Below are positions 1 through 64,000 of a stretch of 64,000 bases of DNA, piece after piece. The notes beneath the pieces are model-generated. The model saw only the letters and a list, made by a program, of their open reading frames with translations. It had not been told where the DNA came from and ran no database searches. Where the stretch lies: NCBI GenBank assembly GCA_038087875.1, contig CM075981.1, forward strand, positions 2,480,001 through 2,544,000, in the 5' to 3' direction. The DNA is from Malacoraja senta. Lineage: Eukaryota. Positions within the stretch are counted from its first letter, which is position 1. The number at the start of each line of letters is the position of its first letter. The position numbers and the translations under genes are program-made.

Positions 1-579
1 ATCAGACAGCTGAGTTGCCCCCACCGACCTTGCAAAGGCCGTAATCCCTCTTGTGAGAAATCTCTGAACTCACTGGAGTTTTAAGTCTTTTGACTTTGTT
101 TTGCCATTCAGATTGCCCCCAAATGGAGGCATTAACCTTCGGGACCAGTGTCTGGCAGTTATCAGGACTAGCATAGTTTACAGCAGTGTCCTGCATGTTC
201 TTCTCATTCAGCTGATGAGAAGTCAAGTAACCAATGCTACTTGCCAGTTCTTCCTCTAACGGTTCTCCTATCCCCGAGGGGATGGCAAATTTATGCCGGC
301 AGCTCCTTTTTAGACTCGTGTTGAAGCATATCATCCACTTATTAAGGGAATTCGAGTTCACTGTCGACTTCCCCACAGTCAGAGTCCACCATGTAATACT
401 CCTCAAAACACCCCTCCTCTGAGTGGTAGATATGATAATGCAACCCTGAACCAGGTATTGCTGCCGCAGCCATCTGACTGGAACTACCTGTATCGGCGCC
501 AGTGTGCGGAGCACATTCTCTTCGACCAACCTCTCAATCAGGTTTTCCACTTCTGAGAGCCGACAGATGATATCCTTAA

Positions 580-722
580 TGGATCAAGTGTTAAAGAAGG
601 AACTGCAGATGCTGGAAAATCAAAGGTACACAAAAATGCTGGAGAAACTCAGCGGGTGCAGCAGCATCTATGGAGCGAAGGAAACAGGCAACGTTTCGGG
701 CCGAAGCCCTTCTTCAGACCCT
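580..722 (-). mobile_element. Short Penelope-like-derived repeat with hammerhead-ribozyme-like core
   Basis: The minus strand reads ctgaaga-agggcttcggccc-gaaacgtt. Related copies lie at ~7975-8105, 14750-14878, 19800-19915, 23145-23300, 25140-25260, 25545-25640 and 27795-27850. Confidence 0.55.
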
Positions 723-984
723 AATGGATGTTGAGGCAGTACCTTCCTGCCCAGTATTGTCCTTTTGGACATATTTTGCCGCCTTGGCCTTCCCCGAACT
801 CGGGTCGCCAAACTACTCCCTTTCGGAGCTTTTGCTCTTTATTTATTTATTTATTACATCACGAACCTGCCAGTCAGGTAATAATGCTACTTGCCAGTTC
901 GGCCTTTACTGCTTTGCCTATGGGGGGGGCGCCATCCAGTTGGGTATGGCTGCCCTGCCTGCAGCTGTCTGTCCTTTCACCACT

Positions 985-1765
985 TTTTTAATTTTAGTAT
1001 GTTAAAAAGTTTTTGTTTGGAGGTCTAGTCTTTTTATGTGGAGAGTGGGGGTGGTGGAAGGGGGAAACTGTATTTCGCAGTCCCTACCTGGTCGGAGATG
1101 CGGCTTTCCTCCGAGTCGTATCTTCGCCCCTTCCTCGTGGCCTACCATCGTGACTGGAGCGGCGTTTCCTGCCGGGACCGGCCAGAACCTCGGCTTCGGT
1201 GGTGGCACAGAGCTGGAGCACCATCACGGAGTGGGCGATGCCTTGCCCGGTTCGCCATGTTGGAGCTCCGGTATGCTGAGTCCGCCGATTGGAACATCGC
1301 GGAGCTGTGGGGCTGTGGAGCGTCCAGCCACGGGCGGCGGCGCCGACTTTAATACCGTGGAGCCGGGGATCTCTCGCTGAGATCGCCAGTGTTGAAGCTC
1401 CGACCAGCGTGGCCTGTTGGCTTCGGGAGCCGCGGTCTCCGGGGAGGAAGCGGCCGTTCCAGATATTCCAAGCCGACGCCAGAGTTCCATCATCTGGCGA
1501 GAGGGCCTGAATCATCAGGCCTCCATAGCGGCAACTGCGGAGGCCTCAATAGGCCCGACTATGGGTGAACAAGAGGATGAGGACTGGACTTTATGCCTTC
1601 CCCCACAGGGGGAACCATTGTAGGGGGATATTTTTATGTTTCATGTTAAATTCTCTAATGTTGTGCTGTATTTTTATTAGTGTGCTGCAATGGCAACTCA
1701 AATTTCACTACACCAATAATTGGTGTATGTGACAATAAATGTGCTTTGAATCCTTTGAATCCTAT
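985..1765 (+). mobile_element. Non-autonomous non-LTR-type element with GC-rich body and AATAAA + (ttgaatcct)n tail
   Basis: It ends tgtgacaataaatgtgctttgaatcctttgaatcct, a typical LINE/SINE 3' end. Family not identified. Confidence 0.4.
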
Positions 1766-2079
1766 CCCCGAGAGAATGGCAAATTCTCTTTTAGAGAGCT
1801 GGCAGCTCAATTTTAGCCATGAGCTGAAAGTATTTTGCATGTGTTGAGGGAATCCGCAAACTCCCTGCCTCTGAGCAGGAGATATCCTCAAATATCTGAA
1901 TTTAACTGCCTGTATCCGTGCAGCACTCGGTTATCCGCACTCTTGTGAGCCGCCTGATAACCTCAATCTTTGATGTTGAAGCAGTCCTTCCCTGACCAAT
2001 ATGGTCCTTCTGAACAGCCAGTTTCAAGTTGGTCTACCCTGAACCGGGGTAGACAAGCGGCTCCTTTTCAGAGCTTTCA

Positions 2080-2540
2080 GAGTTTGCTGTGCAGGCCACC
2101 CTGCCAGCGTCCCTGAGCCCGGGTCGCCAACCTGCTCTTTTTCGGAGCTAGCGGAGGTTACTGTACAGGCTATGCTGCCAGTGTCTCCGAGCCCGGGTCG
2201 CCAAGCTGCTCCATTTCAGAGCTTTCGCAGAGGTTTGTATGCAGATCTTACCTGCCAGCGTCTCCGTCGACCAGCTGCTCCTTATCGGAGCTTCAGTGCA
2301 GTTACTTGTGCAGGCCGCGCCTGTTCACCTCTTCGGACCCACGCTTAAACAGAGGTTGCTGTGCAGGTCCCATCTGCCAGCATCTCCGATCCCGGTGCAA
2401 CAGGCTGCTCCATATCGGAGCCTTGGAGGAGATTACTGTGTAGGTCGCGCCTGCCAGTTACTCCGAGACCAGGCTGGGCCACCTGTCCCTTCCGGAGCTT
2501 TAACTGTGGTTGCTGTACAGGTCGCACCTGTCAGCATCTC
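2080..2540. repeat. Degenerate ~70-75 bp tandem repeat inside the DIRS-like element
   Basis: The unit ...tgtgcagg...ctgccagc.tctcc...ctgctc...cggagct recurs about 6 times. Confidence 0.55.
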
Positions 2541-2994
2541 CAAGCCCGCTGCACCGTTCCTGCAAAAAAAACACCTTACCTGACGGAGCATTTCCAAATG
2601 CATCCGCATCTCGCGCCATGCGACGACGTATTGACGCGTATGTGGGCTGGCGGGTTCTTCACGTAGTCTCGTCACGAGACTTCAATATATAATTCAACAT
2701 TCACCCAGAACCAGTTCCACAAACAAGTTACAGTCTTTAAACTTCCTCACTCTATACTCTTCTTTTCTGTGACATTCACTCACAAATTTCCACACCTCAT
2801 GCAATATGCTGAATCTCAGATATTCACACACTTTAAAACAATAAAATTCTCACTCAAAAGTAAAACACAGTTACACACACCTCAAGGAAATCATGCAATC
2901 ATGTTTGATACACCCAAATACATTTGTTGGAGCAATTAAGCTTAAGTAAGTTTATTATAGTCATGTTCAGTTACCTTTAGTTATTATCTGCCTG

Positions 2995-3367
2995 TGTTAA
3001 TGTGGGTGGGATTTTATACATAATCTGGGGCGTCTTTTTGGCCAGAGGATTCGGCGCAGTCTCTCAGATGATTAGTTTTAGTTTAATGTCGAGGCCATGG
3101 GATGAAACTGTTTTCTACCATGACCACAAGCATAACTGGGGCATATATATGTTGTCAGACAATGTACTTTTACAGGAAGAAGTTTTTATGATTTATATGA
3201 CCTGAATGGAACGACGATTAAGAACGGAAAGTGATGAGTTATTTCATTGTTTTGTATTACTACAATAAAGAAGCTATTAATCAAGAGGCTACTTCTGGTA
3301 GATTAATCTTTGCCGTTTCAAATGTGTCGTGGAGTGCGTGAGACTACTTTTCTAATCATCCCTCACA
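2995..3367 (+). mobile_element. Possible LTR
   Basis: TG...CA-bounded block with internal AATAAA, adjacent to ERV coding remnants. No partner LTR in the window. Confidence 0.3.
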
Positions 3368-3719
3368 AATTTGTGACTATCGAAGGTTGAACTTTGAGAA
3401 GTTGTAAAAACCGCCACTACATTTAAGCAGAAAACTAATTACTACGGAAGAGTGGTAGTAGCAAAAGACTAATTCAACGGTGAACCGAAGAAGCTGGATC
3501 TCTGCCACAGATTACAGCCTGAATTCTGGAAGAAGAAAAGACACGGTTGAATGCCTGGGTCATCGGAAGAAAGAAGACTTCATTGACCGAGGGAGAGCCG
3601 TGAGTAAGAATCGATTGCTTGCTATATTTGAGAAATATCTGAAGTTACAGTCTAAAAAACTTTTTAATAAATACAACACATTCTGAAGAATGGTCTTGAC
3701 CCAAAACACACATTTACAC

Positions 3720-5060
3720 ATCGCTGGTATCCCACTCGACTCTCTTTCTCTCTACTGCTGCTGCTGCTACTCCCCCCTCTTAGACACGGGCATTTCATAA
3801 AAGCTTCAAAGTGTAAGCTACATTACACATTCCCTTCCCTCCTTACCAGCATGCGCAAGGGAGTGTATATGTTGTAAACGAACGGGCAGAAAAGCATCAG
3901 GTACACAAACTTGTCCGAGAGGGGTGAGCCAGAGACCCGTCAAAGAGTCAACAGAGGAGCACTCTCGTTTCCAAAAATCGCGTTGCACGGCAGAGGCGTT
4001 TCCCTGCATTAACTTTACATCACCCATGCATGGCAGAGCCGTTCTGTCTACTAGAATCTTTGGTTCTGTGGGGACCAATGTGCAGAATTCGCAAGTTGCC
4101 GTGCAGGCAGTAATGTCAGCTAGGGCATTCCCTTGGGAGATTTTGTCCTGGCCACTCGTATGGGCATTACACTTATTAATGGCTGGTGGACTGGGAGGGC
4201 TAAGGCTTGCAGTAGGTTCGTCACATAGAGCTGGAAGAGGCGACCATATAGAGGGCGTCCAGTGGCTGGTGCAGTAGCCAGCACTGTTTTAAAATTGCAA
4301 AAGTCTTCTTCTTGTTGGAATGAGAGTGAATTGCTGCGGTGCCTTGGCAGAGGCAAGGGGCGACAGTAGTTTAATGTATAATGCCATGTTGGGGATTCAC
4401 TGTCGGCAGAAATTAACCCAAGCCCAGAAAAGCCCACATCTGTTTAGGAGTGGTTGGGCTGGTGTAGTTCGCAATGGGATCCACCTGGGTGGGTGTCAAT
4501 ACTCGTTCTGTAGCACTGAGCAATATACCATAAATTTTACTTGCGTATGCCCCTGGACTACCTTTCGTTTGGGTAGAATGTAACCCCAGCAGTGGAAGGT
4601 TTTTAGTAGCTCATCAGTGGTCCTCAGCATTCTCCTTATCTCTGTACTTGCAAACAGAAGGCCATCAGCGCACTGTATCACTGCTGAGCCGTGGAGCAGC
4701 TTTAGGGTCTTAAGTTGTTTCAAGATTGTTTTAAACTGTGCAGACGGTTGGTTCGCGGTTAAAGTTCTCATCTCCTGCATAAGTACGATACGCTGTCATA
4801 ATTCTCTCCCAGAAATCATGCGCTGATTCCTTGGGTAAGGATCTGCATTCAATTACTTTGCCTATATCAGGCATTGAGTCAGGGCGGTGAGCACAGCCTC
4901 AATTCTTGCGGGGTCGTTCGGGTACAGTGCCTCAAGAGCCGCCCAAGTTGCGGCACTCAAGAGGGCCTTCCATCGTGCCCCCTCAGTGGGATTTAGGATG
5001 GCGGACGTTAGGGCAAACACATCCCTCGCAGCTGCCTCATACATGGTCAGCGTTCTTGGT
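3720..5060 (-). mobile_element. Degenerate endogenous retrovirus gag-pol remnant (class I/epsilon-like)
   Basis: Fragmentary ORFs lie in retroviral order on the minus strand: gag-like 4862-5044; RT-like 4496-4780 (decayed YxDD, CADGLL); connection-like LATAPATGRPLYGRLFQLYV; integrase N-terminal HxxxH (LQHIHSLAHAGKEG). Confidence 0.6.
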
Positions 5061-6387
5061 TCTTGGTTCTTGGTTTCTTGGTCATGGTCGTAATATAATC
5101 CTGGTAGGTCTTTAATTCAGTCTGGGCTATTTTTAAGTGATCAACAGCACCTCCTGCAGCTTCCAGTGGCTGTATGGAAGGAGGGAAGAGACAAAGACTT
5201 TAAGACTTTTGCCTTCCATCACAGTGAGGAGGTGCCTGGTGAACTCACTGTGGTGGATGTTAAATTTGTGTTTATTGTGTTTTGTTATTTTATTATATGT
5301 ATGACTGCAAGGCAACGAAATTTCATTCAGACTGAAAGGTCTGAATGACAATAAAGGATACTTTGACTTTGTATGCATGCATTACTGCTGGCGGACCAGT
5401 TGGTCCGGGTTCAGCCAATGCATTTGGCAGTGCTCTCATTGGCATTATCTTTATGGTCTCCTGTTGTTTCTTGGCCTTGCGTTTCCTTTGCTCTTTTTGT
5501 TGCACTCTCTCACTGATTGTAAATGATGTATAATGTAGTACTATTCGCATAATGTAGTACAACATAATTTTATTAAAGATCACTTACAGTACACTTCAGC
5601 ATGAAGTCTGGGAATCACTCTCCCAGATCCAAATAAAGCACTACAATTGGTTAATGTGGAGTAACCAATCTGCACTGATGGATTCAATTACTGCACTACC
5701 TTCATCTCCTGCCTCAGCCCATTCCCTTCTACCTTCTCATCTTCCTTTAGTTTCTGAGTCGCTATCAGTATCATTTTCTTCTGGGGGTGCCCGTCCCTGT
5801 AGGGGTGCCGGTGCCCCCACCCTATGGGATCTTAGTGGGGTAGCTCCTGCTGCTAGGGACTGGAGGCCAGGACATATGGGGGAGGTGGTCTACACCATTC
5901 CCGAATTTGTTCCTTATGCCCCCTGAATTTGTTCCTCATCCCCCTCCTCTATAAACAGAGTAGCCATGCCAGATAAGGGGTCCCCGTGGATATTTTGCTT
6001 AGGTTAGGTTTCTGTTTTTGCATTTCCAATTGCTTATTATTCTGTTGGCCAACCGTATTCTCTTTTCTTTTAAATCTTAATGCCAAATTATCCTGTAATC
6101 TTTACGTTTTCCTGGATCCAAATTCCCGGATCCAAATAACACATATGTTGCACCAGAGCTCCCTCATCACTTTTATCCCGAGCCTGTCCCATTATTCGGC
6201 TATATCGGCTCTTTATCTCCCCTATCTATGCCTCTCATCATTTTATATAATTCTATCAGGTCTATTGGGTGTCTCTGTAGTGGCAGCCCTCCACTGTCTA
6301 CTCTAGCCTATTATGATTTTATACTTACACCATAAGTACACTATGAGGTCTCAGACCATGATAGTACAAGACAAAGTACGTGGGGCA

Positions 6388-6615
6388 TCACCAGTGGTGC
6401 AGTGTCCATCGTGGTTGTGTAGGGTTGAGGTGGGTGGCGTAGGGTTGTGGTTGGGGTTGTGCAGGCTGGTTCAACAACCTTATGCTTGCTAGGAGGAAGC
6501 TGCTCTTGAACCTGGAGGTCTCGGTTCTCAGGCTCCTGTACCTTCCCTTTGGTAGTGGTGATAAGAGAGTGTGGCCAGGGTGGTGTGGGTCTTTAGCTGG
6601 AAGACCAGGCTCCAT
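6388..6615 (-). mobile_element. Rex1/Babar-like LINE 3' fragment
   Basis: HPGHTLLSPLPKGRYRSLRTETSRFKSSFLLASIRLLN matches the C-terminus of this LINE type. Similar fragments occur at ~13150-13400, 26950-27250, 43130-43430 and in the intron of each Ig gene. Confidence 0.65.
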
Positions 6616-6717
6616 ACGGAGGTAAGAAGGCTCCTTGACTCAACCAAAATTGACTCCCAACGAGGGTCAAAACTGGACTCTAATCAGCAGCCCTAACAAT
6701 GCACTAGGGCAATGCAT

Positions 6718-7020
6718 GGGCGGCACAGTGGCGCAGCGGTAGAGTTGCTACCTTACAGTGCTAGAGACCTGCCTTCGATTGTGACTACAAGTACTGTCTG
6801 TACGGTGTTTGTACGATCTCCATGTGACCGTGTGGGTTTACGCCGGGTGCTCTGGTTTCCTTTCAGATTGCAAAGACGTGCAGATGTTTAGGTTAATTGG
6901 CTTCAGTAAATTGTACCTAGTGTGTAGGTACGGGTGATCACTGGTTGGATTGGACTCGGAGGGCCAAAGAGCCTGTTTCCATCTGTATCTCCAAGCAAAA
7001 CTGAACTAAACTAAACTAAT
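6718..7020 (+). mobile_element. tRNA-derived V-SINE (HE1-like); representative of many copies
   Basis: tRNA-like head ggcggcacagtggcgcagcggtagagttgct, V-domain core (ctcc.tgtgaccgtgtgggttt..ccgggtgctctggtttcc) and (ctaaa)n tail. Other copies: ~7645-7955, 13478-13790, 14424-14730, 20380-20775(-), 22355-22620, 24378-24680, 30066-30370(-), 44410-44660(-), 63575-63880. Confidence 0.85.
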
Positions 7021-8563
7021 TTAAAGGCAACCCCATGACACTTAACCCGGCGATGTTGTCCGTAGTGAGCAAGAGTTGCACGAAGTTCACACCCAACTCC
7101 ATGCTGGCGTACAAAGAATCACTCACACCGGCTGTCTTCAGGGCAGGCAGAAGAGAGTTTATTTCCATTAATCGTACATTTACCGGTGCAAGCAGGATCA
7201 GTTCTCCTCACTGCATGCGATCCACGCCCACACCTTCCACGCTGCTCATCTTTATACCTTTACTGTTCCCTACTTAGTGTCATAGTCATACAGCACGGAA
7301 ACAGGCCCTTCAGCCCAACTTGCCCATGCAGACCCATATACCCCATCTAAGCTCATCCCATTTCACTACATTTGGCCCATATCCCCATAAAACCATTCCT
7401 GTCCATGTACCCACCCATCAGTCTATTAAATGTTGTTGTAGTACCTGCCTCAACTACCTCCTCTGGCAGCTCGTTCCATACACCCACCACCCTCTAACTG
7501 TAAATGTTGTCCCTTAGGTTCCTTTTAAACCTTGCCCCTATCACCTTAAACCTACGTCCCCTGGTTCCAAATCTGGGCTTGGCCTAAGTGCGTCAAGTTT
7601 ATGATAACGGACGTTATTGTGTTTGTGCTGACCTGCCCCCGACTTCTTTGCGGCACGGTGGCGCAGCGGTAGATTTTCTGCCTCTCAGCGCCAGAGACTC
7701 AGGTTCAATACTGACTACGGGTGCTGTCAGTACAGAGTTGGGACGTTCTCACTGTGACCGTGCGGGTTTCCTCCAGGTGCTCTGGTTTCCTCCCACATCC
7801 CAGACGTGCGTGTTTGTAGGTTAATTGGCCTGTGTAAATTGTCTCTGGAGTGTGAGCTAGAACGATTGCATGGGATGATCATTGGTCTCCACGGACCCAG
7901 TGGGCTGAAGGGCCTGTTTCCCTGTTGTACCTCTGGACTAAACTAACCTAAACTGAACTAGGCTTTGCTACTGGGTAGGAAGGCACTGCAGATGCTGGTT
8001 TACACGAAAGACAGACACAAAATGCTGGAGTAACTCAGCAGGACTGACAGCAACTCTGGATAGAAGGAATAGGATACGTTTCGGGTCAAGACCCTTCTTC
8101 AGACTGAGAGTCAGGGAAGAGGGAGACAGAGATATGGAAAGGTAAGGTGTGAACACGATACATCAAAGGAGGCGATGTTTAAGGAAAATCTGGAATTGAT
8201 CATTGTTAGCTGGGGGAAGGTGACAACGAAGTATAAAAAGAAAAATTGTAATCAGGAAGACAGTCAGACTGGTTGGAGGACTAGGGTGGGGGAGGGACAG
8301 AGAGAGGCGGAAAGCAAGGGTTACGTGAAGTTATAGAAGCCAATATTCAAACAACTGGGTTGTAAACTGCCCAAGTGAAATGTGAGTGGTGTCCCTCCAA
8401 TTTGCACTCGGCCTCACTCTGACAGTGGAGGTGGCCCAGGACAGAAAGGTCAGTGTGGGAATGGGAGGGGGAGTTAAAGTGTTTAGCAAACGGTAGATCA
8501 CGTGGGTTTAGGTAAACTTTGCTACTGTCCCTGGAACGGTCCCTGCTGAATCAATGGGAGGTT

Positions 8564-9091
8564 TCACTCTATTTTCAGCCAGGTCAATACATGACATTTC
8601 CCATGATGAGCAGTGGACCAAATGCAGGTATATGTCCCGGCATCTTTCTCTTTTACCCCCAACAGGAGCAACGAGGCGTCCCGATGCAAGAACACGTTGT
8701 CATTCACGAACTTCCAGTGGTGATAAGATCCCTGATATCCCACTGAAAACCCACTGTGATGCGGGGCAATGGCAACACCGTTTTTTTTCCATGTGACGAG
8801 GCTAGGTTCACTGTAATGCTTGGATATTTTACAGGGCAGCGTAACAGAACCACCCGGAGACACAACGACCACCTGCAGACTAATGATTAAAGGGTGATGA
8901 CCGGCATAACCTGGCTTGTCCATGCATCTTGGAAGCTGTTTATCGTTGACTTGCCGAGTCTTTCGTGCGTTCCACCCAGGCAAGTTTGCTTCCTCTCCCC
9001 ATTCTCTGGAGATCGGACCTGTTCCAGTTCCGGAGACTTGCCACACCATCTCCACAAGGACCATGAATCCTATCCATCTCTGCAGTCCCAT
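8564..9091 (-). CDS. U1: secreted single Ig V-domain preproprotein (175 aa), intact, subfamily A
   Basis: Signal-like MGLQRWIGFMVLVEMVWQVSG, propeptide ending RKTR, then V-set motifs TLPCK / W-KK / RDASLLL / DAGTYTC and a stop with no TM. A splice acceptor tttcacccacag|gaac lies 4 nt before the ATG. Confidence 0.85.
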   Translation of the reverse strand: MGLQRWIGFMVLVEMVWQVSGTGTGPISREWGEEANLPGWNARKTRQVNDKQLPRCMDKPGYAGHHPLIISLQVVVVSPGGSVTLPCKISKHYSEPSLVTWKKNGVAIAPHHSGFSVGYQGSYHHWKFVNDNVFLHRDASLLLLGVKEKDAGTYTCIWSTAHHGKCHVLTWLKIE

Positions 9092-9646
9092 GTTCCTGTG
9101 GGTGAAACAATGGGTCACCTTATTGTAACTCAGTAGGATTTATGATGACATTCCCATTACCTGCCCAGAGTTGGGGAACTAAGAACATCGGTTTAAGGTG
9201 AGGGGAGAAAGATTTAATGGGAAACTGAGGGGCGACTTTTTTACACAAAGGGAGGAGGGTGTTTGGAACGAGCTACCGGAAGAGTTAGTTGAGGCAGGTA
9301 CTATCACAATGATTAAGAAACAGTTAGACAGGTACATGGATAGGACAGGATTAGAGGGGTAAGGGCAAAAAGCAGGTAGGTGGGTCTAGATTTGATGGGA
9401 CAATTTGGTGGGCGTGGGCAAGTTGGGCCGAAGGTCTCGCTGTATGACTCCATCACTTGTCCCAGCCCGGTCATTCCTGCTTCTCCCTGGTCCTAGCAGA
9501 AGGTACAGAAGCTTGAAAGCTCACACCACCAGACTCAGGAACAGCTTCTTCCCCTCTGCTATCAGGCTTCTGAACTGGGGGATCAGTGTACAGAGACAAT
9601 CCCACCCCCATCACTCACAGACACTTGGATCCACAGGGGTGGTTAC

Positions 9647-9800
9647 CAGCTCCGGAGTCTCCACACAGGGTGACGGGGCTGGTCTTGTTCACATCTCCTG
9701 CCATCGCTCGCTCCTTTTATACCTACTCCCGGCTTCTCCTGACCCTCATTGCCTGCGCTCACGTACTTTCAACCAATCACTGTCTCCCACGGAGCATTGG
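9647..9800 (-). promoter_or_regulatory. U1 promoter + non-coding exon 1
   Basis: CCAAT (9796-9800, minus), inverted CCAAT (9773-9777), TATAAAAG (9714-9721), donor gctg|gtaacc at 9647/9646, intron 9646-9096. Confidence 0.75.
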
Positions 9801-10587
9801 CCGGTGTCAGCCGCGACCTCTCCACCCTCTGCCAAACGTGTCCTTGCATCAGCCATTAACGTTTAACAAGAACAACGCCATCCCAGCTGCCAGAGGCCAA
9901 CCAGGCGCCACACACATCCTGCTTGTGTCTCCACCACGTCTGGCCCAGCCACGCCACGTCACCACCGCAACCCTGGCACCTGCACTGTTTTCACAGTTTA
10001 TACTCAGCAGTGCAGGGAGCCAGTGTCACCTCTCCCCGATCAACCCCCTCAACCTGTAACCTACCCCCTGCCCACTGCTGGACAGCAGTTGGTGGAGCAG
10101 CTGTTCCACAAGTCACTGGTCAGGAGAGAGTTGAAGTGGGGGGGTGGTGACCACAGACAGAGAACATCGGTCGGCCCAGGACTGGGTTTGTCATGGCCCC
10201 AGTGAACCCCAGGGAGGAACAACAGTCGACTAATTTCAGAAATCAACTTTATTCAGAATAAAAAAGACACAACACAAACCGTGTGACAATAGACAATAGA
10301 CAATAGGTGCAGCAGCAGGCCATTTGGCCCTTCGAGCCAGCACCGCCATTCAATGTGATCATGGCTGATCATCCCCAATCAGTACCCCGTTCCTGCCTTC
10401 TCCCCATATCCCCTGACTATTTTTTACAGCTCTATCTAGCAGGTCTTTCTTGAAAGCATCCAGAGAACCGGCCTCCACTGCCCTCTGAGGCAGAGAATTC
10501 CAGTGTGAAAAGACTCTTCATCCAATCTCAGTGTGTACATTGAATAATGTCATACTCAGTAGTGTTTGCACTTGTCATTAAAGCAAC

Positions 10588-12960
10588 AGTGAGAGACTAC
10601 GTGAAGAACCTGCCAGCCCGCATGCGCATCAATCTTCAAAGCAACTGTATGAAACCACAGACCACTTGCACCAAACTAAACTAGAAAAAGATTAATAACC
10701 CTTGACTTACCGAATGATCTTTATGACATTCAGGGTTGGGAGTGGAGGGCACGTAGTCTCTCACTCCAACTGCTCATAAAATAAAGATCAAACTTCAAAC
10801 GGTAAGTTCTCGTTTAATCTTTCTATTTTATTTCAAAATCTCGAGACTACGTGAAGCCTTCGAAGCTCTGTGGTTTCATGCAGTAAACCAATCTGTATGT
10901 GAACACACTACACAGATAAACCATAAATGGTTGAAAGAAAAACATAGGCCATTCAAACATGATGCTAACTTTACATAAATGTATATCGCCCTTAACAGAA
11001 CCAAAGTCCCATTACATCAGGGTTAGACAAGTGTCTCAATTAACACAGCCCTTAATTCTATCTGCAATTGTCCAGACCTGTTAATCGGTTTATTATAAAA
11101 CTTCCAAAACATGCGTTCATCGGACCATTCTGCTGTTGCAAGAATGTGATCAAGAGGAACCTCCATTCTATTTGCTGCCGACGTAGCTGCAGCCCTGGTA
11201 GAGTGAGACTTGAAAATATCAGAATTCACTCCCGCTTCCAACAGCGTACACTTTATCCATCTTGAAATAGTCTGCACCGATACTCTATTGTGTGGCTTTA
11301 TATAACTTATGAAGAAAGCTTTTTCCTCATCTCGAATATTTTTAGTAACCTCAATGTACTTCTTCACATAAATACAAACACACAATCTCCGATCCGGTGG
11401 GTATTCTGCCAGATCTAACTTGTACCCCACCGCGCCTGGCCTGCTCTGCTTTATCAGATCATCCACATAAAATACCACTTTCTTGTCAGTTACAGCAGTT
11501 ATCCAGACGGAGTTTGTGCAAAGACTGAGCTCTTTGCGCTGAAATAAGTGCCATAAGCATCACTAATTTAACAGTGAGCGGTTCCAACGTCAGCGATGCA
11601 GCTAGTGCCAGATTGCGAAGCAAACTCAAAACTACTTTCACATTTCACACTTCATTATATCTAGGCCTTGGAGGGTTCATATTAAAGACACCTTTCATGA
11701 ACTTTGACACCAAAGGATGAGTGCCAATAGTTTGTAGCCCCAGCCCAAGCACTAGGTACGATGATAAAGCACTGCGAGCAGTGTTAATAGCGCTATAACT
11801 TAGACCCTTCTCAAAAAACAAAACTGAAAGAAATTCCAAAACATCAGCTACTTCTGCCTTAAAGTAGCTCAGGTGTGCATCCTCACAAAACGTTTTCCAT
11901 TGTTTTATTTTCCCCATAAACCTCTGCTACTTCTGTTTAAAAGTAGCTCACATGTGTCTCTTCACAAACCTTTCCCATACAACCATGCATTGATAGATGC
12001 ACGAGTGTTAGGTTGAACTAACCACTGCTCGCGTCTGTGAGTAAATATAGGAGCTTCTTTCACCAGACCTATTTACAATGGTTGAATAGGCCAATTTGGC
12101 GCTACTATAATTCATGTTGCCTCGTCTTGAATTATCTTTGGAAGCATCTTCCAATATCTATACCCTGTGCATGCCTCTACAATATTCTGTTTCTTATCTA
12201 TGGGTAGGGTGACAGACATATCTGCAGAGTTTATGACAAAACCTAGATATGTAATTGATTTTGTCGGCTCCAGTATGGAGTTTCCTCGATGAATAACAAA
12301 CCCTAGATATTCTAGGAGTGCCTTTGTTGCTGAAACTAACTCTGTAACACATGATCTCTTCCCTACAATGAGCATGTCATCAATAAACCCCACGATAATA
12401 TGCCCTTTAGATCTGAGTAGGGCAACATTGGCTTTAGAATCTTTGTAAATAGCTTAGGGCTGAACTCAACCCCTTAGGTAGAGCCTAAAATTGTCACAAC
12501 TGGCCTTGCCAGATAAACTTCAGATATATCGTGTGGCTCTCGTGTATTGGTACTGAATAGTATGCATCTTCGAGATCGATAGAAGCCATGAAGCAATCCT
12601 CTGTAATCAGCTGAATTTTGCTGAATGAAAAATATCCATCTTAAAATGGGTATATTCCAAGCACGTGTTCAGACTAGCTAATCTTAGAATGATTCGATAT
12701 GCTCCAATTTTCTTCAACCTGAAGATATTAGAAATATACCCCTCTTGTTCATGGGCAGACTGCACAATCACACCCCTTTTGTGTAGATTCTCTATTTCAA
12801 CGGATAGCCATAATTTCCTCTTTAGACCGCATGTACGGGAGTCTTGGCTTTACTTGCCGCGGAGGAAATTGATCAGCTAGAAACTCAACCTATCCTTATA
12901 ACTAACAACCTCCAATCCGGGCATCATTCTCGGAAACCTCTTCTGCACCCTCTCCAAAGC
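10588..12960 (-). mobile_element. DIRS-type retrotransposon, 3' part (RT remnants, tyrosine recombinase, terminal repeat/ICR)
   Basis: RT FIDDMLIVG (12112-12393); integrase SAM-like N-terminus (11645-11917); YR C-terminus FKSHSTRAAATS...FWKFYNKPI (11023-11478). The motif gagactacgtgaag occurs at ~10593 and ~10843, and its complement at ~10752. Confidence 0.88.
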
Positions 12961-15297
12961 CTTTGGGAAATTGCTTCTGGTTATCTCCCCTATCTATGCA
13001 TCTCATCATTTTATATTATTCTATCAGGTCTATTGGGTGTCTCTGTAGTGGCAGCCCTCCACTGTCTAGCCTATTATGATTTTATACTTAGACCATAAGT
13101 AAACAATAAGGTCTCAGACCATGATAGCACAAGACAAAGTACGTGGGGCATCACCAGTGGTGCAATGTCCATCGTGGTTGTGTCGGGTTGAGGTGGGTGG
13201 CGTAGGGTTGTGGTTGGGGTTGTGCAGGCTGGTTCAACAACCTTATGCTTGCTGGGAGGAAGCTGCTCTTGAATCTGGAGGTCTCGGTTCTCAGGCTCCT
13301 GTACCTTCCCTTTGGTAGTGGTGATAAGAGTGTGGCCAGGGTGGTGTGGGTCTTTAGCTGGAAGACCAGACTCCATACGGAGGCAAGGCTCCTTGACTCA
13401 ACCACAATTGACTCCCAACGAGGGTCAATACTGGACGCTAATCAGCAGCCCTAACAATGCAAGAGGGCAATGCATGGGCGGCACAGTGGCACATCGGTAG
13501 AGTTGCTACCTTACAGCGCGAGAGACCCGCCTTCGATTGTGACTACAGGTACTGTCTGTACGGTGTTTGTACGCTCTCCCTGTGACCGTGTGGGTTTCCG
13601 CCGGGTGATCTTGTTTCCTTTCAGATTGCAATGATGTGCAGATTTGTAGGTTAATTGGTTTCAGTAAATTGTCCCTAGTGTGTAGGTTAGAACTAGTGTA
13701 GGGGTGATCACTGGTTGGATTGGACTCGGAGGGCCGAAGAGCCTGTTTCCACGGTGTATCTCTAAGCAAAACAGAACTTAACTAAACTAATTTAAAGGCA
13801 ACCCCATGACACTTAACCCGGCGATGTTGTCCGTAGTGAGCAAGAGTTGCACAAAGTTCACACCCAACTCAATGCTGGCGTACAAAGAATCACTCACACC
13901 GGCTGTCTTCAGGGCACGCAGAAGAGAGTTTATTTCCATTAATCGTACATTTACCGGTGCAAGCAGGGTCAGTACTCCTCACTGCATGCGATCCATGCCC
14001 ACACCTTCCACGCTGCTCATCTTTATACCTTTACTGTTCCCTACTTAGTGTCATAGAGTCATACAGCACGGAAACAGGCCCTTCAGCCCAACTTGCCCAT
14101 GCAGACCCATATACCCCATCTAAGCTCATCCCATTTCACTACATTTGGCCCATATCCCCATAAAACCATTCCTGTCCATGTACCCACCCATCAGTCTATT
14201 AAATGTTGTTGTAGTACCTGCCTCAACTACCTCCTCTGGCAGCTCGTTCCATACACCCACCACCCTCTAACTGTAAATGTTGTCCCTTAGGTTCCTTTTA
14301 AACCTTGCCCCTATCACCTTAAACCTACGTCCCCCGGTTCCAAATCTGGGCGTGGCCTAAGTGCGTCAAGTTTATGATAATGGACGTTATTGTGTTTGTG
14401 CTGACCTGCCCCCGTCTTCTTTGCGGCACGGTGGCGCAGCGGTAGATTTTCTGCCTCTCAGCGCCAGAGACTCAGGTTCAATACTGACTACGGGTGCTGT
14501 CTGTACAGAGTTTGAACGTTCTCACTGTGACCGTGTGGGTTTCCTCCGGGTGCTCTGGTTTCCTCCCACATCCCAGACGTGCATGTTTGTAGGTTAATTG
14601 GCCTGTGTAAATTGTCTCTGGAGTGTGGGATAGAACGATTGCATGGGATGATCATTGGTCTCCACGGACCCAGTGGGCTGAAGGGCCTGTTTCCCTGTTG
14701 TACCTCTGGACTAAACTAACCTAAACTGAACTAGGCTTTGCTACTGGGTAGGAAGGCACTGCAGATGCTGGTTTACACAAAAGACAGACACAAAATGCTG
14801 GAGTAACTCAGCGGGACTGACAGCAACTCTGGATAGAAGGAATGGGATACGTTTCGGGTCAAGACCCTTCTTCAGACTGAGAGTCAGGGAAGAGGGAGAC
14901 ATAGAGATATGGAAAGGTAAGGTGTGAACACGATACATCAAAGGATGCGACCTTCAAGGAAAACCTGGAATTGATCATTGTTAGCTGGGGGAAGGTGACA
15001 ACGATGCATTAAAAGAAAAATTGTAATCAGGAAGACAGTCAGACTGGTTGGAGGACTAGGGTGGGGGAGGGACAGAGGGAGACGGAAAGCAAGGGTTACT
15101 TGAAGTTAGAGAAGCCAATATTCAAACCACTGGGTTGTAAACAGCCCAAGTGAAATGTGAGTGGTGTCCCTCCAATTTGCACTCGGCCTCACACTGACAG
15201 TGGAGGTGGCCCAGGGACAGAAAGGTCAGTGTGGGAATGGGAGGGGGAGTTAAAGTGTTTAGCAAACGGTAGATCACGTGGGTTTAGGTAAACTTTG

Positions 15298-15868
15298 CTA
15301 CTTTCCGTGGGACGGTCTCAGCTGAATCATTGGGAGGTTGTCCTCTAATTTCAGCCAGGCCAATACATGACATTTCCCATGATGAGCAGTGGACCAAGTG
15401 CAGGTATATGTCCCGGCATCTTTCTCTTGTACCCCCCACAGGAGCAACGAGGCGTCCCGACGCATGAACACGTTGTCAATCATGAACTTCCAGCGGGGAA
15501 TAAGTTCCCTGATATCCCACTGAAAACCAACCGTGATATGTGGCAATGGCAACACCGTTTTTTTTTCCATGTGACGAGGATAGGTTTACTGTAATGCTGT
15601 GATATTTTACAGGGCAGCGTAACAGAACCACCCGGAGATACAACGACCACCTGCAGACTAATGATTAAAGGGTGATGACCGGCATAACCTGGCTTGTCCA
15701 TGCATCTTGGAAGCTGTTCATTGTTGACTTGCCGAGGCGCCCGAGCGTTCTCCCCGGGCAAGTTTGCTTCCTCTCCCCATTTTCTGGAGATCAGACCTGT
15801 TCCAGTTCCGGAGACTTGCCACACCATCTCCATAAGGACCATGATCCTATCCATCTCTGCAGTCTCAT
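15298..15868 (-). pseudogene. U2: frameshifted copy of the Ig V preproprotein gene (subfamily A)
   Basis: Relative to U1 there is a 1-nt deletion in the signal peptide (ggattcatg>ggatcatg), 9 vs 8 A in the WKKN run, a further +1 in the C''/D region, and the TGA stop is replaced by GAC. Confidence 0.85.
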
Positions 15869-15913
15869 GTTCCTGTGGGTGAAACAATGGGTTACCTTAT
15901 TGTAACTCAGTAG

Positions 15914-17370
15914 AAACATAGAAACATAGAAAATAGGTGCAGCAGTAGGCCATTCAGCCCTTCGAGCCTGCACCGCCATTCAATATGATCATGGCTGATC
16001 ATCCAACTCAGTATCCTGTACCTGCCTTCTCTCCATACCCCCTGATCCCTTTAGCCACAAGGGCCACATCTAACTCCCTCTTAAATATAGCCAATGAACT
16101 GGCCTCAACTACCTTCTGTGGCAGAGAATTCCACAGATTCACCACTGTCTGTGTGAAAAATGATTTTCTCATCTCGGTCCTAAAAGACTTCCCCCTTATC
16201 CTAAAACTGTGACCCCTTGTTCTGGACATCCCCAACATCGGGAACAATCTTCCTGCATCTAGCCTGTCCAACCCTTAAGAATCTTGTAAGTTTCTATAAG
16301 ATCCCCCCTCAATCTTCTAAATTCTAGCGAGTACAAGCCGAGTCTATCCAGTCTTTCTTCATATGAAAGTCCTGCCATCCTAGGAATCAGTCTGGTGAAC
16401 CTTCTCTGTGATCCCTCTATGGCAAGAATGTTTTTCCTCAGATTTGGTGACCAAAACTGTACGCAATACTCCAGGTGTGGCCTCACCAAGACCCTGTACC
16501 ACTGCAGTAGAACCTCCCTGCTCTTATACTCAAATCCCTTTTGCTGTGAATACCTTTCACTTTCTTCAATGCCTGCTGCACCTGCATGCCTATCTTTAAT
16601 GACTGGTGTACCATGACACCCAGATCTCGTTGCATCTCCCCTTTTCCTAATCGGCCACCATTCAGATAATAGTCTACTTTCCTGTTTGCCACCAAAGTGG
16701 ATAATCTCACATTTATCCACATTATACTGCATCTGCCATGCATTTGCCCACTCACCCAAACTATCCAAGTCACCTTGAAGCTCACAGCATCCTCCTCACA
16801 GCTAACACTGCCCCCAGCTTTGTGTCATCCGCAAACTTGGAGATGTTGCATTCAATTCCCTCATCCACATCATTAATATATATTATAAATAGCTGGGGTC
16901 CCAGCACTAAGCCTTGCGGTACCCCACTAGTCACTGCCTGCCATTCTGAAAAGGACCCGTTTATTCCAACTCTTTGCTTCCTGTCTGCCAGCCAGTTCTC
17001 TATCCACATCAATACTGAACCCCCAATATCGTGTGCTTTAAGTTTGCATACTAATCTCTTATGTGGGACCTTGTCGAAAGCCTTCTGAAAGTCCAGATAT
17101 AACACATCCACTGGTTCTCCCTTATCCACTCTACTACTTACATCCTCGAAAAATTCTATAAGATTCGTCAGACATGATTTACCTTTCATAAATCCATGCT
17201 GACTTTGTCCAATGATTTCACCACTTTCCAAATGTGCTGCTATCCCATCTTTAATAACTGACTCTAGCATTTTCCCCACTACCGATGTTAGACTAACTGG
17301 TCTGTAATTCCCCCTTTTCTCTCTCCCTCCCTTTTTAAAAAGTGGGGTTACATTAGCTACCCTCCAATCA
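15914..17370 (-). mobile_element. 5'-truncated CR1 LINE in the U2 intron
   Basis: RT motifs ([18 protein letters not shown]) with frameshifts, (tttctatg)n tail, and apparent TSD agtag. Confidence 0.95.
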
Positions 17371-17900
17371 AGTAGGATTCATGATGACATTCCCTGAACC
17401 CGCCCAAAGTTGGGGAACCAAGAACATCGGTTTAAGGCGAGGGGGGAAAGATTTAATGGGAAACTGAGGGGTGACTTTTTTACACAAAGTGTGGAGAGTG
17501 TTTGGAACGAGCTGCCGGGAGAGTTAGTTGAGGCAGGCACTATCACAATGATTAAGAAACAGTTAGACAGGTACATTGATAGGACAGGATTAGAGGGGTA
17601 AGGGCTAAAAGCAGGCAGGTGGAACTAGTTTTGATGGGACAAGTTGGTGGGCGTGGGCAAGTTGGGCCGAAGGTCTCGCTGTATGTCTCTAGGACTCCAT
17701 CACTTGTCCCACCCCGGTCATTCCTCCTTCTCCCTGGTCCTGTCTAGCAGAAAGTACAGAAGCTTGAAAGCGCACACCACCAGACTCAGGAACAGCTTCT
17801 TCCCCTCTGCTATCAGTCTTCTGAACTGCGGGAACAGTGAACAGAGACAATCCCACCCCCATCACTCACAGACACTTGAAGGATCCACAGGGGTGGTTAC

Positions 17901-18060
17901 CAGCTCCGGAGTCTCCAAACAGGGTGACGGGGCCGGTCTTGTTCACATCTCCTGCCATCGCTCGCTCCTTTTATACTTACTCCCGGCTTCTCCTGACCCT
18001 CATTGCCTGCGCTCACGTACTTTCAACCAATCACTGCCTCCCACGGAGCATTGGCCGGAG
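17901..18060 (-). promoter_or_regulatory. U2 promoter + non-coding exon 1
   Basis: TATAAAAG at 17968-17975, CCAAT boxes, donor gctg|gtaacc at 17901/17900. Confidence 0.7.
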
Positions 18061-18364
18061 TCAGCCGCGACCTCTCCACCCTCTGCCAAACGTGTCCTTG
18101 CATCAGCCGTTAACGTTTAACAACAACGTCATCCCAGCTGCCAGCGGCCAACCAGGCGCCCCACACATCCTGCTTGTGTCTCCACCACGTCTCGCTCTGG
18201 CCACCCACCCACTCCACTGTGATTGAGAAGACGATGGAACATAGAACATGGAACAGCGCAGCACAGGTAAAGGCCCTTCGGCCCACAATGTCCGTGCTGA
18301 ACATGATGTTGATCATGATGCCGAGAAGTTAAACTAATCACTTCAGCCTGCACGTAATCCACTA

Positions 18365-19430
18365 GTGGGGGAAGTCTCAGACAAGAGGTCACAGCCTCAG
18401 AATTAAAGGCTGTTCTTTTAAGAAGGCGATGAAGAGGAATTTCTTTAGTAAGAGGGTGGTGAATCTGTGGAATTCATTCCCATGGAAGGCTGTCTGTGGA
18501 GGCCAAGTCGATGGATATTTTTAATGCAGAGATGGATAGATTGTTGATTTGTACAGGTGTCAGGGGTTATTTTTATTTTTTTATTTATCATTATACTTAT
18601 GGGCGCCTTTCAAAGACTCTCAAGGACGCCTTGCAGATAAGTACATTACAAAACATATAAGCAGAATTCTCCCCAGGGTTATGGGGAGAATGTAGATTAT
18701 TATCTGAATGTTGTCAGATTAGGAAAAGGGGAGGTGCAATGAGATCTGGGTGTGCTTGTACACCAGCCACTAAAAGTAAACATGCAGGTACAGCAGGCAG
18801 TGAAGAAAGCAAATGGCATGTTGGCCTACATAGCGAGAGGGTTTGTGAAGCTGAGCAAGGAGGTCCTCCTGCAGTTGTACAGGGTCATGGTAAGACCACA
18901 TCTGGAGTATTAGGTGCAGTTTTTTGCACACTCGTAATTTGAGGAAGGGCATTCTTGCTATTGAGGGAGTGCAGCGTAGGTTCACCAGGTTAATTCCTGG
19001 GATGGCGGGAGTGTCTTATGATGAAAGAATGGGTCGACTGGGCTGATATTCACTGGAATTTAGAAGAATGAGAGGGGATCTTACAGAAATACAAAATTCT
19101 TAAGGGATTGGACAGGCAAGATGCAGGAAAAATGTCCCCAATGTTGGGGGAGTCCAGAACCACAGGTCACAGTTTAAGAATAAGGGTTAGGTCATTTAGG
19201 ACTGAGATGAGGAAAAACTTTTTCACCCAGAGAGTTATGAATCTATGGAATTCTGTGCCTCAGAAGGCAGTGGAGGCCAATTCACTGGATGTTTTCAAGA
19301 GAGTTAGCTCATAGGGCTAATGGAATCAAGGGATATGGGGAGAAAGCAGGAAAAGGGTACTAATTGTGGACGAATAGCTATGAACATAATTGAATGGCTA
19401 AATGACCTACTTTCCATGTTTCTAAGTCAT
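18365..19430 (+). mobile_element. CR1 3' fragments
   Basis: Degenerate CR1 ORF2 C-terminal sequence (RTTGHSLRIRVRSFRTEMRKNFFTQRV). Confidence 0.8.
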
Positions 19431-19594
19431 TTCCAATCAGGCTCAGAAACAGTCTTGAGGTGAAAATGAAGGTGAACAATCTGAATGACATTGAACAGGG
19501 GACGAGGTATTATTGAAGAGAAAATATTGAAGTCAAGATAACTACTATTATTTTCCCTTTGTAAATAGCAGGAGGATCATCGTGACTGCCCTTT

Positions 19595-19660
19595 CTTACC
19601 GATAAAGGGAACGACAAACAGATTGGATTATTGTTTGTGATAAGCTCATTGTATAAAAGA
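19595..19660 (+). promoter_or_regulatory. Chitinase proximal promoter
   Basis: TATAAAA at 19652-19658, 36 nt before the ATG. GATAAG motifs at ~19602 and ~19639 and an inverted CCAAT at 19621-19626. Function is inferred. Confidence 0.65.
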
Positions 19661-19693
19661 GGCAGCTCAGGTCCAGTCAGCAACAGTAACAAG

Positions 19694-22600
19694 ATGGCAA
19701 AGCTACTTCTTGGAACAGGTAAGAGCCTTTTGCTGTTTAATTCCTTTTGATATTGGAATACTTTTTGAAAGAATTGTTTCTCAAGTTTTATTATAAAGGT
19801 GTCTGAAGAAAGGTCTCAACTCTACCCGACCTTTATCTCCAGAGATGCTGCCTGACCCGCTGCGATACTCCAGCACTTTGTGTCTATCTTTGGTGTAAAT
19901 CAACTTCTGCAGTTCGTAGTTTCTTAATATTTTGTATTTTCCAACGGACCCCCTTCCCCGAAACACCACCCATTCCTTCTCTCTGGAGAAGTTGCCCGAC
20001 CCGCTGAATTACTCCAGCAGTCTGTGAAAATCTTCAGAGACATTTAGAAAATCACGAGGGGAAGAGATATGAAGGATGGTCTCTGCCTTTCTCCAGGGAA
20101 GGGGAGACTAAAACTACAGGGCATTGACTTAAGGTGAAAGGGAAACATTTAAAGGTGAATCCAGGGGCAACTGGGACAAGCTTAGGTGGGGCATCTTGGT
20201 CAGCATGGACAAATTGGGCCAAATGGCCTGTTTCTGCACTGTGTGACTCTATGACTAACCTGTTGCCCAGAGGGTGGTGAGTATATGCTACGATCTGCCA
20301 GAGGAGGTAGATGAGGCAAGTATAATAACAACATTTAAAATACATTTGGACGGGTACATGGATAGGAAAGGTTTAGTTTAGAGATACAGTATGGAAACAA
20401 GGCCCTTCGGCCCACGGAGTCCACGCTGACCTTTGTTCAGCCTTTCAGACTAGTTCAATGTTATCCCACGTATGCATCCACTCCCTGCACACTAGGGGCA
20501 ATTTTACAGAGGGACAATTAACCTTCAATCCCTCACATCTTTGGGATTTGGGAGGAAACCAGAGCTCCTGGAGAAAACCCACTTGGTCACAGGGAGAGGG
20601 AGTTAAGGGTGTGTTATTGTCATATGTACCAGAAACAGAACAATCAAATTTATACTATAATAGTAAGCATAGCAGAGTTGATGTACAAATTCCACACACG
20701 TTCAACACCCATAGTCAAGATCGAACCTGGGTCTCTGGCGCTGTGAGGCAGCAACTCTACCGCTGCTCCACTGTGCCGCCCACAAGATGGATCTTCATAG
20801 TTTCCCAACCACTAATATAACATGTAATACAGCCAAGGTTTCATAAATTCATAATTGATGGGAGCAGAATTAGGCCATTCGGCCCATCTAGTGCACTCTA
20901 GCCACTCAATCATGGCTGATCTATCTTTCCCTCTCAACCCCATTCTCCCCTTCTCCCCGCAATCCCTGACTTATTACGGTATGTCGTAATCCTAACACTC
21001 TGCTCTGTGTTTTCTGTTCCAGCGGTGGTCTTGCTGGCCTGCCTGCAACTGGGTGAGTCTTTGTGCATTTGCAGCCTTGCTTTGCTTTGCTTTGTGTGAG
21101 TGCCACAGAGGCATTGCCCTGACCGCCCTGTCTCTCCCTTGCCCAGGCTCTGCCTACAGGCTGGTGTGTTACTTCACCAACTGGGCGCAGTACAGACCAG
21201 GAGAGGGTAAATACATGCCCCAGAGCGTGGACCCTTGTCTCTGCACGCACATCATCTATGCCTTCGCTGGAATGAAGAGCAATGAGATCGCCATCTACGA
21301 ATGGAACGACCCAAAACTCTACCAGGAGATCAACAGCCTGAAGAACAAGTACAGTCGCTGAATAAATACTAAAGTCTCTGTCCCACTTTCCCGAGTTACA
21401 CACAAATTCTCCCGAGTTTTCCCCTTGATTCAAACTCGGAGAATATCCGTAGCGAGTCTGTAGATATGTTGTCGCGGCTCGTAATGCCAGCCGTAGGTAC
21501 TAGGGGCATCAGGTAAGTCGGGACGTTTTTTCAGCATGTTAAAAAATGTCCACGAGTAAAAAAAAATAGCCCCGAGTACCTACGGCTGGCATCTCCGAGT
21601 TTGAATCAAGGGGAAAACTCGGGAGAATTCGTGAGTAACTCGGGAAAGTGGGACAGGGGCTTAACCTTGTTTCTCAAATGCCGGGCATTGTTGCGATATT
21701 TACATTGTGCAGTTTAGTTCATTGTCACCTGTACTGAGGTACAGTGAAAAGTTGTTGTTGTGTGCTAACCAGTCACTGTATTGGATATTCCCCAAATCCA
21801 TATTCCATAACCCATATTCCACAGTTAATTTAGTTTATTATTGTCACGTGTACCATGGTACCACAAAAAGCTTTTTGTTGCGTGCTAACTAGTCGGCGGA
21901 AAGACTGTACATGATTACAATCAGGCCGTCCACAGTGTACAGACACAGGATAAAGGGTATAATGTTTAGTGCAAGATAAAGTCCAGTGAAGTCTGATTAA
22001 ATATAGTCCGAGGGTCTCCAATGAGGTAGATGGGAGGTCAGGACTTCTCTCTAGTTGGTGAGAGGACGGTTCAGTGGGATAAGCCCACTGTATGGGTTAT
22101 TTAGACTTTAAGTACCAAGGTGATGCCTAACTTCTCAGAGACAGCTTGGTGGAGACAAATGGGTGGAGTGGAACCCTGCTGATTTGGGTCTGATTGGGTT
22201 AAATTTAACCATTAATTCCCCGGTGCTTGCTGTAAGCAAAGAGACATCCAGTGTTTAATGAACATTCCATTTCAAACTCTTCGAAATGGTCGATCTAAGT
22301 GAACAAGTCGTTTGGAAGAGTATGTGGCAAGATACCATATGTTGTACGTACCGAGCGGCGCAGTGACGCAGCGGGTAGACCTACTGCCTCACCGCGCCAG
22401 AGACCTAGGTTCGATCCTTACCTCGGGCACTGTTTGTGTGGAGTTTGCACGTTCTCCCTGTGACGGTGTAGGTTTTCTCTGGATTACCGGTTTTCACCCA
22501 CATTACAAAGGGTTTGTAGGTTAATTGGCCTCTACAAATTGCCCCAAGTACATAGGGAGTGCATGAGAAAGTGGGATAATGTAGAACTGGTGTGAATGGG

Positions 22601-25600
22601 TGATCGATGGTCAGCGGGGTCTTTGACATGACCCTGTTACACATCCATTTGTTGAAGGTTTTCTCATCTCATCCACCTCCCCTGTCTGAAAGGTGACTTG
22701 GTCCAGGGGGATATTCAGGAGAAAGCTATTGGACAGGCCAACAGAATCATCGAGTCATAGATTGAGGAAATATGCCCTTCAGCCCACATAGTGAGACTGG
22801 CCCATTGCTTATGAAGCCTTGTTGCATGAACTTCCACCTCATTTTCTGTGACCCCCTTGAGATCCAGACTGAGGCAAATCCCCTCAACTAAACGTAACAC
22901 CAAAGGGGCAAAAAACCTCAGAAGATCCAGAAGTTCCTGAGAAGTTCTGAAAAATGTTCTGTTGTTCTAAACATAATTCTAAAGCCAAATCTTGTCCATT
23001 TTTTAAGGAATTCAAACCTCAAGACTCTGCTGTCCATTGGAGGCTGGAACTTTGGCACCCAGAAGTAAGATGGAAACTTTTTACGTTAGCATTAGATTAA
23101 AAAAAAGTTATTTTCCAATTGACTGTGATATGGAATGAATATTGAAAGACACAAAGTGCTGGAGTAACTCCTCAGTAACTCAGCCTGAAGAAGGGTCTCG
23201 ACCCGAGTCGTCACCTATCCATGTTCCTCAGAGATGCTGCCTGACCTGCTGAGCTACTCCAGCACTTTGTGTCTTTTCTTTTTGTAAACCAGCACCTGCA
23301 GTTCCATGTGCCTGACGTAAACAGTGGGTGTATTTGGTAATTTTGCCATAAATGCCAAGTGCCGTTTCATGCCTTTTTTGATGATTTTACCAAGATGCCT
23401 TTTTCACGATCGAGTGCCTAAATCAGCCTTTTTTTGCCGTTATGCTAAAAGGTCATGCTATTTTCTCTAGTTGTACCATGATTACAATGACGTTTTCTAT
23501 ATTAACACGTTAATATTAATGTTATTATTAAAGTGTTAACAGTATAAATGACAATAACATTTCCACCACCGGGGCAAAACCGGGGGCACCACCGTCGGTC
23601 GTTCATTCATTCGTGCTGCTGCCCACTGGTTCAGTCTTCTCCAACATCTATTTATTACTTCCAATTTTGCAAACTTCCCACAAGCTATCACTTCCCTTGA
23701 GAAAGGTGGCGAAACATTAGTGAATAACTTGCAGGTTTTCCACAAAGTAACTGACGATATTCGTAAAGTTCCTGGCGATGTAGGTAAAGACATACAAGGA
23801 AAATGTGAGCAAGTGATTTTAGCTAACAACGATCTTGAAGAAATACAAAACATAGCTAAAGTTCTCAAAGGTAATTGTAATGCACAAGATATCAACATGA
23901 ATATAGAGTCCGTAGCTTGTTTCTGGTATGCACCAGTGACCTCAGCTGAGGTAGAAAGAACTGAAGCATATTCTGTCTGACAGACAGCATAGTTTAACAC
24001 CAGATAATTTGAAAAAATGCCTGTAATTATGTGCAACCAGGCAACTTTGGTCATCTAATCTACTATAACATTATATTATCATTTTTAACCATATTTTGGT
24101 GGTGGAAATACATGCCTTTTTATGCCTTTGTCAATAATTGCCTTTTTCGTGCCTTCTTTGTAATTTTTGCCTATTTCAGAGTTTTTTTGTGCCTAAACAT
24201 CCTGGCTCTAGTAATGATATACACAGAGATAAATATCGAGGGGATAATTTTACAGTGAACTGTCTCAGGAGTATTATTAAACAGAGCAGTTTGCAAATTG
24301 TAATTTGAACAATATAGGATATTGCTTGCCAAAAAGTAAAATAACATAATTTTCAGAAAGAATCCTTTCAATAGTGTGTGGCACAGTGGTACAGTTGCTG
24401 CCTAACAGCGCTTACAGCACCAGAGACCCAGGTTCGATTCTGACTACGGGTACTGTCTGTACGGAGTTTGTTCGTTCTCCCTGTGACCTCCTGGGTTTTT
24501 TCCGAGATCTTCAGTTTGCTCCCACACTCCAAAAACTTACAAATTTGTAGGTTAATTGGCTTGTTATAAATGTAAATTGTCCCTTGTGTGTGTAGGATAT
24601 TGTCAGAGTGTGGGGATCGCTGGTCGGTGCAGAGTGGGTGGGCCGAAGGGCCTGTTCTCACGCCGTATCTCTGAACTAAACGTCATTTTCAGAAAGAATA
24701 ATTTCACATGAAACTTCGGATGATAGCAGGAGAAAGGAGTAATATTTTAGCCACGAGCATTTAGCGAACCCTTGGGTGAATCTGTACATGATAGGATATA
24801 ACAGCACAATCACTGGGTCACTGAGTTCAGCGGCTGTTACTACAGTTCCTTGTGTCTCCGGCACATTTCATTTCTAACTCCACTCCCCACATTCACCCCT
24901 CCTGCAGATTCACCGCGATGGTCGGCTCGTCAGGAACTCGGCAAATCTTCATCAAGTCAGTCATCGCCTTCCTGAGAGGGTACAGCTTTGACGGTCTGGA
25001 CATCGACTGGGAATATCCTGGATCTCGAGGAAGTCCTCCCGTTGACAAGCATCTCTACACTGTCCTGGCTCAGGTGCGGTCAAGTACATCTCACTATGGG
25101 TTTCGTTAAAATAAATGGGCCAAACGGAGGCCAAACCCACCCTTATCTCCACAGATGCTGCCTGACCCGCTGAGTTACTCCAGTACTCTGTGAAACGTCA
25201 CCTATCCACGTTCTCCAGAGATGCTGCCTGACTGGCTGAGTTACTCCAGCACTTTGTGGTACTAGTGTAGATGGGACATATTGGTCGGTGTGGGCAGGTT
25301 GGGCCAAAGGGTTTGTTTCCACGCTGCATGACTTGCAAATTTATCCAATAAATGTAACCTTATTGTCAAGATCACCAAGGTCAGATTTTCACAGATTACA
25401 CAAAGGAATTTAAGAATTCAGAAATTAAGAATTTAATAAAATTTGAACCAAGCACCATTTTGAGTGGGGATTAATAGGCTTCTTCCCCACTCTTGGGCGA
25501 CACGGTGGTGCAGCGGTAAAGTTGCTGCCCCACAGCCTAAACTTGAAATTGACACAAAGTGTTGGAGTAACTCAGCGGGTCAAGCAGCATCTCTGGGGAA

Positions 25601-28600
25601 AAAGAATAGGTGATGTTTCGGGTCGGGGCCCTTCCTAAGACTAGACTTGATCTCTTGCTAAAGGAGCCCTCGATCTCTCTGACCCACAGGAGCTGATGGC
25701 TGCCTTTGAGGCCGAGGGGAAAAGCACAGGAAAGCCACGACTCCTGCTCTCGGCTGCCGTTGCTGGTGGGAAGAGCAACATCGATACTGGCTACGAGGTT
25801 CCTCAGCTCGGCAAGTGAGTGTCCTTCCACACGCAAAGAAACCCAACTTTTCCTGTGGGCTTTCATCTTGGGAGTTTAACGAATTTGACGTCGTATTTGA
25901 ACTAGTTTTTCATCGCTCCACAATTTCATTGGTGGGAGCTTCCAGCCTGATGATTAAGATCCATCCACAACCCTAATGCATTCAATGCCTTTATCGGTCG
26001 GGGCATTGAGTGTGAGAGTCAGGAAGCCAACTTGCAGCTCTGTAGGTCTTTGGCCAGGAGGCATTTAGAGCATTGCGTGCAGGTCTGGCCATCTCCATTA
26101 CAGAAAGCATGTGGAGGCTTTGGAGACGGTACAGAGGAGATTTACCAGAGCGCTGCCTGGATTAGAGGGGATTAGCTACAGGGAGAGGTTGGACAAACTT
26201 GCATTGTTTCCTCTGGAATGTCAGAGGTTGAGGAGTGACTTGATAAAAGTTTATAAAATCACTAGAGGCATAGATAGGGTAGACAGTCAGAACCTGCTGG
26301 GGTGGTGGTTGAAACAGATACGTTAATGGCATTTAAAAGACCTTTAGATAGGCCCATGATCATGCCGGGCATGGAGGGATGTTGGTGATGTGCAGGTAGA
26401 TAAGTGATGGCCTTGGCATCATGTTCAAGTTTAAAGGAGATATGCAGGGTTTTTTTTACAGAGATAGTAGTGGGTGCCTGGAACGTGCTGCCAGGGATGG
26501 TGGTGGAGGCAGATACGAAAGTGGTGTTTAAGAGGCTTGTAGATATACAAGGAATGGAGGGATATGGATCACGTGTAGACAGAGGAGATGAGTTTATCTT
26601 GCCGTCATGTTTGGCATGCACATTGTGGGCAGAAGGGCCTGTTCCTGTGTTGTACTGTTCTGCATTCTGATGTTAATTTGGTGCATGGAGTATCAGGGTG
26701 ACCCCGGTCTCCGCTCTTGCAGGGTAGTAGACTTCTTCAATGTGATGACATACGATTTCTATGGTCCCTGGAGCCACGTTACTGGAGAGAACAGCCCCCT
26801 CTATCCCCTGCCTAATGACAAGGATTACACCAACATCCACTTCAATGTGGTAAGTGCTCAAGAAAACTTAATCCTGCTCAACTTCTTCAATTCCTCTCTC
26901 CGAATTAATAAATCCTTTTTGCCAAGTCCATATAACTGTTCCATACACCATGGAGAGCAGACTGTGGGGTTGCATCACAACTAGGTTTGGGAACAGCTCT
27001 GAGCCCAAGACCACAAGAAATTGCAGAGAGTTGTGGATGGAGCAGTCCATCCCACAGACCGCACTCCCCACCATTGACTCCATCTACAATTCACGCTGCC
27101 TCAGAAAAGCAGCCAACATAATCAAAGACTTGTCCCACCCCGGTCATTCCTCCTTCTCCCTGGTCCTGTCTAGCAGAAAGTACAGAAGCTTGAAAGCGCG
27201 CACCACCAGACTCAGTAACAGCTCCTTCCCCTCTGCTATCAGGCTTCTATAAGCTTGGGTACTGTCTGATGCACCTCTACCCCATTGCGGACATTGGACT
27301 TTGTCTCTAGAACTGATGCGCTACGATGCTGAGAACTATATTCTGTACTCTGTATCTTCCCCTTTGCTCCGCCTATTGTACCCGAGTTTGATTTCATTGT
27401 ATTTATGTACGGTATTATCTGATCTGTTTGGAAGCTTTTCACTGTGTCTCGGTACACGTGACAATAATAAACCTAAAGTTAAACATGAGCCTAATGTCCT
27501 TTGATGCCAACTGTGTCCCTGCAGGAATACGCCATGAACTACTGGAAGAGCAAGGGGGCTCCAGTGGATAAGTTGAATGTGGGCTTCCCCACCTACGGAC
27601 ACACATTCAGGCTGACCTCGTCCAGCACGGCCGTGGGTGCACCAGCAGGAGGCGCTGGACCAGCTGGCAAATACACCCGCCAAGCCGGCTTCCTGGCCTA
27701 CTATGAGGTACTGTACCTACCGACCAATCCAACCGCGTGGCCCTTTACTCAATGTTATCTTCCAATCCAATACTGAATAACCACACACAACATACATGGA
27801 CACAAGGTGCTGGAGCCTGAGGAAGGATCTCCACCCGAAACATCACCCACCCACATTCTCCGTTCTCGTTCTCTCCTCTTTCAATCTTTTTCTTTCATGT
27901 TTCTCCCTTCTCTTCACATGTCTCTCTCCTCTTTCCTCCTCTCTCTGCACATCTCTACATCTTTCTGCTCCTCTCCTCTCAGTATCTGACACTATTTTGT
28001 CTCCTGTTCCCCTCCAGCCTTTGTCACTATCTCCACCCACCAATCTTGTTGAGGTGTCAAATGGTTACCCCTCAGGTTTAATAGACAATAGGTGCAGGAG
28101 TAGGCCATTCGGCCCTTCGAACCAGTACCGTTCCTATTAAATCTTTCTCCCTCACCTTATGTCTTCTGGTTCTCGATTCCCCGACTCTGGGCAAGAGACA
28201 CTTTGCGTTGACCTGATCGGTTCCTCTCATGATTTTTTTCCACCTCAACAAGATTGGTCCCTAACATCTCCGTCTCTGGACAGATCTGCGGGTTCCTGAA
28301 CGGTGCCACCAGCGAATGGAACGCCCCACAGGACACCCCGTACGCCTTCAAGAATGGAATATGGATCGGCTATGACAACATCAAGAGCTTTGGAGACAAG
28401 GTACATCTGACCATAGAAGTTCCACCCTTTCCACGTGAACCATCGTGGTCTCTTTTATCTCAATATCTGTTGCAGAGTTTCCAACAGTGAGCTCCAGAAT
28501 TATGCTTCAAAATCTTCAGAATCTTTTGTCGTTACATTCTGCATAAAATTTCCAGCTCACCATAAATTCATGGTGTTCGGGTGTCAGGGGTAATGGGGAG

Positions 28601-29861
28601 AAGGGGTTAGGATTCACATCGGGGAAACGTGGAATTTCTGTTTTTATTTCTCTGGTGCTGGGGTGAAACTGGTCCTCGATTATGCTGGTGGCCTTGCTGA
28701 GGCAGCATGAGGTATAGATGGAGTCAATGGAAGGGAGGTTGGTTTACGTGATGGTCTGAGCTGCGTCAGCAACTTGCTGCAATTTCTTGCGGGTTTTGGA
28801 TGGAGCCATTCCCAAACCGTGCTATATTGAATCCCGATAAAACGCTTTCTACAGCGCATCGTAGAAGCCATTATTGACTGAAGGGTGCTGGTGTAAAAAT
28901 GTGAACTGTGTCTTCCAGGTTGAGTGGCTGAAGAAGAACAACTTTGGAGGAGCTATGGTCTGGGATCTGGCTTTGGATGACTTCTCTGGTGCCTTCTGTC
29001 ACCAGGGACCCTACCCCCTCATCAACACTCTGCACTCTGGCCTTGGCATCTCTGGAGGTAATGGAGATGTGCAGGACACGTCTTTCACACAGAGGGTGGT
29101 GGGTGCCAGGAACACGCTACCGGGGGTGGTGGTGGAGGCAGATAGTGGTAGGACTAGGTATGATAGCAACGTTTTCCACACAGAGCGTGGTGGGTATAGG
29201 GAACAAACAACTGAGTTACTACAGCACATTGTGTCTCTTTTTATAGACCAGCATCTGGGGTGGGAGGTCAGGACCTCTCTGGAGTTGGTGAGAGGTGGGT
29301 TCAGTGGGATAATCCCATTGACTGGGATATTCACACTTTGTAGACCTGCATCCACGGTTCCTTGTTTCTACATGAACTAAGACGGATATGGAGGCCGTCA
29401 ACAGGTATTTCTAAGTCGGAGATCGACAGATTTGTGATTAGTTCGGGTGTCAGGGTTTATGGGGAGAAGGGAGGAGAATGGCGTTGAGAGGGAGGGATAG
29501 ATCAACCATGATTGAATGGTGGAGTAATTCAATGGGCCAAATCACCTAATTCTCCTATGACTTTAGGAGAACTTATAACGAACTGTGTTTCTTTGCAGCT
29601 TGCGTCCCATCCAAGACAACATTGAAGCCGGCGGTCCCACCTACTGATGCTCCTAGTGGTGGTGGAGGCGGTGGAGGCAGCAGTGGTGGAGGCAGTGGCG
29701 GTGGAGGCAGTGGCTTCTGTAATGGCAAAGCGAACGGTACCTTCCCCGATCCCAAGGACAAGAACAAGTTCTACCAGTGCGCCAATGGTCGGACCTACCT
29801 GAAGAGCTGTGCCACTGGATTAGTCTTCGATTCATCCTGTAAATGTTGCAACTGGCCTTAA
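19694..29861 (+). CDS. chia: GH18 chitinase with C-terminal CBM14 chitin-binding domain (acidic mammalian chitinase-like), 11 coding exons, 477 aa
   Basis: Exons 19694-19718, 21023-21052, 21147-21348, 23008-23064, 24908-25073, 25690-25814, 26723-26849, 27525-27707, 28284-28400, 28919-29057, 29599-29861. All introns are GT-AG and the total of 1434 nt is in frame. Motifs: LVCYFTNWAQYR, intact catalytic FDGLDIDWEYPG, Gly-rich linker, six-Cys CBD ending CKCCNWP. The first exon sizes (25/30/202/57/166/125) match the vertebrate CHIA pattern. Confidence 0.96.
21373..21660. mobile_element. MITE with long terminal inverted repeats (PIF/Harbinger-like) in chitinase intron 3
   Basis: ctgtcccactttcccgagtta..aattctcccgagttttccccttgattcaaactcggaga is inverted at the other end, with TAA/TTA flanks. 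Confidence 0.75.
23320..24215 (+). mobile_element. Degenerate DNA transposon (hAT-like) fragment in chitinase intron 4
   Basis: ORF 23720-23980 ends FWYAPVTSAEVER, resembling the hAT C-terminal dimerisation motif. Confidence 0.45.
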
Positions 29862-30619
29862 AGGCAGAAGGTGAGACTGCTAGCCGATCTCACACTCTAT
29901 ACTGGGCATCGAGTCATACATCTCCGAACCAGCCTTTCAGCCCAACAAGTCCATACTGACCCTACTTGACCCTAATGCTCATGGGGTAAGAAACACAATA
30001 GTAGGTGACTGGCCACCCTAAACATTCATTGGTCATAGTATTTTCACCCAGCAGAGTCACCTCTAGTCTTTAGAGATACAGCGCGATAACAGGCCCTTCG
30101 GCCCATCGAGTCCAAGCCGACTAGCGATCACCCTGTACACTAGCACTATGCTACACACTAGGGACAGTTTACAATTTACAGAAGCCAATTTACCGACAAA
30201 CCTGTACGTTTTTGGAACGTGGGAGGAAACCGGAGCACCCGGAGAAAACCCACGCAGTCACAGCGAGAACGTGCAAACTCTGTACAGACAGCACCCGAGG
30301 TTAGGATGGAACCCGGGTCTATGGCGCTGTAAGACATGTAAGTGGAATGTCTACCGCTGCGCCACCGTGCCACCTCCTCTTCGGGTGAAGAGTATGGTGG
30401 TGGGGGTGGGCAAGGGAACCAACAGGCCAGAAACAGGCGACCATTCCAGAAAATGCTCCAGAGAAAGTAGCCGTGCAGCGGGTAGAGCCGCTGCCTCACA
30501 GCTCCAGAGACACGGGTTCAATCCTGACTACTGGAGCTGTCTGAGTGTGGAGATAGAAAAAAATAGGTGCGGGAGTAGGCTATTCGGCTCACCCACTGAC
30601 ACATACTGATGCTCACCCA

Positions 30620-31132
30620 GACACACACTCACACACCCCCTCACACACACACACACACACACACCCTCACACACTCACCCCCTCACACACACACACACGC
30701 ACTCATACCCTCACACACACGCCCCCTCACACACACGCCCCCTCACACACACGCGCCCCCTCACACACACGCGCCCCCTCACACACACGCGCCCCCTCTC
30801 ACACACACGCGCCCCCTCTCACACACACGCGCCCCCTCTCACACACACAGCCCCCTCTCACACACACAGCCCCCTCTCACACACACAGCCCCCTCTCACA
30901 CACACAGCCCCCTCTCACACACACAGCCCCCTCTCACACACACAGCCCCCTCTCACACACACAGCCCCCTCTCACACACACAGCCCCCTCTCACACACAC
31001 GCCCCCTCTCACACACACGCCCCCTCTCACACACGCCCCCTCTCACACACGCCCCCTCTCACACACACGCCCCCTCTCACACACACGCCCCCTCTCACAC
31101 ACACGCCCCCTCTCACACACGCCCCCTCACCC
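30620..31132. repeat. CA-rich 17-19 bp minisatellite (cacacacagccccctctca)n
   Basis: Directly visible; its mirror is at 62805-63330. Confidence 0.95.
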
Positions 31133-32111
31133 NNNNNNNNNNNNNNNNNNNNNNNNNNNNNNNNNNNNNNNNNNNNNNNNNNNNNNNNNNNNNNNNNNNN
31201 NNNNNNNNNNNNNNNNNNNNNNNNNNNNNNNNNNNNNNNNNNNNNNNNNNNNNNNNNNNNNNNNNNNNNNNNNNNNNNNNNNNNNNNNNNNNNNNNNNNN
31301 NNNNNNNNNNNNNNNNNNNNNNNNNNNNNNNNNNNNNNNNNNNNNNNNNNNNNNNNNNNNNNNNNNNNNNNNNNNNNNNNNNNNNNNNNNNNNNNNNNNN
31401 NNNNNNNNNNNNNNNNNNNNNNNNNNNNNNNNNNNNNNNNNNNNNNNNNNNNNNNNNNNNNNNNNNNNNNNNNNNNNNNNNNNNNNNNNNNNNNNNNNNN
31501 NNNNNNNNNNNNNNNNNNNNNNNNNNNNNNNNNNNNNNNNNNNNNNNNNNNNNNNNNNNNNNNNNNNNNNNNNNNNNNNNNNNNNNNNNNNNNNNNNNNN
31601 NNNNNNNNNNNNNNNNNNNNNNNNNNNNNNNNNNNNNNNNNNNNNNNNNNNNNNNNNNNNNNNNNNNNNNNNNNNNNNNNNNNNNNNNNNNNNNNNNNNN
31701 NNNNNNNNNNNNNNNNNNNNNNNNNNNNNNNNNNNNNNNNNNNNNNNNNNNNNNNNNNNNNNNNNNNNNNNNNNNNNNNNNNNNNNNNNNNNNNNNNNNN
31801 NNNNNNNNNNNNNNNNNNNNNNNNNNNNNNNNNNNNNNNNNNNNNNNNNNNNNNNNNNNNNNNNNNNNNNNNNNNNNNNNNNNNNNNNNNNNNNNNNNNN
31901 NNNNNNNNNNNNNNNNNNNNNNNNNNNNNNNNNNNNNNNNNNNNNNNNNNNNNNNNNNNNNNNNNNNNNNNNNNNNNNNNNNNNNNNNNNNNNNNNNNNN
32001 NNNNNNNNNNNNNNNNNNNNNNNNNNNNNNNNNNNNNNNNNNNNNNNNNNNNNNNNNNNNNNNNNNNNNNNNNNNNNNNNNNNNNNNNNNNNNNNNNNNN
32101 NNNNNNNNNNN
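31133..32111. other. Assembly gap (N run)
   Basis: Ns. Confidence 1.
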
Positions 32112-33714
32112 CCACCCACCACGAGGCCGAGATGGCCACCACCAGGAGCAGCAACAACACCCACCGCCTCCCCGGCCAAACCCAGGCCCAGAGTCCGACT
32201 CTGACACCGAAACCGCCGCCCGCGGCTGCCGACTCTCCCCGGGCGGGGCGGGGCGGGGCGGGACAGAGTCGCTGTCGTCGACCCTCACTCACCGCCTCCC
32301 CGGCCATCCATGCTGCTGCCGTCGACGCGTATCTCTATCTACGGGCCTCCGCCAGCGACCTCGCCTCGCCTCGCCTCGTCTCCCCACCGGCCAGCAGCCA
32401 CCAACGGGCCGGAGCCGACACTCACCTCACCGGAGCTCCAGGCGCAGCACGAGGCCCACAACCAACCGCCACCAGGCGGACAGCAGCACGTGGTCTGTCC
32501 CTGCTGGGTCCTAGTGCCCCGCCCTTCCTCCCCTCTATAGGGAAGATCCATCAGTAGTGATGACTCTGCTGGGTCCTAATGCTCCACCCCCCCTGACCCC
32601 CTGTAGGGAAGGCCCATCAGTAGTGATTGAAAACCCATCAGTAGTGATGGGTCTTCCCCTTCCCCCTCTTTTCATCAGGTTACCCCGACCACACACATTA
32701 AAATTCCCCTTTTTTTTGGCCTTTTTTTTTTACAGGGGTGCCCTCCGGCAGCACTACACCCCTGGCCCTAAGAGCTATATCCAACTCTCTCTTGAAAGCA
32801 TCTAGTGAATTGGCCTCCACTGCCTTCTGTAGCAGAGAATTGCACAGATTCACAACTCTCTGGGTGACGGAGTTGGCACGTTCTCCCCATCACCGCGTGG
32901 GTTTTTCTCCAGGAGCTCCGGTTTCCTCCCACATCCCAAAGTCGCGCAAGGTTGTAGGTTGACAGGCCCTCTGTAAATTGCCCCTCGTGTGTAGGTGAGG
33001 GTTGGAATCTGGGGAGAACTGATGGGAATGTTGGGGAAATGAGTGAGGGTCAGGTATGCACTGTCTCCCTGCTGTGTAGCCCCATCACTCTTTGGACTAT
33101 CTCTGATCGGACTTCACCTCGCACAGAACGTTAACCCTTTCATCCTGTATCTGTACACTGTGGGCGGCTCAATTGTAATCATGTGTAGTCGTTCCGCTGA
33201 CAGGATAGCAATAATAAACTAAACTAAACTAAACTAGAAACTTTTTAAAAAGACATACTTTAGATATTGTTTTTGATCTGATGTGTAGACATCCTTCCTG
33301 GTTGTGAGAAATCTAAGATGATCTTTCTGTTACAGACTGCGCTCGACAAACAACCCGGAACTTCCACCACCGATTGTCCATCACAAAGATAATTGTTGCT
33401 GTTAAAACAATAAAATAAAGTCATAATTTCAAGCATATAACAGCGTAGTTTGTGTCTGTTCATGTGCATCACTTCCAGGATCAGAATTAGGCCATTTGCC
33501 CCATCAAGTCTACTCCTCCGTTCAATCATGGCTGATCTGTCTCTCCCTCTCAACCCCATTCTCCTGCCTTCTCCCCATAACCTCTGACATCCGTACTAAT
33601 CAAGAATCTGTCAATCTCCGCTTTAAAAATACCCAATGACTTGGCCTCCACAGCCGTCTGTGGCAATGAATTCCACAGATTCACCACCCTCTGACTAAGC
33701 AAATTCCTCCTCAT

Positions 33715-34590
33715 CTCATAGAAACATAGAAACAAAGAAAATAGGTGCAGGAGGAGGCCATTCAGCCCTTCGAGCCAGCACTGCCATTCATTGTGATCAT
33801 GGCTGATCGTTCCCAATCAATAACCCATGCCTGCCTTCTCCCCATATCCCTTGATTCCACTAGCCCCTAGAGCTCTATCTAACTCTCTCTTAAATCCATC
33901 CAGTGACTTGGCCTCCACTGCCCTCTGTGGCAGGGAATTCCACAAATTCACAACTCTCTGGGTGAAAAAGTTTTTTCTCACCTCAGTCTTAAATGGCTTC
34001 CCCTTTATTCTAAGTCTGTGGCCCCCGGTTCTGGACTCGCCCAACATTGGGAACATTTTTCCGGCATCTAGCTTGTCCAGTCCTTTTATAATTTTATATG
34101 TTTCTGTTAGAATCCCCCTCATCCTTCTAAACTCCAGTGAATACAAGCCTAGTCTTTTCAATCTTACCTCCTATGACAGTCCCGCCATCCCAGGGATCAA
34201 TCTTGTGAACCTACGCTGCACTGCCTCAATCACAAGGATGTCTTTCCTCAAATGAGGAGACCAAAACTGGACACAATACTCCAGATGTGGTCTCACCAGA
34301 GCCCTAAACAACTGCAGAAGAACCTCTTTACTCCTATACTGAAATCCTCTTGTTATGAAGGTCAACATTCCATTAGCTTTCTTCACTGCCTGCTGTACCT
34401 ACACGCCAACTTTCAGTGACCGGTGTACAAGGACGCCCAGGTCTTGCTGCATCTCCCCCTTACCTAACCTAACCCCATTGAGATAATAATCTGCCCCCTT
34501 GTTTTAGTTGCCAAAGTGGATAACCTCACATTTATCTATATTATATTGCATCTGCCACGCATCTGCCCACTCACTCAACCTGTCCTGCTC
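33715..34590 (-). mobile_element. CR1 3' fragment (mirror at ~59660-60545, +)
   Basis: ORFs 33817-34161 and 34171-34386 are CR1 ORF2 C-terminal pieces. Confidence 0.9.
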
Positions 34591-36479
34591 ACATCTCCTT
34601 CCTAAAGGTACTTCCTTTTATTCTGAGGATGTGCCCTCTGGTCCTGGACTCCGTAAATAATGGAATCATCCTCTCCACATCCACTCTGTCCAGGCCTTTA
34701 ACTATTCGGTAAGTTTCAATGCGGTCCCCACCCCCTCATCCTTCAAAATTCCCCTCATCCTGATAAACAGTTTATCAATTAAAGTCAGCAATTTCAGTTG
34801 CTATGGATTGAATTAAATAACTGCTATTAGCCAAGTATGTATACATACAAGAAGTCCCTTGGTGCTTTGCTCGCAAGTCACAACACGATATACAGTTAAC
34901 AATTAGGAATGAAACATTACAATTTAACCATGTGAAGAATGACATAAAATACCAGAGCACAAGGAGGCTGCAGACTTCTGGTTGTTGAGTAGAGCTACTG
35001 CTCGTGGTTATGTCTGGTTCTGGCGGCTTTGACAGTCCGGAGTCGCCTTCCAGAGGGAAGGAACACATCAGTATGAATGTCACAGTCACATGCAGTTACT
35101 TACCTTTCAAGCTTTGCACAATCTTGTTTTCAGAGAGACACAGACCCGTTGTGTCCATGCCATCCATCAGCCATCCATTTACACTAATCCTACACTAATC
35201 TAGTCCAACTTTATTCTCTCTATATGGTTTTCAATTTCTCCCAGATTCCATCATTCACCTGCGGACAGGTTAAACTAATCTCCTCTGCCTGCATGTGATC
35301 CATATCCCTCCATCCATGTGCCAATATAATAGCCTCTTAAACACCACCATCGTGTCTGCCTCAACCACCACCCCTGGCAGCGCGTTCCAGGCTCCCACCA
35401 CCCACTGTGTATCCGCACAACTTTGCCCCTCTCACCTTAAAGATGTGCCCTCTAGTCCTTTACATTCCCACCCTGGGAAACTTGTTCTGATGATCTACTC
35501 GAACTGTCTGTCTGACGTCCTCTAGTAATTGGTATTTCTCTTCTGGTGAAAAGGTTCTGGCCGTTGTCACGGGTAGTCAGCACCCGTAGTCAGGATCGAA
35601 CCCGGGTCTCTGGCACTGTGAGGCAGCAACTCTACGTCTATGCTACCACTGTGCCACCCCAATACAAACTGGTGTCAAACAAACATTGTCGTTCACAGAG
35701 TGGTGCCCAGACTTGTCTCTGTGTGGTTGCTAGTCAGCTGCCGTTAATTACTAACGAGATTGTGGTCATCAAAGATGTCCCAACAGTTGACAACGTGCCC
35801 CACACATCCTTGTTGTGGCTCCAGCGAGTTACAGAACCATAGAAACATAGAAAATAGGTGGAGTAGTAGGTCATTTGGCCCTTCGAGCCAGCACCGCCAT
35901 TCAATATGATTATGGCTGATCATCCAAAATCAGTACCCCGTTCCTGCTTTCTCCCCATATCCCTTGATTCCATTAGCCCTAAGAGCTAAATCTAACTCTC
36001 TCTTGAAAACATCCAGTGAATTGGCCTCCACTGCCCTCTGTGGCAGAGAATTCCACAGATTCACAACTCTTTGGGTGACATTTTTTTTCCTCATCTCAGT
36101 CCTAAATGGCCTACCCCCATATTCTTAAACTGTGACCCTGGTTCTGAACTCCCCTTCGGAAGCCTTTGATAAAGTGCCACACGTGAGGCTGTTAAGGAAA
36201 ATGAGTGCCCACGGTATTAAAAAAATACAAAAATAGGTGGAGTCTGTGCAGGAGGACTTGGACAGGTTGGGAGAGGGGGCAGTGAGGGGGGGGGGGACCT
36301 CACTGAAACATACAGAATTGTGAAAGTCTTGGATAGAGTGGATGTGGGGAGGATGTTTCCACTGGTGGGAAAGTCTAGGACTAGAGGTCATAGCCTCAGA
36401 ATTAAAGGACGTTTTTGTAGGAAGGAGATGATGCTGTGATAGGATGAATGCATGGTCAAGGGACAGTAGCTATAGACAA

Positions 36480-37050
36480 ACAATAGACAATAGACAATAG
36501 GTGCAGGAGTAGGCCATTTGGCCCTTCGAGCCAGCATCGCCATTCAATATGATCATGGCTGCTCATCCCCAATCAGTACCCCGTTCCTGCCTTCTCCCCA
36601 TATCCCCTGACTCCGCTATTTTTAAGAACTCTATCTAGCTCTCTCTTGAAAGCATCCAGAGAACCGGCCTCCACCACCCTCTGACGCAGAGAATTCCACA
36701 GACTCACCAGTCTCTGTGAGAAAAAGTGTTTCCTCATCTCCGTTCTAAATTGCTTACTCCTTATTCTTAAACTGTGGCCCCTGGTTCTGGACTCCCCCAA
36801 CATCGGGAACATGTTTCCTGCCTCTAGCGTGTCCAAACCCTTAACAATCTTATATGTTTCAATGAGATCCTCCCATCCTTCTAAACTCCAGAGTGTACAA
36901 GCCCAGCCGCTCCATTCTCTCAGCATATGACAGTCCCGCCATCCCGGGAATTAACCTTGTAAACCTACGCTGCACTCCCTCAATAGCAAGAATGTCCTTC
37001 CACAAATTAGGGGACCAAAACTGTACACAATACTCCAGGTGTGGTCTCAG
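36480..37050 (-). mobile_element. CR1 3' fragment (mirror at ~57175-57750, +)
   Basis: CR1 C-terminal peptide and (ctattgt)n tail. Confidence 0.9.
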
Positions 37051-37222
37051 GTCAGGGGCAAGGTCAGGGGCAAGTCAGCACAACCACCCCATAATGTCTG
37101 TCATTGTAAACGTGACACACTTAGGTCAACACCAAATTTAGGAACAGCATTTTATTTTGTAGTCACTGAAATCATCATGCTCCTGTCCCTTGGAAGGGCT
37201 TGTGTTGAATCAGTGGGAGGTT

Positions 37223-37787
37223 TCACTGCACTGTCAGCTTGGTGTTCAGTTTACACGGCTCGTTATTAACCAGCCAAGCGCACAAATATTTCCCAGCATC
37301 TTCCTCTTCCAGCCCCGTCAGGACCAACGAGGCGTCCCGTGTCTCATCCACTTTTGTTTTCATGAATTTCCAGCGTCCGGGTGACCCTGGATATTGCGCA
37401 CCGTTCCTGTCAGTAAACACGGCGATCGTATCTTTTCCTTTCGTCCACAGCACCACAAATTTATCGGCTCCACCGTCTTCTTTGGGCATTTTGCAGGATA
37501 GCTGAGCAGAACTCGAAGGGCCGAATGGCCTACTCCTGCACCTATTTTCTATGTTTCTAACCACCCTTACTGGCCGTCACCTCCGTCCATCTCATCTTCT
37601 CTGGAGCGAGGTTAACACCGCATTGTGGAGTTGGATCTTCATTGACTTGCCGAGACGCCCGTGCGTTCCACCCGGGCAAGTTTGCTTCCTCTCCCCATTC
37701 TCTGGAGATCAGACCTGTTCCAGTTCCGGAGACTTGCCACACCATCTCCACAAGGACCATGAATCCTATCCATCTCTGCAGTCCCAT
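37223..37787 (-). pseudogene. U3: Ig V preproprotein gene (subfamily B) disrupted by a 49-nt CR1-tail insertion
   Basis: The prepro (RASR) and V domain (SAQLSCK...WTKG...RDASLVL...DAGKYLC) are intact on either side of the insertion at 37510-37558, which creates a TAG stop. Confidence 0.88.
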
Positions 37788-38366
37788 GTTCCTGTGGGTG
37801 AAACAATGGGTCACCTTATTGCAACTCAGTAGGATTCATGATGACATTCCCTGAACCCGCCCAGAGTTGGGGAATCAAGAACCAGAGGACATCAGTTTAA
37901 GGTGAGGGGGGGAAAGATTTAATGGGAAACTGAGGGGTGACTTTTTTACACAAAGGGTGGAGGTTGTTTGGAACGAGCTGCCGGGAGAGGTAGTTGAGGC
38001 AGGTACTATCACAATGATTAAGAAACAGTTAGACAGGTACATTGATAGGACAAGATTAGAGGGGTAAGGGCCAAAAGCAGGCAGGTGGAACTAGTTTTGA
38101 TGGGACAAGTTGGTGGGCGAGGGCAAGTTGGGCCAAAGGTTTCGCTGTATGACTCTATGACTCCATCACTTGTCCCACCCCGGTCATTCCTCCTTCTCCC
38201 TGGTCCTGTCTAGCAGAAGGTACAGAAGCTTGAAAGCTCACACCACCAGACTCAGGAACAGCTTCTTCCCCTCTGCTATCAGGCTTCTGAACTGGGGGAA
38301 CAGTGAACAGAGACAATCCCACCCCCATCACTCACAGACACTTGAAGGATCCACAGGGGTGGTTAC

Positions 38367-38525
38367 CAGCTCCGGAGTCTCAACACAGGGTGACGGGGCC
38401 GGTCTTGTTCACATCTCCTGCCATCGCTCGCTCCTTTTATACCTACTCCCGGCTTCTCCTGACCCTCATTGCCTGCGCTCACGTACTTTCAACCAATCAC
38501 TGCCTCCCACGGAGCGTTGGCCGGA
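38367..38525 (-). promoter_or_regulatory. U3 promoter + non-coding exon 1
   Basis: TATAAAAG at 38434-38441; donor at 38367/38366. Confidence 0.7.
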
Positions 38526-38799
38526 GTCAGCCACGACCTCTCCACCCTCTGCCAAACGTGTCCTTGCATCAGCCGTTAACGTTTAACAAGAACAACGCCA
38601 TCCCAGCTGCCAGCGGCCAACCAGGCGGCCACACATAGCACTGGAAGGCAGCAACACTCCCGCTGCGCCACTGTGCCGCCCTTGCATTGGCCTCTTGCAC
38701 AAGTTATAAAAGTATGAGGTCCAGATAGGGTAGACAGTCAGAACCAATTTTCCATGGTGAAAATGCCAAGGACGTCAGGGTGAAAAAGGAAAAAAATTA

Positions 38800-39330
38800 A
38801 GATGTGCGGGGCATATCTTTTTGCACAGAGGGTGGTGGGTGCCTGGAACACGCTGCTGTGGGTGGTGGAGGCAGATACAATAGTTAAGAGGCTTTATGTA
38901 AAAAATCTCATGGATATGTAGGGAATGGAGGATTATGGATCACGTGCAGGCAGAGGAGATTCGTTTAACTTGGCATCATGCTCAGCACGGACCTTGTGGG
39001 CCGAATGGCCTGTTCCTGTGCTGTACTGTTCCACGTTCTATGTTACATCGTCTTCTCAATCACATCTTGAGAAGAACATTTTCCAGAGGTGCCCTGGTAC
39101 CACCAGTGTGACATTCATTGTACCTGCTGCAGCCAATGAGTGTGTTGTGTATACAGCCAGAGGAGAAGAGGAGATTTATGTGGAGTTTCATTTTGTAATC
39201 ATTATTTATTTAATGTCATAGTGTAATAGAGTCATAGAGTGATACAGCGTGGAAACAGGCCCTTCGGCCCAACTTGCCCACACTGGCCAACATGTCCCAG
39301 TTACACTAGCCTCACCTGTAAAACTGTCCT
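38800..39330 (+). repeat. Locus-specific block X (direct repeats at ~38800-39330, ~45810-46330, ~55300-55760)
   Basis: Near-identical ~170-bp core (tcttctcaatcacatcttgagaagaacattttccagaggtgccctggtacc...) flanked by CR1/SINE tails. Confidence 0.85.
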
Positions 39331-40865
39331 ATCCATGTACCTGACTCACTGTTTCTTAAACATTGGGATCTAAATGTGGCCTCACCAACGTCTTCTACAG
39401 CTGCAAGATGATCTCCCAACCTCCATACTCAATACTGCGACTGCATCTTCAAGGAACCATGTACCTTCAATCATAGATCCCTCTGCTCTACAACATTCCC
39501 CAGAGCTGGACTATTCACTGTGTAGGTACTGCACATGTTAGACTCCCCAAAACACAACACCTCACATTATTCTGTATTAAATTCCGTCAACCGTTCCTCA
39601 GCCCACCTGGCCAATATCTCTCTTTTTTTTTTTAATCACTATTTAAAAAAAAAAATTATTAGAAGCAATTGTACGAAGATAAAACATTCGGCATCTAAAA
39701 TTATACAATTATTGTACAATCATTTTTAACCTTATAACCTATATTATGAAAATGAAAAAAAGGAAAGAAAGAGAAAGCAAGAAAAGGAAGAAGTAAAAAG
39801 TGAAAAGATAAACAGGAGAAAGTCCCCTAAACTACCAAAGCAGTGTGGTAGAAAGATAGTGGAATGAAAAAAAGAAAAATGGAGATATACCTTGCCCCTC
39901 GCCCCCCCCCCACCCCCCCCCCCCGCCCCTCCCCCACCCCTGCCTCACCCAACCTAGCATCGGATTTAAATTTAAATTTGTGTTTCACCATACTATTATT
40001 GTCAAGATCCTACTGCAATTTTTCACAACCATCTCCACTATCTGCGAAACCGCCTACTTTAGTATCATCTGCCTTTACTTTTGTTCCTGTTTTGTTCCTG
40101 ACAACATTCCCCTTTACTTTTGTTCCTGTTCTCAACATCTGCAGACTCCTGATTTTCCACATGTTGTTCCGTCCCCGTGTGGTCATGCCCAATGATGGAC
40201 ACAGCTCATAGAACCCGGCGATGTTGCCCGTAGTGAGCAAGAGTTGCACAAAGTTCACACCCAACTCTTCTTCTTCTTGCGTATGGCGTGCACAGCCTAA
40301 AGTTGTTGTACAACTTGTTCTATTTGATCTTATTTGATTGTGCACGCCAGGTTGATTGCATTCGTCGAAACAGGGCGGACCACGTGAAGGTTGCAATCTC
40401 CCACCCCACACCCAACTCAATGCTGGTGTACAAAGAATCACTCACACCGGCTGCATTCAAGAGAGTTTATTTCCATTAATGGTACATTTACCGATGCAAG
40501 CAGGGGCTGTTCCATTCCACTACATTCGCCCCATACCCCCCTAAACCTTTCCCTGTACCAAGTGTGTATTAAATATTGTTACAGTTCTATAAACCCAGTG
40601 AAAATGTTGCCCCTCAGGTTCCTATTAAATCTTGCCCCTCTCACCTTAAACTTATGTCCCTGGTTCTTGATTCCCGTACCCCGGGTAAAAGATGCTTTGT
40701 GTTCAGCCCTCTATTCCCCTCATCAGTGACTACAATCTAAAATGCTGTTGTTGGCCTAAGTGTGTCAAGTTTATAATGAGGGATGTTCTTGTGTGTTTGT
40801 GCTGTCCTGCCACTGCCTGTTGCTCCTGTCACTTGGAGGGGCCTGTGCTGAATCAGTGGGAGGTT

Positions 40866-41381
40866 TCACTTCACTGCAAGCTTGATATTTAGTCTACATT
40901 CCCCTTGGCTAGTGAACCAAGCGCAGGAATATATCCCAATATCACTCTCTTGTACACCCATGATTACCAACGAGGCATCCCGTGTCCCAGCCACATCTGT
41001 TTTCATGAACTCCCAGCGGCTGACACCCCCTGGATAGGTTGCACCTTTCCCTACAGTAAACACGCCCAGTGTCCCCTTCCCTTTAGTCCAGCTGACCACA
41101 AAATGCGTGGGTCCAGCCTTCCCTGTGGGTACTTTACAGGGTAGCGTAGCAGAACCACCCTTGCGTGCCGTCATCTCCGTCCATTTCGTCTTTTTCACAG
41201 TTGGATTAACACCGCATTCTGGAGTTTCTTGTTTGTTGACTTGTCGAGGCTCCCGTGCGTTCCACCCGGGCAAGTTTGCTTCCTCTCCCCATTCCCTGGA
41301 GATCGGACCTGTTCCAGTTCCGGAGACTTGCCACACCATCTCCACAAGGACCATGAATCCTATCCATCTCTGCAGTCCCAT
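40866..41381 (-). CDS. U4: secreted single Ig V-domain preproprotein (171 aa), intact, subfamily B
   Basis: Same signal and propeptide (REPR), V motifs ATLPCK / VSWTK / RDASLVI / DIGIYSC, then a stop. Acceptor cccacag|gaac precedes the ATG. Confidence 0.85.
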   Translation of the reverse strand: MGLQRWIGFMVLVEMVWQVSGTGTGPISREWGEEANLPGWNAREPRQVNKQETPECGVNPTVKKTKWTEMTARKGGSATLPCKVPTGKAGPTHFVVSWTKGKGTLGVFTVGKGATYPGGVSRWEFMKTDVAGTRDASLVIMGVQESDIGIYSCAWFTSQGECRLNIKLAVK

Positions 41382-41435
41382 GTTCCTGTGGGTGAAACAA
41401 TGGGTCACCTTATTGCAACTCAGTAGGATTCATGA

Positions 41436-42933
41436 ATCTTTAGATTCTGGAGTAGTTCCTGAGGATTGGAAGGTAGCAAACGTAACCCCACTTTTTAAGA
41501 AGGGAGGGAGAGAGAAAACGGGGAATTACAGACCAGTTAGTCTAACATCGGTAGTGGGGAAACTGCTAGAGTCACTTATTAAAGATGGGATAGCAGCACA
41601 TTTGGAAAGTGGTGAAATCATTGGACAAAGTCAGCATGGATTTACGAAAGGTAAATCATGTCTGCCGAATCTTATAGAATTTTTCGAGGATGTAACTAGT
41701 AGAGTGGATAGGGGAGGACCAGTGGATGTGTTGTATCTGGACTTTCAGAAGGCTTTCGACAAGATACCACATAAGAGATTAGTATACAAACTTAAAGCAC
41801 ACGATATTGGGGGTTCAGTATTGATGTGGATAGGGAACTGGCTGGCAGACAGGAAGCAAAGAGTAGGAGTAAACGGGTCCTTTTCACAATGGCAGGCAGT
41901 GACTAGTGGGGTACCGCAAGGCTCAGTGCTGGGACCCCAGCTATTTACAATTTATATTAATGAACTGGATGAGGGAATTGAAGGCAACATCTCCAAGTTT
42001 GCGGATGACACTAAGCTGGGGGGCAGTGTTAGCTGTGAGGAGGATGCTAGGAGACTGCAAGGTGACTTGGATAGGCTGGGTGAGTGGGCAAATGTTTGGC
42101 AGATGCAGTATAATGTGGATAAATGTGAGGTTATCCACTTTGGTGGCAAAAACAGGAAAGCAGACTATTATCTAAATGGTGGCCGATTAGGAAATGGGGA
42201 GATGCAGCGAGACCTGGGTGTCATGGTACACCAGTCATTGAAAGTAGGCATGCAGGTGCAGCAGGCAGTGAAGAAAGCGAATGGTATGTTAGCTTTCATA
42301 GCAAAAGGATTTGAGTATAGGAGCAGGGAGGTTCTACTGCAGTTGTACAGGGTCTTGGTGAGACCACACCTAGAGTATTGCGTACAGTTTTGGTCTCCAA
42401 ATCTGAGGAAGGACATTATAGCCATAGAGGGAGTGCAGAGAAGGTTCACCAGACTGATTCCTGGGATGTCAGGACTTTCATATGCAGAAAGACTGGATAG
42501 ACTTGGCTTATACTCGCTAGAATTTAGGAGATTGAGAGGGGATCTTATAGAAACGTACAACATTTTTATGGGGTTGGACAGGCTAGATGCAAGAAGATTG
42601 TTCCCGATGTTGGGGAAGTCCAGGACAAGGGGTCACAGCTTAAGGATAAGGGTGAAATCCTTTAAGACCGAGATGAGGAAAAACTTTTTCACACAGAGAG
42701 TGGTGAATCTCTGGAACTCTCTGCCACAGAGGGTAGTTGAGGCCAGTTCATTGGCTATATTTAAGAGGGAGTTAGATGTGGCCCTTGTGGCTAAGGGGAT
42801 CAGGGGGTATGGAGAGAAGGCAGGTACAGGATACTGAGTTGGATGATCAGCCATGATCATATTGAATGGCGGTGCAGGCTCGAAGGGCCGAATGGCCTAC
42901 TCCTGCACCTATTTTCTATGTATCTATGTATCT
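41436..42933 (+). mobile_element. 5'-truncated young CR1 LINE in the U4 intron; RT frame open to its stop at 42837
   Basis: Uninterrupted RT C-terminal frame ([25 protein letters not shown]), (tatctatg)n tail, and apparent TSD atga. Confidence 0.95.
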
Positions 42934-43505
42934 ATGATGACATTCTCTGAAGCTGCTGCCACCACACTGGGCAATGTCGCTGTGCAGCTTCTTCAGTTCC
43001 CGCCTGGTTTATTTTAAGTTGCTTTGACCTGTCATGGACCAACAACATTGAAGTGGCAGCCAAGGAGGCACACCGATGCATCTACTTCCCCGGAGATCGA
43101 GGAAATATTGCAAGTCTCCAATGTCTCTTAGAATCTTCTACAGATGCACCATGGAGTGCAGACTGTGGGGTTGCATCACAACTAGGTTTGGGAACAGCTC
43201 TGAGCCCAAGACCACAAGAAATTGCAGAGAGTTGTGGATGGAGCCCAGTCCATCACACAGAACACACTCCCCACCAGTGACTCCATCTACAACCCAAAAA
43301 ATCAAAGACTTGTCCCACCCCGGTCATTCCTCCTTCTCCCTGGTCCTGTCTAGCAGAAGGTACAGAAGCTTGAAAGCGCGCACCACCAGACTCAGGAACA
43401 GCTTCTTCCCCTCTGCTATCAGGCTTCTGAACTGCGGGAACAGTGAACAGAGACAATCCCACCCCATCACTCACAGACACTTGAAGGATCCACAGGGGTG
43501 GTTAC

Positions 43506-43665
43506 CAGCTCCAGAGTCTCCACACAGGGTGTCGGGGCCGGTCTTGTTCATATCTCCTGCCATCGCTCGCTCCTTTTATACCTACTCCCGGCTTCTCCTG
43601 ACCCTCATTGCCTGCGCTCACGTACTTTCAACCAATCACTGCCTCCCACGGAGCGTTGGCCGGAG
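43506..43665 (-). promoter_or_regulatory. U4 promoter + non-coding exon 1
   Basis: TATAAAAG at 43573-43580; donor gctg|gtaacc at 43506/43505. Confidence 0.7.
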
Positions 43666-44164
43666 TCAGCCGCGACCTCTCCACCCTCTGCCAAACGTGT
43701 CCTTGCATCAGCCGTTGACGTTTAACAAGAACGACGCCATCCCAGCTGCCAGCGGCCAACCAGGCGCCCCACACATCCTGCTTGTGTCTCCACCACGTCT
43801 GGCCCAGCCACGCCCTGGCACCTGCGCTGGTTTCACAGTTTATACTCAATATGAGCCGGCGGTGCGGTGGGATTGGTCGTAGCTGAATCCGGCCTATGCC
43901 CCGTGGGAGGCAGTGATTGGATCAATACTTCCTTCCCAACAACCATCAGGCTCTTGAACACGACACGACTCTGAGCTCAACGATGAACGTCTATAGACTG
44001 TCTTTGGTTGTACAAAGGATGTTGGCTTTACACACTATTGTATTGGGCTCTCTCATTTACTGAATCCTTTTGCTTTTTACATATTATATCCGTGTGGTTT
44101 ATTGTGTAAAAGGCTCCTCAACACAGGACACTTTCCAGTCATGGTTTTCCTTCCTTTTCCCCAG

Positions 44165-44298
44165 GCTCAGTGGCTGATGACCAACAACTGTGGAGGAGCC
44201 ATGTTGTGGTCTCTAGATTTTGATGACAACAAGATGTAAAGAAGGTGTTTATCCCTTTGATCAGTGCATTGAAATCCCTCCTCAACATTAACAGTCGG
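44165..44298 (+). pseudogene. Orphan degenerate chitinase exon (homolog of coding exon 10)
   Basis: A polypyrimidine/ccag acceptor is followed by AQWLMTNNCGGAMLWSLDFDD (functional exon: VEWLKKNNFGGAMVWDLALDD). Frameshifted CKEGVYP / LISALKSLLNI follows. Confidence 0.75.
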
Positions 44299-46539
44299 TT
44301 CAATTATTATTTGCATCCCAAGTTTAACAGGTCTGAGCAGCAAAGTTGTGTCATGGAGTTGCCTTTAGCTGAGTTGAGTCGAGTTGACTTGAGTTGACTT
44401 GAGTTTACTTTAGATTTGTTTAGAGCGATCGCCCGTACACAAGTTCTAACCTACACACAAGGGACAATTTACTGAAGCCAATTAACCTACAAACCTGCAC
44501 ATCTTCGAAATCTGTCAGGAAACTGTAGCACCCGGAGGAAACCCACACGGTCATAGGGACAACTTACAACCTCCGTACAGACAGTACCCACAGTCAGCAT
44601 TGAACCCGGGTCTCTGGCGCTGTAAGGCAGCAACTCTACTGCTGCATCACTGAGCCTCCCTTACATTGGCCTCTTGCACTGTTGGGGCTGCTGATTAGAG
44701 TCCAGTTTTGATCCTCATTGGGAGTGTGCAGAAACATAGAAACATAGAAAATTGGTGCAGGAGTAAGCCATTCGGCCCTTCGAGCCAGCACCGCCATTCA
44801 ATATGATCATCGCTGAACATCCTAAATCAGTACCCCGTTCCTGCTTTCTCCCCATATCCCTTGATTCCGTTAGCACTAAGAGCTAAATCTAACTCTCTCT
44901 TGAGAACATCCAGTGAATTGGCCTCCACTACCTTCTGTGGCAGAGAATTCCACAGATTCACAACTCTCTGGGTGAAAAGGTTTTATTCATCTCAGTCCTA
45001 AATGGCCGACCCCTTATTCTTAAACTGTGACCCCTTGGTTCCCCCAACATCGGGAACATTTTTCCTGCATCTATCTAGTCTGTCCAATCCTTTAAGAATT
45101 TTATATGTTTTTATAAGTTCCAGTCTCATCCTAAATTCCAGTGAATACAAGCAGTCGAGCCATTCTTTCATCATATGTCAGTCCCGCCATCCTGGGAATT
45201 AACCTGGTGAACCTACGTTGCACTCCTTCAATAGCAAGAATGCCCTTCCTCAAAATGACAGTGGAGGGCTGCCACTACAGAGACATCCAATAGACCTGAT
45301 AGAATGATATAGAATTATGAGAGGCGTAGATAGCGGAATTAACCAGAAGCAATTTCCCAAAAGCTTTTCCCAAAGGAGAGGGTTCAGAAGCGGTTTCCCA
45401 AAATGATGCCGGGATTGGAGGTTGTTAGTTATAAAGACAGGTTGGATAGTCTCGGATTGTATTCTCTAGAACTTCAGATGTTGAGGGGAGACCTGACAGA
45501 AGGTTATAAAATTATGAGAGCCAGATAGGGGAGACAGTCAGAACCAATTTCGCAGGGTGGAAATGCCAAAGACTAGAGGGCATCGCTTTAGGGTAGGATG
45601 CTTTCAAGAGAGAGTTAGATAGAGCTCTTAAAGATAGCGGAGTCAAGGGATATGGGGAGAAGGCAGGAATGGGGTACCGATTGTGGATGATCAGCCATGA
45701 TCACAGTGAATGGCGGTGCTGGCTCGAAGGGCCGAATGGGCAACTACTGCGCATATTATTTATTGTCTATTGTCTATTGTCTATTGAGATAGGAAAAATG
45801 TTAAGATGGGCGGGTCACAGAGGGTATTGGGTGCCTGGAACCCGCTGCTGTGGGTGGTGGTGGCAGATACAATAGTTAAGAGTCTTTATCTAAAAAATCT
45901 CATGAATATGCAGGGAATGGAGGATTATGGATCACAGAGGAGATTAGCTTAACATGGCATCATGTTCAGCACGGACCTTGTGGGCCGAAGGGCCTGTTCC
46001 TGTGCTGTACTGTTCCATGTTCTATGTTACATAGTCTTCTCAATCACATCTTGAGAAGAACATTTTCCAGAGGTGCCCTGGTACCACCAGTGGGACATTC
46101 ATTGTACCTGCTGCAGCCAATGAGTGTGTTGTGTATACAGCCAGAGGAGAAGAGGAGATTTATGTGGAGTTTCATTTTGTAATCATTATTTATTTAATGT
46201 CATAGTGTAATAGAGTCATAGTGATACAGCGTGGAAACAGGCCCTTCGGCCCAACTTGCCCACACTGGCCAACATGTCCCAGCTACACTAGTCCCACCTG
46301 TTGGCCATATCCCTCCAAATCTGACCTATACCTGTTCCTGCCTAACTGTTTCTTAAACGTTGGGATAGTTTCTGCCTCAACTGCGATGGTTGACCAGAGC
46401 CAGACGTGGTGGAGACACAAGCAGGATGTGTGGGGCGCCTGGTTGGCCGCTGGCAGCTGGGATGACGTTGTTCTTGTTAAACGTTAACAGCTGATGCAAG
46501 GACACGTTTGGCAGAGGGTGGAGAGGTCGTGGCTGACTC

Positions 46540-46696
46540 CGGCCATTGCTCCGTGGGAGGCAGTGATTGGTTGAAAGTACATGAGCGCAGCCAATGAGGG
46601 TCAGGAGAAGCCGGGAGTAGGTATAAAAGGAGCGAGCGATGGCAGGAGATGTGAACAAGACCGGCCCCGTCACCCTGTGTGGAGACTCCGGAGCTG
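46540..46696 (+). promoter_or_regulatory. U5 promoter + non-coding exon 1
   Basis: gattgg, ccaat (46591), TATAAAAG at 46622-46629, donor gctg|gtaacc at 46696/46697, intron 46697-47271. Confidence 0.75.
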
Positions 46697-47275
46697 GTAA
46701 CCACCCCTGTGGATCCTTCAAGTGTCTGTGAGTGATGGGGGTGGGATTGTCTCTGTTCACTGTTCCCGCAGTTCAGAAGCCTGATAGCAGAGGGGAAGAA
46801 GCTGTTCCTGAGTCTGGTGGTGTGAGCTTTCAAGCTTCTGTACCTTCTGCCAGACAGGACCAGGGAGAAGGAGGAATGACCGGGGTGGGACAAGTGATGG
46901 AGTCATAGAGACATACAGCGAGACCTTTGGCCCAACTTGCCCGCGCCCACCAACTTGTCCCATCAAATCTAGTTCCACCTGCCTGCTTTTGGCTCTTACC
47001 CCTCTAATCCTGTCCTATCAATGTACCTGTCTAACTGTTTCTTAATCATTGTGATAGTACCTGCCTCAACTACCACTTCCGGCAGCTCGTTCCAAACAAC
47101 CTCCACCCTTTGTGTAAAAAAGTCACCCCTCAGTTTCCAATTAAATCTTTCCTCCCCTCACCTTAAACCGATGTCCTCTGATTCTCGATTCCCCAACTCT
47201 GGGCGGGTTCAGGGAATGTCATCATGAATCCTACTGAGTTGCAATAAGGTGACCCATTGTTTCAACCACAGGAAC

Positions 47276-47806
47276 ATGGGATTGCAGAGATGGATAGAAT
47301 TCATGGTCCTTGTGGAGATGGTGTGGCAAGTCTCCGGAACGAGAACAGGTCCGATCTCCAGAAAATGGGGAGAGGAAGCAAACTTGCACGGGTGGAACGC
47401 ACGGGCACCTCGGCAAGTCAACGATAAACAGCTTCCAAGATGCATGCACAAGCCAGGTTCTGACAGTGATCACCTTCCATCGATTTGCGAGCATTTGTTC
47501 TTTGCATCTCCGGGTGAATCTTTTACGCTGCCCTGTAAAATATCCGCGGATTACAAACAACCCTCGTTACTTCAGTGGAAAAAAAACGGTGTTCCCATTG
47601 CCAATTTTGATGATAAAACGTTTCAGAAATATATGGGATCTGATGTCAGCTGGAAATTCGTGGATCCAGAAGCCCTTTGGGGGAAACGGGACGGCTCGTT
47701 GCTCCTGACAGGCATAAAAGAGAAAGATGAGGGGATATATTCATGTGTTTGGTTCATTGATTCTCATGCGGTATGTGAAGAATTTGCCCGGCTGACAATC
47801 AAGTGA
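47276..47806 (+). CDS. U5: secreted single Ig V-domain preproprotein (176 aa), intact, subfamily A
   Basis: Signal plus propeptide (RAPR), FTLPCK / QWKK / RDGSLLL / DEGIYSC, then a stop. Acceptor caaccacag|gaac precedes the ATG. Confidence 0.85.
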   Translation: MGLQRWIEFMVLVEMVWQVSGTRTGPISRKWGEEANLHGWNARAPRQVNDKQLPRCMHKPGSDSDHLPSICEHLFFASPGESFTLPCKISADYKQPSLLQWKKNGVPIANFDDKTFQKYMGSDVSWKFVDPEALWGKRDGSLLLTGIKEKDEGIYSCVWFIDSHAVCEEFARLTIK

Positions 47807-49287
47807 AACCTCCCACTGATTCAGCAAGGCCCGTCCCAGGGTCAGTAGCAAAGTCTAGTCTAGTTTAGTTTAGTTCAAAGGTACAGCAGGGAAACAGGCC
47901 CTTCGGCCCACAGAGCCAACGGGGACCAGTGATCACCCCATACACTAGTTCTATCCCACACACTGGGTACAATTTACACTGTCTCTGGGATGTGGGACGT
48001 ACAAACTCAGTACAGACATCACCCGGGGAATAGAGAAGGTGAATGCACAGTTTTTTGCCCAGAGTGTGGGAATCAAGAACCAGGGGACATAAGTTTAACG
48101 TTAGAGGGGCAAATTTTTGAAAGGAACCTGTGGGGCAACTTTTTCACTCGGGGGGGGGGGGAGGGTATGGAACGAGCTGCCAGAGGAGGTAGTTGAGGCA
48201 GGTACTACAACGACATAATGGACACTTGGGTAGGTCGATGGATAGGAATGGTTTTATGGGGATATGGGCCAAATGTAACGAAATAGGACTACCTTAGATG
48301 GGGTATATGGGTCTTCATGGGCAATGTAGATTGGCTATTTCCTACTAGCCAATTATAGTGGTTGATAGTAGTGACTCCGCCTAATATGCGGTTTATATTA
48401 TCAAGAGCTTGCCTACGCTAGTTAGTACTAGTAGCTGCTAGGAACTGTAATGTCCTGCAGATTTATGCTGCGAGTAGATTTAATAAACATGTGTTGATCT
48501 TGATATGTGTTCGACTCAGCTCATTACATGGTGTCAGAGAGTGAATCTTGCCCACCATGTCATGTTTATCGGGTTTAAAAAATATATATAGTTTATGTGT
48601 CTACTATATCCATCATGGCAAATTCTTGTCGCCTTCCTAGTCCTCTGATCTTTGACTCTGACATTGCTGAAATGCTGGCGTCTTATCGAGCGTGATTACA
48701 CTCATTATGCTCGCATCGTTCATCGCAACGACCCCCCCCCACCCCGATGTGCGTGCTTCTGTATTGTTCAACTTAGCTGGACCTGAAGCTATGAATCGTG
48801 CCGACAATTTCACATTTGAGCCTGCTGTTCTGGATGCTAATGGTCAGGTCCTGGTGCCTGCTGAGACGATTGACGACCCTGCTGTCTTATTTGCAAAGTT
48901 GATACTGGCGCAAAATGCAATGTCATCTCGTTATCAGAGTTTAAAAAAAATTGTTATGCTGAATGTATTGAAAAGGCCTCGGCCAAGCTTCAGGCTTATG
49001 AGGGGGATGTTCTACACCCTCTTGGACAAACTGATTTAAAGTGCACCATAGACGAGCAGACTCGTACCTTAAAGTTTTATAGTGTTAAGGGGGATTCAGA
49101 GACTTTGCTCGGTATCAATGCATGCCTCGATCTAGTCCTGGTATACTTTGGCTGCGCCGTCCATCAACACTTTCTCGCTGATGGACCCACTCAACAGGTA
49201 CTCTCTCAATACAAAGATCTGTTTAACGACAAGCTTGGCAAGTTGCTTATCATACACCACATTGTTGTCGATCCCAACGTAACCATA

Positions 49288-52200
49288 TAATCATATAACC
49301 ATATAACAATTACAGCACGGAAACAGGCCATCTCGGCCCTTCTAGTCCGTGCTGAACACTTACTCTCACCTAGTCCCATCTGCCTGCACTCAGCCCATAA
49401 CCCTCCATTCCTTTCCCGTCCATATACCTATCCAATTTATTTTTAAATGATAAAATCGAACCTGCCTCCAGCACTTCCACTGGAAGCTCATTCCACACAA
49501 CTACCACTTTCTGAGTAAAGAAGTTCCCCCTAATGTTACCCCTAAACTTCTGTCCCTTAATTCTCAAGTCATGTCCCCTTGTTTGAATCTTCCCTACTCT
49601 CAATGGAAAAAGCTTATCCACGTCAACTCTGTCTATCCCTCTCATAATTTTAAAGACCTCTATCAATTCCCCCCTTAACCTTCTGCGCTCCAAAGAATAA
49701 AGACCTATCTTGTTCAACCTTTCTCTGTAACTTAGGTGCTGAAACCCAGGCAACATTCTAGTAAATCTCCTCTGTACTCTCTCTATTTTGTTGACATCTT
49801 TCCTATAATTTGGTGACCAAAATTGTACACCATATTCCAGAATTGGCCTCACCAATACCTTGTACAATTTTAACATTACATCCCAACTTCTATACTCAAT
49901 GTTCTGATTTATAAAGGCCAGCACACCAAAAGCTTTCTTTACCACCCTATCTACATGAGATTCCACCTTCAGGGAACCATGCACAGTTATTCCTAGATCC
50001 CTCTGTTCAGCTGCATTCCTCAATTCGCTACCATTTACCATGTACGTCCTATTTTGATTTGTCCTGCCAAGATGTAGCACCTCACACTTATCAGCATTAA
50101 ACTCCATCTGCCATCTTTCAGCCCACTCTTCCAAATGGCCTTAATCTCTCTGTAGACTTTGAAAATCTACTTCATTATCCACAACACCACCTATCTTAGT
50201 ATCATCTGCATACTTACTAATCCAATTTACCACACCATCATCCAGATCATTGATGTATATGACAAACAACAGTGGACCCAACAGATCCCTGAGGCACCCC
50301 ACTAGTCACCGGCCTCCAACCTGACAAACAGTTATCCACCATTACTCTCTGGTATCTCCCACTGTTGAATCCATCTTGCCACTCCACTATTAATACCCAA
50401 CAATTGAATCTTCTTAACCAACCTTCCATGTGGAACCTTGTCAAAGGCCTTACTGAAGTTCATATAGACAACATCCACCACTTTACCCTCATCAATTTCC
50501 CTAGTAACCTCTTCAAAAAATTCAAGAAGATTAGTCAAACATGACCTTCCAGGCACAAATCAGACCCTGTTTATCCAGATGATTATACCTATTATCTCTA
50601 AGTACCCTTTCCATTAATTTGCCCACCACTGACGTCAAACTAACAGGTCTATAATTGCTAGGTTTACTCTTAGAACCCTTTTTAAACAATGGAACAACAT
50701 GCGCAGTACGCCAATCCTCCGGCACCATTCCTGTTTCTAATGACATTTGAAATATTTTTGTCATAGCCCCTACTATTTCTACACTAACTTCCCTCAATGT
50801 CCTAGGGAATATCCTGACAGGACCTGGAGACTTATCCACTTTTATATTTTTTTAAAGTGTCAGTACTTCCTCTTCTTTGATCCTCATAGTTTCCATAGCT
50901 ACCCTACTTGTTTCCCTTACCTCACATAATTCAATATCCTTCTCCTTGGTGAATACCAAAGAAAATAAATTGTTCAATATCTCCCCCATCTCTTTTGGCT
51001 CTGCAGATAGCTGTCCACTCTGACTCTCTAATGGACCAATGTTATCCCTCGTTATCCTTTTTCTATTAATATAGCTGTAGAAACCCTTTGGATTTACTTT
51101 CACCTTACTTGCCAAAGCAACCTCATATCTTCTTTTAGCTTTTCTAATTTATTTCTTAAGATTCTTTTTACATTCTTTATACTCCTCAAGCACCTCATTT
51201 ACTCCATGCTGCCTATAATTATTGTAGATCTCTCTCTTTATCCGAACCGTGTCCAATTTCCTTTGAAAACCATGGCTCTTTCCAATTATTACTCTTTCCT
51301 TTCAACCGAACTGGAACATAAAGATTCTGTACTCTTAAAATTTCACCTTTAAATGTCCTCCATTTCTCTACTACATCTCTCCCATAAAACAAAATGTCCC
51401 TATTCACTCCTTTTAAATCCTTTCGCATCTCCTCAAAGTTAGCCTTTCTTCAATCAAAAATCTCAACCCTTGGGCCAGTTCTGACCTTCTCCATAATTAT
51501 ATTGGAACTAATGGTATTGTGATCACTGGACACGAAGTGCTCCCCGACGCATACCTCCGTCACCTGACCTGTCTCATTTCCTAACAGGAGGTCCAGCACT
51601 GCCCCTTCTCTAGTAGGTACCTCTATGTATTGCTGCAAAAAAGTATCCTGCACACATTTTACAAACTCCAAACCATCCAGCCCTTTTGCAGAATTTGTTT
51701 CCCAGTCTATGTGTGGAAAATTGAAATCTCCCACAATCACTACCTTGTGCTTACTACTAATATCTGCTATCTCCTTACATATTTGCTCTTCCAATTCTCG
51801 CTCCCCATTAGGCGGTCTATAATACACCCCTATAAGTGTTGCTACACCTTTCCCATTTCTCAGTTCCAGCCAAATAGCCTCCCTAGACGAGCCCTCTAAT
51901 CTATCCTGCCAAAGCACTGCTGTAATATCTTCCTTGACAAGCAATGCAACACCCCCACCTCTTGCCCCTCCAATTCTATCATTCCTGAAGCAACGAAATC
52001 CTGGAATATGTAGTTTCCAATCACAGCCCTCCTGCAACCATGTTTCACTAATCGCCACAACATCATACTTCCAGGTGTCAATGCAGGCTCTAAGCTCATC
52101 CACCTTTCTTACAATGCTCCTAGCATTAAAATATACACATTTAAGAAACCTACCACCACTTTTATTCTATTTATTACCTATTTCTTCTTTCTCCCCTCCA

Positions 52201-53200
52201 TGTTGGGTCTGAGTGCTTCCCTTCTCTGCCTCCTGCCTCACACACTGTCTACTAGCTTTCTCTATTTGAGTCCCTCCCCCCAACCGTTCTAGTTTAAAGT
52301 CTCCCCAGTAGCCTTTGCAAATCTCCCTGCCAGGATATTTGTTCCCTTCAGGTTCAAGTGCAACCCGTCCTTTTTGTACAGGTCACACCTTCCCCAAAAG
52401 AGGTCCCAATGATCCAGAAATTTGAATCCCTGCCCTCTGCACCAGTCCCTCAGCCACGCATTTATCCTCCACCTCGCTCCATTCCTACTCTCACTGTCAC
52501 GTGGCACAGGCAGTAATCCTGAGATTGTTACCTTTGCTGTCCTTCTCTTTAACTTTCTTCCTAACTCCCTAAATTCTCCTTTCAGGACCTCTTCTCTTTT
52601 TTTACCTATGTCATTGGTACCTATATGTACCACGACCTCTGGCCCCTCTCCCTCCCATTTCAGGATATCTTGGACACATTCAGACACATCCCAGACCCTG
52701 GCACCAGAGAGGCAAACTACCATCCGGGTCTCCTGACTGCGTCCACAGAATCGCCTATCTGACCCCCTAACTATAGAGTCCCCTATTACTATTGCCCTCC
52801 TCTTCTTTTCCCTACCCTTCTGAGCAACAGGGCCGGTCTCTGTACCGGAGGCCCGGCCGCTGTCGCTACCCCCAGGTAGGCTGTTCCCCCCCAACAGTAC
52901 TCAAACAGGAGTACTTATTGCCAAGGTGTACAGCCACCAGGGTACTCTCTAGTCCATGCCTCTGCCCCTTGCCCCTCCTAACCGTGACCAACTTGTCTAC
53001 CTCCCATGACCTCTCTATAACTCCTCTCTATGACCTCCTCACTCTCCCTGACTAGACAGAGGTCATCGAGCTGCTGCTCCAGGTTCCTAATACGGTCCCT
53101 TAGGAGTCCCATCTCGACACACCTGGCGCAGATGTGGACGTCTGCAGATGCTGAACCCCGGAACAAAATACAAAGTGCTGGAAGAAATCAGCAGGGCCGG
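49288..53200 (-). mobile_element. Near full-length degenerate CR1 LINE (ORF1 esterase, APE endonuclease, RT) nested in the Gypsy element
   Basis: ORF1 SGNH motifs GDSIVRG / VHIGTND (52289-52894), endonuclease (51450-52103; GDFNFP, SDHN), frameshifted RT pieces, and (tatatggt)n tail at 49288. Confidence 0.93.
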
Positions 53201-53940
53201 CAGTATCTGGGGTTACTCCCAATCAGCTGCTTCCTCTAGTCCGCTTCCACCAATCAGCGGCTTCCTCTAGACCACTTATTTTGACGTGTGATGGAACGTT
53301 GAAGAGTGGCCGCTCCAACCGCTCCTGGGCCTCTGTGTGGTCCGAGCACCACTCCTGTGGTCCGAGCACCACATCATGTTCCGCATGCCATGCATGAACT
53401 CAAGCGGATGGTCCCCATTGGGTGTTATTGCCAAGGTTACAGACCCATCTGACTGGGTTTTCACCATGGTGGTCGCAACAAAGAAGAACAAGGAGGAGAT
53501 CCGTATCTGCATAAACCCCAGAGAACTTAACTGCCATCAAACGCCCACACTACCCAATGCGAATATTAGAGGATGTTGCTGCTCAGGTAGGCAACGCATC
53601 AGTATTCTCCATTCTGGATGCCAAGAGCTCGTTTTGGCAGATTCCACTGGACCCAGACTCGTCCAATCTCACTACGTTTGGCACCCCCTTTGGCCGATAC
53701 AAATTTCTGAGAATGCCCTTTGGCATCAACTCTGCCAGCGATGTTTTCCAGCGCACGATGGAACAATTGTTTGCTGAGTACCCGTGCGCCATCATCGTTG
53801 ATGACATTCTCGTCTACAGACGCGACCTGGCTGAACATGACGCCAATCTGAAGAAAGTACTGGACCGTGCCAAAGACATTCAGCTCAAACTCAGTCACCT
53901 GAAGTGCAAGTTTCGAGTTCCAGAAGTTACTTACGTCGGA

Positions 53941-54452
53941 CATAGATACATAGATACATAGAAAATAGGTGCAGGAGTAGGCCATTCGGCCCTTCGAGCC
54001 TGCACCGCCATTCAATATGATACATAGATACATAGAAATGATCATCCAACTCAGTATCCCGTACCTGCCTTCTCTCCATACCCCCTGATCCCTTTAGCCA
54101 CAAGGGCCACATCTAACTCCCTCTTAAATATAGCCAATGAACTGGCCTCAACTACCCTCTGTGGCAGAGAGTTCCAGAGATTCACCACTCTCTGTGTGAA
54201 AAAGTTTTTCCTCATCTCGGTCTTAAAGGATTTCCCCCTTATCCTTAAGCTGTGACCCCTTGTCCTGGACTTCCCCAACATCGGGAACAATCTTCCTGCA
54301 TCTAGCCTGTCCAACCCCATAAGAATTTTGTACGTTTCTATAAGATCCCCTCTCAATCTCCTAAATTCCAGCGAGTATAAGCCAAGTCTATCCAGTCTTT
54401 CTTCATATGAAAGTCCTGACATCCCAGGAATCAGTCTGATGAACCTTCTCTA
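53941..54452 (-). mobile_element. CR1 3' fragment inserted in the Gypsy pol
   Basis: ORF 54051-54422 is nearly identical to the C-terminus of the CR1 at 41436-42933. Confidence 0.92.
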
Positions 54453-55914
54453 GATGGTCTCAGACCCGACCCACAAGTGATGGTCTCAGACCCGACCCAT
54501 CAAAAACTGCACCTATCAACGAAATGCCGGTTCCTGCTGACGTCGTGAGCCTACAAAGGTTCCTTGGAATGGTCAACTACCGGGGGAAATCTATTCCCAA
54601 CCTCAGCGACATATCTGCCCCCCTGCGGGAACTGACACACAAAGACGTTGCATGGTCCTGGTATCCGCAGCACCAAAGAGCTTTTGATGCTCTCAAATTG
54701 CAGCTGGCTCGTGCACCTACTCTCGCCTATTTTGCTTTGGAGTTACCAGTAACGCTCACCTGCGATGCGTCCCAGTATGGACTTGGCGCAGCATGCCTGC
54801 AGTCCACTCCCGATGGCGACTGCAAGCCCGTTTCTTACGCCTCTCGCACAGTAACTGACACTGAACAACGTTACGCTCACATCGAAAAAGAATTGCTCGC
54901 AGTGGTTTTCGCCTGGAAAGTCTGTGACTAGAGAAACTGACCACCAGCCGCTGGTCACTATTTTGAACAAACCCATCCACGCTGCCTCAGCACGACTACA
55001 GCGAATGATGATGCAACTGCAGCGATTTGATTTCAACATGGTCTATAAGAAATGCAAGGACATGCACATAGCTGATACGCTATCAAGAGCCCCACGCAAA
55101 ACCAACAAACAACAACTCTCTGAACAGGACCAGTTCTCAGTAAGGAAGGTATCGTATGTTCCTACTGATTGCCTGAGCAGCCTAGTAGAAAACACGGCTG
55201 CTGATGAGACTTTACAATTGCTGTCTGCAGTCATCCGGCGTGGCTGGCCGGATAAACAACACAACACCCCCGCTCGCAACCCGCCCATACTTCCTGGTTC
55301 ACGTGCAGGCAGTGGAGATTAGTTTAAGTTGGCATCATGTTCAGCATGGACCTTGTGGGCCGAAGGGCCTGTTCCTGTGCTGTACTGTTCCATGTTCTAT
55401 GTTACATAGTCTTCTCAATCACATCTTGAGAAGAACATTTTCCAGAGGTGCCCTGGTACCACCAGTGTGACATTCATTGTACCTGCTGCAGCCAATGAGT
55501 GTGTTGTGTATACAGCCAGAGGAGAAGAGGAGATTTATGTGGAGTTTCATTTTGTAATCATTATTTATTTAATGTCATAGTGTAATAGAGTCATAGTGAT
55601 ACAGCGTGGAAACAGGCCCTTCAGCCCAACTTGCCCACACTGGCCAACATGTCCCAGCTACACTAATCCCACCTGTTGGTCCATATCCCTCCAAATCTGA
55701 CCTATACCTGTTCCTGTCTAACTGTTTCTTAAACGTTGGGATAGTTTCTGCCTCAACTGCGATGGTTGACCAGAGCCAGACGTGGTGGAGACACAAGCAG
55801 GATGTGTGGGGCGCCTGGTTGGCCGCTGGCAGCTGGGATGGCGTTGTTCTTGTTAAACGTTAACGGCTGATGCAAGGACACGTTTGGCAGAGGGTGGAGA
55901 GGTCGCGGCTGACT

Positions 55915-56072
55915 CCGGCCAATGCTCCGTGGGAGGCAGTGATTGGTTGAAAGTACGGGAGCGCAGGCAATGAGGGTCAGGAGAAGCCGGGAGTAGGTAT
56001 AAAAGGAGCAAGCGATGGCAGGAGATGTGAACAAGACCGGCCCCGTCACCCTGTGTGGAGACTCCGGAGCTG
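55915..56072 (+). promoter_or_regulatory. U6 promoter + non-coding exon 1
   Basis: ggccaatg, gattgg, TATAAAAG at 55998-56005, donor at 56072/56073, intron 56073-56431. Confidence 0.72.
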
Positions 56073-56435
56073 GTAACCACCCCCTGTGGATCCTTCAAGT
56101 GTCTGTGAGTGATGGGGGTGGGATTGTCTCTGTTCACTGTTCCCCCAGTTCAGAAGCCTGATAGCAGAGGGGAAGAAGCTGTTCCTGAGTCTGGTGGTGT
56201 GAGCTTTCAAGCTTCTGTACCTTCTGCTAGACAGGACCAGGGAGAAGGAGGAATGACCGGGGTGGGACAAGTGATGGAGTCCTAGAGTCATACAGCGAGA
56301 CCTTCGGCCCAACTTGCCCGCGCCCACCAAATGTCCTCTGGTTCTCGATTCCCCAACTCTGGGCGGGTTCAGGGAATGTCATCATGAATCCTACTGAGTT
56401 GCAATAAGGTGACCCATTGTTTCACCCACAGGAAC

Positions 56436-57000
56436 ATGGGACTGCAGAGATGGATAGGATTCATGGTCCTTGTGGAGATGGTGTGGCAAGTCTCCGGAAC
56501 TGGAACAGGTCCGATCTCCAGAGAATGGGGAGAGGAAGCAAACTTGCCCGGGTGGAACGCACGGGCGCCTCGGCAAGTCAATGAAGATCCAACTCCACAA
56601 TGCGGTGTTAACCTCGCTCCAGAGAAGATGAGATGGACGGAGGTGACGGCCAGTAAGGGTGGTTAGAAACATAGAAAATAGGTGCAGGAGTAGGCCATTC
56701 GGCCCTTCGAGTTCTGCTCAGCTATCCTGCAAAATGCCCAAAGAAGACGGTGGAGCCGATAAATTTGTGGTGCTGTGGATGAAAGGAAAAGATACGATGG
56801 CCGTGTTTACTGACAGGAACGGTGCGCAATATCCAGGGTCACCCGGACGCTGGAAGTTCATGAAAACAAACGTGGATGAGACACGGGACGCCTCGTTGGT
56901 CCTGACGGGGCTGGAAGAGGAAGATGCTGGGAAATATTCCTGCGCTTGGCTGGTTAATAACGTGCCGTGTAAACTGAACACCAAGCTGACAGTGCAGTGA
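56436..57000 (+). pseudogene. U6: Ig V preproprotein gene (subfamily B) with the same 49-nt CR1-tail insertion as U3
   Basis: The insertion at 56665-56713 creates a TAG; the remaining frame is intact to the TGA at 57000. Confidence 0.88.
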
Positions 57001-60000
57001 AACCTCCCACTGATTCAACACAAGCCCTTCCAAGGGACAGGGGCAAGATGATTTCAGTGACTACAAAATAAAATGCTGTTCCTAAATTTGGTATTGACCT
57101 AAGTGTGTCACGTTTACAATGACAGACATTATGGGGTGGTTGTGCTGACTTGCCCCTGACCTTGCCCCTGACCTGAGATCACACCTGGAGTATTGTGTAC
57201 AGTTTTGGTCCCCTAATTTGTGGAAGGACATTCTTGCTATTGAGGGAGTGCAGCGTAGGTTTACAAGGTTAATTCCCGGGATGACGGGACTGTCATATGC
57301 TGAGAGAATGGTGCGGCTGGGCTTGTACACTCTGGAGATTAGAAGGATGGGAGGATCTCATTGAAACATATCAGATTGTTAAGGGTTTGGACACGCTAGA
57401 GGCAGGAAACATGTTCCCGATGTTGGGGGAGTCCAGAACCAGGGGCCACAGTTTAAGAATAAGGAGTAAGCCATTTAGAATGGAGACGAGGAAACACTTT
57501 TTCTCACAGAGACTGGTGAGTCTGTGGAATTCTCTGCCTCAGCGGGTGGTGGAGGCGGGTTCTCTGGATGCTTTCAAGAGAGAGCTAGATAGGGCTCTTA
57601 AAAATAGCGGAGTCAGGGGATATGGGGAGAAGGCAGGAACGGGGTACTGATTGGGGATGATCAGCCATTATCATATTGAATGGTGATGCTGGCTCGAAGG
57701 GCCAAATGGCCTACTCCTCCACCTATTGTCTATTGTCTATTGTCTATTGTTTGTCTATAGCTACTGTCCCTTGACCATGCATTTATCCCATCACAGCATC
57801 ATCTCCTTCCTACAAAAACGTCCTTTAATTCTGAGGCTATGACCTCTAGTCCTAGACTTTCCCACCAGTGGAAACATCCTCTCCACATCCACTCTATCCA
57901 AGACTTTCACTATTCAGTATGTTTCAGTGAGGTCCCTCCCTCTCTGCTCACTCTCCCAACCTGTCCAAGTCCTCCTGTAGAGACTCTGCCCTTCCACCTA
58001 TTTTTGTATCCCTTTAATACCGCTGGCTTTCATCTTCCTTCGCAGCCTCACGTGTGGCACTTTATCAAAGGCTTCCGAAGGGGAGTTCAGAACCAGGGCC
58101 ACAGTTTAAGAATAAGCGGGTAGGCCATTTAGGATTGAGATGAGGAAAAAAAAATTCCCCCAAAGAGTTGTGAATCTGTGGAATTCTCTGCCACAGAAGG
58201 CAGTGGAGGCCAATTCACTGGATGTTTTCAAGAGAGAGTTAGATTTAGCTCTTAGGGCTAACGGAATCAAGGGATATGAGCAAAAAGCAGGAACGGGGTA
58301 CTGATTTTGGATGATCAGCCATGATCATATTGAATGGCGTTGCTGGCTCGAAGGGCCAAATGACCTACTACTCCACCTATTTTCTATGTTTCTAAGGTTC
58401 TGTGACTCGCTGGAGCCACAACAAGGATGTGTGGGGCACGTTGTCAACTGTTGGGACATCTTTGATGACCACAATCTCGTTAGTAATTAACGGCAGCTGA
58501 CTAGCAACCACACAGAGACAAGTCTGGGCACCACTCTGTGAACAACAATGTTTGTTTGACACCAGTTTGTATTGGGGTGGAACAGTGGTAGCATAGCGGT
58601 AGAGTTACTGCCTCACAGTGCCAGAGACCCGGGTTCGAATCCTGACTACGGGTGCTGACTACCCGTGCCAACGGCCAGAACCTTTTCACCAGAAGAGAAA
58701 TACCAATTACTAGAGGACGTCAGACAGACAGTTCAAGTAGATCATCAGAACAAGTTTCCCAGCGTGGGAATGTAAAGGACTAGAGGGCACATCTTTAAGG
58801 TGAGAGGGGCAAAGTTTAAATGAGATGTGCGGATACACAGGTGGTGGTGGGAGCCTGGAACGCGCTGCCAGGGGTGGTGGTGGAGGCAGACACGATGGTG
58901 GTGTTTAAGAGGCTATTATATTGGCACATGGATATGCAGGGACTGGAGGGATATGGATCACGTGCAGGCAGAGGAGATTAGTTTAACCTGTCCGCAGGTG
59001 AATGATGGAATCTGGGAGAAATTGAAAACCATATAGAGAGAATAAAGTTGGACTAGATTAGTGTAGGATTAGTGTAAATGGATGGCTGATGGATGGCATG
59101 GACACAACGGGTCTGTGTCTCTCTGAAAACAAGATTGTGCAAAGCTTGAAAGGTAAGTAACTGCATGTGACTGTGACATTCATACTGATGTGTTCCTTCC
59201 CTCTGGAAGGCGACTCCGGACTGTCAAAGCCGCCAGAACCAGACATAACCACGAGCAGTAGCTCTACTCAACAACCAGAAGTCTGCAGCCTCCTTGTGCT
59301 CTGGTATTTTATGTCATTCTTCACATGGTTAAATTGTAATGTTTCATTCCTAATTGTTAACTGTATATCGTGTTGTGACTTGCGAGCAAAGCACCAAGGG
59401 ACTTCTTGTATGTATACATACTTGGCTAATAGCAGTTATTTAATTCAATCCATAGCAACTGAAATTGCTGACTTTAATTGATAAACTGTTTATCAGGATG
59501 AGGGGAATTTTGAAGGATGAGGGGATGGGGACCGCATTGAAACTTACCGAATAGTTAAAGGCCTGGACAGAGTGGATGTGGAGAGGATGATTCCATTATT
59601 TACGGAGTCCAGGACCAGAGGGCACATCCTCAGAATAAAAGGAAGTACCTTTAGGAAGGAGATGTGACCTGGACAGGTTGAGTGAGTGGGCAGATGCGTG
59701 GCAGATGCAGTATAATATAGATAAATCTGAGGTTATCCACTTTGGCAACAAAAACAAGGGGGCAGATTATTATCTCAATGGGGTTAGGTTAGGCAAGAGG
59801 GAGGTGCAGCAAGACCTGGGCGTCCTTGTACACCGGTCACTGAAAGTTGGCGTGCAGGTACAGCAGGCAGTGAAGAAAGCTAATGGAATGTTGACCTTCA
59901 TAACAAGAGGATTTCAGTACAGGAGTAAAGAGGTTCTTCTGCAGTTGTTTAGGGCTCTGGTGAGACCACATCTGGAGTATTGTGTCCAGTTTTGGTCTCC

Positions 60001-61734
60001 TCATTTGAGGAAGGACATCCTTGTGATTGAGGCGGTGCAGTGTAGATTGATTGATCAACAAGATTGATCCCTGGGATGGCGGGACTGTCATATGAGGTAA
60101 GATTGAAAAGACTAGGCTTGTATTCACTGGAGTTTAGAAGGATGAGAGGGTATCTAACAGAAACATATAAAATTATAAAAGGACTGGACAAGCTAGATGC
60201 AGGAAAAATGTTCCCAATGTTGGGCGAGTCCTGAACCGGGGGCCACAGACTTAGAATAAAGGGGAAGCCATTTAAGACTGATGTGAGAAAAAACGTTTTC
60301 ACCCGGAGAGTTGTGAATTTGTGGAATTCCCTGCCACAGAGGGCAGTGGAGGCCAAGTCACTGGATGGATTTAAGAGAGAGTTAGATAGAATAGGGGCTA
60401 GTGGAATCAAGGGATATGGGGAGAAGGCAGGCACGGGTTATTGATTGGGGACGATCAGCCATGATCGCAATGAATGGCGGTGCTGGCTCGAAGGGCTGAA
60501 TGGCCTCCTCCTTCACCTATTTTCTATGTTTCTATGTTTCTATGAGATGAGGAGGAATTTCCTTGGTCAGAGGGTGGTGAATCTGTGGAATTCATGGCCA
60601 AAGACGGTTGTGGAGGCCATGTCATTGGGTATTTTTAAAGCGGAGATTGACAGATTCTTGATTAGTACGGATGTCAGAGGTTATGGGGAGAAGGCAGGAG
60701 AATGGGGTTGAGAGGGAGAGACAGATCAGCCATGATTGAACGGAGGAGTAGACTTGATGGGGCAAATGGCCTAATTCTGCTCCTGGAAGTGATGCACATG
60801 AACAGACACAAAGTACGTTGTTATATGCTTGAAATTATGACTTTATTTTATTGTTTTAACAGCAACAATTATCTTTGTGATGGACAATCGGTGGTGGAAG
60901 TTCCGAGTTGTTTGTCGAGCGCAGTCTGTAACAGAAAGATCATCTTAGATTTCTCACAACCAGGAAGGATGTCTACACATCAGATCAAAAACAATATCTA
61001 AAGTACGTCTTTTTTTATAATTTCTAGTTTAGTTTAGTTTAGTTTATTATTGTCACGTGTACCAAGGTGCAGTGAAAAGTTTTTTTGTTTGCGTGCTATC
61101 CTGTCAGTGGAAAGACTACACATGATTACAATTGAGCCGCCCACAGTGTACAGATACAGGATGAAAGGGTTAACGTTCTGTGCGAGGTGAAGTCCGATCA
61201 GAGATAGTCCAAAGAGTGATGGGGCTACACAGCAGGGAGACAGTGCATACCTGACCCTCACTCATTTCCCCAACATTCCCATCAGTTCTCCCCAGATTCC
61301 AACCCTCACCTACACACGAGGGGCAATTTACAGAGGGCCTGTCAACCTACAACCTTGCGCGACTTTGGGATGTGGGAGGAAACCGGAGCTCCTGGAGAAA
61401 AACCCACGCGGTGATGGGGAGAACGTGCCAACTCCGTCACCCAGAGAGTTGTGAATCTGTGCAATTCTCTGCTACAGAAGGCAGTGGAGGCCAATTCACT
61501 AGATGCTTTCAAGAGAGAGTTGGATATAGCTCTTAGGGCCAGGGGTGTAGTGCTGCCGGAGGGCACCCCTGTAAAAAAAAAAGGCCAAAAAAAAGGGGAA
61601 TTTTAATGTGTGTGGTCGGGGTAACCTGATGAAAAGAGGGGGAAGGGGAAGACCCATCACTACTGATGGGTTTTCAATCACTACTGATGGGCCTTCCCTA
61701 CAGGGGGTCAGGGGGGGTGGAGCATTAGGACCCA

Positions 61735-61930
61735 GCAGAGTCATCACTACTGATGGATCTTCCCTATAGAGGGGAGGAAGGGCGGGGCACTAGGACCCAG
61801 CAGAGTCATCACTACTGATGGATCTTCCCTATAGAGGTGAGGAAGGGCGGGGCACTAGGACCCAGCAGAGTCATCACTACTGATGGATCTTCCCTATAGA
61901 GGTGAGGAAGGGCGGGGCACTAGGACCCAG
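61735..61930. repeat. ~61-bp unit repeated three times in tandem (one full copy plus a partial in the left arm)
   Basis: gcagagtcatcactactgatggatcttccctatagagg.gaggaagggcggggcactaggaccca x3. Confidence 0.9.
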
Positions 61931-62334
61931 CAGGGACAGACCACGTGCTGCTGTCCGCCTGGTGGCGGTTGGTTGTGGGCCTCGTGCTGCGCCTGGAGCT
62001 CCGGTGAGGTGAGTGTCGGCTCCGGCCCGTTGGTGGCTGCTGGCCGGTGGGGAGACGAGGCGAGGCGAGGCGAGGCGAGGCGAGGTCGCTGGCGGAGGCC
62101 CGTAGATAGAGATACGCGTCGACGGCAGCAGCATGGATGGCCGGGGAGGCGGTGAGTGAGGGTCGACGACAGCGACTCTGTCCCGCCCCGCCCCGCCCCG
62201 CCCGGGGAGAGTCGGCAGCCGCGGGCGGCGGTTTCGGTGTCAGAGTCGGACTCTGGGCCTGGGTTTGGCCGGGGAGGCGGTGGGTGTTGTTGCTGCTCCT
62301 GGTGGTGGCCATCTCGGCCTCGTGGTGGGTGGGT

Positions 62335-62804
62335 NNNNNNNNNNNNNNNNNNNNNNNNNNNNNNNNNNNNNNNNNNNNNNNNNNNNNNNNNNNNNNNNNN
62401 NNNNNNNNNNNNNNNNNNNNNNNNNNNNNNNNNNNNNNNNNNNNNNNNNNNNNNNNNNNNNNNNNNNNNNNNNNNNNNNNNNNNNNNNNNNNNNNNNNNN
62501 NNNNNNNNNNNNNNNNNNNNNNNNNNNNNNNNNNNNNNNNNNNNNNNNNNNNNNNNNNNNNNNNNNNNNNNNNNNNNNNNNNNNNNNNNNNNNNNNNNNN
62601 NNNNNNNNNNNNNNNNNNNNNNNNNNNNNNNNNNNNNNNNNNNNNNNNNNNNNNNNNNNNNNNNNNNNNNNNNNNNNNNNNNNNNNNNNNNNNNNNNNNN
62701 NNNNNNNNNNNNNNNNNNNNNNNNNNNNNNNNNNNNNNNNNNNNNNNNNNNNNNNNNNNNNNNNNNNNNNNNNNNNNNNNNNNNNNNNNNNNNNNNNNNN
62801 NNNN
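62335..62804. other. Assembly gap (N run)
   Basis: Ns, at the position equivalent to the left-arm gap. Confidence 1.
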
Positions 62805-63330
62805 ATGAGGGTGTGGGTGTGAGGGGGGTGTGTGTGAGGGTGTGTGTGTATGAGGGTGTGGGTGTGGGTGAGGGGGCGTGTGTGTGAGAGGGGGCGTGTG
62901 TGTGAGAGGGGGCGTGTGTGTGAGAGGGGGCGTGTGTGTGAGAGGGGGCGTGTGTGTGAGAGGGGGCTGTGTGTGTGAGAGGGGGCTGTGTGTGTGAGAG
63001 GGGGCTGTGTGTGTGAGAGGGGGCTGTGTGTGAGAGGGGGCTGTGTGTGTGAGAGGGGGCTGTGTGTGTGAGAGGGGGCTGTGTGTGTGAGAGGGGGCTG
63101 TGTGTGTGAGAGGGGGCTGTGTGTGTGAGAGGGGGCTGTGTGTGTGAGAGGTGGCGCGTGTGTGTGAGGGGGCGCGTGTGTGTGAGGGGGCGCGTGTGTG
63201 TGAGGGGGCGTGTGTGTGAGGGGGCGTGTGTGTGAGGGTATGAGTGCGTGTGTGTGTGTGTGAGGGGGTGAGTGTGTGAGGGTGTGTGTGTGTGTGTGTG
63301 TGTGAGGGGGTGTGTGAGTGTGTGTCTGGG
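62805..63330. repeat. GT-rich minisatellite (mirror of 30620-31132)
   Basis: Directly visible. Confidence 0.95.
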
Positions 63331-64000
63331 TGAGCGTCAGTATGTGTCAGTGGGTGAGCCGAATAGCCTACTCCCGCACCTATTTTTTTCTATCTCCACA
63401 CTCAGACAGCTCCAGTAGTCAGGATTGAACCCGTGTCTCTGGAGCTGTGAGGCAGCGGCTCTACCCGCTGCACGGCTACTTTCTCTGGAGCATTTTCTGG
63501 AATGTTCGCCTGTTTCTGGCCTGTTGGTTCCCTTGCCCACCCCCACCACCATACTCTTCACTCAAAGAGGAGGTGGCACGGTGGCGCAGCGGTAGACATT
63601 CCACTTGCATGTCTTACAGCGCCATAGACCCGGGTTCCATCCTGACCTCGGGTGCTGTCTGTACAGAGTTTGCACGTTCTCGCTTTGACTGCATGGGTTT
63701 TCTCCGGGTGCTCCGGTTTCCTCCCACGTTCCAAAAACTTACAGGTTTGTCGGTAAATTGGCTTCTGTAAATTGTAAACTGTCCCTAGTGTGTAGGATAG
63801 TGCTAGTGTACGGGGTGATCGCTAGTCGGCTTGGACTCGATGGGCCGAAGGGCCTGTTATCGCGCTGTATCTCTAAAGACTAGAGGTGACTCTGCTGGGT
63901 GAAAATACTATGACCAATGAATGTTTAGGGTGGCCAGTCACCTGCTATTGTGTTTCTTACCCCACGAGCATTAGGGTCAAGTAGGGTCAGTATGGACTTG

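Follow-up and report, generated by a model that had tools for sequence, protein, structure and literature searches.

Of all living lineages whose immunity is built on Ig and TCR, cartilaginous fish are the oldest, and diversified V families in them bear on the recruitment of V domains for recognition. V domains of the nectin/PVR type are widely used as virus receptors and as NK/T-cell checkpoint ligands. VCBPs (V-region-containing chitin-binding proteins) of amphioxus and Ciona are secreted for innate or mucosal defence; these V-type Ig proteins come from diversified multigene families and carry two V domains and a C-terminal chitin-binding domain. Ig/TCR V segments carry an RSS (heptamer-spacer-nonamer) at their 3' end, their leader is split by a phase-1 intron, and they are open-ended ahead of the G strand. 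V domains of CD300, pIgR, TREM and MDIR have an extra C-C' disulfide. TIGIT and PVRIG have a single IgV followed by a TM segment and a signalling tail (ITIM/ITT). Nectins and nectin-like proteins have a three-Ig ectodomain (V-C-C). They are anchored by a TM segment, and their cytoplasmic tail ends or includes a PDZ-binding (afadin) or band 4.1 motif (PMC7286890). In the PVR-like group (PVR, nectins, CD226, TIGIT, CD96), an AX6G 'lock' lies in C'-C'' and the FG loop carries a T(F/Y)P 'key' (PMC9263721). Primate soluble CD155 isoforms (beta and gamma) are secreted nectin-family ectodomains without TM (PMC9263721) and offer an example of how such proteins could serve as soluble decoys or ligands.

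The window, i.e. the whole 64,000-nucleotide stretch of DNA analysed here, holds a family whose V domain has the same framework (GxSVTLPC, W, RDASL, DxGxYxC) as D1 of nectins and PVR and the V domains of CD226, CD96, TIGIT and PVRIG. Unlike nectins, the family has the V domain only, without C2 domains, TM or cytoplasmic tail, the ORF stopping at the V domain; its whole CDS lies in one exon, an N-terminal segment of ~50 aa and a Cys pair are additional, and the genes are tandemly amplified and fast-evolving. Unlike TIGIT and PVRIG, it has a stop right after V. Soluble CD155 is made by alternative splicing of a three-domain gene, whereas these are dedicated V-only genes. In contrast to Ig/TCR V segments, one exon covers leader and V without a break, and the G strand is germline-encoded. 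The extra Cys pair does not correspond to that of CD300, pIgR, TREM and MDIR, and runs from linker to G strand. VCBPs differ in having two V domains instead of one and a chitin-binding domain, which is absent from the ORFs of the family; the CBM14 nearby is part of a separate chitinase gene on the other strand, not of the V genes. By analogy with VCBPs, the proximity of a chitin-related gene in the genome is suggestive. Conotoxins, cathelicidins and defensins resemble the family in evolutionary mode only: a near-invariant signal/pro part is followed by a divergent mature part, and the break lies at a basic processing-like site. The fold is unrelated, the conserved block also spans promoter, 5' UTR and intron, and nothing points to toxicity or antimicrobial activity; a 'toxin-like' effector, offered in the preliminary description, found nothing in its favour.

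The family is a nectin/PVR-type V domain turned free-standing, predicted to be secreted, tandemly amplified and fast-evolving. It fairly probably comprises batoid-restricted, tandem, two-exon genes for soluble, possibly propeptide-processed nectin/PVR-type IgV binders or decoys.

Copies in the window

Table 1. Positions of family members and neighbouring features in the window.
Feature	Positions	Strand	Description
U1 CDS	8564-9091	-	Intact, 175 aa; predicted signal peptide, N-terminal extension, one IgV, stop
U1 5' module	9546-9853	-	CCAAT boxes, TATAAAAG, non-coding exon 1 (GTGAGT donor ~9618), start of intron 1
U2	15298-15868	-	Pseudogene; 1-bp indels in leader and V region, family stop lost
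U2 5' module	17797-18107	-	1.46-kb repeat (15913-17371) inserted in intron 1, between module and exon 2
Chitinase	20996-29861	+	GH18 exons in profile order, last exon CBM14, stop 29859-29861
Inverted duplication, left arm	29946-38636		Includes U3 and first gap; right arm corresponds as 64000-55802
Minisatellite and assembly gap	30612-32111		CA-rich (30612-31120), into gap (31133-32111); intergenic
U3	37223-37787	-	Pseudogene, subfamily B; frame shifted by repeat-derived 49-bp insert at ~37513-37561
U3 5' module	38263-38573	-	Stop within exon-1 upstream ORF
U4 CDS	40866-41381	-	Intact, 171 aa, subfamily B
U4 5' module	43403-43712	-	Intron 1 grown to ~2 kb by repeat 41464-42937
U5 5' module	46489-46800	+	TATA 46622, Gnomon-type upstream ATG 46639, exon-1 donor 46728
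U5 CDS	47276-47806	+	Intact, 176 aa, subfamily A; fifth Cys present
Inverted duplication, right arm	55802-64000		Includes U6 and second gap 62335-62804
U6 5' module	55866-56177	+	Exon 1 with 1-bp insertion
U6	56436-57000	+	Pseudogene; 49-bp insert of U3 also here, at ~56662-56712

The six paralogs of the preliminary description are present at the coordinates and on the strands given there (Table 1), and all six loci bear out a diversified tandem family of real genes. U1, U4 and U5, claimed as intact, read without interruption from ATG to stop. The proposed subfamilies A (U1, U2, U5) and B (U3, U4, U6) are each recovered with 100% SH-aLRT. U2 is a tandem duplicate of U1 (12981-15913 versus 6213-9136, 94.8% identity) with at least three 1-bp frameshifts. 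In U3, which was read as two separate ORF pieces, and in U6 the 49-bp insert is identical and the frame is lost after codon 76. No in-frame GT..AG mini-intron takes out this insert; both copies are therefore pseudogenes. The intron-1 repeats of U2 and U4 belong to one repeat family and lie in opposite orientations.

U3 and U6 are situated in opposite arms of an inverted duplication (arms 96-99.7% identical) and so are not independent copies. The right arm reaches the window end, hence the duplication probably continues beyond. A single locus assembled twice (inverted haplotig or collapsed repeat), which would leave five members and not six, is unlikely: the identical disabling insert, the N gap at the same minisatellite in both arms and the arm running off the window end agree with it, but the arms are 3-4% apart with indels over 8.7 kb, far above usual allelic divergence, and a real duplication fits the two chitinase genes of Leucoraja, each flanked by V genes. 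The chitinase of the window is tail-to-tail with U3, as is its Leucoraja ortholog with LOC129708945; in Rhinoraja and Narcine no chitinase linkage appears within 10 kb. The left flank of the gap at 31133-32111 is an 18/38-bp CA-rich minisatellite. The gap lies 1.27 kb past the chitinase stop and 5.1 kb from U3, and is irrelevant to the finding because no family or chitinase ORF comes near.

Gene unit and predicted product

In each unit a CCAAT/TATA promoter precedes a short non-coding exon 1, placed 0.5-2 kb from the coding exon; an intron follows, and then one exon with the entire ORF. Exon 1 lies upstream of a single coding exon, so the sole intron is in the 5' UTR and not at the leader/V boundary; the exon 1-exon 2 junction proposed earlier accordingly falls in the 5' UTR. 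Exon 2 of U1 begins 4 nt before the ATG (acceptor cacccacag/GAAC). Public models start at an upstream ATG, which gives N-terminal extensions of 30-31 aa in Leucoraja and of 27 aa, unrelated, in Narcine. This ATG was rejected as the start: it is 17 nt after the TATA element (TATAAAAG on the 5' side), and all four Rhinoraja exon-1 copies examined have a frameshift in the exon-1 ORF, which is unrelated in Narcine and broken in U3 and U6. Judged from sequence, the extension is most likely 5' UTR or untranscribed, and translation would start at MGLQRW. The 'propeptide' as a retained leader intron was rejected as well: donor ACAG/GTCCGA (phase 1) and acceptor ctgcag/GTG (phase 0) are mismatched in phase, an invariant Cys is inside the stretch, and public models in three species code through it.

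A leader and one V domain with a stop directly after the G strand had been described, and this holds. Pfam assigns Ig/V-set to all three intact proteins (U1, U4, U5); no NCBIfam matches are obtained. The B-strand Cys, C-strand Trp, RDASL and DxGxYxC, noted earlier as marks of the domain, are invariant in 12 family members. A second Cys pair, absent from the earlier account, consists of C56 (linker) and C166 (G-strand start) in U1 numbering, and the four Cys are invariant in 12 of 12 sequences. The C-C' disulfide is absent, as claimed, every member lacking Cys from the C-strand Trp up to the D strand. In the AF2 model the V domain has pLDDT 85-92, residues 1-51 are below 50 and those around the linker Cys are at 54-66.

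Expression would be driven by the TATA/CCAAT promoter, with exon 1 non-coding, and exon 2 would supply everything that is translated: a signal peptide (MGLQRW...VSG) predicted to be cleaved off, ~50 aa of N-terminal stretch, and one IgV of the nectin/PVR type. The product is predicted to be soluble, ~150 aa, without membrane anchor. The extra disulfide is presumed, as is cleavage of signal peptide and propeptide. A propeptide of ~25 residues following the signal, up to conserved P-R↓Q-V, may come off. The proposed propeptide is plausible, because a conserved PRQV site coincides exactly with the end of the conserved module. Leucoraja LOC129708937 has lost the R-x-x-R or P-R↓Q site. The invariant linker Cys and G-strand-start Cys would be bonded, pinning the N-terminal segment beside the FG loop.

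Both subfamilies conserve a 25-nt block across the stop (GTGAAACCTCCCACTGATTCAGCA), which might serve as a weak splice donor. With a donor over the stop (xA/GTGAAAC), the V exon would be non-terminal and spliced to downstream exons outside the conserved unit, the gene encoding a TIGIT/PVRIG-type membrane receptor or a multi-domain nectin-like protein and the 'secreted' ORF being an unspliced reading only. The chance of this is considered small. In its favour, conservation over the stop and shortly past it exceeds that of the V domain in both subfamilies, and U1, U2 and U5 have their canonical poly(A) signals a long way from the stop (the distance of poly(A) signals is inconsistent, +67 to +1401 nt). 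Against it, the donor would be weak, in phase 2 (atypical for Ig-domain exons) and missing in U2; homology between subfamilies A and B stops ~50 nt past the stop codon; a crude scan of the 64 kb for the Cys-Trp-DxGxYxC pattern turns up no further Ig exon; and in three species the public models end at the same V-exon stop. The C-terminus of the Narcine protein differs, with ATTAAA 9 nt past the stop. Absence of TM is also confirmed: the leader is the only hydrophobic segment common to the copies, a lone borderline stretch occurring in the A strand of U1 (KD19 1.62) and not in U4 or U5.

Affinity of the V domain and distribution of relatives

The preliminary description recognised no named family. 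No characterised full-length relative is found, and to this extent the statement stands; the V domain itself is recognisable as IgV of the nectin/PVR/CD226 type. Among solved structures, the best sequence matches are PVR D1, nectin-2 D1 and CD226 D1 (phmmer/hmmsearch vs PDB), with E-values of 5e-9 for a single sequence and 2.7e-13 (PVR D1) for a profile. In Foldseek the AF2 model places D1 of nectin-1, -2 and -3 (21-33% identity) and of PVR on top. The family is a soluble offshoot of a known adhesion/immune-receptor domain and not an unknown kind of protein, since its V domain is of the nectin/poliovirus-receptor type. A viral fold library yields generic viral IgV proteins only (11-27% identity), hence no sign of viral origin. 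U1, U3/U6, LOC129708941, LOC129708945 and Narcine have the AX6G 'lock', which U4, U5 and others lack. The 'key' motif (TYP) is present in Narcine only; in skate copies a variable loop is closed by the new Cys instead.

A V-set fold in a multigene cluster could also belong to antigen-receptor-type genes, either germline-joined V regions, which are known from cartilaginous fish, or Ig/TCR-like V segments. This is highly improbable. The RSS reported as lacking is indeed so, with no heptamer or nonamer within 200 nt of the V end; the leader intron is absent, the G strand has no J-type FGxG/WGxG motif, no C exon is detected by the pattern scan, and antibody V domains score below nectin/PVR D1, the nearest in structure comparisons.

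Relatives were searched for by word index (single protein, profile, Narcine protein) and by an exhaustive HMMER profile search over 1.8 billion representatives. Among the matches listed, full-length relatives occur in batoids only (Leucoraja, Rhinoraja, Narcine), and those from outside batoids are all multi-Ig proteins scoring via summed domains. Homologs are 175-221 aa, each ending after the V domain, with the same gene structure as in the window. Gene models are already in public annotation (NCBI), as 'uncharacterized' in Leucoraja and 'nectin-1-like' in the electric ray Narcine. The Narcine member, at 29% identity, has the same single coding exon, the same acceptor (...cacccacag/) and a visible AFA↓ signal-peptidase site. 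Looked up by exact sequence, U1 and U4 give no record in public assemblies. The loci are not mentioned by gene ID in the literature, and keyword searches retrieve no description of such a family.

Modular evolution and possible role

Most likely the genes encode soluble binding proteins that derive from a V domain of the nectin/PVR type and have diversified. They would act as binders or decoys through the face used by nectin-family V domains for ligand contact; the targets need not be nectins, because the 'key' motif is lost from skate copies. Should pathogens or host nectin-family receptors be bound, the proteins would be naturally occurring soluble binders of one domain, the FG loop clamped by a disulfide. 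If they are inert or lineage-trivial, the family is still a clear case of modular concerted and divergent evolution within one exon.

A more far-reaching proposal, put forward tentatively, is a batoid invention for host defence or decoy: a nectin/PVR-type V domain captured in a single-exon, prepro-type secretory gene and amplified, its prepro and regulatory module kept uniform by gene conversion and its disulfide-clamped FG loop borne on a V domain diversifying in an arms race. The counterpart may be viruses entering via nectin-type receptors, or gut or mucosal microbes, the latter because chitinase genes adjoin. If true, this would be the cartilaginous-fish counterpart of the VCBP idea, with germline-diversified secreted V domains as innate effectors.

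The regulatory/prepro module and the binding module evolve separately. Up to codon 49 the paralogs are near-identical. In trees the promoter/exon-1 part clusters by species and the V region by ortholog; dS is 0.03-0.17 in the 5' part versus 0.3-0.75 in V. The 5' module of the paralogs, from promoter through codon 49, is probably kept near-identical by gene conversion and constraint; the conserved block takes in promoter, 5' UTR and intron as well, which suggests homogenisation at the DNA level. The mature V part diverges fast and retains orthology between species. Pairwise dN/dS of the V domain is 0.5-1.3, i.e. near 1, which together with the three broken copies out of six is also compatible with relaxed constraint.

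The array may instead be mostly decaying DNA: a once-functional nectin-derived gene amplified with neighbouring repeats and now in neutral drift, the intact ORFs being young copies not yet hit. The near-neutral dN/dS and the broken copies agree with this, as do the dense repeats around the copies, the repeat insertions in introns and one broken copy in Rhinoraja. It is nonetheless thought quite improbable. The four Cys, the Trp, RDASL and DxGxYxC stay invariant in the 12 sequences, the divergent Narcine member included, and gene structure is conserved between skates and the electric ray. Between species the promoter module shows 93-96% identity, versus ~90% for flanking DNA. In the closest ortholog pair, strands are below loops in dN/dS (0.46 versus 1.17), a comparison that is noisy outside this pair and does not amount to formal evidence for positive selection.

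Copies of the family and their relatives

Six paralogs (U1–U6) of a secreted family with a single Ig V domain are present in the window, U1, U2 and U5 in subfamily A and U3, U4 and U6 in subfamily B. The preliminary description of six paralogs, with their intervals, was reproduced by translating all six, and the observation of a six-copy family is confirmed. U1, U4 and U5 are intact, as was claimed, with uninterrupted reading frames (Table); Ig/V-set is called by Pfam in all three products. B-strand Cys, C-strand Trp, RDASL and DxGxYxC are invariant or nearly so in the family alignment (12 sequences). In translation, the leader and V region of U2 are disrupted by single-base indels, and the family stop has been lost. 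U3 and U6 have in common a 49-bp insert, which resembles a common skate repeat and shifts the frame after codon 76; their ORF pieces were each read apart from the other. A mini-intron excising the insert was ruled out, no in-frame GT..AG pair being found.

Features of the window and of two comparison stretches (L003, Rhinoraja; L005, Leucoraja)
Sequence	Feature	Interval	Strand	Remarks
Window	U1	8564-9091	-	uninterrupted ORF, 175 codons
Window	U4	40866-41381	-	uninterrupted ORF, 171 codons
Window	U5	47276-47806	+	uninterrupted ORF, 176 codons
Window	25-nt block across stop	8540-8566, 40842-40868, 47804-47830		equivalents also present
Window	repeat, intron 1 of U2	15913-17371		~1.46-kb family
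Window	repeat, intron 1 of U4	41464-42937		~1.46-kb family
Window	chitinase gene	20996-29861	+	GH18 exons in profile order, CBM14 exon last; stop codon 29859-29861
Window	inverted duplication	29946-38636 vs 64000-55802	opposed arms	96-99.7% identity
Window	first N gap	31133-32111		1.27 kb beyond chitinase stop; 5.1 kb from U3
Window	second N gap	62335-62804		equivalent spot in right arm
Window	tyrosine-recombinase ('phage integrase' family) ORF	11026-12877	-	beside RT-like ORFs, between U1 and U2
Window	LINE element	49000-52900	-	AP-endonuclease domain 51453-52166, reverse-transcriptase ORFs; between U5 and U6
Window	LINE upstream ORF	52292-52900		GDSL-esterase domain
Window	LTR-retroelement pol fragment	53292-55319	+	RVT_1 and RNase H, frames broken
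L003	exon-1/promoter modules	235-325, 8919-9009	opposite	vs coding exons 1279-1794, 9968-10558
L005	LOC129708942-type copies	3105-4299, 10001-11197

Word-index searches of 5.8 billion proteins gave seven relatives (six from Leucoraja erinacea, one from Rhinoraja longicauda), all annotated 'uncharacterized protein'. One further full-length single-domain match, Narcine bancroftii XP_069798310, named 'nectin-1-like' in public annotation, came from an exhaustive HMMER profile search covering 1.84 billion representatives; all other matches listed were multi-Ig proteins whose scores were sums over several domains. In Narcine the gene shares the two-exon layout and acceptor of the window copies, with ATTAAA 9 nt past the stop; its protein has a signal-peptidase site after AFA, the linker Cys and the G-strand Cys. 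Rhinoraja has at least 5 copies within 20 kb. In Leucoraja two chitinase genes are flanked by V genes, tail-to-tail as in the window, to which the locus is about 90% identical in DNA. Two LOC129708942-type Leucoraja copies, 7 kb apart and ~0.25% different in their V regions, indicate a very recent tandem duplication.

Gene structure and predicted protein

Skate homologs possess an additional N-terminal stretch of 30–31 aa, the coding DNA for which was located by tBLASTn 0.5–2 kb upstream of every U copy. When aligned, these upstream regions contain two CCAAT boxes, one inverted CCAAT, TATAAAAG, a short exon and a GTGAGT donor, and have the make-up of a textbook promoter. Exon 2 starts at cacccacag/GAAC, with the MGLQRW ATG 4 nt further on. 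Translation is taken to start at MGLQRW, exon 1 being putative 5′ UTR, because the upstream ATG stands only 17 nt past the first T of the TATA box, hence probably upstream of the transcription start, and because its ORF is frameshifted in 4/4 Rhinoraja exon-1 copies of L003 and broken in U3 and U6, while the Narcine sequence at this ATG is unrelated. Signal, linker and V domain would thus all lie in one coding exon, which is unusual among IgSF genes.

Intron 1 of U2 and of U4 holds a repeat of one family (92.9% identity). The two insertion sites, some 50 nt before the ATG, are offset by no more than about 10 bp, yet the repeats run in opposite orientations, suggesting that they were inserted independently at a hot spot. 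For two Rhinoraja copies in L003, including LOC144605155, the nearest exon-1/promoter module is on the opposite strand, ~1 kb ahead of the exon that carries the ORF, suggesting a local inversion or divergently arranged promoters.

A further pair of invariant cysteines, absent from the preliminary description, consists of C56 in the linker and C166, ten residues past the F-strand Cys (U1 numbering). We infer an intramolecular C56–C166 disulfide, which would hold the N-terminal segment against the FG-loop base. The motif P-R|Q-V, which stands where the near-identical 5′ block of the paralogs ends, is conserved from skates to Narcine and in skates sits within R-x-x-R; the site is missing in one Leucoraja gene. 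It is a possible processing site and the best argument for the predicted 'propeptide'.

No RSS was found near the V ends, as had been described. Absence of a TM segment holds in that, apart from the leader, the copies share no hydrophobic segment, with a reservation for U1 alone, which has a borderline stretch in the A strand. No further Ig-type exon was found in the 64-kb window by a crude pattern scan. An isoform spliced downstream of the V exon is improbable; what weight it keeps comes from the conserved 25-nt block across the stop, which contains GTGAAAC, and from poly(A) signals irregularly spaced from the stop. This block (GTGAAACCTCCCACTGATTCAGCA) exceeds the V domain in conservation between subfamilies; its role might be that of a weak splice donor or of an element in the 3′ UTR.

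Identity of the V domain

In phmmer comparison of the U1 and U4 V regions with PDB sequences, the top matches were nectin-2 and PVR/CD155 domain 1 (E 5e-9 and 3e-6); the family profile gave PVR D1 (2.7e-13), then JAML, CD226 D1 and nectin-2. AF2 with the family alignment modelled the V domain confidently, at pLDDT 85–92 (residues 70–175), the N-terminus being disordered, and the top Foldseek ranks against PDB were nectin-1 D1, nectin-2 D1-D2, CD226/necl-5, nectin-3 and the TIGIT/PVR complex. Together these identify the V domain of the family, which the preliminary description left unrecognised, as nectin/PVR-type IgV. No match to the family was found in NCBIfam, nor a specific relative in a viral fold library. 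Motifs of the nectin/PVR-type IgV group are the 'lock' AX6G and the 'key' T(F/Y)P (PMC9263721); Narcine alone retains the key, and the lock is kept there and also in U1, U3/U6 and two Leucoraja genes.

The proposed secreted single-V family is real and unstudied, with a V domain of nectin/PVR lineage and with predicted models already in public annotation, so that its earlier interpretation is partly supported. The products are most likely soluble, diversified binders or decoys.

Modular divergence and arrangement of the locus

Up to codon 49 (RQVN), promoter included, identity among all the paralogs, whether of subfamily A or B, is 92–98%; past codon 49 the two subfamilies are barely alignable. 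Synonymous divergence is 0.03–0.17 in the 5′ coding part versus 0.3–0.75 in the V part. In promoter/exon-1 trees copies cluster by species with the minimum possible label changes, reached in 0/200 shuffles (support 98% for the Leucoraja and Rhinoraja groups, only 45% for the six window copies). This clustering fits species-wide substitutions at positions 21 (Ala in every Leucoraja copy), 28 (A28 in 4/4 L003 copies) and 48 (G48 in all Rhinoraja copies). In the V-region tree copies cluster by ortholog across species (95–100% support). Between species the promoter/exon-1 module is 93–96% identical versus about 90% for flanking DNA. We take the pattern to reflect, probably, gene conversion together with constraint in the 5′ module, promoter to codon 49.

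Pairwise Nei-Gojobori dN/dS of the V domain is 0.5–1.3. In the closest ortholog pair, U1/LOC129708937, it is 0.46 in strands and 1.17 in loops, other pairs being noisy. Given the core invariant out to Narcine, these values fit a purified framework with fast-changing surface loops; relaxed constraint, which the loss of half of the window copies (3/6) would favour, keeps some probability.

U3 lies in the left and U6 in the right arm of the inverted duplication, so the gene that gave rise to both was already broken when it was duplicated. Divergence of 3–4% between the arms argues for two real U3/U6 loci, and leaves an assembly artefact as a lesser possibility. The N gaps of the two arms fall at one and the same minisatellite, which is CA-rich (18/38-bp) and within which the first gap begins. 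Near the first gap there is no reading frame of interest, and continuity across it is therefore irrelevant to the family finding. The right arm reaches the window end (64000); a second, inverted chitinase copy is thus probably present just past it, as in Leucoraja. The chitinase in the window looks complete, with intact DGLDIDWE in the GH18 catalytic exons, a Gly/Ser-rich linker and C-terminal CBM14; 1–2 small exons are unplaced at 25.1–26.6 kb. Among the mobile elements between the copies (Table), the tyrosine-recombinase and RT-like ORFs suggest a DIRS/Crypton-type element.

Follow-up and report, generated by a model that had tools for sequence, protein, structure and literature searches.

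In gene families of the conotoxin type, the signal, pro and mature regions usually lie on separate exons, and conservation of the prepro region extends across species. Conotoxins and the mussel MgCRP-I peptides (PMC4558851) combine a conserved signal/pro part with a variable mature part of high dN/dS in a tandem family, and the skate genes described here have the same features. A preliminary description of the locus had likened it to conotoxin and amphibian skin-peptide precursors. This analogy holds for the layout; however, conotoxins and MgCRP-I are short cysteine-rich peptides, whereas the mature part of the skate proteins is an immunoglobulin (Ig) V domain of old lineage, and the homogenized block of the skate genes is species-specific, includes a promoter, an intron and neutral DNA, and ends within an exon. 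In the BEX/WEX/GASP genes of placental mammals (Winter and Ponting 2005, PMC1274310), which are also clustered and whose 5' module and coding body also have separate histories, a 5' element has been kept alike within species by repeated gene conversion, resulting in evolutionary chimeras. The converted sequence there is a motif of the 5' UTR that occurs even in unrelated protein families, whereas the skate block spans approximately 1 kb of promoter, intron and 49 codons and stops partway through a coding exon, in genes whose V domains are homologous. Another elasmobranch Ig-superfamily system, shark UrIg2 (PMC12227049), likewise has repeated units that cluster by species, which was attributed to gene conversion. 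There, the C-domain exons of one gene are converted; in the skate, conversion would act on separate genes and on their non-Ig front ends, with the Ig domain escaping. With regard to the mature domain itself, its sequence and predicted fold resemble those of D1 in nectins, PVR (CD155) and CAR, but the skate proteins have an extra cysteine pair and an R-x-x-R pro-segment, and they contain a single Ig domain with no membrane anchor. The family is unstudied: our search of the published literature returned nothing on these skate genes, and relatives have LOC numbers in Rhinoraja and in Leucoraja (LOC129708937 to LOC129708946 in Leucoraja erinacea), while NCBI names the one in Narcine nectin-1-like.

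Here, we analyzed a 64-kb window (the whole stretch of 64,000 nucleotides) from the skate Malacoraja senta. It contains six units of a two-exon gene whose product has one V-set domain of the nectin/CAR type behind a signal peptide and a short pro-segment (Table 1). Three units (U1, U4 and U5) are intact, and U2, U3 and U6 are pseudogenes. U2 is a tandem duplicate of U1; its intron is interrupted by a LINE, two of its three frameshifts fall in the V region, and its stop codon is gone. In U3, the V region is disrupted by a 49-nt LINE-tail insertion that causes a premature stop after codon 76, and the same insertion is present in U6, an inverted duplicate of U3 with a further deletion of about 210 nt in the cassette intron. 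U4 and U5 are arranged head-to-head. The LINE in the U4 intron is 92.9% identical to that of U2 and is an independent copy in the opposite orientation. U4 lies on the minus strand, with the cassette starting at ~43803-43848 and the stop codon at 40868-40866, so that the coordinates in the preliminary description (40866-43815) are correct. An Rfam scan of the 64-kb window matched no family.

Table 1. Positions of the six units, of the parts of U4 and of other features in the 64-kb window
Feature	Position	Strand	Description
U1	8564..10006	-	Intact, 175 aa, lineage A1; cassette 10006-8945, V 8944-8567, stop 8566-8564
U2	15340..18207	-	Pseudogene, lineage A1; cassette 18207-17371 plus 15913-15723
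LINE in U2 intron	15907-17369		
Assembly gap	31133-32111		
U3	37223..38636	-	Pseudogene, lineage B1; cassette 38636-37641, V 37640-37226
U4	~43848 to 40866	-	Intact, lineage B2
U4 5' cassette, upstream part	43308..43848	-	Promoter, exon 1 and first ~165 nt of intron; 96-98% identical to the other five units
U4 HNF1-like palindrome (candidate)	43714-43726	-	Promoter motif
U4 ERSE-type CCAAT-N9-CCACG (candidate)	43632-43650	-	Promoter motif
U4 TATA	43573-43580	-	Promoter motif
U4 in-frame upstream ATG	43563-43561	-	In exon 1
U4 exon 1 end	43475 (donor GT at 43474)	-	Placed from Leucoraja gene models reading through ...KCL/NMGLQRW
U4-specific intron insert	41436..43307	+	Truncated LINE and other repeat-derived DNA, in place of ~330 nt of the family intron
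U4 intron LINE, 5'-truncated	41464-42937	antisense to gene	Reverse transcriptase, Pfam RVT_1 E 2.9e-32
U4 5' cassette, downstream part	41235..41435	-	Intron 3' end, exon 2 start and codons 1-49; 93-97% nucleotide identity to all other units
U4 intron acceptor AG	41387-41386	-	Exon 2 begins at 41385
U4 predicted start ATG	41381	-	Opens codons 1-49
U4 V-set domain	40869..41234	-	122 codons, lineage B2; Pfam V-set 39.1 bits (cut-off 26)
U4 stop and conserved 3' island	stop 40868-40866; island 40849-40869	-	Island of 21 nt at the stop
U5	46399..47806	+	Intact, 176 aa, lineage A2; cassette 46399-47422, V 47423-47803
U6	55775..57000	+	Pseudogene, lineage B1; cassette 55775-56582, V 56583-56997
Assembly gap	62335-62804		

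Within the first 49 codons of U4, the signal peptide is predicted to span ~21 residues, and the pro-segment behind it closes with R-x-x-R, where it would be cleaved, followed by Q-V-N. In the AlphaFold model, pLDDT is below 50 for residues 1-50 of U4, and model pLDDT reaches 80-91 over residues ~70-171; the V domain is predicted to fold as a beta-sandwich. The mature part is not a short disulfide-rich peptide but an Ig V-set domain of 122-127 residues, with Pfam V-set scores of 30.1 bits for U1 and 28.0 for U5 against the same cut-off as for U4. Foldseek matched the predicted V fold to CAR, nectin-1/2, PVR and JAML at E values of 1e-7 to 1e-9, and the sequence matched PVR D1 at E 8e-6. In U1, U4 and U5, the ORF stops right after the G strand, with no further Ig domains, transmembrane segment or cytoplasmic tail; the Leucoraja and Rhinoraja models are also single-domain (175-221 aa), and one of them, Leucoraja P0006, extends by reading through a lost stop. 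The gene products are small, single V-set proteins of the nectin/CAR type that are probably secreted. A profile search of 1.84 billion representatives found, beyond the representative of the family itself, one single-domain relative (Narcine P0053), and all the rest were multi-Ig proteins. The G strand is germline-encoded in these V genes. Within the window, the only match to a 23-spacer recombination signal 3' of V was the duplicated U3/U6 site, with three mismatches and against 0.85 matches expected (20 of 100 shuffles gave at least two matches), and the 12-spacer pattern occurred there at chance level.

All six units begin with a 5' cassette of about 1 kb, which runs from the promoter through exon 1 and a TE-derived intron to codon 49 and is 94.4-97.8% identical in each of the 15 pairs. 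None of its approximately 1,000 sites is diagnostic of subfamily A or B. The near-identity of U1 and U4 noted in the preliminary description was confirmed, with 47 of the first 49 residues matching (the differences are K44E and T45P) and nucleotide identity standing at 96.4% over 252 promoter sites, 95.8% over the 213 sites of the alignable intron ends, and 95.9% in both exon 1 and the prepro codons. The pattern extends beyond this pair, as the cassette is common to all six units. GC content is 0.58 in promoter plus exon 1, 0.50 in the intron, 0.44-0.52 in V and 0.48 in the window, and private changes in the cassette comprise 46 GC-to-AT and 15 AT-to-GC substitutions, values in which biased conversion leaves no clear mark. 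The cassette was also considered as a mobile element, and this was rejected: it occurs only six times, always continuing in frame into V from one and the same codon.

Downstream of R-Q-V-N, the similarity of U1 and U4 collapses as had been described, with the nucleotide difference climbing to 0.454, and 31.7% of the residues agree between their V domains (120 aligned positions), in keeping with the earlier estimate of roughly a third. For this pair, maximum likelihood places the change point 19 nt upstream of where the R-Q-V-N codons end (2dLL = 285). At least four V lineages can be distinguished (A1, U1/U2; A2, U5; B1, U3/U6; B2, U4), with 31-55% amino-acid identity between them, and every inter-lineage pair has a single change point located -19 to +37 nt from that codon end (2dLL 150-337). 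The switch point coincides with the edge of the folded domain, inside exon 2.

Similarity had also been reported to resume at the stop codon. An island of 21 nt is indeed present there, identical in U3, U4, U5 and U6 and with one mismatch in U1 (the window contains five copies with no more than one mismatch, 0 expected), and it is still legible in the U2 pseudogene and in the read-through tail of Leucoraja P0006. However, no constant 3' flank comparable in scale to the 5' cassette was found: past the island, there are about 25-45 nt of weak similarity that track the V lineage. With 3' similarity limited to the island and this tail, the proposal that V cassettes are swapped between constant flanks is unsupported. 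A relic recombination signal was rejected as an identity for the island, as matches are at chance level and the conserved stretch would be the spacer rather than the heptamer. It is also unlikely to be a splice donor leading to more exons, since the donor is weak (GTGAAA) and in phase 2 and all homologous models end here; Ig-domain exons are typically in phase 1.

We consider it probable that repeated interlocus gene conversion homogenizes the ~1 kb front end of these genes while old V lineages escape. Alternatively, unequal crossing-over or segmental duplication, occurring once or a few times, may have placed the cassette before V exons that already existed, with drift since then. The cassette tree is consistent with such an origin, being a star in which about 80 variants are private and about 21 shared, with support for none of its internal branches. 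An AU test on the cassette alignment does not reject the V topology (p-AU 0.29, given the star-like tree), and thus the window alone provides a difference in depth and no conflict of topology, and homogenization may have been episodic. A GENECONV-like run-length permutation test, whose statistic is weakened by private changes, gave pairwise p values of 0.0015-0.08 in several inter-lineage pairs but a global p of about 1, and no inter-lineage tract among the window cassettes was individually significant after correction for multiple pairs. On the other hand, when informative cassette sites are compared two by two, the four-gamete test fails in 26 of 45 cases, although recurrent mutation could also yield failures, and for the quartet U1, U2, U3 and U5, each of the three splits is backed by some cassette sites. 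How far upstream the shared block reaches varies between pairs (~460 nt farther in U5-U6 and 45 nt farther in U1-U4). Moreover, derived leader states cross lineages in both this skate and Leucoraja erinacea: U2 and U3 share a P-to-L change, and Leucoraja P0003, P0006 and P0007 carry a common three-residue haplotype. Some units are also inverted relative to others, an arrangement in which crossover produces inversions and does not spread DNA. A one-off origin of the chimeric structure is therefore unlikely.

It is far less probable that the units all arose by recent duplication and that their V domains then evolved faster under positive selection or targeted mutation, an explanation put forward for conotoxins and skin peptides. 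Such a history would fit the likeness to precursors with conserved prepro and hypervariable mature regions, as well as the high dN/dS over the whole V region (0.7-1.5 between lineages and 2.06 for U1-U2). However, dS and history differ between the segments, in line with the preliminary description, which had set equal dS and congruent trees against its own proposal: V dS is 0.28 for A1-A2, about 0.5 for B1-B2 and 0.63-0.92 for A-B, the non-coding cassette distance is 0.02-0.055, and V synonymous divergence amounts to 5-30 times that of the adjoining intron and promoter (Fisher p 3e-7 to 8e-29). The true recent duplicates of whole units, U1/U2 and U3/U6, have no divergence step and are equally diverged across cassette, V and flank. 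In addition, the V lineages are common to this skate and L. erinacea. Trans-species clades in the V tree unite U1 and U2 with P0006 (98/96), U3 and U6 with P0003 (93/93), and U4 with P0001/P0002 (78/87), and species monophyly of V is rejected (p-AU 7e-47). The dS contrast and these clades refute a rapid recent divergence of V. The V orthologues in Leucoraja are 69-92% identical (91-92% for B1), against 31-55% for paralogues; for example, U4 V is 69% identical to Leucoraja P0001 and 31-55% to its paralogues in the window. The V lineages are older than the split of this skate from Leucoraja. Between the two species, the cassette is 87-94% identical at the protein level (80 residues of exon 1 and leader), and since V orthologues are no more diverged than this, V does not hypermutate and constraint on the cassette is not unusual.

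It is equally improbable, and contradicted by the data, that purifying selection alone, with no exchange, preserves the likeness of promoter and leader. The ERSE-type and HNF1-like motifs are conserved in all six promoters, and the leader is needed for secretion, as this explanation would require. Nevertheless, intron identity is 93.9-98.6% and that of the leader codons 91.8-98.6%, so that neutral DNA has been homogenized as much as functional DNA and the coding part of the leader is, if anything, slightly less conserved. The intron is largely repeat-derived, and other copies of that repeat family in the window are only ~75% alike; because it is as similar between units as the coding leader, protein constraint does not explain the cassette similarity. 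The pseudogenes U2, U3 and U6 retain the same level of cassette identity. Furthermore, three positions differ in a fixed manner between all six units here and all six Leucoraja paralogues, in a cross-species test of the cassette that draws on protein models and comprises 80 residues and these three sites. Pairs of V orthologues differ at 5-15 of the 80 cassette residues (10 in U1-P0006 and 9 in U3-P0003), while several cross-lineage pairs within a species differ at 0-4 (four in U1-U3, none in P0001-P0004 and one in P0003-P0007). Finally, an assembly artefact, in which collapsed or mis-joined repeats fake the near-identity of the 5' parts, is hardly credible even with two gaps and large inverted and direct duplications in the window, as each cassette has its own private substitutions (2-29), indels and distinct TE insertions and the same pattern is seen independently in the Leucoraja gene models.

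The homogenized TE-derived intron, the trans-specific V lineages and the species-fixed cassette differences thus support the suggestion made in the preliminary description, namely that gene conversion homogenizes the expression and secretion module while sparing the V domain. At the molecular level, conversion is most likely, rather than crossover. Interlocus gene conversion, in the form of non-reciprocal copying among units and possibly accompanied by some unequal exchange, would repeatedly homogenize the ~1 kb block within a genome, and it could operate between units of either orientation. As homology is required, tracts would begin in the shared block and halt near R-x-x-R/Q-V-N, where V is too diverged to pair, and selection favoring distinct V domains may sharpen the tract edge. 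The outcome would be a single expression and secretion module fronting many different V domains.

The locus illustrates partial concerted evolution cleanly, if in a textbook manner, and it provides a natural example in which conversion would stop mid-exon, where a disordered leader gives way to a folded domain. Trees or orthology calls based on leader, promoter or intron would mislead for this family, as the V part alone tracks its history. Beyond gene conversion, it is possible, although somewhat doubtful, that the shared cassette is a selected device rather than a side effect of homology, in which one module keeps a germline-encoded repertoire of secreted single-V proteins co-expressed in the same cells, responsive to the same stimulus and processed alike. 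The module would then consist of the ER-stress-type element, the HNF1-like element, the common signal peptide and the cleavable pro-segment, with tracts perhaps held at the domain edge by selection, an equally tentative proposal. The advantage would presumably lie in co-regulation, and if this reading is true, the cluster would be an innate, non-rearranging counterpart to a common leader plus constant module. The family offers a tractable germline-encoded set of putatively secreted V domains under a common regulatory module, which bears on non-rearranging Ig-superfamily repertoires.

Self-comparison of the window identified six units of one gene type (U1 to U6), each laid out 5' to 3' as a TATA-type promoter, a short exon 1, a mostly repeat-derived intron and one long exon. 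This exon encodes a hydrophobic leader, a segment of ~28 residues that ends in R-x-x-R and then Q-V-N, and one V-set domain (V), immediately after which the ORF closes. The domain exceeds the Pfam V-set threshold, its sequence resembles PVR D1, and its predicted fold is a sandwich (pLDDT 80-91) matching CAR, nectin and PVR D1; residues 1-50 are unmodelled (pLDDT below 50). The unit proteins are predicted to carry a signal peptide of ~21 residues and to be cleaved after the conserved R-x-x-R, whose x-x pair differs among copies (KT, EP, AP, AS). Close relatives at the protein level are limited to uncharacterised single-domain proteins from Leucoraja erinacea and Rhinoraja longicauda and one nectin-1-like protein from the electric ray Narcine bancroftii, which is without the P4 arginine of this motif. 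The skate single-V genes are an unstudied gene family. Between the units, the window holds otherwise repeat-derived DNA, in which no other host gene was recognised.

Units and sequence features in the window
Feature	Positions	Strand	Description
U1		minus	intact, 175 aa; lineage A1
U2		minus	pseudogene, three frameshifts, lost stop; lineage A1
U3		minus	pseudogene, V with 49-nt LINE-tail insertion; lineage B1
U4	40849-43848	minus	intact, 171 aa; lineage B2
U5		plus	intact, 176 aa; lineage A2
U6		plus	pseudogene, shares the 49-nt insertion of U3; lineage B1
Stop-codon island	40849-40868 (U4), 8547-8566, 37206-37225, 47804-47823, 56998-57017
CCAAT-N9-CCACG	9773-9791, 18027-18045, 38493-38511, 43632-43650, 46552-46570, 55928-55946
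Seventh CCAAT-N9-CCACG	43902-43920	minus	perfect; ~270 nt upstream of the regular element of U4, opposite orientation
HNF1-like palindrome	9855-9867, 18109-18121, 38575-38587, 43714-43726, 46476-46488, 55852-55864
Exon 1 ATG of U4	43561-43563
Insertion in V exon	37512-37560, 56664-56711		inactivates U3 and U6
LINE copies of one family	15907-17369 (U2 intron), 41464-42937 (U4 intron)		92.9% alike; RVT_1 domain
3' tail of U4-intron LINE	42879-42926		97.9% identical to the U3/U6 insertion
Further LINE	51450-52894	minus	endonuclease domain and GDSL-lipase-like ORF1, as in CR1/L2-type elements
Inverted duplication	29946-37892, 56331-64000		brackets U3 to U6; arms ~8 kb, 96-99.7% identity
Tandem-repeat arrays	30588-31130, 62805-63358		flank the assembly gap reached by each arm

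The preliminary description had reported a near-identical front end in U1 and U4 joined to V domains only about one third alike, and alignment confirmed its figures. The first 49 residues are identical at 47 positions, the promoter, exon 1, alignable intron and leader codons at 96.4%, 95.9%, 95.8% and 95.9%, respectively, and the V domains share 31.7% protein identity (0.454 differences per nucleotide site). The abrupt collapse at R-Q-V-N was also recovered; the best-fitting single change point falls 19 nt short of the end of these codons (2dLL 285). The reported return of similarity at the stop held only in part: a 21-nt island is present there (perfect in four units, 1 mismatch in U1), but no constant 3' flank lies past it, just ~25-45 nt of weak similarity tracking V lineage. 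The 20 nt beginning at the stop codon are the sole strongly conserved 3' sequence of the units. The island is also recognisable in the read-through tail of P0006, one of the Leucoraja paralogue protein models; it has no Rfam match and could be a 3' UTR element.

Across the units, the cassette (promoter, exon 1, intron and codons 1-49) shows 94.4-97.8% identity in all 15 pairs (670-1,010 aligned sites). Of its variants, about 80 are private and about 21 are shared, and no variable site splits subfamily A (U1, U2, U5) from B (U3, U4, U6). The V tree of the window units resolves four well-supported lineages, between which V protein identity is 31-55%. Relative to the end of R-Q-V-N, the change point of every inter-lineage pair falls between -19 and +37 nt (2dLL 150-337). 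High identity reaches ~37 nt further into V in A1-A2 pairs, and its edge therefore tracks local similarity rather than a fixed signal. U1/U2 are recent direct duplicates and U3/U6 recent inverted ones; in both pairs, cassette, V and flank have diverged equally little.

Selection alone, as the cause of the shared cassette, is ruled out on three grounds. First, dS is not equal across segments: V dS (0.28 for A1 vs A2, about 0.5 for B1 vs B2, 0.63-0.92 for A vs B) far exceeds non-coding cassette divergence, which is 0.020-0.055 in all pairs (Fisher p 3e-7 to 8e-29). Second, conservation of the intron equals or exceeds that of the leader codons, and this intron is mostly repeat fragments whose other copies within the window are only ~75% alike. 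Third, the three pseudogenes match the intact genes in cassette identity.

Fast evolution of V is ruled out as the cause by the position of the V units beside their Leucoraja orthologues. In a V tree to which the Leucoraja, Rhinoraja and Narcine proteins were added, U1 and U2 group with P0006 (98/96), U3 and U6 with P0003 (93/93), and U4 with P0001 and P0002 (78/87). Constraining the six window units to unite is 278 log-likelihood units worse (p-AU 7e-47), and V protein identity is 69-92% between orthologues vs 31-55% between paralogues. The cassette shows the opposite behaviour in a cross-species comparison at the protein level, over 80 residues from exon 1 and leader, for which the window units were translated conceptually in the frame used by the Leucoraja models. 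Three of these positions carry a fixed difference between the window units and the Leucoraja paralogues (all six in each case), and one of the three is residue -1 at the predicted signal cleavage site. Cassette differences are more numerous in V-orthologue pairs (10 residues for U1-P0006, 9 for U3-P0003) than in cross-lineage pairs within a species (4 for U1-U3, 0 for P0001-P0004, 1 for P0003-P0007). Between species, cassette and V identity are equal in lineage B1 (about 89-92% and 91-92%); therefore, the cassette is not unusually constrained. The cassette is homogenised within each genome.

The simplest mechanism would be homology-dependent, non-reciprocal copying among the units (interlocus gene conversion), one of two processes proposed in the preliminary description, there as homogenising the front module while sparing V, and four observations favour it. 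The plus-strand U5 and U6 are as near to U2-U4 as these are to one another, and copying would thus operate across both orientations. The upstream end of the shared block varies by pair (about 460 bases longer in U5-U6, 45 longer in U1-U4), the four-gamete test is failed by 26 of 45 pairs of informative cassette sites, and derived leader states are common to different V subfamilies in both species. The shared downstream tract end would reflect the loss of homology at V, possibly reinforced by selection against losing V diversity; it coincides with the beginning of the folded domain in the structure model. Private changes are many in the cassettes, whose tree is star-shaped and does not reject the V topology. 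A run-length test on the cassettes found no individually significant tract, so homogenisation may be episodic, the latest episode dating to roughly 1-3% divergence ago.

All six promoters, pseudogenes included, carry an HNF1-like palindrome and a CCAAT-N9-CCACG element (0.13 expected by chance), which corresponds to the ER-stress response consensus; as motifs, they suggest expression in secretory, liver- or gut-type tissue. The seventh CCAAT-N9-CCACG lies within a 46-nt inverted partial promoter copy (87-89% identity) found at U4 only. The intact genes and all six Leucoraja models have the exon 1 ATG in frame with the main ORF. This frame is open in U1 (which has lost 3 nt in frame), U4 and U5, and broken in U3 (stop) and U6 (frameshift). 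The NCBI Leucoraja models begin at this ATG, giving a 31-residue N-terminal extension ahead of the leader. Because it lies only ~18 nt past the TATA box start, transcription of U4 would be expected to start downstream of 43563 and translation at 41381; the Rhinoraja model begins at the equivalent methionine.

The LINEs of U2 and U4 are independent insertions within ~35-80 nt of the exon 2 acceptor, and their orientations with respect to the gene are opposite; LINEs seem to land repeatedly at this 3' end of the intron. Given its identity in U3 and U6 and its match to the LINE tail, the V-exon insertion is an extremely 5'-truncated LINE older than the inverted duplication.

The layout of the skate units recalls prepro-conserved, mature-hypervariable peptide families (PMC4558851), but a model of recently accelerated evolution in the mature part does not fit the skate V domains. 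Within-species conversion of Ig-superfamily exons has been described in sharks (PMC12227049). Chimaeric genes in which conversion maintains a uniform 5' module as the rest of the gene diverges are already known, the BEX/WEX/GASP genes being one example (PMC1274310).

What the first reader, a model, noticed from the sequence alone, without database searches (positions are those of the whole stretch)
47459..47806. V domains show codon-level signature of strong diversifying selection
Seen (hand alignment of U1 vs U5): framework codons are identical even at synonymous sites (tct ccg ggt; acg ctg ccc tgt aaa ata tcc; tgg aaa aaa aac ggt gtt; tcg ttg ctc ctg; aaa gag aaa gat). Loop and strand-edge codons differ by multi-base non-synonymous changes: BC loop KHYSE/ADYKQ, C'-C'' PHHSGFSVG/NFDDKTFQK, FG STAHHGK/FIDSHAV. 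The V domains are about 49% identical by hand count, against 54/61 residues in the preceding region. Inference: dN is much greater than dS at CDR-like positions, suggesting an arms race with variable ligands.
Basis: partly seen in the sequence, partly recalled or inferred. Interest (0 to 1): 0.8.

Follow-up and report, generated by a model that had tools for sequence, protein, structure and literature searches.

The report
Fast-evolving loops in skate V-domain genes

Summary
U1 (8564-9091, minus) and U5 (47276-47806, plus) are 54/61 identical in the first 61 residues and 49/99 in the V domain, and the quoted codons and loop strings are there.

I aligned 15 codon sequences: window copies plus relatives fetched from Leucoraja erinacea and Rhinoraja longicauda. 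I wrote my own codon-model code and checked it against IQ-TREE.
- M1a vs M2a gives LRT 39.6; M7 vs M8 gives 37.3.
- About 31% of codons sit at omega about 2.7, and 18% at omega 0.04.
- Sites with P>0.95 lie 8/30 in the BC, C'C'', DE and FG loops against 1/69 elsewhere.
- In five independent close pairs these loops show 59 replacement to 6 silent changes (p=0.008).

Whole-V omega for U1/U5 is 1.4-1.9 (p=0.055). The contrast with the preceding region comes mostly from concerted evolution of a shared 5' cassette, while the V subfamilies are older than the species splits.

The family is an unstudied nectin-type, single-V, apparently secreted family, found in skates and one electric ray. The arms-race idea is untested. 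The scan had already flagged the same family on neighbouring DNA (s1-140104, s1-140147).

The parts
47276..47806 (+). U5 gene body: one ORF of 176 codons plus a TGA stop. Residues 1-21 are a signal-like helix, 22-69 a disordered pro/linker region with a conserved RxPR-Q motif and Cys56, and 70-176 the V domain.
   Evidence: ORF and translation. AlphaFold model: helix 4-17, pLDDT under 50 for most of residues 1-69 (segments 1-3, 10-39, 41-54, 57-69) and block means of 73-91 from about residue 70 to 176. The Gnomon models of the Leucoraja relatives use the same single coding exon and the same stop.
47483..47803 (+). U5 V-set domain, nectin/PVR type. This is the stretch with the excess of replacement changes. 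Top loops are BC (residues 88-97), C'C'' (113-115), DE (129-141) and FG (161-165).
   Evidence: Pfam V-set scores 28.0 bits against a cut-off of 26. Strands come from DSSP on the model. Foldseek top hits are nectin-1/2/3/4 D1, PVR D1, TIGIT and CAR D1. Site posteriors. U5 branch omega 2.75.
46399..47424 (+). 5' cassette of U5. By homology to the Gnomon models it holds the promoter region, an upstream exon and intron, and then the leader and first ~50 codons. It is 93-97% identical among all copies, and homology between subfamilies collapses at about 47424.
   Evidence: Self-BLAST, alignment, identity profiles, species-specific shared substitutions. Contig breaks at 47415-47444 in public runs.
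8564..9091 (-). Its orthologue is Leucoraja LOC129708937.
   Evidence: U1 vs Le_A gives V dS 0.11 and dN 0.11.
15340..15868 (-). U2: pseudogene copy of U1 with three 1-nt indels and a lost stop. An RT-bearing retroelement fragment (15911-17369) splits its 5' cassette from the ORF.
37223..37787 (-). U3: its ORF is broken by a 49-nt SINE-fragment insert at 37511-37559. Without the insert it matches Leucoraja LOC129708945 closely, with about 95% amino-acid identity in V.
40866..41381 (-). U4: intact 171-codon paralogue of the other subfamily clade, the one nearest the Narcine homologue.
56436..57000 (+). U6: inverted near-copy of U3 with the same 49-nt insert (56664-56712).

Best explanation
U5 is one member of a tandem family, so far seen only in batoids, of small and probably secreted proteins. 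Each consists of a signal peptide, a disordered pro/linker segment and one nectin/PVR-type Ig V domain.

In the V domain the structural core evolves under strong constraint. This core is the Cys-Trp-Cys triad, the RDxSL motif and the DxGxYxC motif. About a third of codons accumulate amino-acid replacements roughly 2.7 times faster than silent changes. These codons lie mainly in the BC, C'C'', DE and FG loops at one end of the domain. I read this as positive diversifying selection on a binding surface, acting repeatedly after gene duplication. It is strongest in the derived clade that holds U1 and U5.

The sharp step from a near-identical preceding region to a 49%-identical V domain has a separate cause. 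The promoter-to-propeptide cassette is kept alike among paralogues within each species by gene conversion, while the V exons escape it and form subfamilies older than the species splits.

What is shown: the gene structure, the fold, the substitution statistics and the concerted 5' cassette. What is inferred: secretion, that the loops bind something, and that ligand variability drives the selection.
For: - Family and architecture.
- My codon likelihood code reproduces IQ-TREE GY+F3X4 (lnL -2693.729 vs -2693.728).
- M0 omega is 1.19.
- M1a/M2a LRT 39.6, p=2.5e-9, with omega2 2.72 in 31% of sites and omega0 0.04 in 18%.
- M7/M8 LRT 37.3 and M8a/M8 37.8.
- 17 simulations under M1a gave LRTs of at most 14.0.
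- Each half of the domain with its own tree gives LRT 14.7 and 32.3; clade II alone gives 23.6.
- Five phylogenetically independent close pairs: top loops 59.3 N to 5.7 S (pN/pS 2.85, binomial p=0.008), strands 0.74, bottom loops 1.23. Fisher top vs rest p=0.004.
- Sites with P>0.95: 8/30 in top loops vs 1/69 elsewhere, p=2.4e-4.
- U5 terminal branch omega 2.75, p=0.04.
- Silent divergence of orthologous V exons (0.03-0.14) matches flank divergence of 6-9%, so dS is not depressed.
- The PHI-like test gives no recombination signal overall or in clade II.
- Only 2 sites are shared-derived between U1 and U5, against 81 where U1 agrees with its Leucoraja orthologue.
- Concerted 5' cassette. Trans-species V subfamilies.
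Against:
- Clade I is not significant.
- Per-site FEL-like tests find only 10 positive sites at p<0.1 among 99, about twice the chance expectation.
- Half of all codons fit omega=1. Three of the six window copies are broken (U2, U3, U6), so much of the family is close to neutral drift.
- Since their split, the pseudogene U2 and the intact U1 show the same N:S ratio (9:2 and 9:1).
- One of the 17 null simulations reached LRT 14, so the chi-square p-values are optimistic.
- The loop classes use DSSP boundaries, but I fixed them after I had seen the site posteriors.
- Multi-nucleotide mutation is not modelled.
- There is no RNA, polymorphism or ligand evidence.
Confidence: 0.62

Rival explanations
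1. Relaxed constraint. The family is a birth-and-death array drifting almost neutrally. Only a few fold-determining residues are kept, and the apparent omega>1 class is statistical inflation from a small, paralogue-rich data set.
For: - M0 omega is 1.19 and 51% of sites fit omega=1.
- U2, U3, U6 and Rhinoraja L002:1312 are broken.
- U1 and the pseudogene U2 have equal N:S ratios.
- Clade I LRT is only 4.2.
- One null simulation reached LRT 14.
- Per-site tests are weak.
Against: - The neutral models M1a and M8a are rejected by LRTs of 38-40, far above all 17 null replicates.
- Top loops in independent close pairs carry 59 N to 6 S, where neutrality predicts about 51 to 14 (p=0.008).
- Intact ORFs, invariant cysteines and a class of sites at omega 0.04 persist across three genera and an electric ray.
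Confidence: 0.22
2. A mutational or mosaic origin. Loop segments are overwritten by short gene-conversion tracts from other (partly unsampled) paralogues, or are hit by multi-nucleotide mutations. This gives clustered multi-base differences next to untouched framework codons without selection for novelty.
For: - 13 of 21 changed top-loop codons between U1 and U5 differ at 2-3 bases.
- The 5' cassette shows that gene conversion is active in this cluster.
- U5's flanks match the Leucoraja B genes at orthologue level (5' 95-98%, 3' 87-90%), but its V exon is only 57-78% identical, an island of divergence.
- U5 changes place between the left-half and right-half trees.
- Clade I gives a weak PHI-like signal (p=0.02-0.06).
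Against: - There is no recombination signal in the whole V alignment or in clade II (p=0.49-0.99).
- Only 2 sites are shared-derived between U1 and U5.
- Conversion from paralogues would bring in silent and replacement differences alike, so it would not by itself raise omega above the donors' value.
- In close pairs, multi-base codons are about as frequent in top loops (13/51) as in strands (13/70).
- The FG loop of U5 has no match in any sampled paralogue.
Confidence: 0.12
3. An alignment or assembly artefact. Loop columns next to indels are misaligned, or collapsed paralogues in the assembly create false differences.
For: Several high-omega columns lie next to indels (columns 96-97, 136, 170). 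The cluster is repeat-rich and has two N runs.
Against: - Clade II has almost no indels and still gives LRT 23.6.
- Close pairs with unambiguous alignment show the same pattern.
- The U5 V exon is reproduced without any difference in contigs of two public runs, though these may come from the assembled individual and so may not be independent.
- Orthologues from two other assemblies recover the same subfamilies.
Confidence: 0.04

Closest known systems
Nectin / PVR (necl-5) / TIGIT / CAR group of V-set domains
   Same: These are the best structural matches to the U5 model. Nectin-1 D1 5b21_A gives E 2e-9; nectin-1 IgV 6lsa_A gives TM by target 0.81 and rmsd 2.0 A; PVR D1, TIGIT and CAR D1 also match. 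NCBI names the Narcine homologue 'nectin-1-like'.
   Different: Sequence identity is only 13-25%. This family has a single V domain, no C-type domains, no transmembrane segment and no tail, and the ORF stops right after the G strand. It has an extra conserved cysteine pair (linker Cys56 and G-strand Cys167) and a tandem, fast-evolving gene array. From memory, nectins bind through the GFCC'C'' sheet; whether this family does was not tested.
CEACAM / PSG N-domains (fast-evolving IgV-like domains, some of them secreted)
   Same: They are a tandem IgSF family with rapid evolution of an N-terminal V-like domain and with secreted members. [quoted passage not shown] PMC3628338 also covers its divergence.
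   Different: From memory, CEACAM N-domains lack the canonical intradomain disulfide, which is kept here (C87-C157). No sequence relationship was found, and a pathogen link is not shown for the skate family.
Conotoxin, snake-venom PLA2 and defensin genes, which pair a conserved signal/pro region with a hypervariable mature peptide (from memory)
   Same: The leader and pro region, with its flanking non-coding DNA, is near-identical among paralogues, while the mature part diverges with dN above dS.
   Different: Here the conserved cassette carries species-specific changes shared by all paralogues. That points to gene conversion rather than to recent duplication alone. The mature part is a folded Ig domain, not a short peptide.
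VCBPs of amphioxus and Ciona, and teleost NITR/SITR (germline-diversified V-domain immune proteins; SITR paper PMC3031540 listed)
   Same: These are non-rearranging V domains diversified in the germline. VCBP and SITR are secreted.
   Different: From memory, VCBPs have two V domains plus a chitin-binding domain. Here there is one V domain and no chitin-binding domain. The only chitin link is that GH18/CBM14 chitinase genes are interspersed with the V genes in both skates. No homology to these families was detected.

Membership tests
Ig V-set domain (Pfam PF07686) | Profile score at or above Pfam's gathering cut-off | tested here: met
   U5 scores 28.0, U1 30.1 and U4 39.1 bits against a cut-off of 26.
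Ig V-set domain (Pfam PF07686) | Canonical B-strand Cys, C-strand Trp and F-strand YxC, plus the C' and C'' strands | tested here: met
   C87, W101, Y155 and C157 are invariant in 12 sequences. DSSP on the model shows strands C' 106-112 and C'' 116-119.
Nectin / nectin-like (PVR) family | V-C-C ectodomain, transmembrane segment and cytoplasmic tail | tested here: not met
   The ORF ends at a stop 10 residues after the G-strand Cys in all intact copies and in the Gnomon models. There are no further Ig domains and no hydrophobic tail.
Nectin / nectin-like (PVR) family | V-domain fold closest to nectin/PVR D1 | tested here: met
   The top Foldseek hits in PDB and Swiss-Prot models are nectin-1/2/3/4, PVR, TIGIT and CAR D1.
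Nectin / nectin-like (PVR) family | PVR-family signature motifs in the C strand, C'-C'' and the FG loop (motifs recalled from memory) | tested here: inconclusive
   I inspected the alignment by eye and saw no obvious (V/I)(S/T)Q, AX6G or T(F/Y)P. The motifs are recalled from memory and were not checked against a profile.
Rearranging antigen-receptor V genes | V exon followed by a recombination signal, with the G strand (FGxG) supplied by a separate J segment | tested here: not met
   The G strand is contiguous in the germline ORF and has no FGxG motif. The sequence after the exon is a conserved aagtgaaacctccc with no heptamer.
Genes under diversifying (positive) selection | A codon class with omega>1 preferred over nearly-neutral models | tested here: met
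   M1a/M2a LRT 39.6, M7/M8 37.3, M8a/M8 37.8. The result is robust to splitting the alignment and to using clade II alone.
Genes under diversifying (positive) selection | Selected sites cluster on a candidate binding surface | tested here: met
   This was tested by loop topology only. 8/30 top-loop sites have P>0.95 against 1/69 elsewhere, p=2.4e-4. 3D distances could not be computed because no coordinates were available.
Genes under diversifying (positive) selection | Support from polymorphism (McDonald-Kreitman test, allelic diversity) | not testable with these tools
   Only contigs of two runs of the same organism were available, and they show no variant in the V exon.
VCBP (variable region-containing chitin-binding proteins) | Two N-terminal V domains plus a C-terminal chitin-binding domain | tested here: not met
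   There is a single V domain and no other Pfam domain. CBM_14 occurs only in the neighbouring chitinase gene.

The most novel reading that the evidence does not exclude
Skates and rays keep a germline-encoded repertoire of soluble, single V-domain binders. A gene-conversion-homogenised expression and secretion cassette drives many V exons whose CDR-like loops are diversified by selection. The genes are embedded among chitinase genes. This would be a secreted, non-rearranging recognition system working like VCBPs or soluble decoy receptors at mucosal surfaces, so far undescribed in jawed vertebrates.
Probability: 0.15. Interest if true: 0.8.

Novelty: new member of a known kind. Interest (0 to 1): 0.5.

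Why it matters
Fast-evolving, tandemly duplicated Ig-superfamily genes usually mark an interface with something that also evolves, such as pathogens, gametes or conspecific signals. This family exists in public data only as "uncharacterized" or "nectin-1-like" predictions, and I found no paper on it.

If the loops are binding sites, the family would add a secreted, non-rearranging V-domain repertoire to cartilaginous-fish immunity or reproduction. It would also give a clean natural example of a conversion-homogenised expression cassette joined to a V exon that escapes conversion.

The phenomenon itself, dN above dS in the exposed loops of V domains, is well known, so the finding is mainly a pointer to an unstudied family.

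Tried and rejected
- **Leader intron.** I considered a leader intron or a splice donor at the end of the V exon. Donor and acceptor phases do not fit in U1 (sequence). The Leucoraja Gnomon models read one exon from the start Met to the TGA. I dropped the idea.
- **U1-U5 gene conversion.** I tested whether conversion explains the identical framework codons. Only 2 sites support it, against 81 that support orthology with Le_A, so I rejected it. The framework codons are alike across the whole clade because dS is low.
- **NG86 dS for divergent pairs.** It is inflated by multi-hit codons (0.33 against 0.10 at four-fold sites and 0.27 by ML), so I give a range.
- **Per-site FEL-like test.** It has low power, with 10 positive sites at p<0.1.
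- **RNA evidence.** No RNA run holds the gene. Read laying returned only DNA-type contigs, dominated by repeats, and showed no splicing or polymorphism in V.
- **Wider homologue searches.** The word-indexed search found only 7 skate proteins, even with a profile. The exhaustive profile search added one full-length relative, Narcine P0080; the rest were multi-Ig proteins.
- **Literature.** Searches by locus names and by topic found nothing on this family.
- **Structure.** 3D clustering could not be computed because model coordinates are not exposed.
- **Software.** PAML and HyPhy are not installed, so I wrote the site models myself and checked only M0 against IQ-TREE.
- **Not done.** I ran no complex prediction because no binding claim is made.

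Full report
**What is there**

The window is vertebrate DNA with elasmobranch-type repeats, not microbial. It holds six copies of one small gene:
- U1, 8564-9091, minus strand.
- U2, about 15340-15868, minus strand.
- U3, 37223-37787, minus strand.
- U4, 40866-41381, minus strand.
- U5, 47276-47806, plus strand. This is the copy in the finding.
- U6, 56436-57000, plus strand.

Each is one ORF. It starts with a signal-like leader (MGLQRW...), continues with a linker of about 50 residues, and ends with one Ig V domain followed directly by a TGA stop.
- U1, U4 and U5 are intact.
- U2 has three 1-nt indels and has lost its stop.
- U3 and U6 are inverted near-copies that share a 49-nt SINE-fragment insert, which shifts the frame.

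Pfam places the domain in V-set/ig. An AlphaFold model built on a 12-sequence family alignment gives a confident nine-strand V fold from about residue 70 to 176 (10-residue block pLDDT means 73-91). Residues 4-17 form a signal-like helix, and most of the rest of residues 1-69 is low-confidence, disordered chain. The best structural matches are the D1 domains of nectins, PVR/necl-5, TIGIT and CAR.

**Relatives**

Sequence searches find the family only as unnamed predictions:
- Six Leucoraja erinacea loci (LOC129708937-46) and one Rhinoraja longicauda locus.
- One distant full-length relative, called "nectin-1-like", in the electric ray Narcine bancroftii.

The Leucoraja Gnomon models consist of a short upstream exon plus one exon that runs from the leader Met to the same stop. 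There is therefore no leader intron, no downstream exon and no transmembrane segment. The product is most likely secreted, which is an inference.

I fetched the DNA of these loci. That gave 15 usable coding sequences. In both skates the V genes are interspersed with GH18/CBM14 chitinase genes. Window 19.8-30.4 kb is syntenic with the Leucoraja chitinase region.

**Check of the observation**

- U1 vs U5 are 54/61 identical at the N-terminus and 49/99 in the V domain.
- The three loop strings and the quoted identical codon runs are present.
- Of 49 codons that keep the amino acid, 42 are identical in DNA. Only 2 of 22 four-fold sites in such codons differ.
- Loop codons often differ at two or three bases.

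As a class the strands are not conserved between U1 and U5: 28 of 53 strand codons change the amino acid.

**Why the preceding region is so much more alike**

About 1 kb of upstream DNA plus the first ~50 codons is 93-97% identical among all copies. Homology between subfamilies collapses at about 47424.

This cassette carries substitutions that are shared by all paralogues of one species and absent from the others. All eight Leucoraja copies read TCCGCAAC where the window and Rhinoraja copies read TCCGGAAC. The Rhinoraja copies share IAR and RVPRQG.

The V exons behave the opposite way and group by subfamily across species:
- U1 with Le_A.
- U3/U6 with Le_D.
- U4 with Le_C and Le_F.

So the 5' cassette evolves in concert, which I attribute to gene conversion, while the V subfamilies predate the species splits. 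Between the two main clades, V dS is 0.5-0.8 while leader dS is 0.06-0.17. The 54/61 versus 49% contrast therefore mostly measures homogenisation of the cassette, not selection on V.

**Is dN above dS?**

PAML and HyPhy are not installed, so I wrote GY94/F3x4 site models myself. My M0 likelihood equals IQ-TREE's (-2693.729 vs -2693.728).

Site models over the V domain (99 codons, 15 sequences):
- M0 omega is 1.19.
- M2a beats M1a with LRT 39.6 (p=2.5e-9). It puts 18% of sites at omega 0.04, 51% at omega 1 and 31% at omega 2.7.
- M8 beats M7 (LRT 37.3) and M8a (LRT 37.8).
- Seventeen data sets simulated under M1a gave LRTs of at most 14.0. One value of 14 shows that the chi-square p-values are optimistic, but the observed value is far outside the simulated range.

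Robustness:
- Each half of the domain with its own tree gives LRT 14.7 and 32.3.
- The clade containing U1 and U5 alone gives LRT 23.6. The other clade (U3, U4, U6 and their orthologues) is not significant at 4.2.
- A PHI-like permutation test finds no recombination signal in the whole alignment or in the U1/U5 clade.
- Only 2 sites look like U1-U5 conversion, against 81 that follow orthology.
- Silent divergence of orthologous V exons (0.03-0.14) matches flank divergence of 6-9%, so a depressed dS is not the cause.

**Where the changes fall**

I took strand boundaries from DSSP on the model and the standard V-domain topology. I fixed these classes after I had seen the site posteriors.
- Sites with P(omega>1)>0.95 lie 8/30 in the top loops (BC, C'C'', DE, FG) against 1/69 elsewhere (p=2.4e-4).
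- In five phylogenetically independent close pairs, the top loops carry 59.3 replacement to 5.7 silent differences (pN/pS 2.85, p=0.008). Strands give 0.74 and bottom loops 1.23.
- The FG loop has the highest mean omega, at 2.5.
- Per-site FEL-like tests are weak, with 10 positive sites at p<0.1.

**How strong it is for the pair in the finding**

It is moderate.
- Whole-V omega for U1/U5 is 1.37 by NG86 and 1.93 by pairwise ML (p=0.055). Top-loop omega is 2.65 (p=0.07).
- The U5 terminal branch has omega 2.75 (p=0.04).
- U5 has the longest branch in a tree rooted with the Narcine protein.
- U5's flanks match the Leucoraja B genes at orthologue level, while its V exon is only 57-78% identical. 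I cannot fully explain this island of divergence. It leaves some room for exon replacement from an unsampled paralogue.
- Since their split, the pseudogene U2 and the intact U1 show the same N:S ratio, so recent small counts cannot separate selection from drift.

"dN much greater than dS" is too strong. [quoted passage not shown] is what the data show.

**Mechanism and rivals**

- Best reading (about 0.6): diversifying selection on a loop-borne binding surface of a secreted nectin-type V domain, combined with conversion-driven homogenisation of the expression and secretion cassette.
- Near-neutral birth-and-death drift with statistical inflation (about 0.2).
- Loop-targeted micro-conversion or multi-nucleotide mutation (about 0.1).
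- Alignment or assembly artefact (under 0.05).

The arms-race explanation is untested. No RNA run, polymorphism or ligand information could be obtained.

**Comparison with known systems, and novelty**

- The fold is nectin/PVR-like, but the protein fails the family's architecture: it has a single V domain, no C domains and no membrane anchor.
- It is not a rearranging V gene and not a VCBP.
- In behaviour it resembles CEACAM/PSG N-domains, and gene families with a conserved signal/pro cassette and a hypervariable mature part.
- I found no paper on the family.
- The same family and the same kind of signal were already noted by this scan on neighbouring DNA (s1-140104, s1-140147). My independent results agree with those notes.

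Verdict: a real and statistically supported but moderate case of a well-known phenomenon, in an unstudied batoid gene family.

Noticed in passing
window 46399-47424 and the equivalent stretches at 8943-9944, 17371-18207, 37639-38636, 43308-43848, 55763-56336: The ~1 kb promoter-to-propeptide cassette is 93-97% identical among all paralogues. It carries species-specific substitutions shared by all copies of a species, which indicates concerted evolution. The tract ends about 150 nt into the ORF.
   Followed up: yes
window 37511-37559 (minus) and 56664-56712 (plus): An identical 49-nt SINE-fragment insert breaks the frame of U3 and U6. The Leucoraja orthologue LOC129708945 lacks it. The insert predates the inverted duplication that made U3 and U6.
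   Followed up: partly
window 29946-37892 vs 64000-56331: A large inverted duplication of about 8 kb at about 96% identity. Its axis lies near 47.1 kb, close to U5. The two N runs (31133-32111 and 62335-62804) lie in mirrored positions.
   Followed up: no
window 15911-17369 and 41464-42934: Copies of one retroelement fragment at 93% identity. The ORF 41107-42837 has an RVT_1 reverse transcriptase domain (E 5e-32). The fragment sits at the same relative position, just upstream of the start codon, in both U2 and U4, and it separates the ORF from its 5' cassette.
   Followed up: partly
window about 19800-30400: This region is syntenic at about 91% with the Leucoraja GH18 (+CBM_14) chitinase genes. 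The V genes flank chitinase genes in both skates.
   Followed up: partly
window 47420-47482 (U5 codons 49-69) and the same codons in the other copies: The linker between the conserved cassette and the V domain is also replacement-rich. U4 vs Leucoraja C gives 12.5 N to 0.5 S, and U1/U5 omega is 2.35.
   Followed up: partly
U5 residues 56 and 167 (window 47441-47443 and 47774-47776): Two extra cysteines are invariant in all 12 aligned members and in the Narcine protein: a linker PxC and the start of the G strand. They probably form a disulfide that ties the linker to the V domain. A conserved RxPR-Q motif lies upstream of them.
   Followed up: no
L001:10640-11212 (Leucoraja LOC129708937): The orthologue of U1/U2 has lost the family's TGA stop and reads on for 15 residues into the conserved 3' flank.
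   Followed up: no
window 47806-47981 vs L003: The 3' flank of U5 is 87-90% identical to that of the Leucoraja B genes and its 5' flank 95-98%, yet the V exon between them is only 57-78% identical. This island of divergence remains unexplained.
   Followed up: partly
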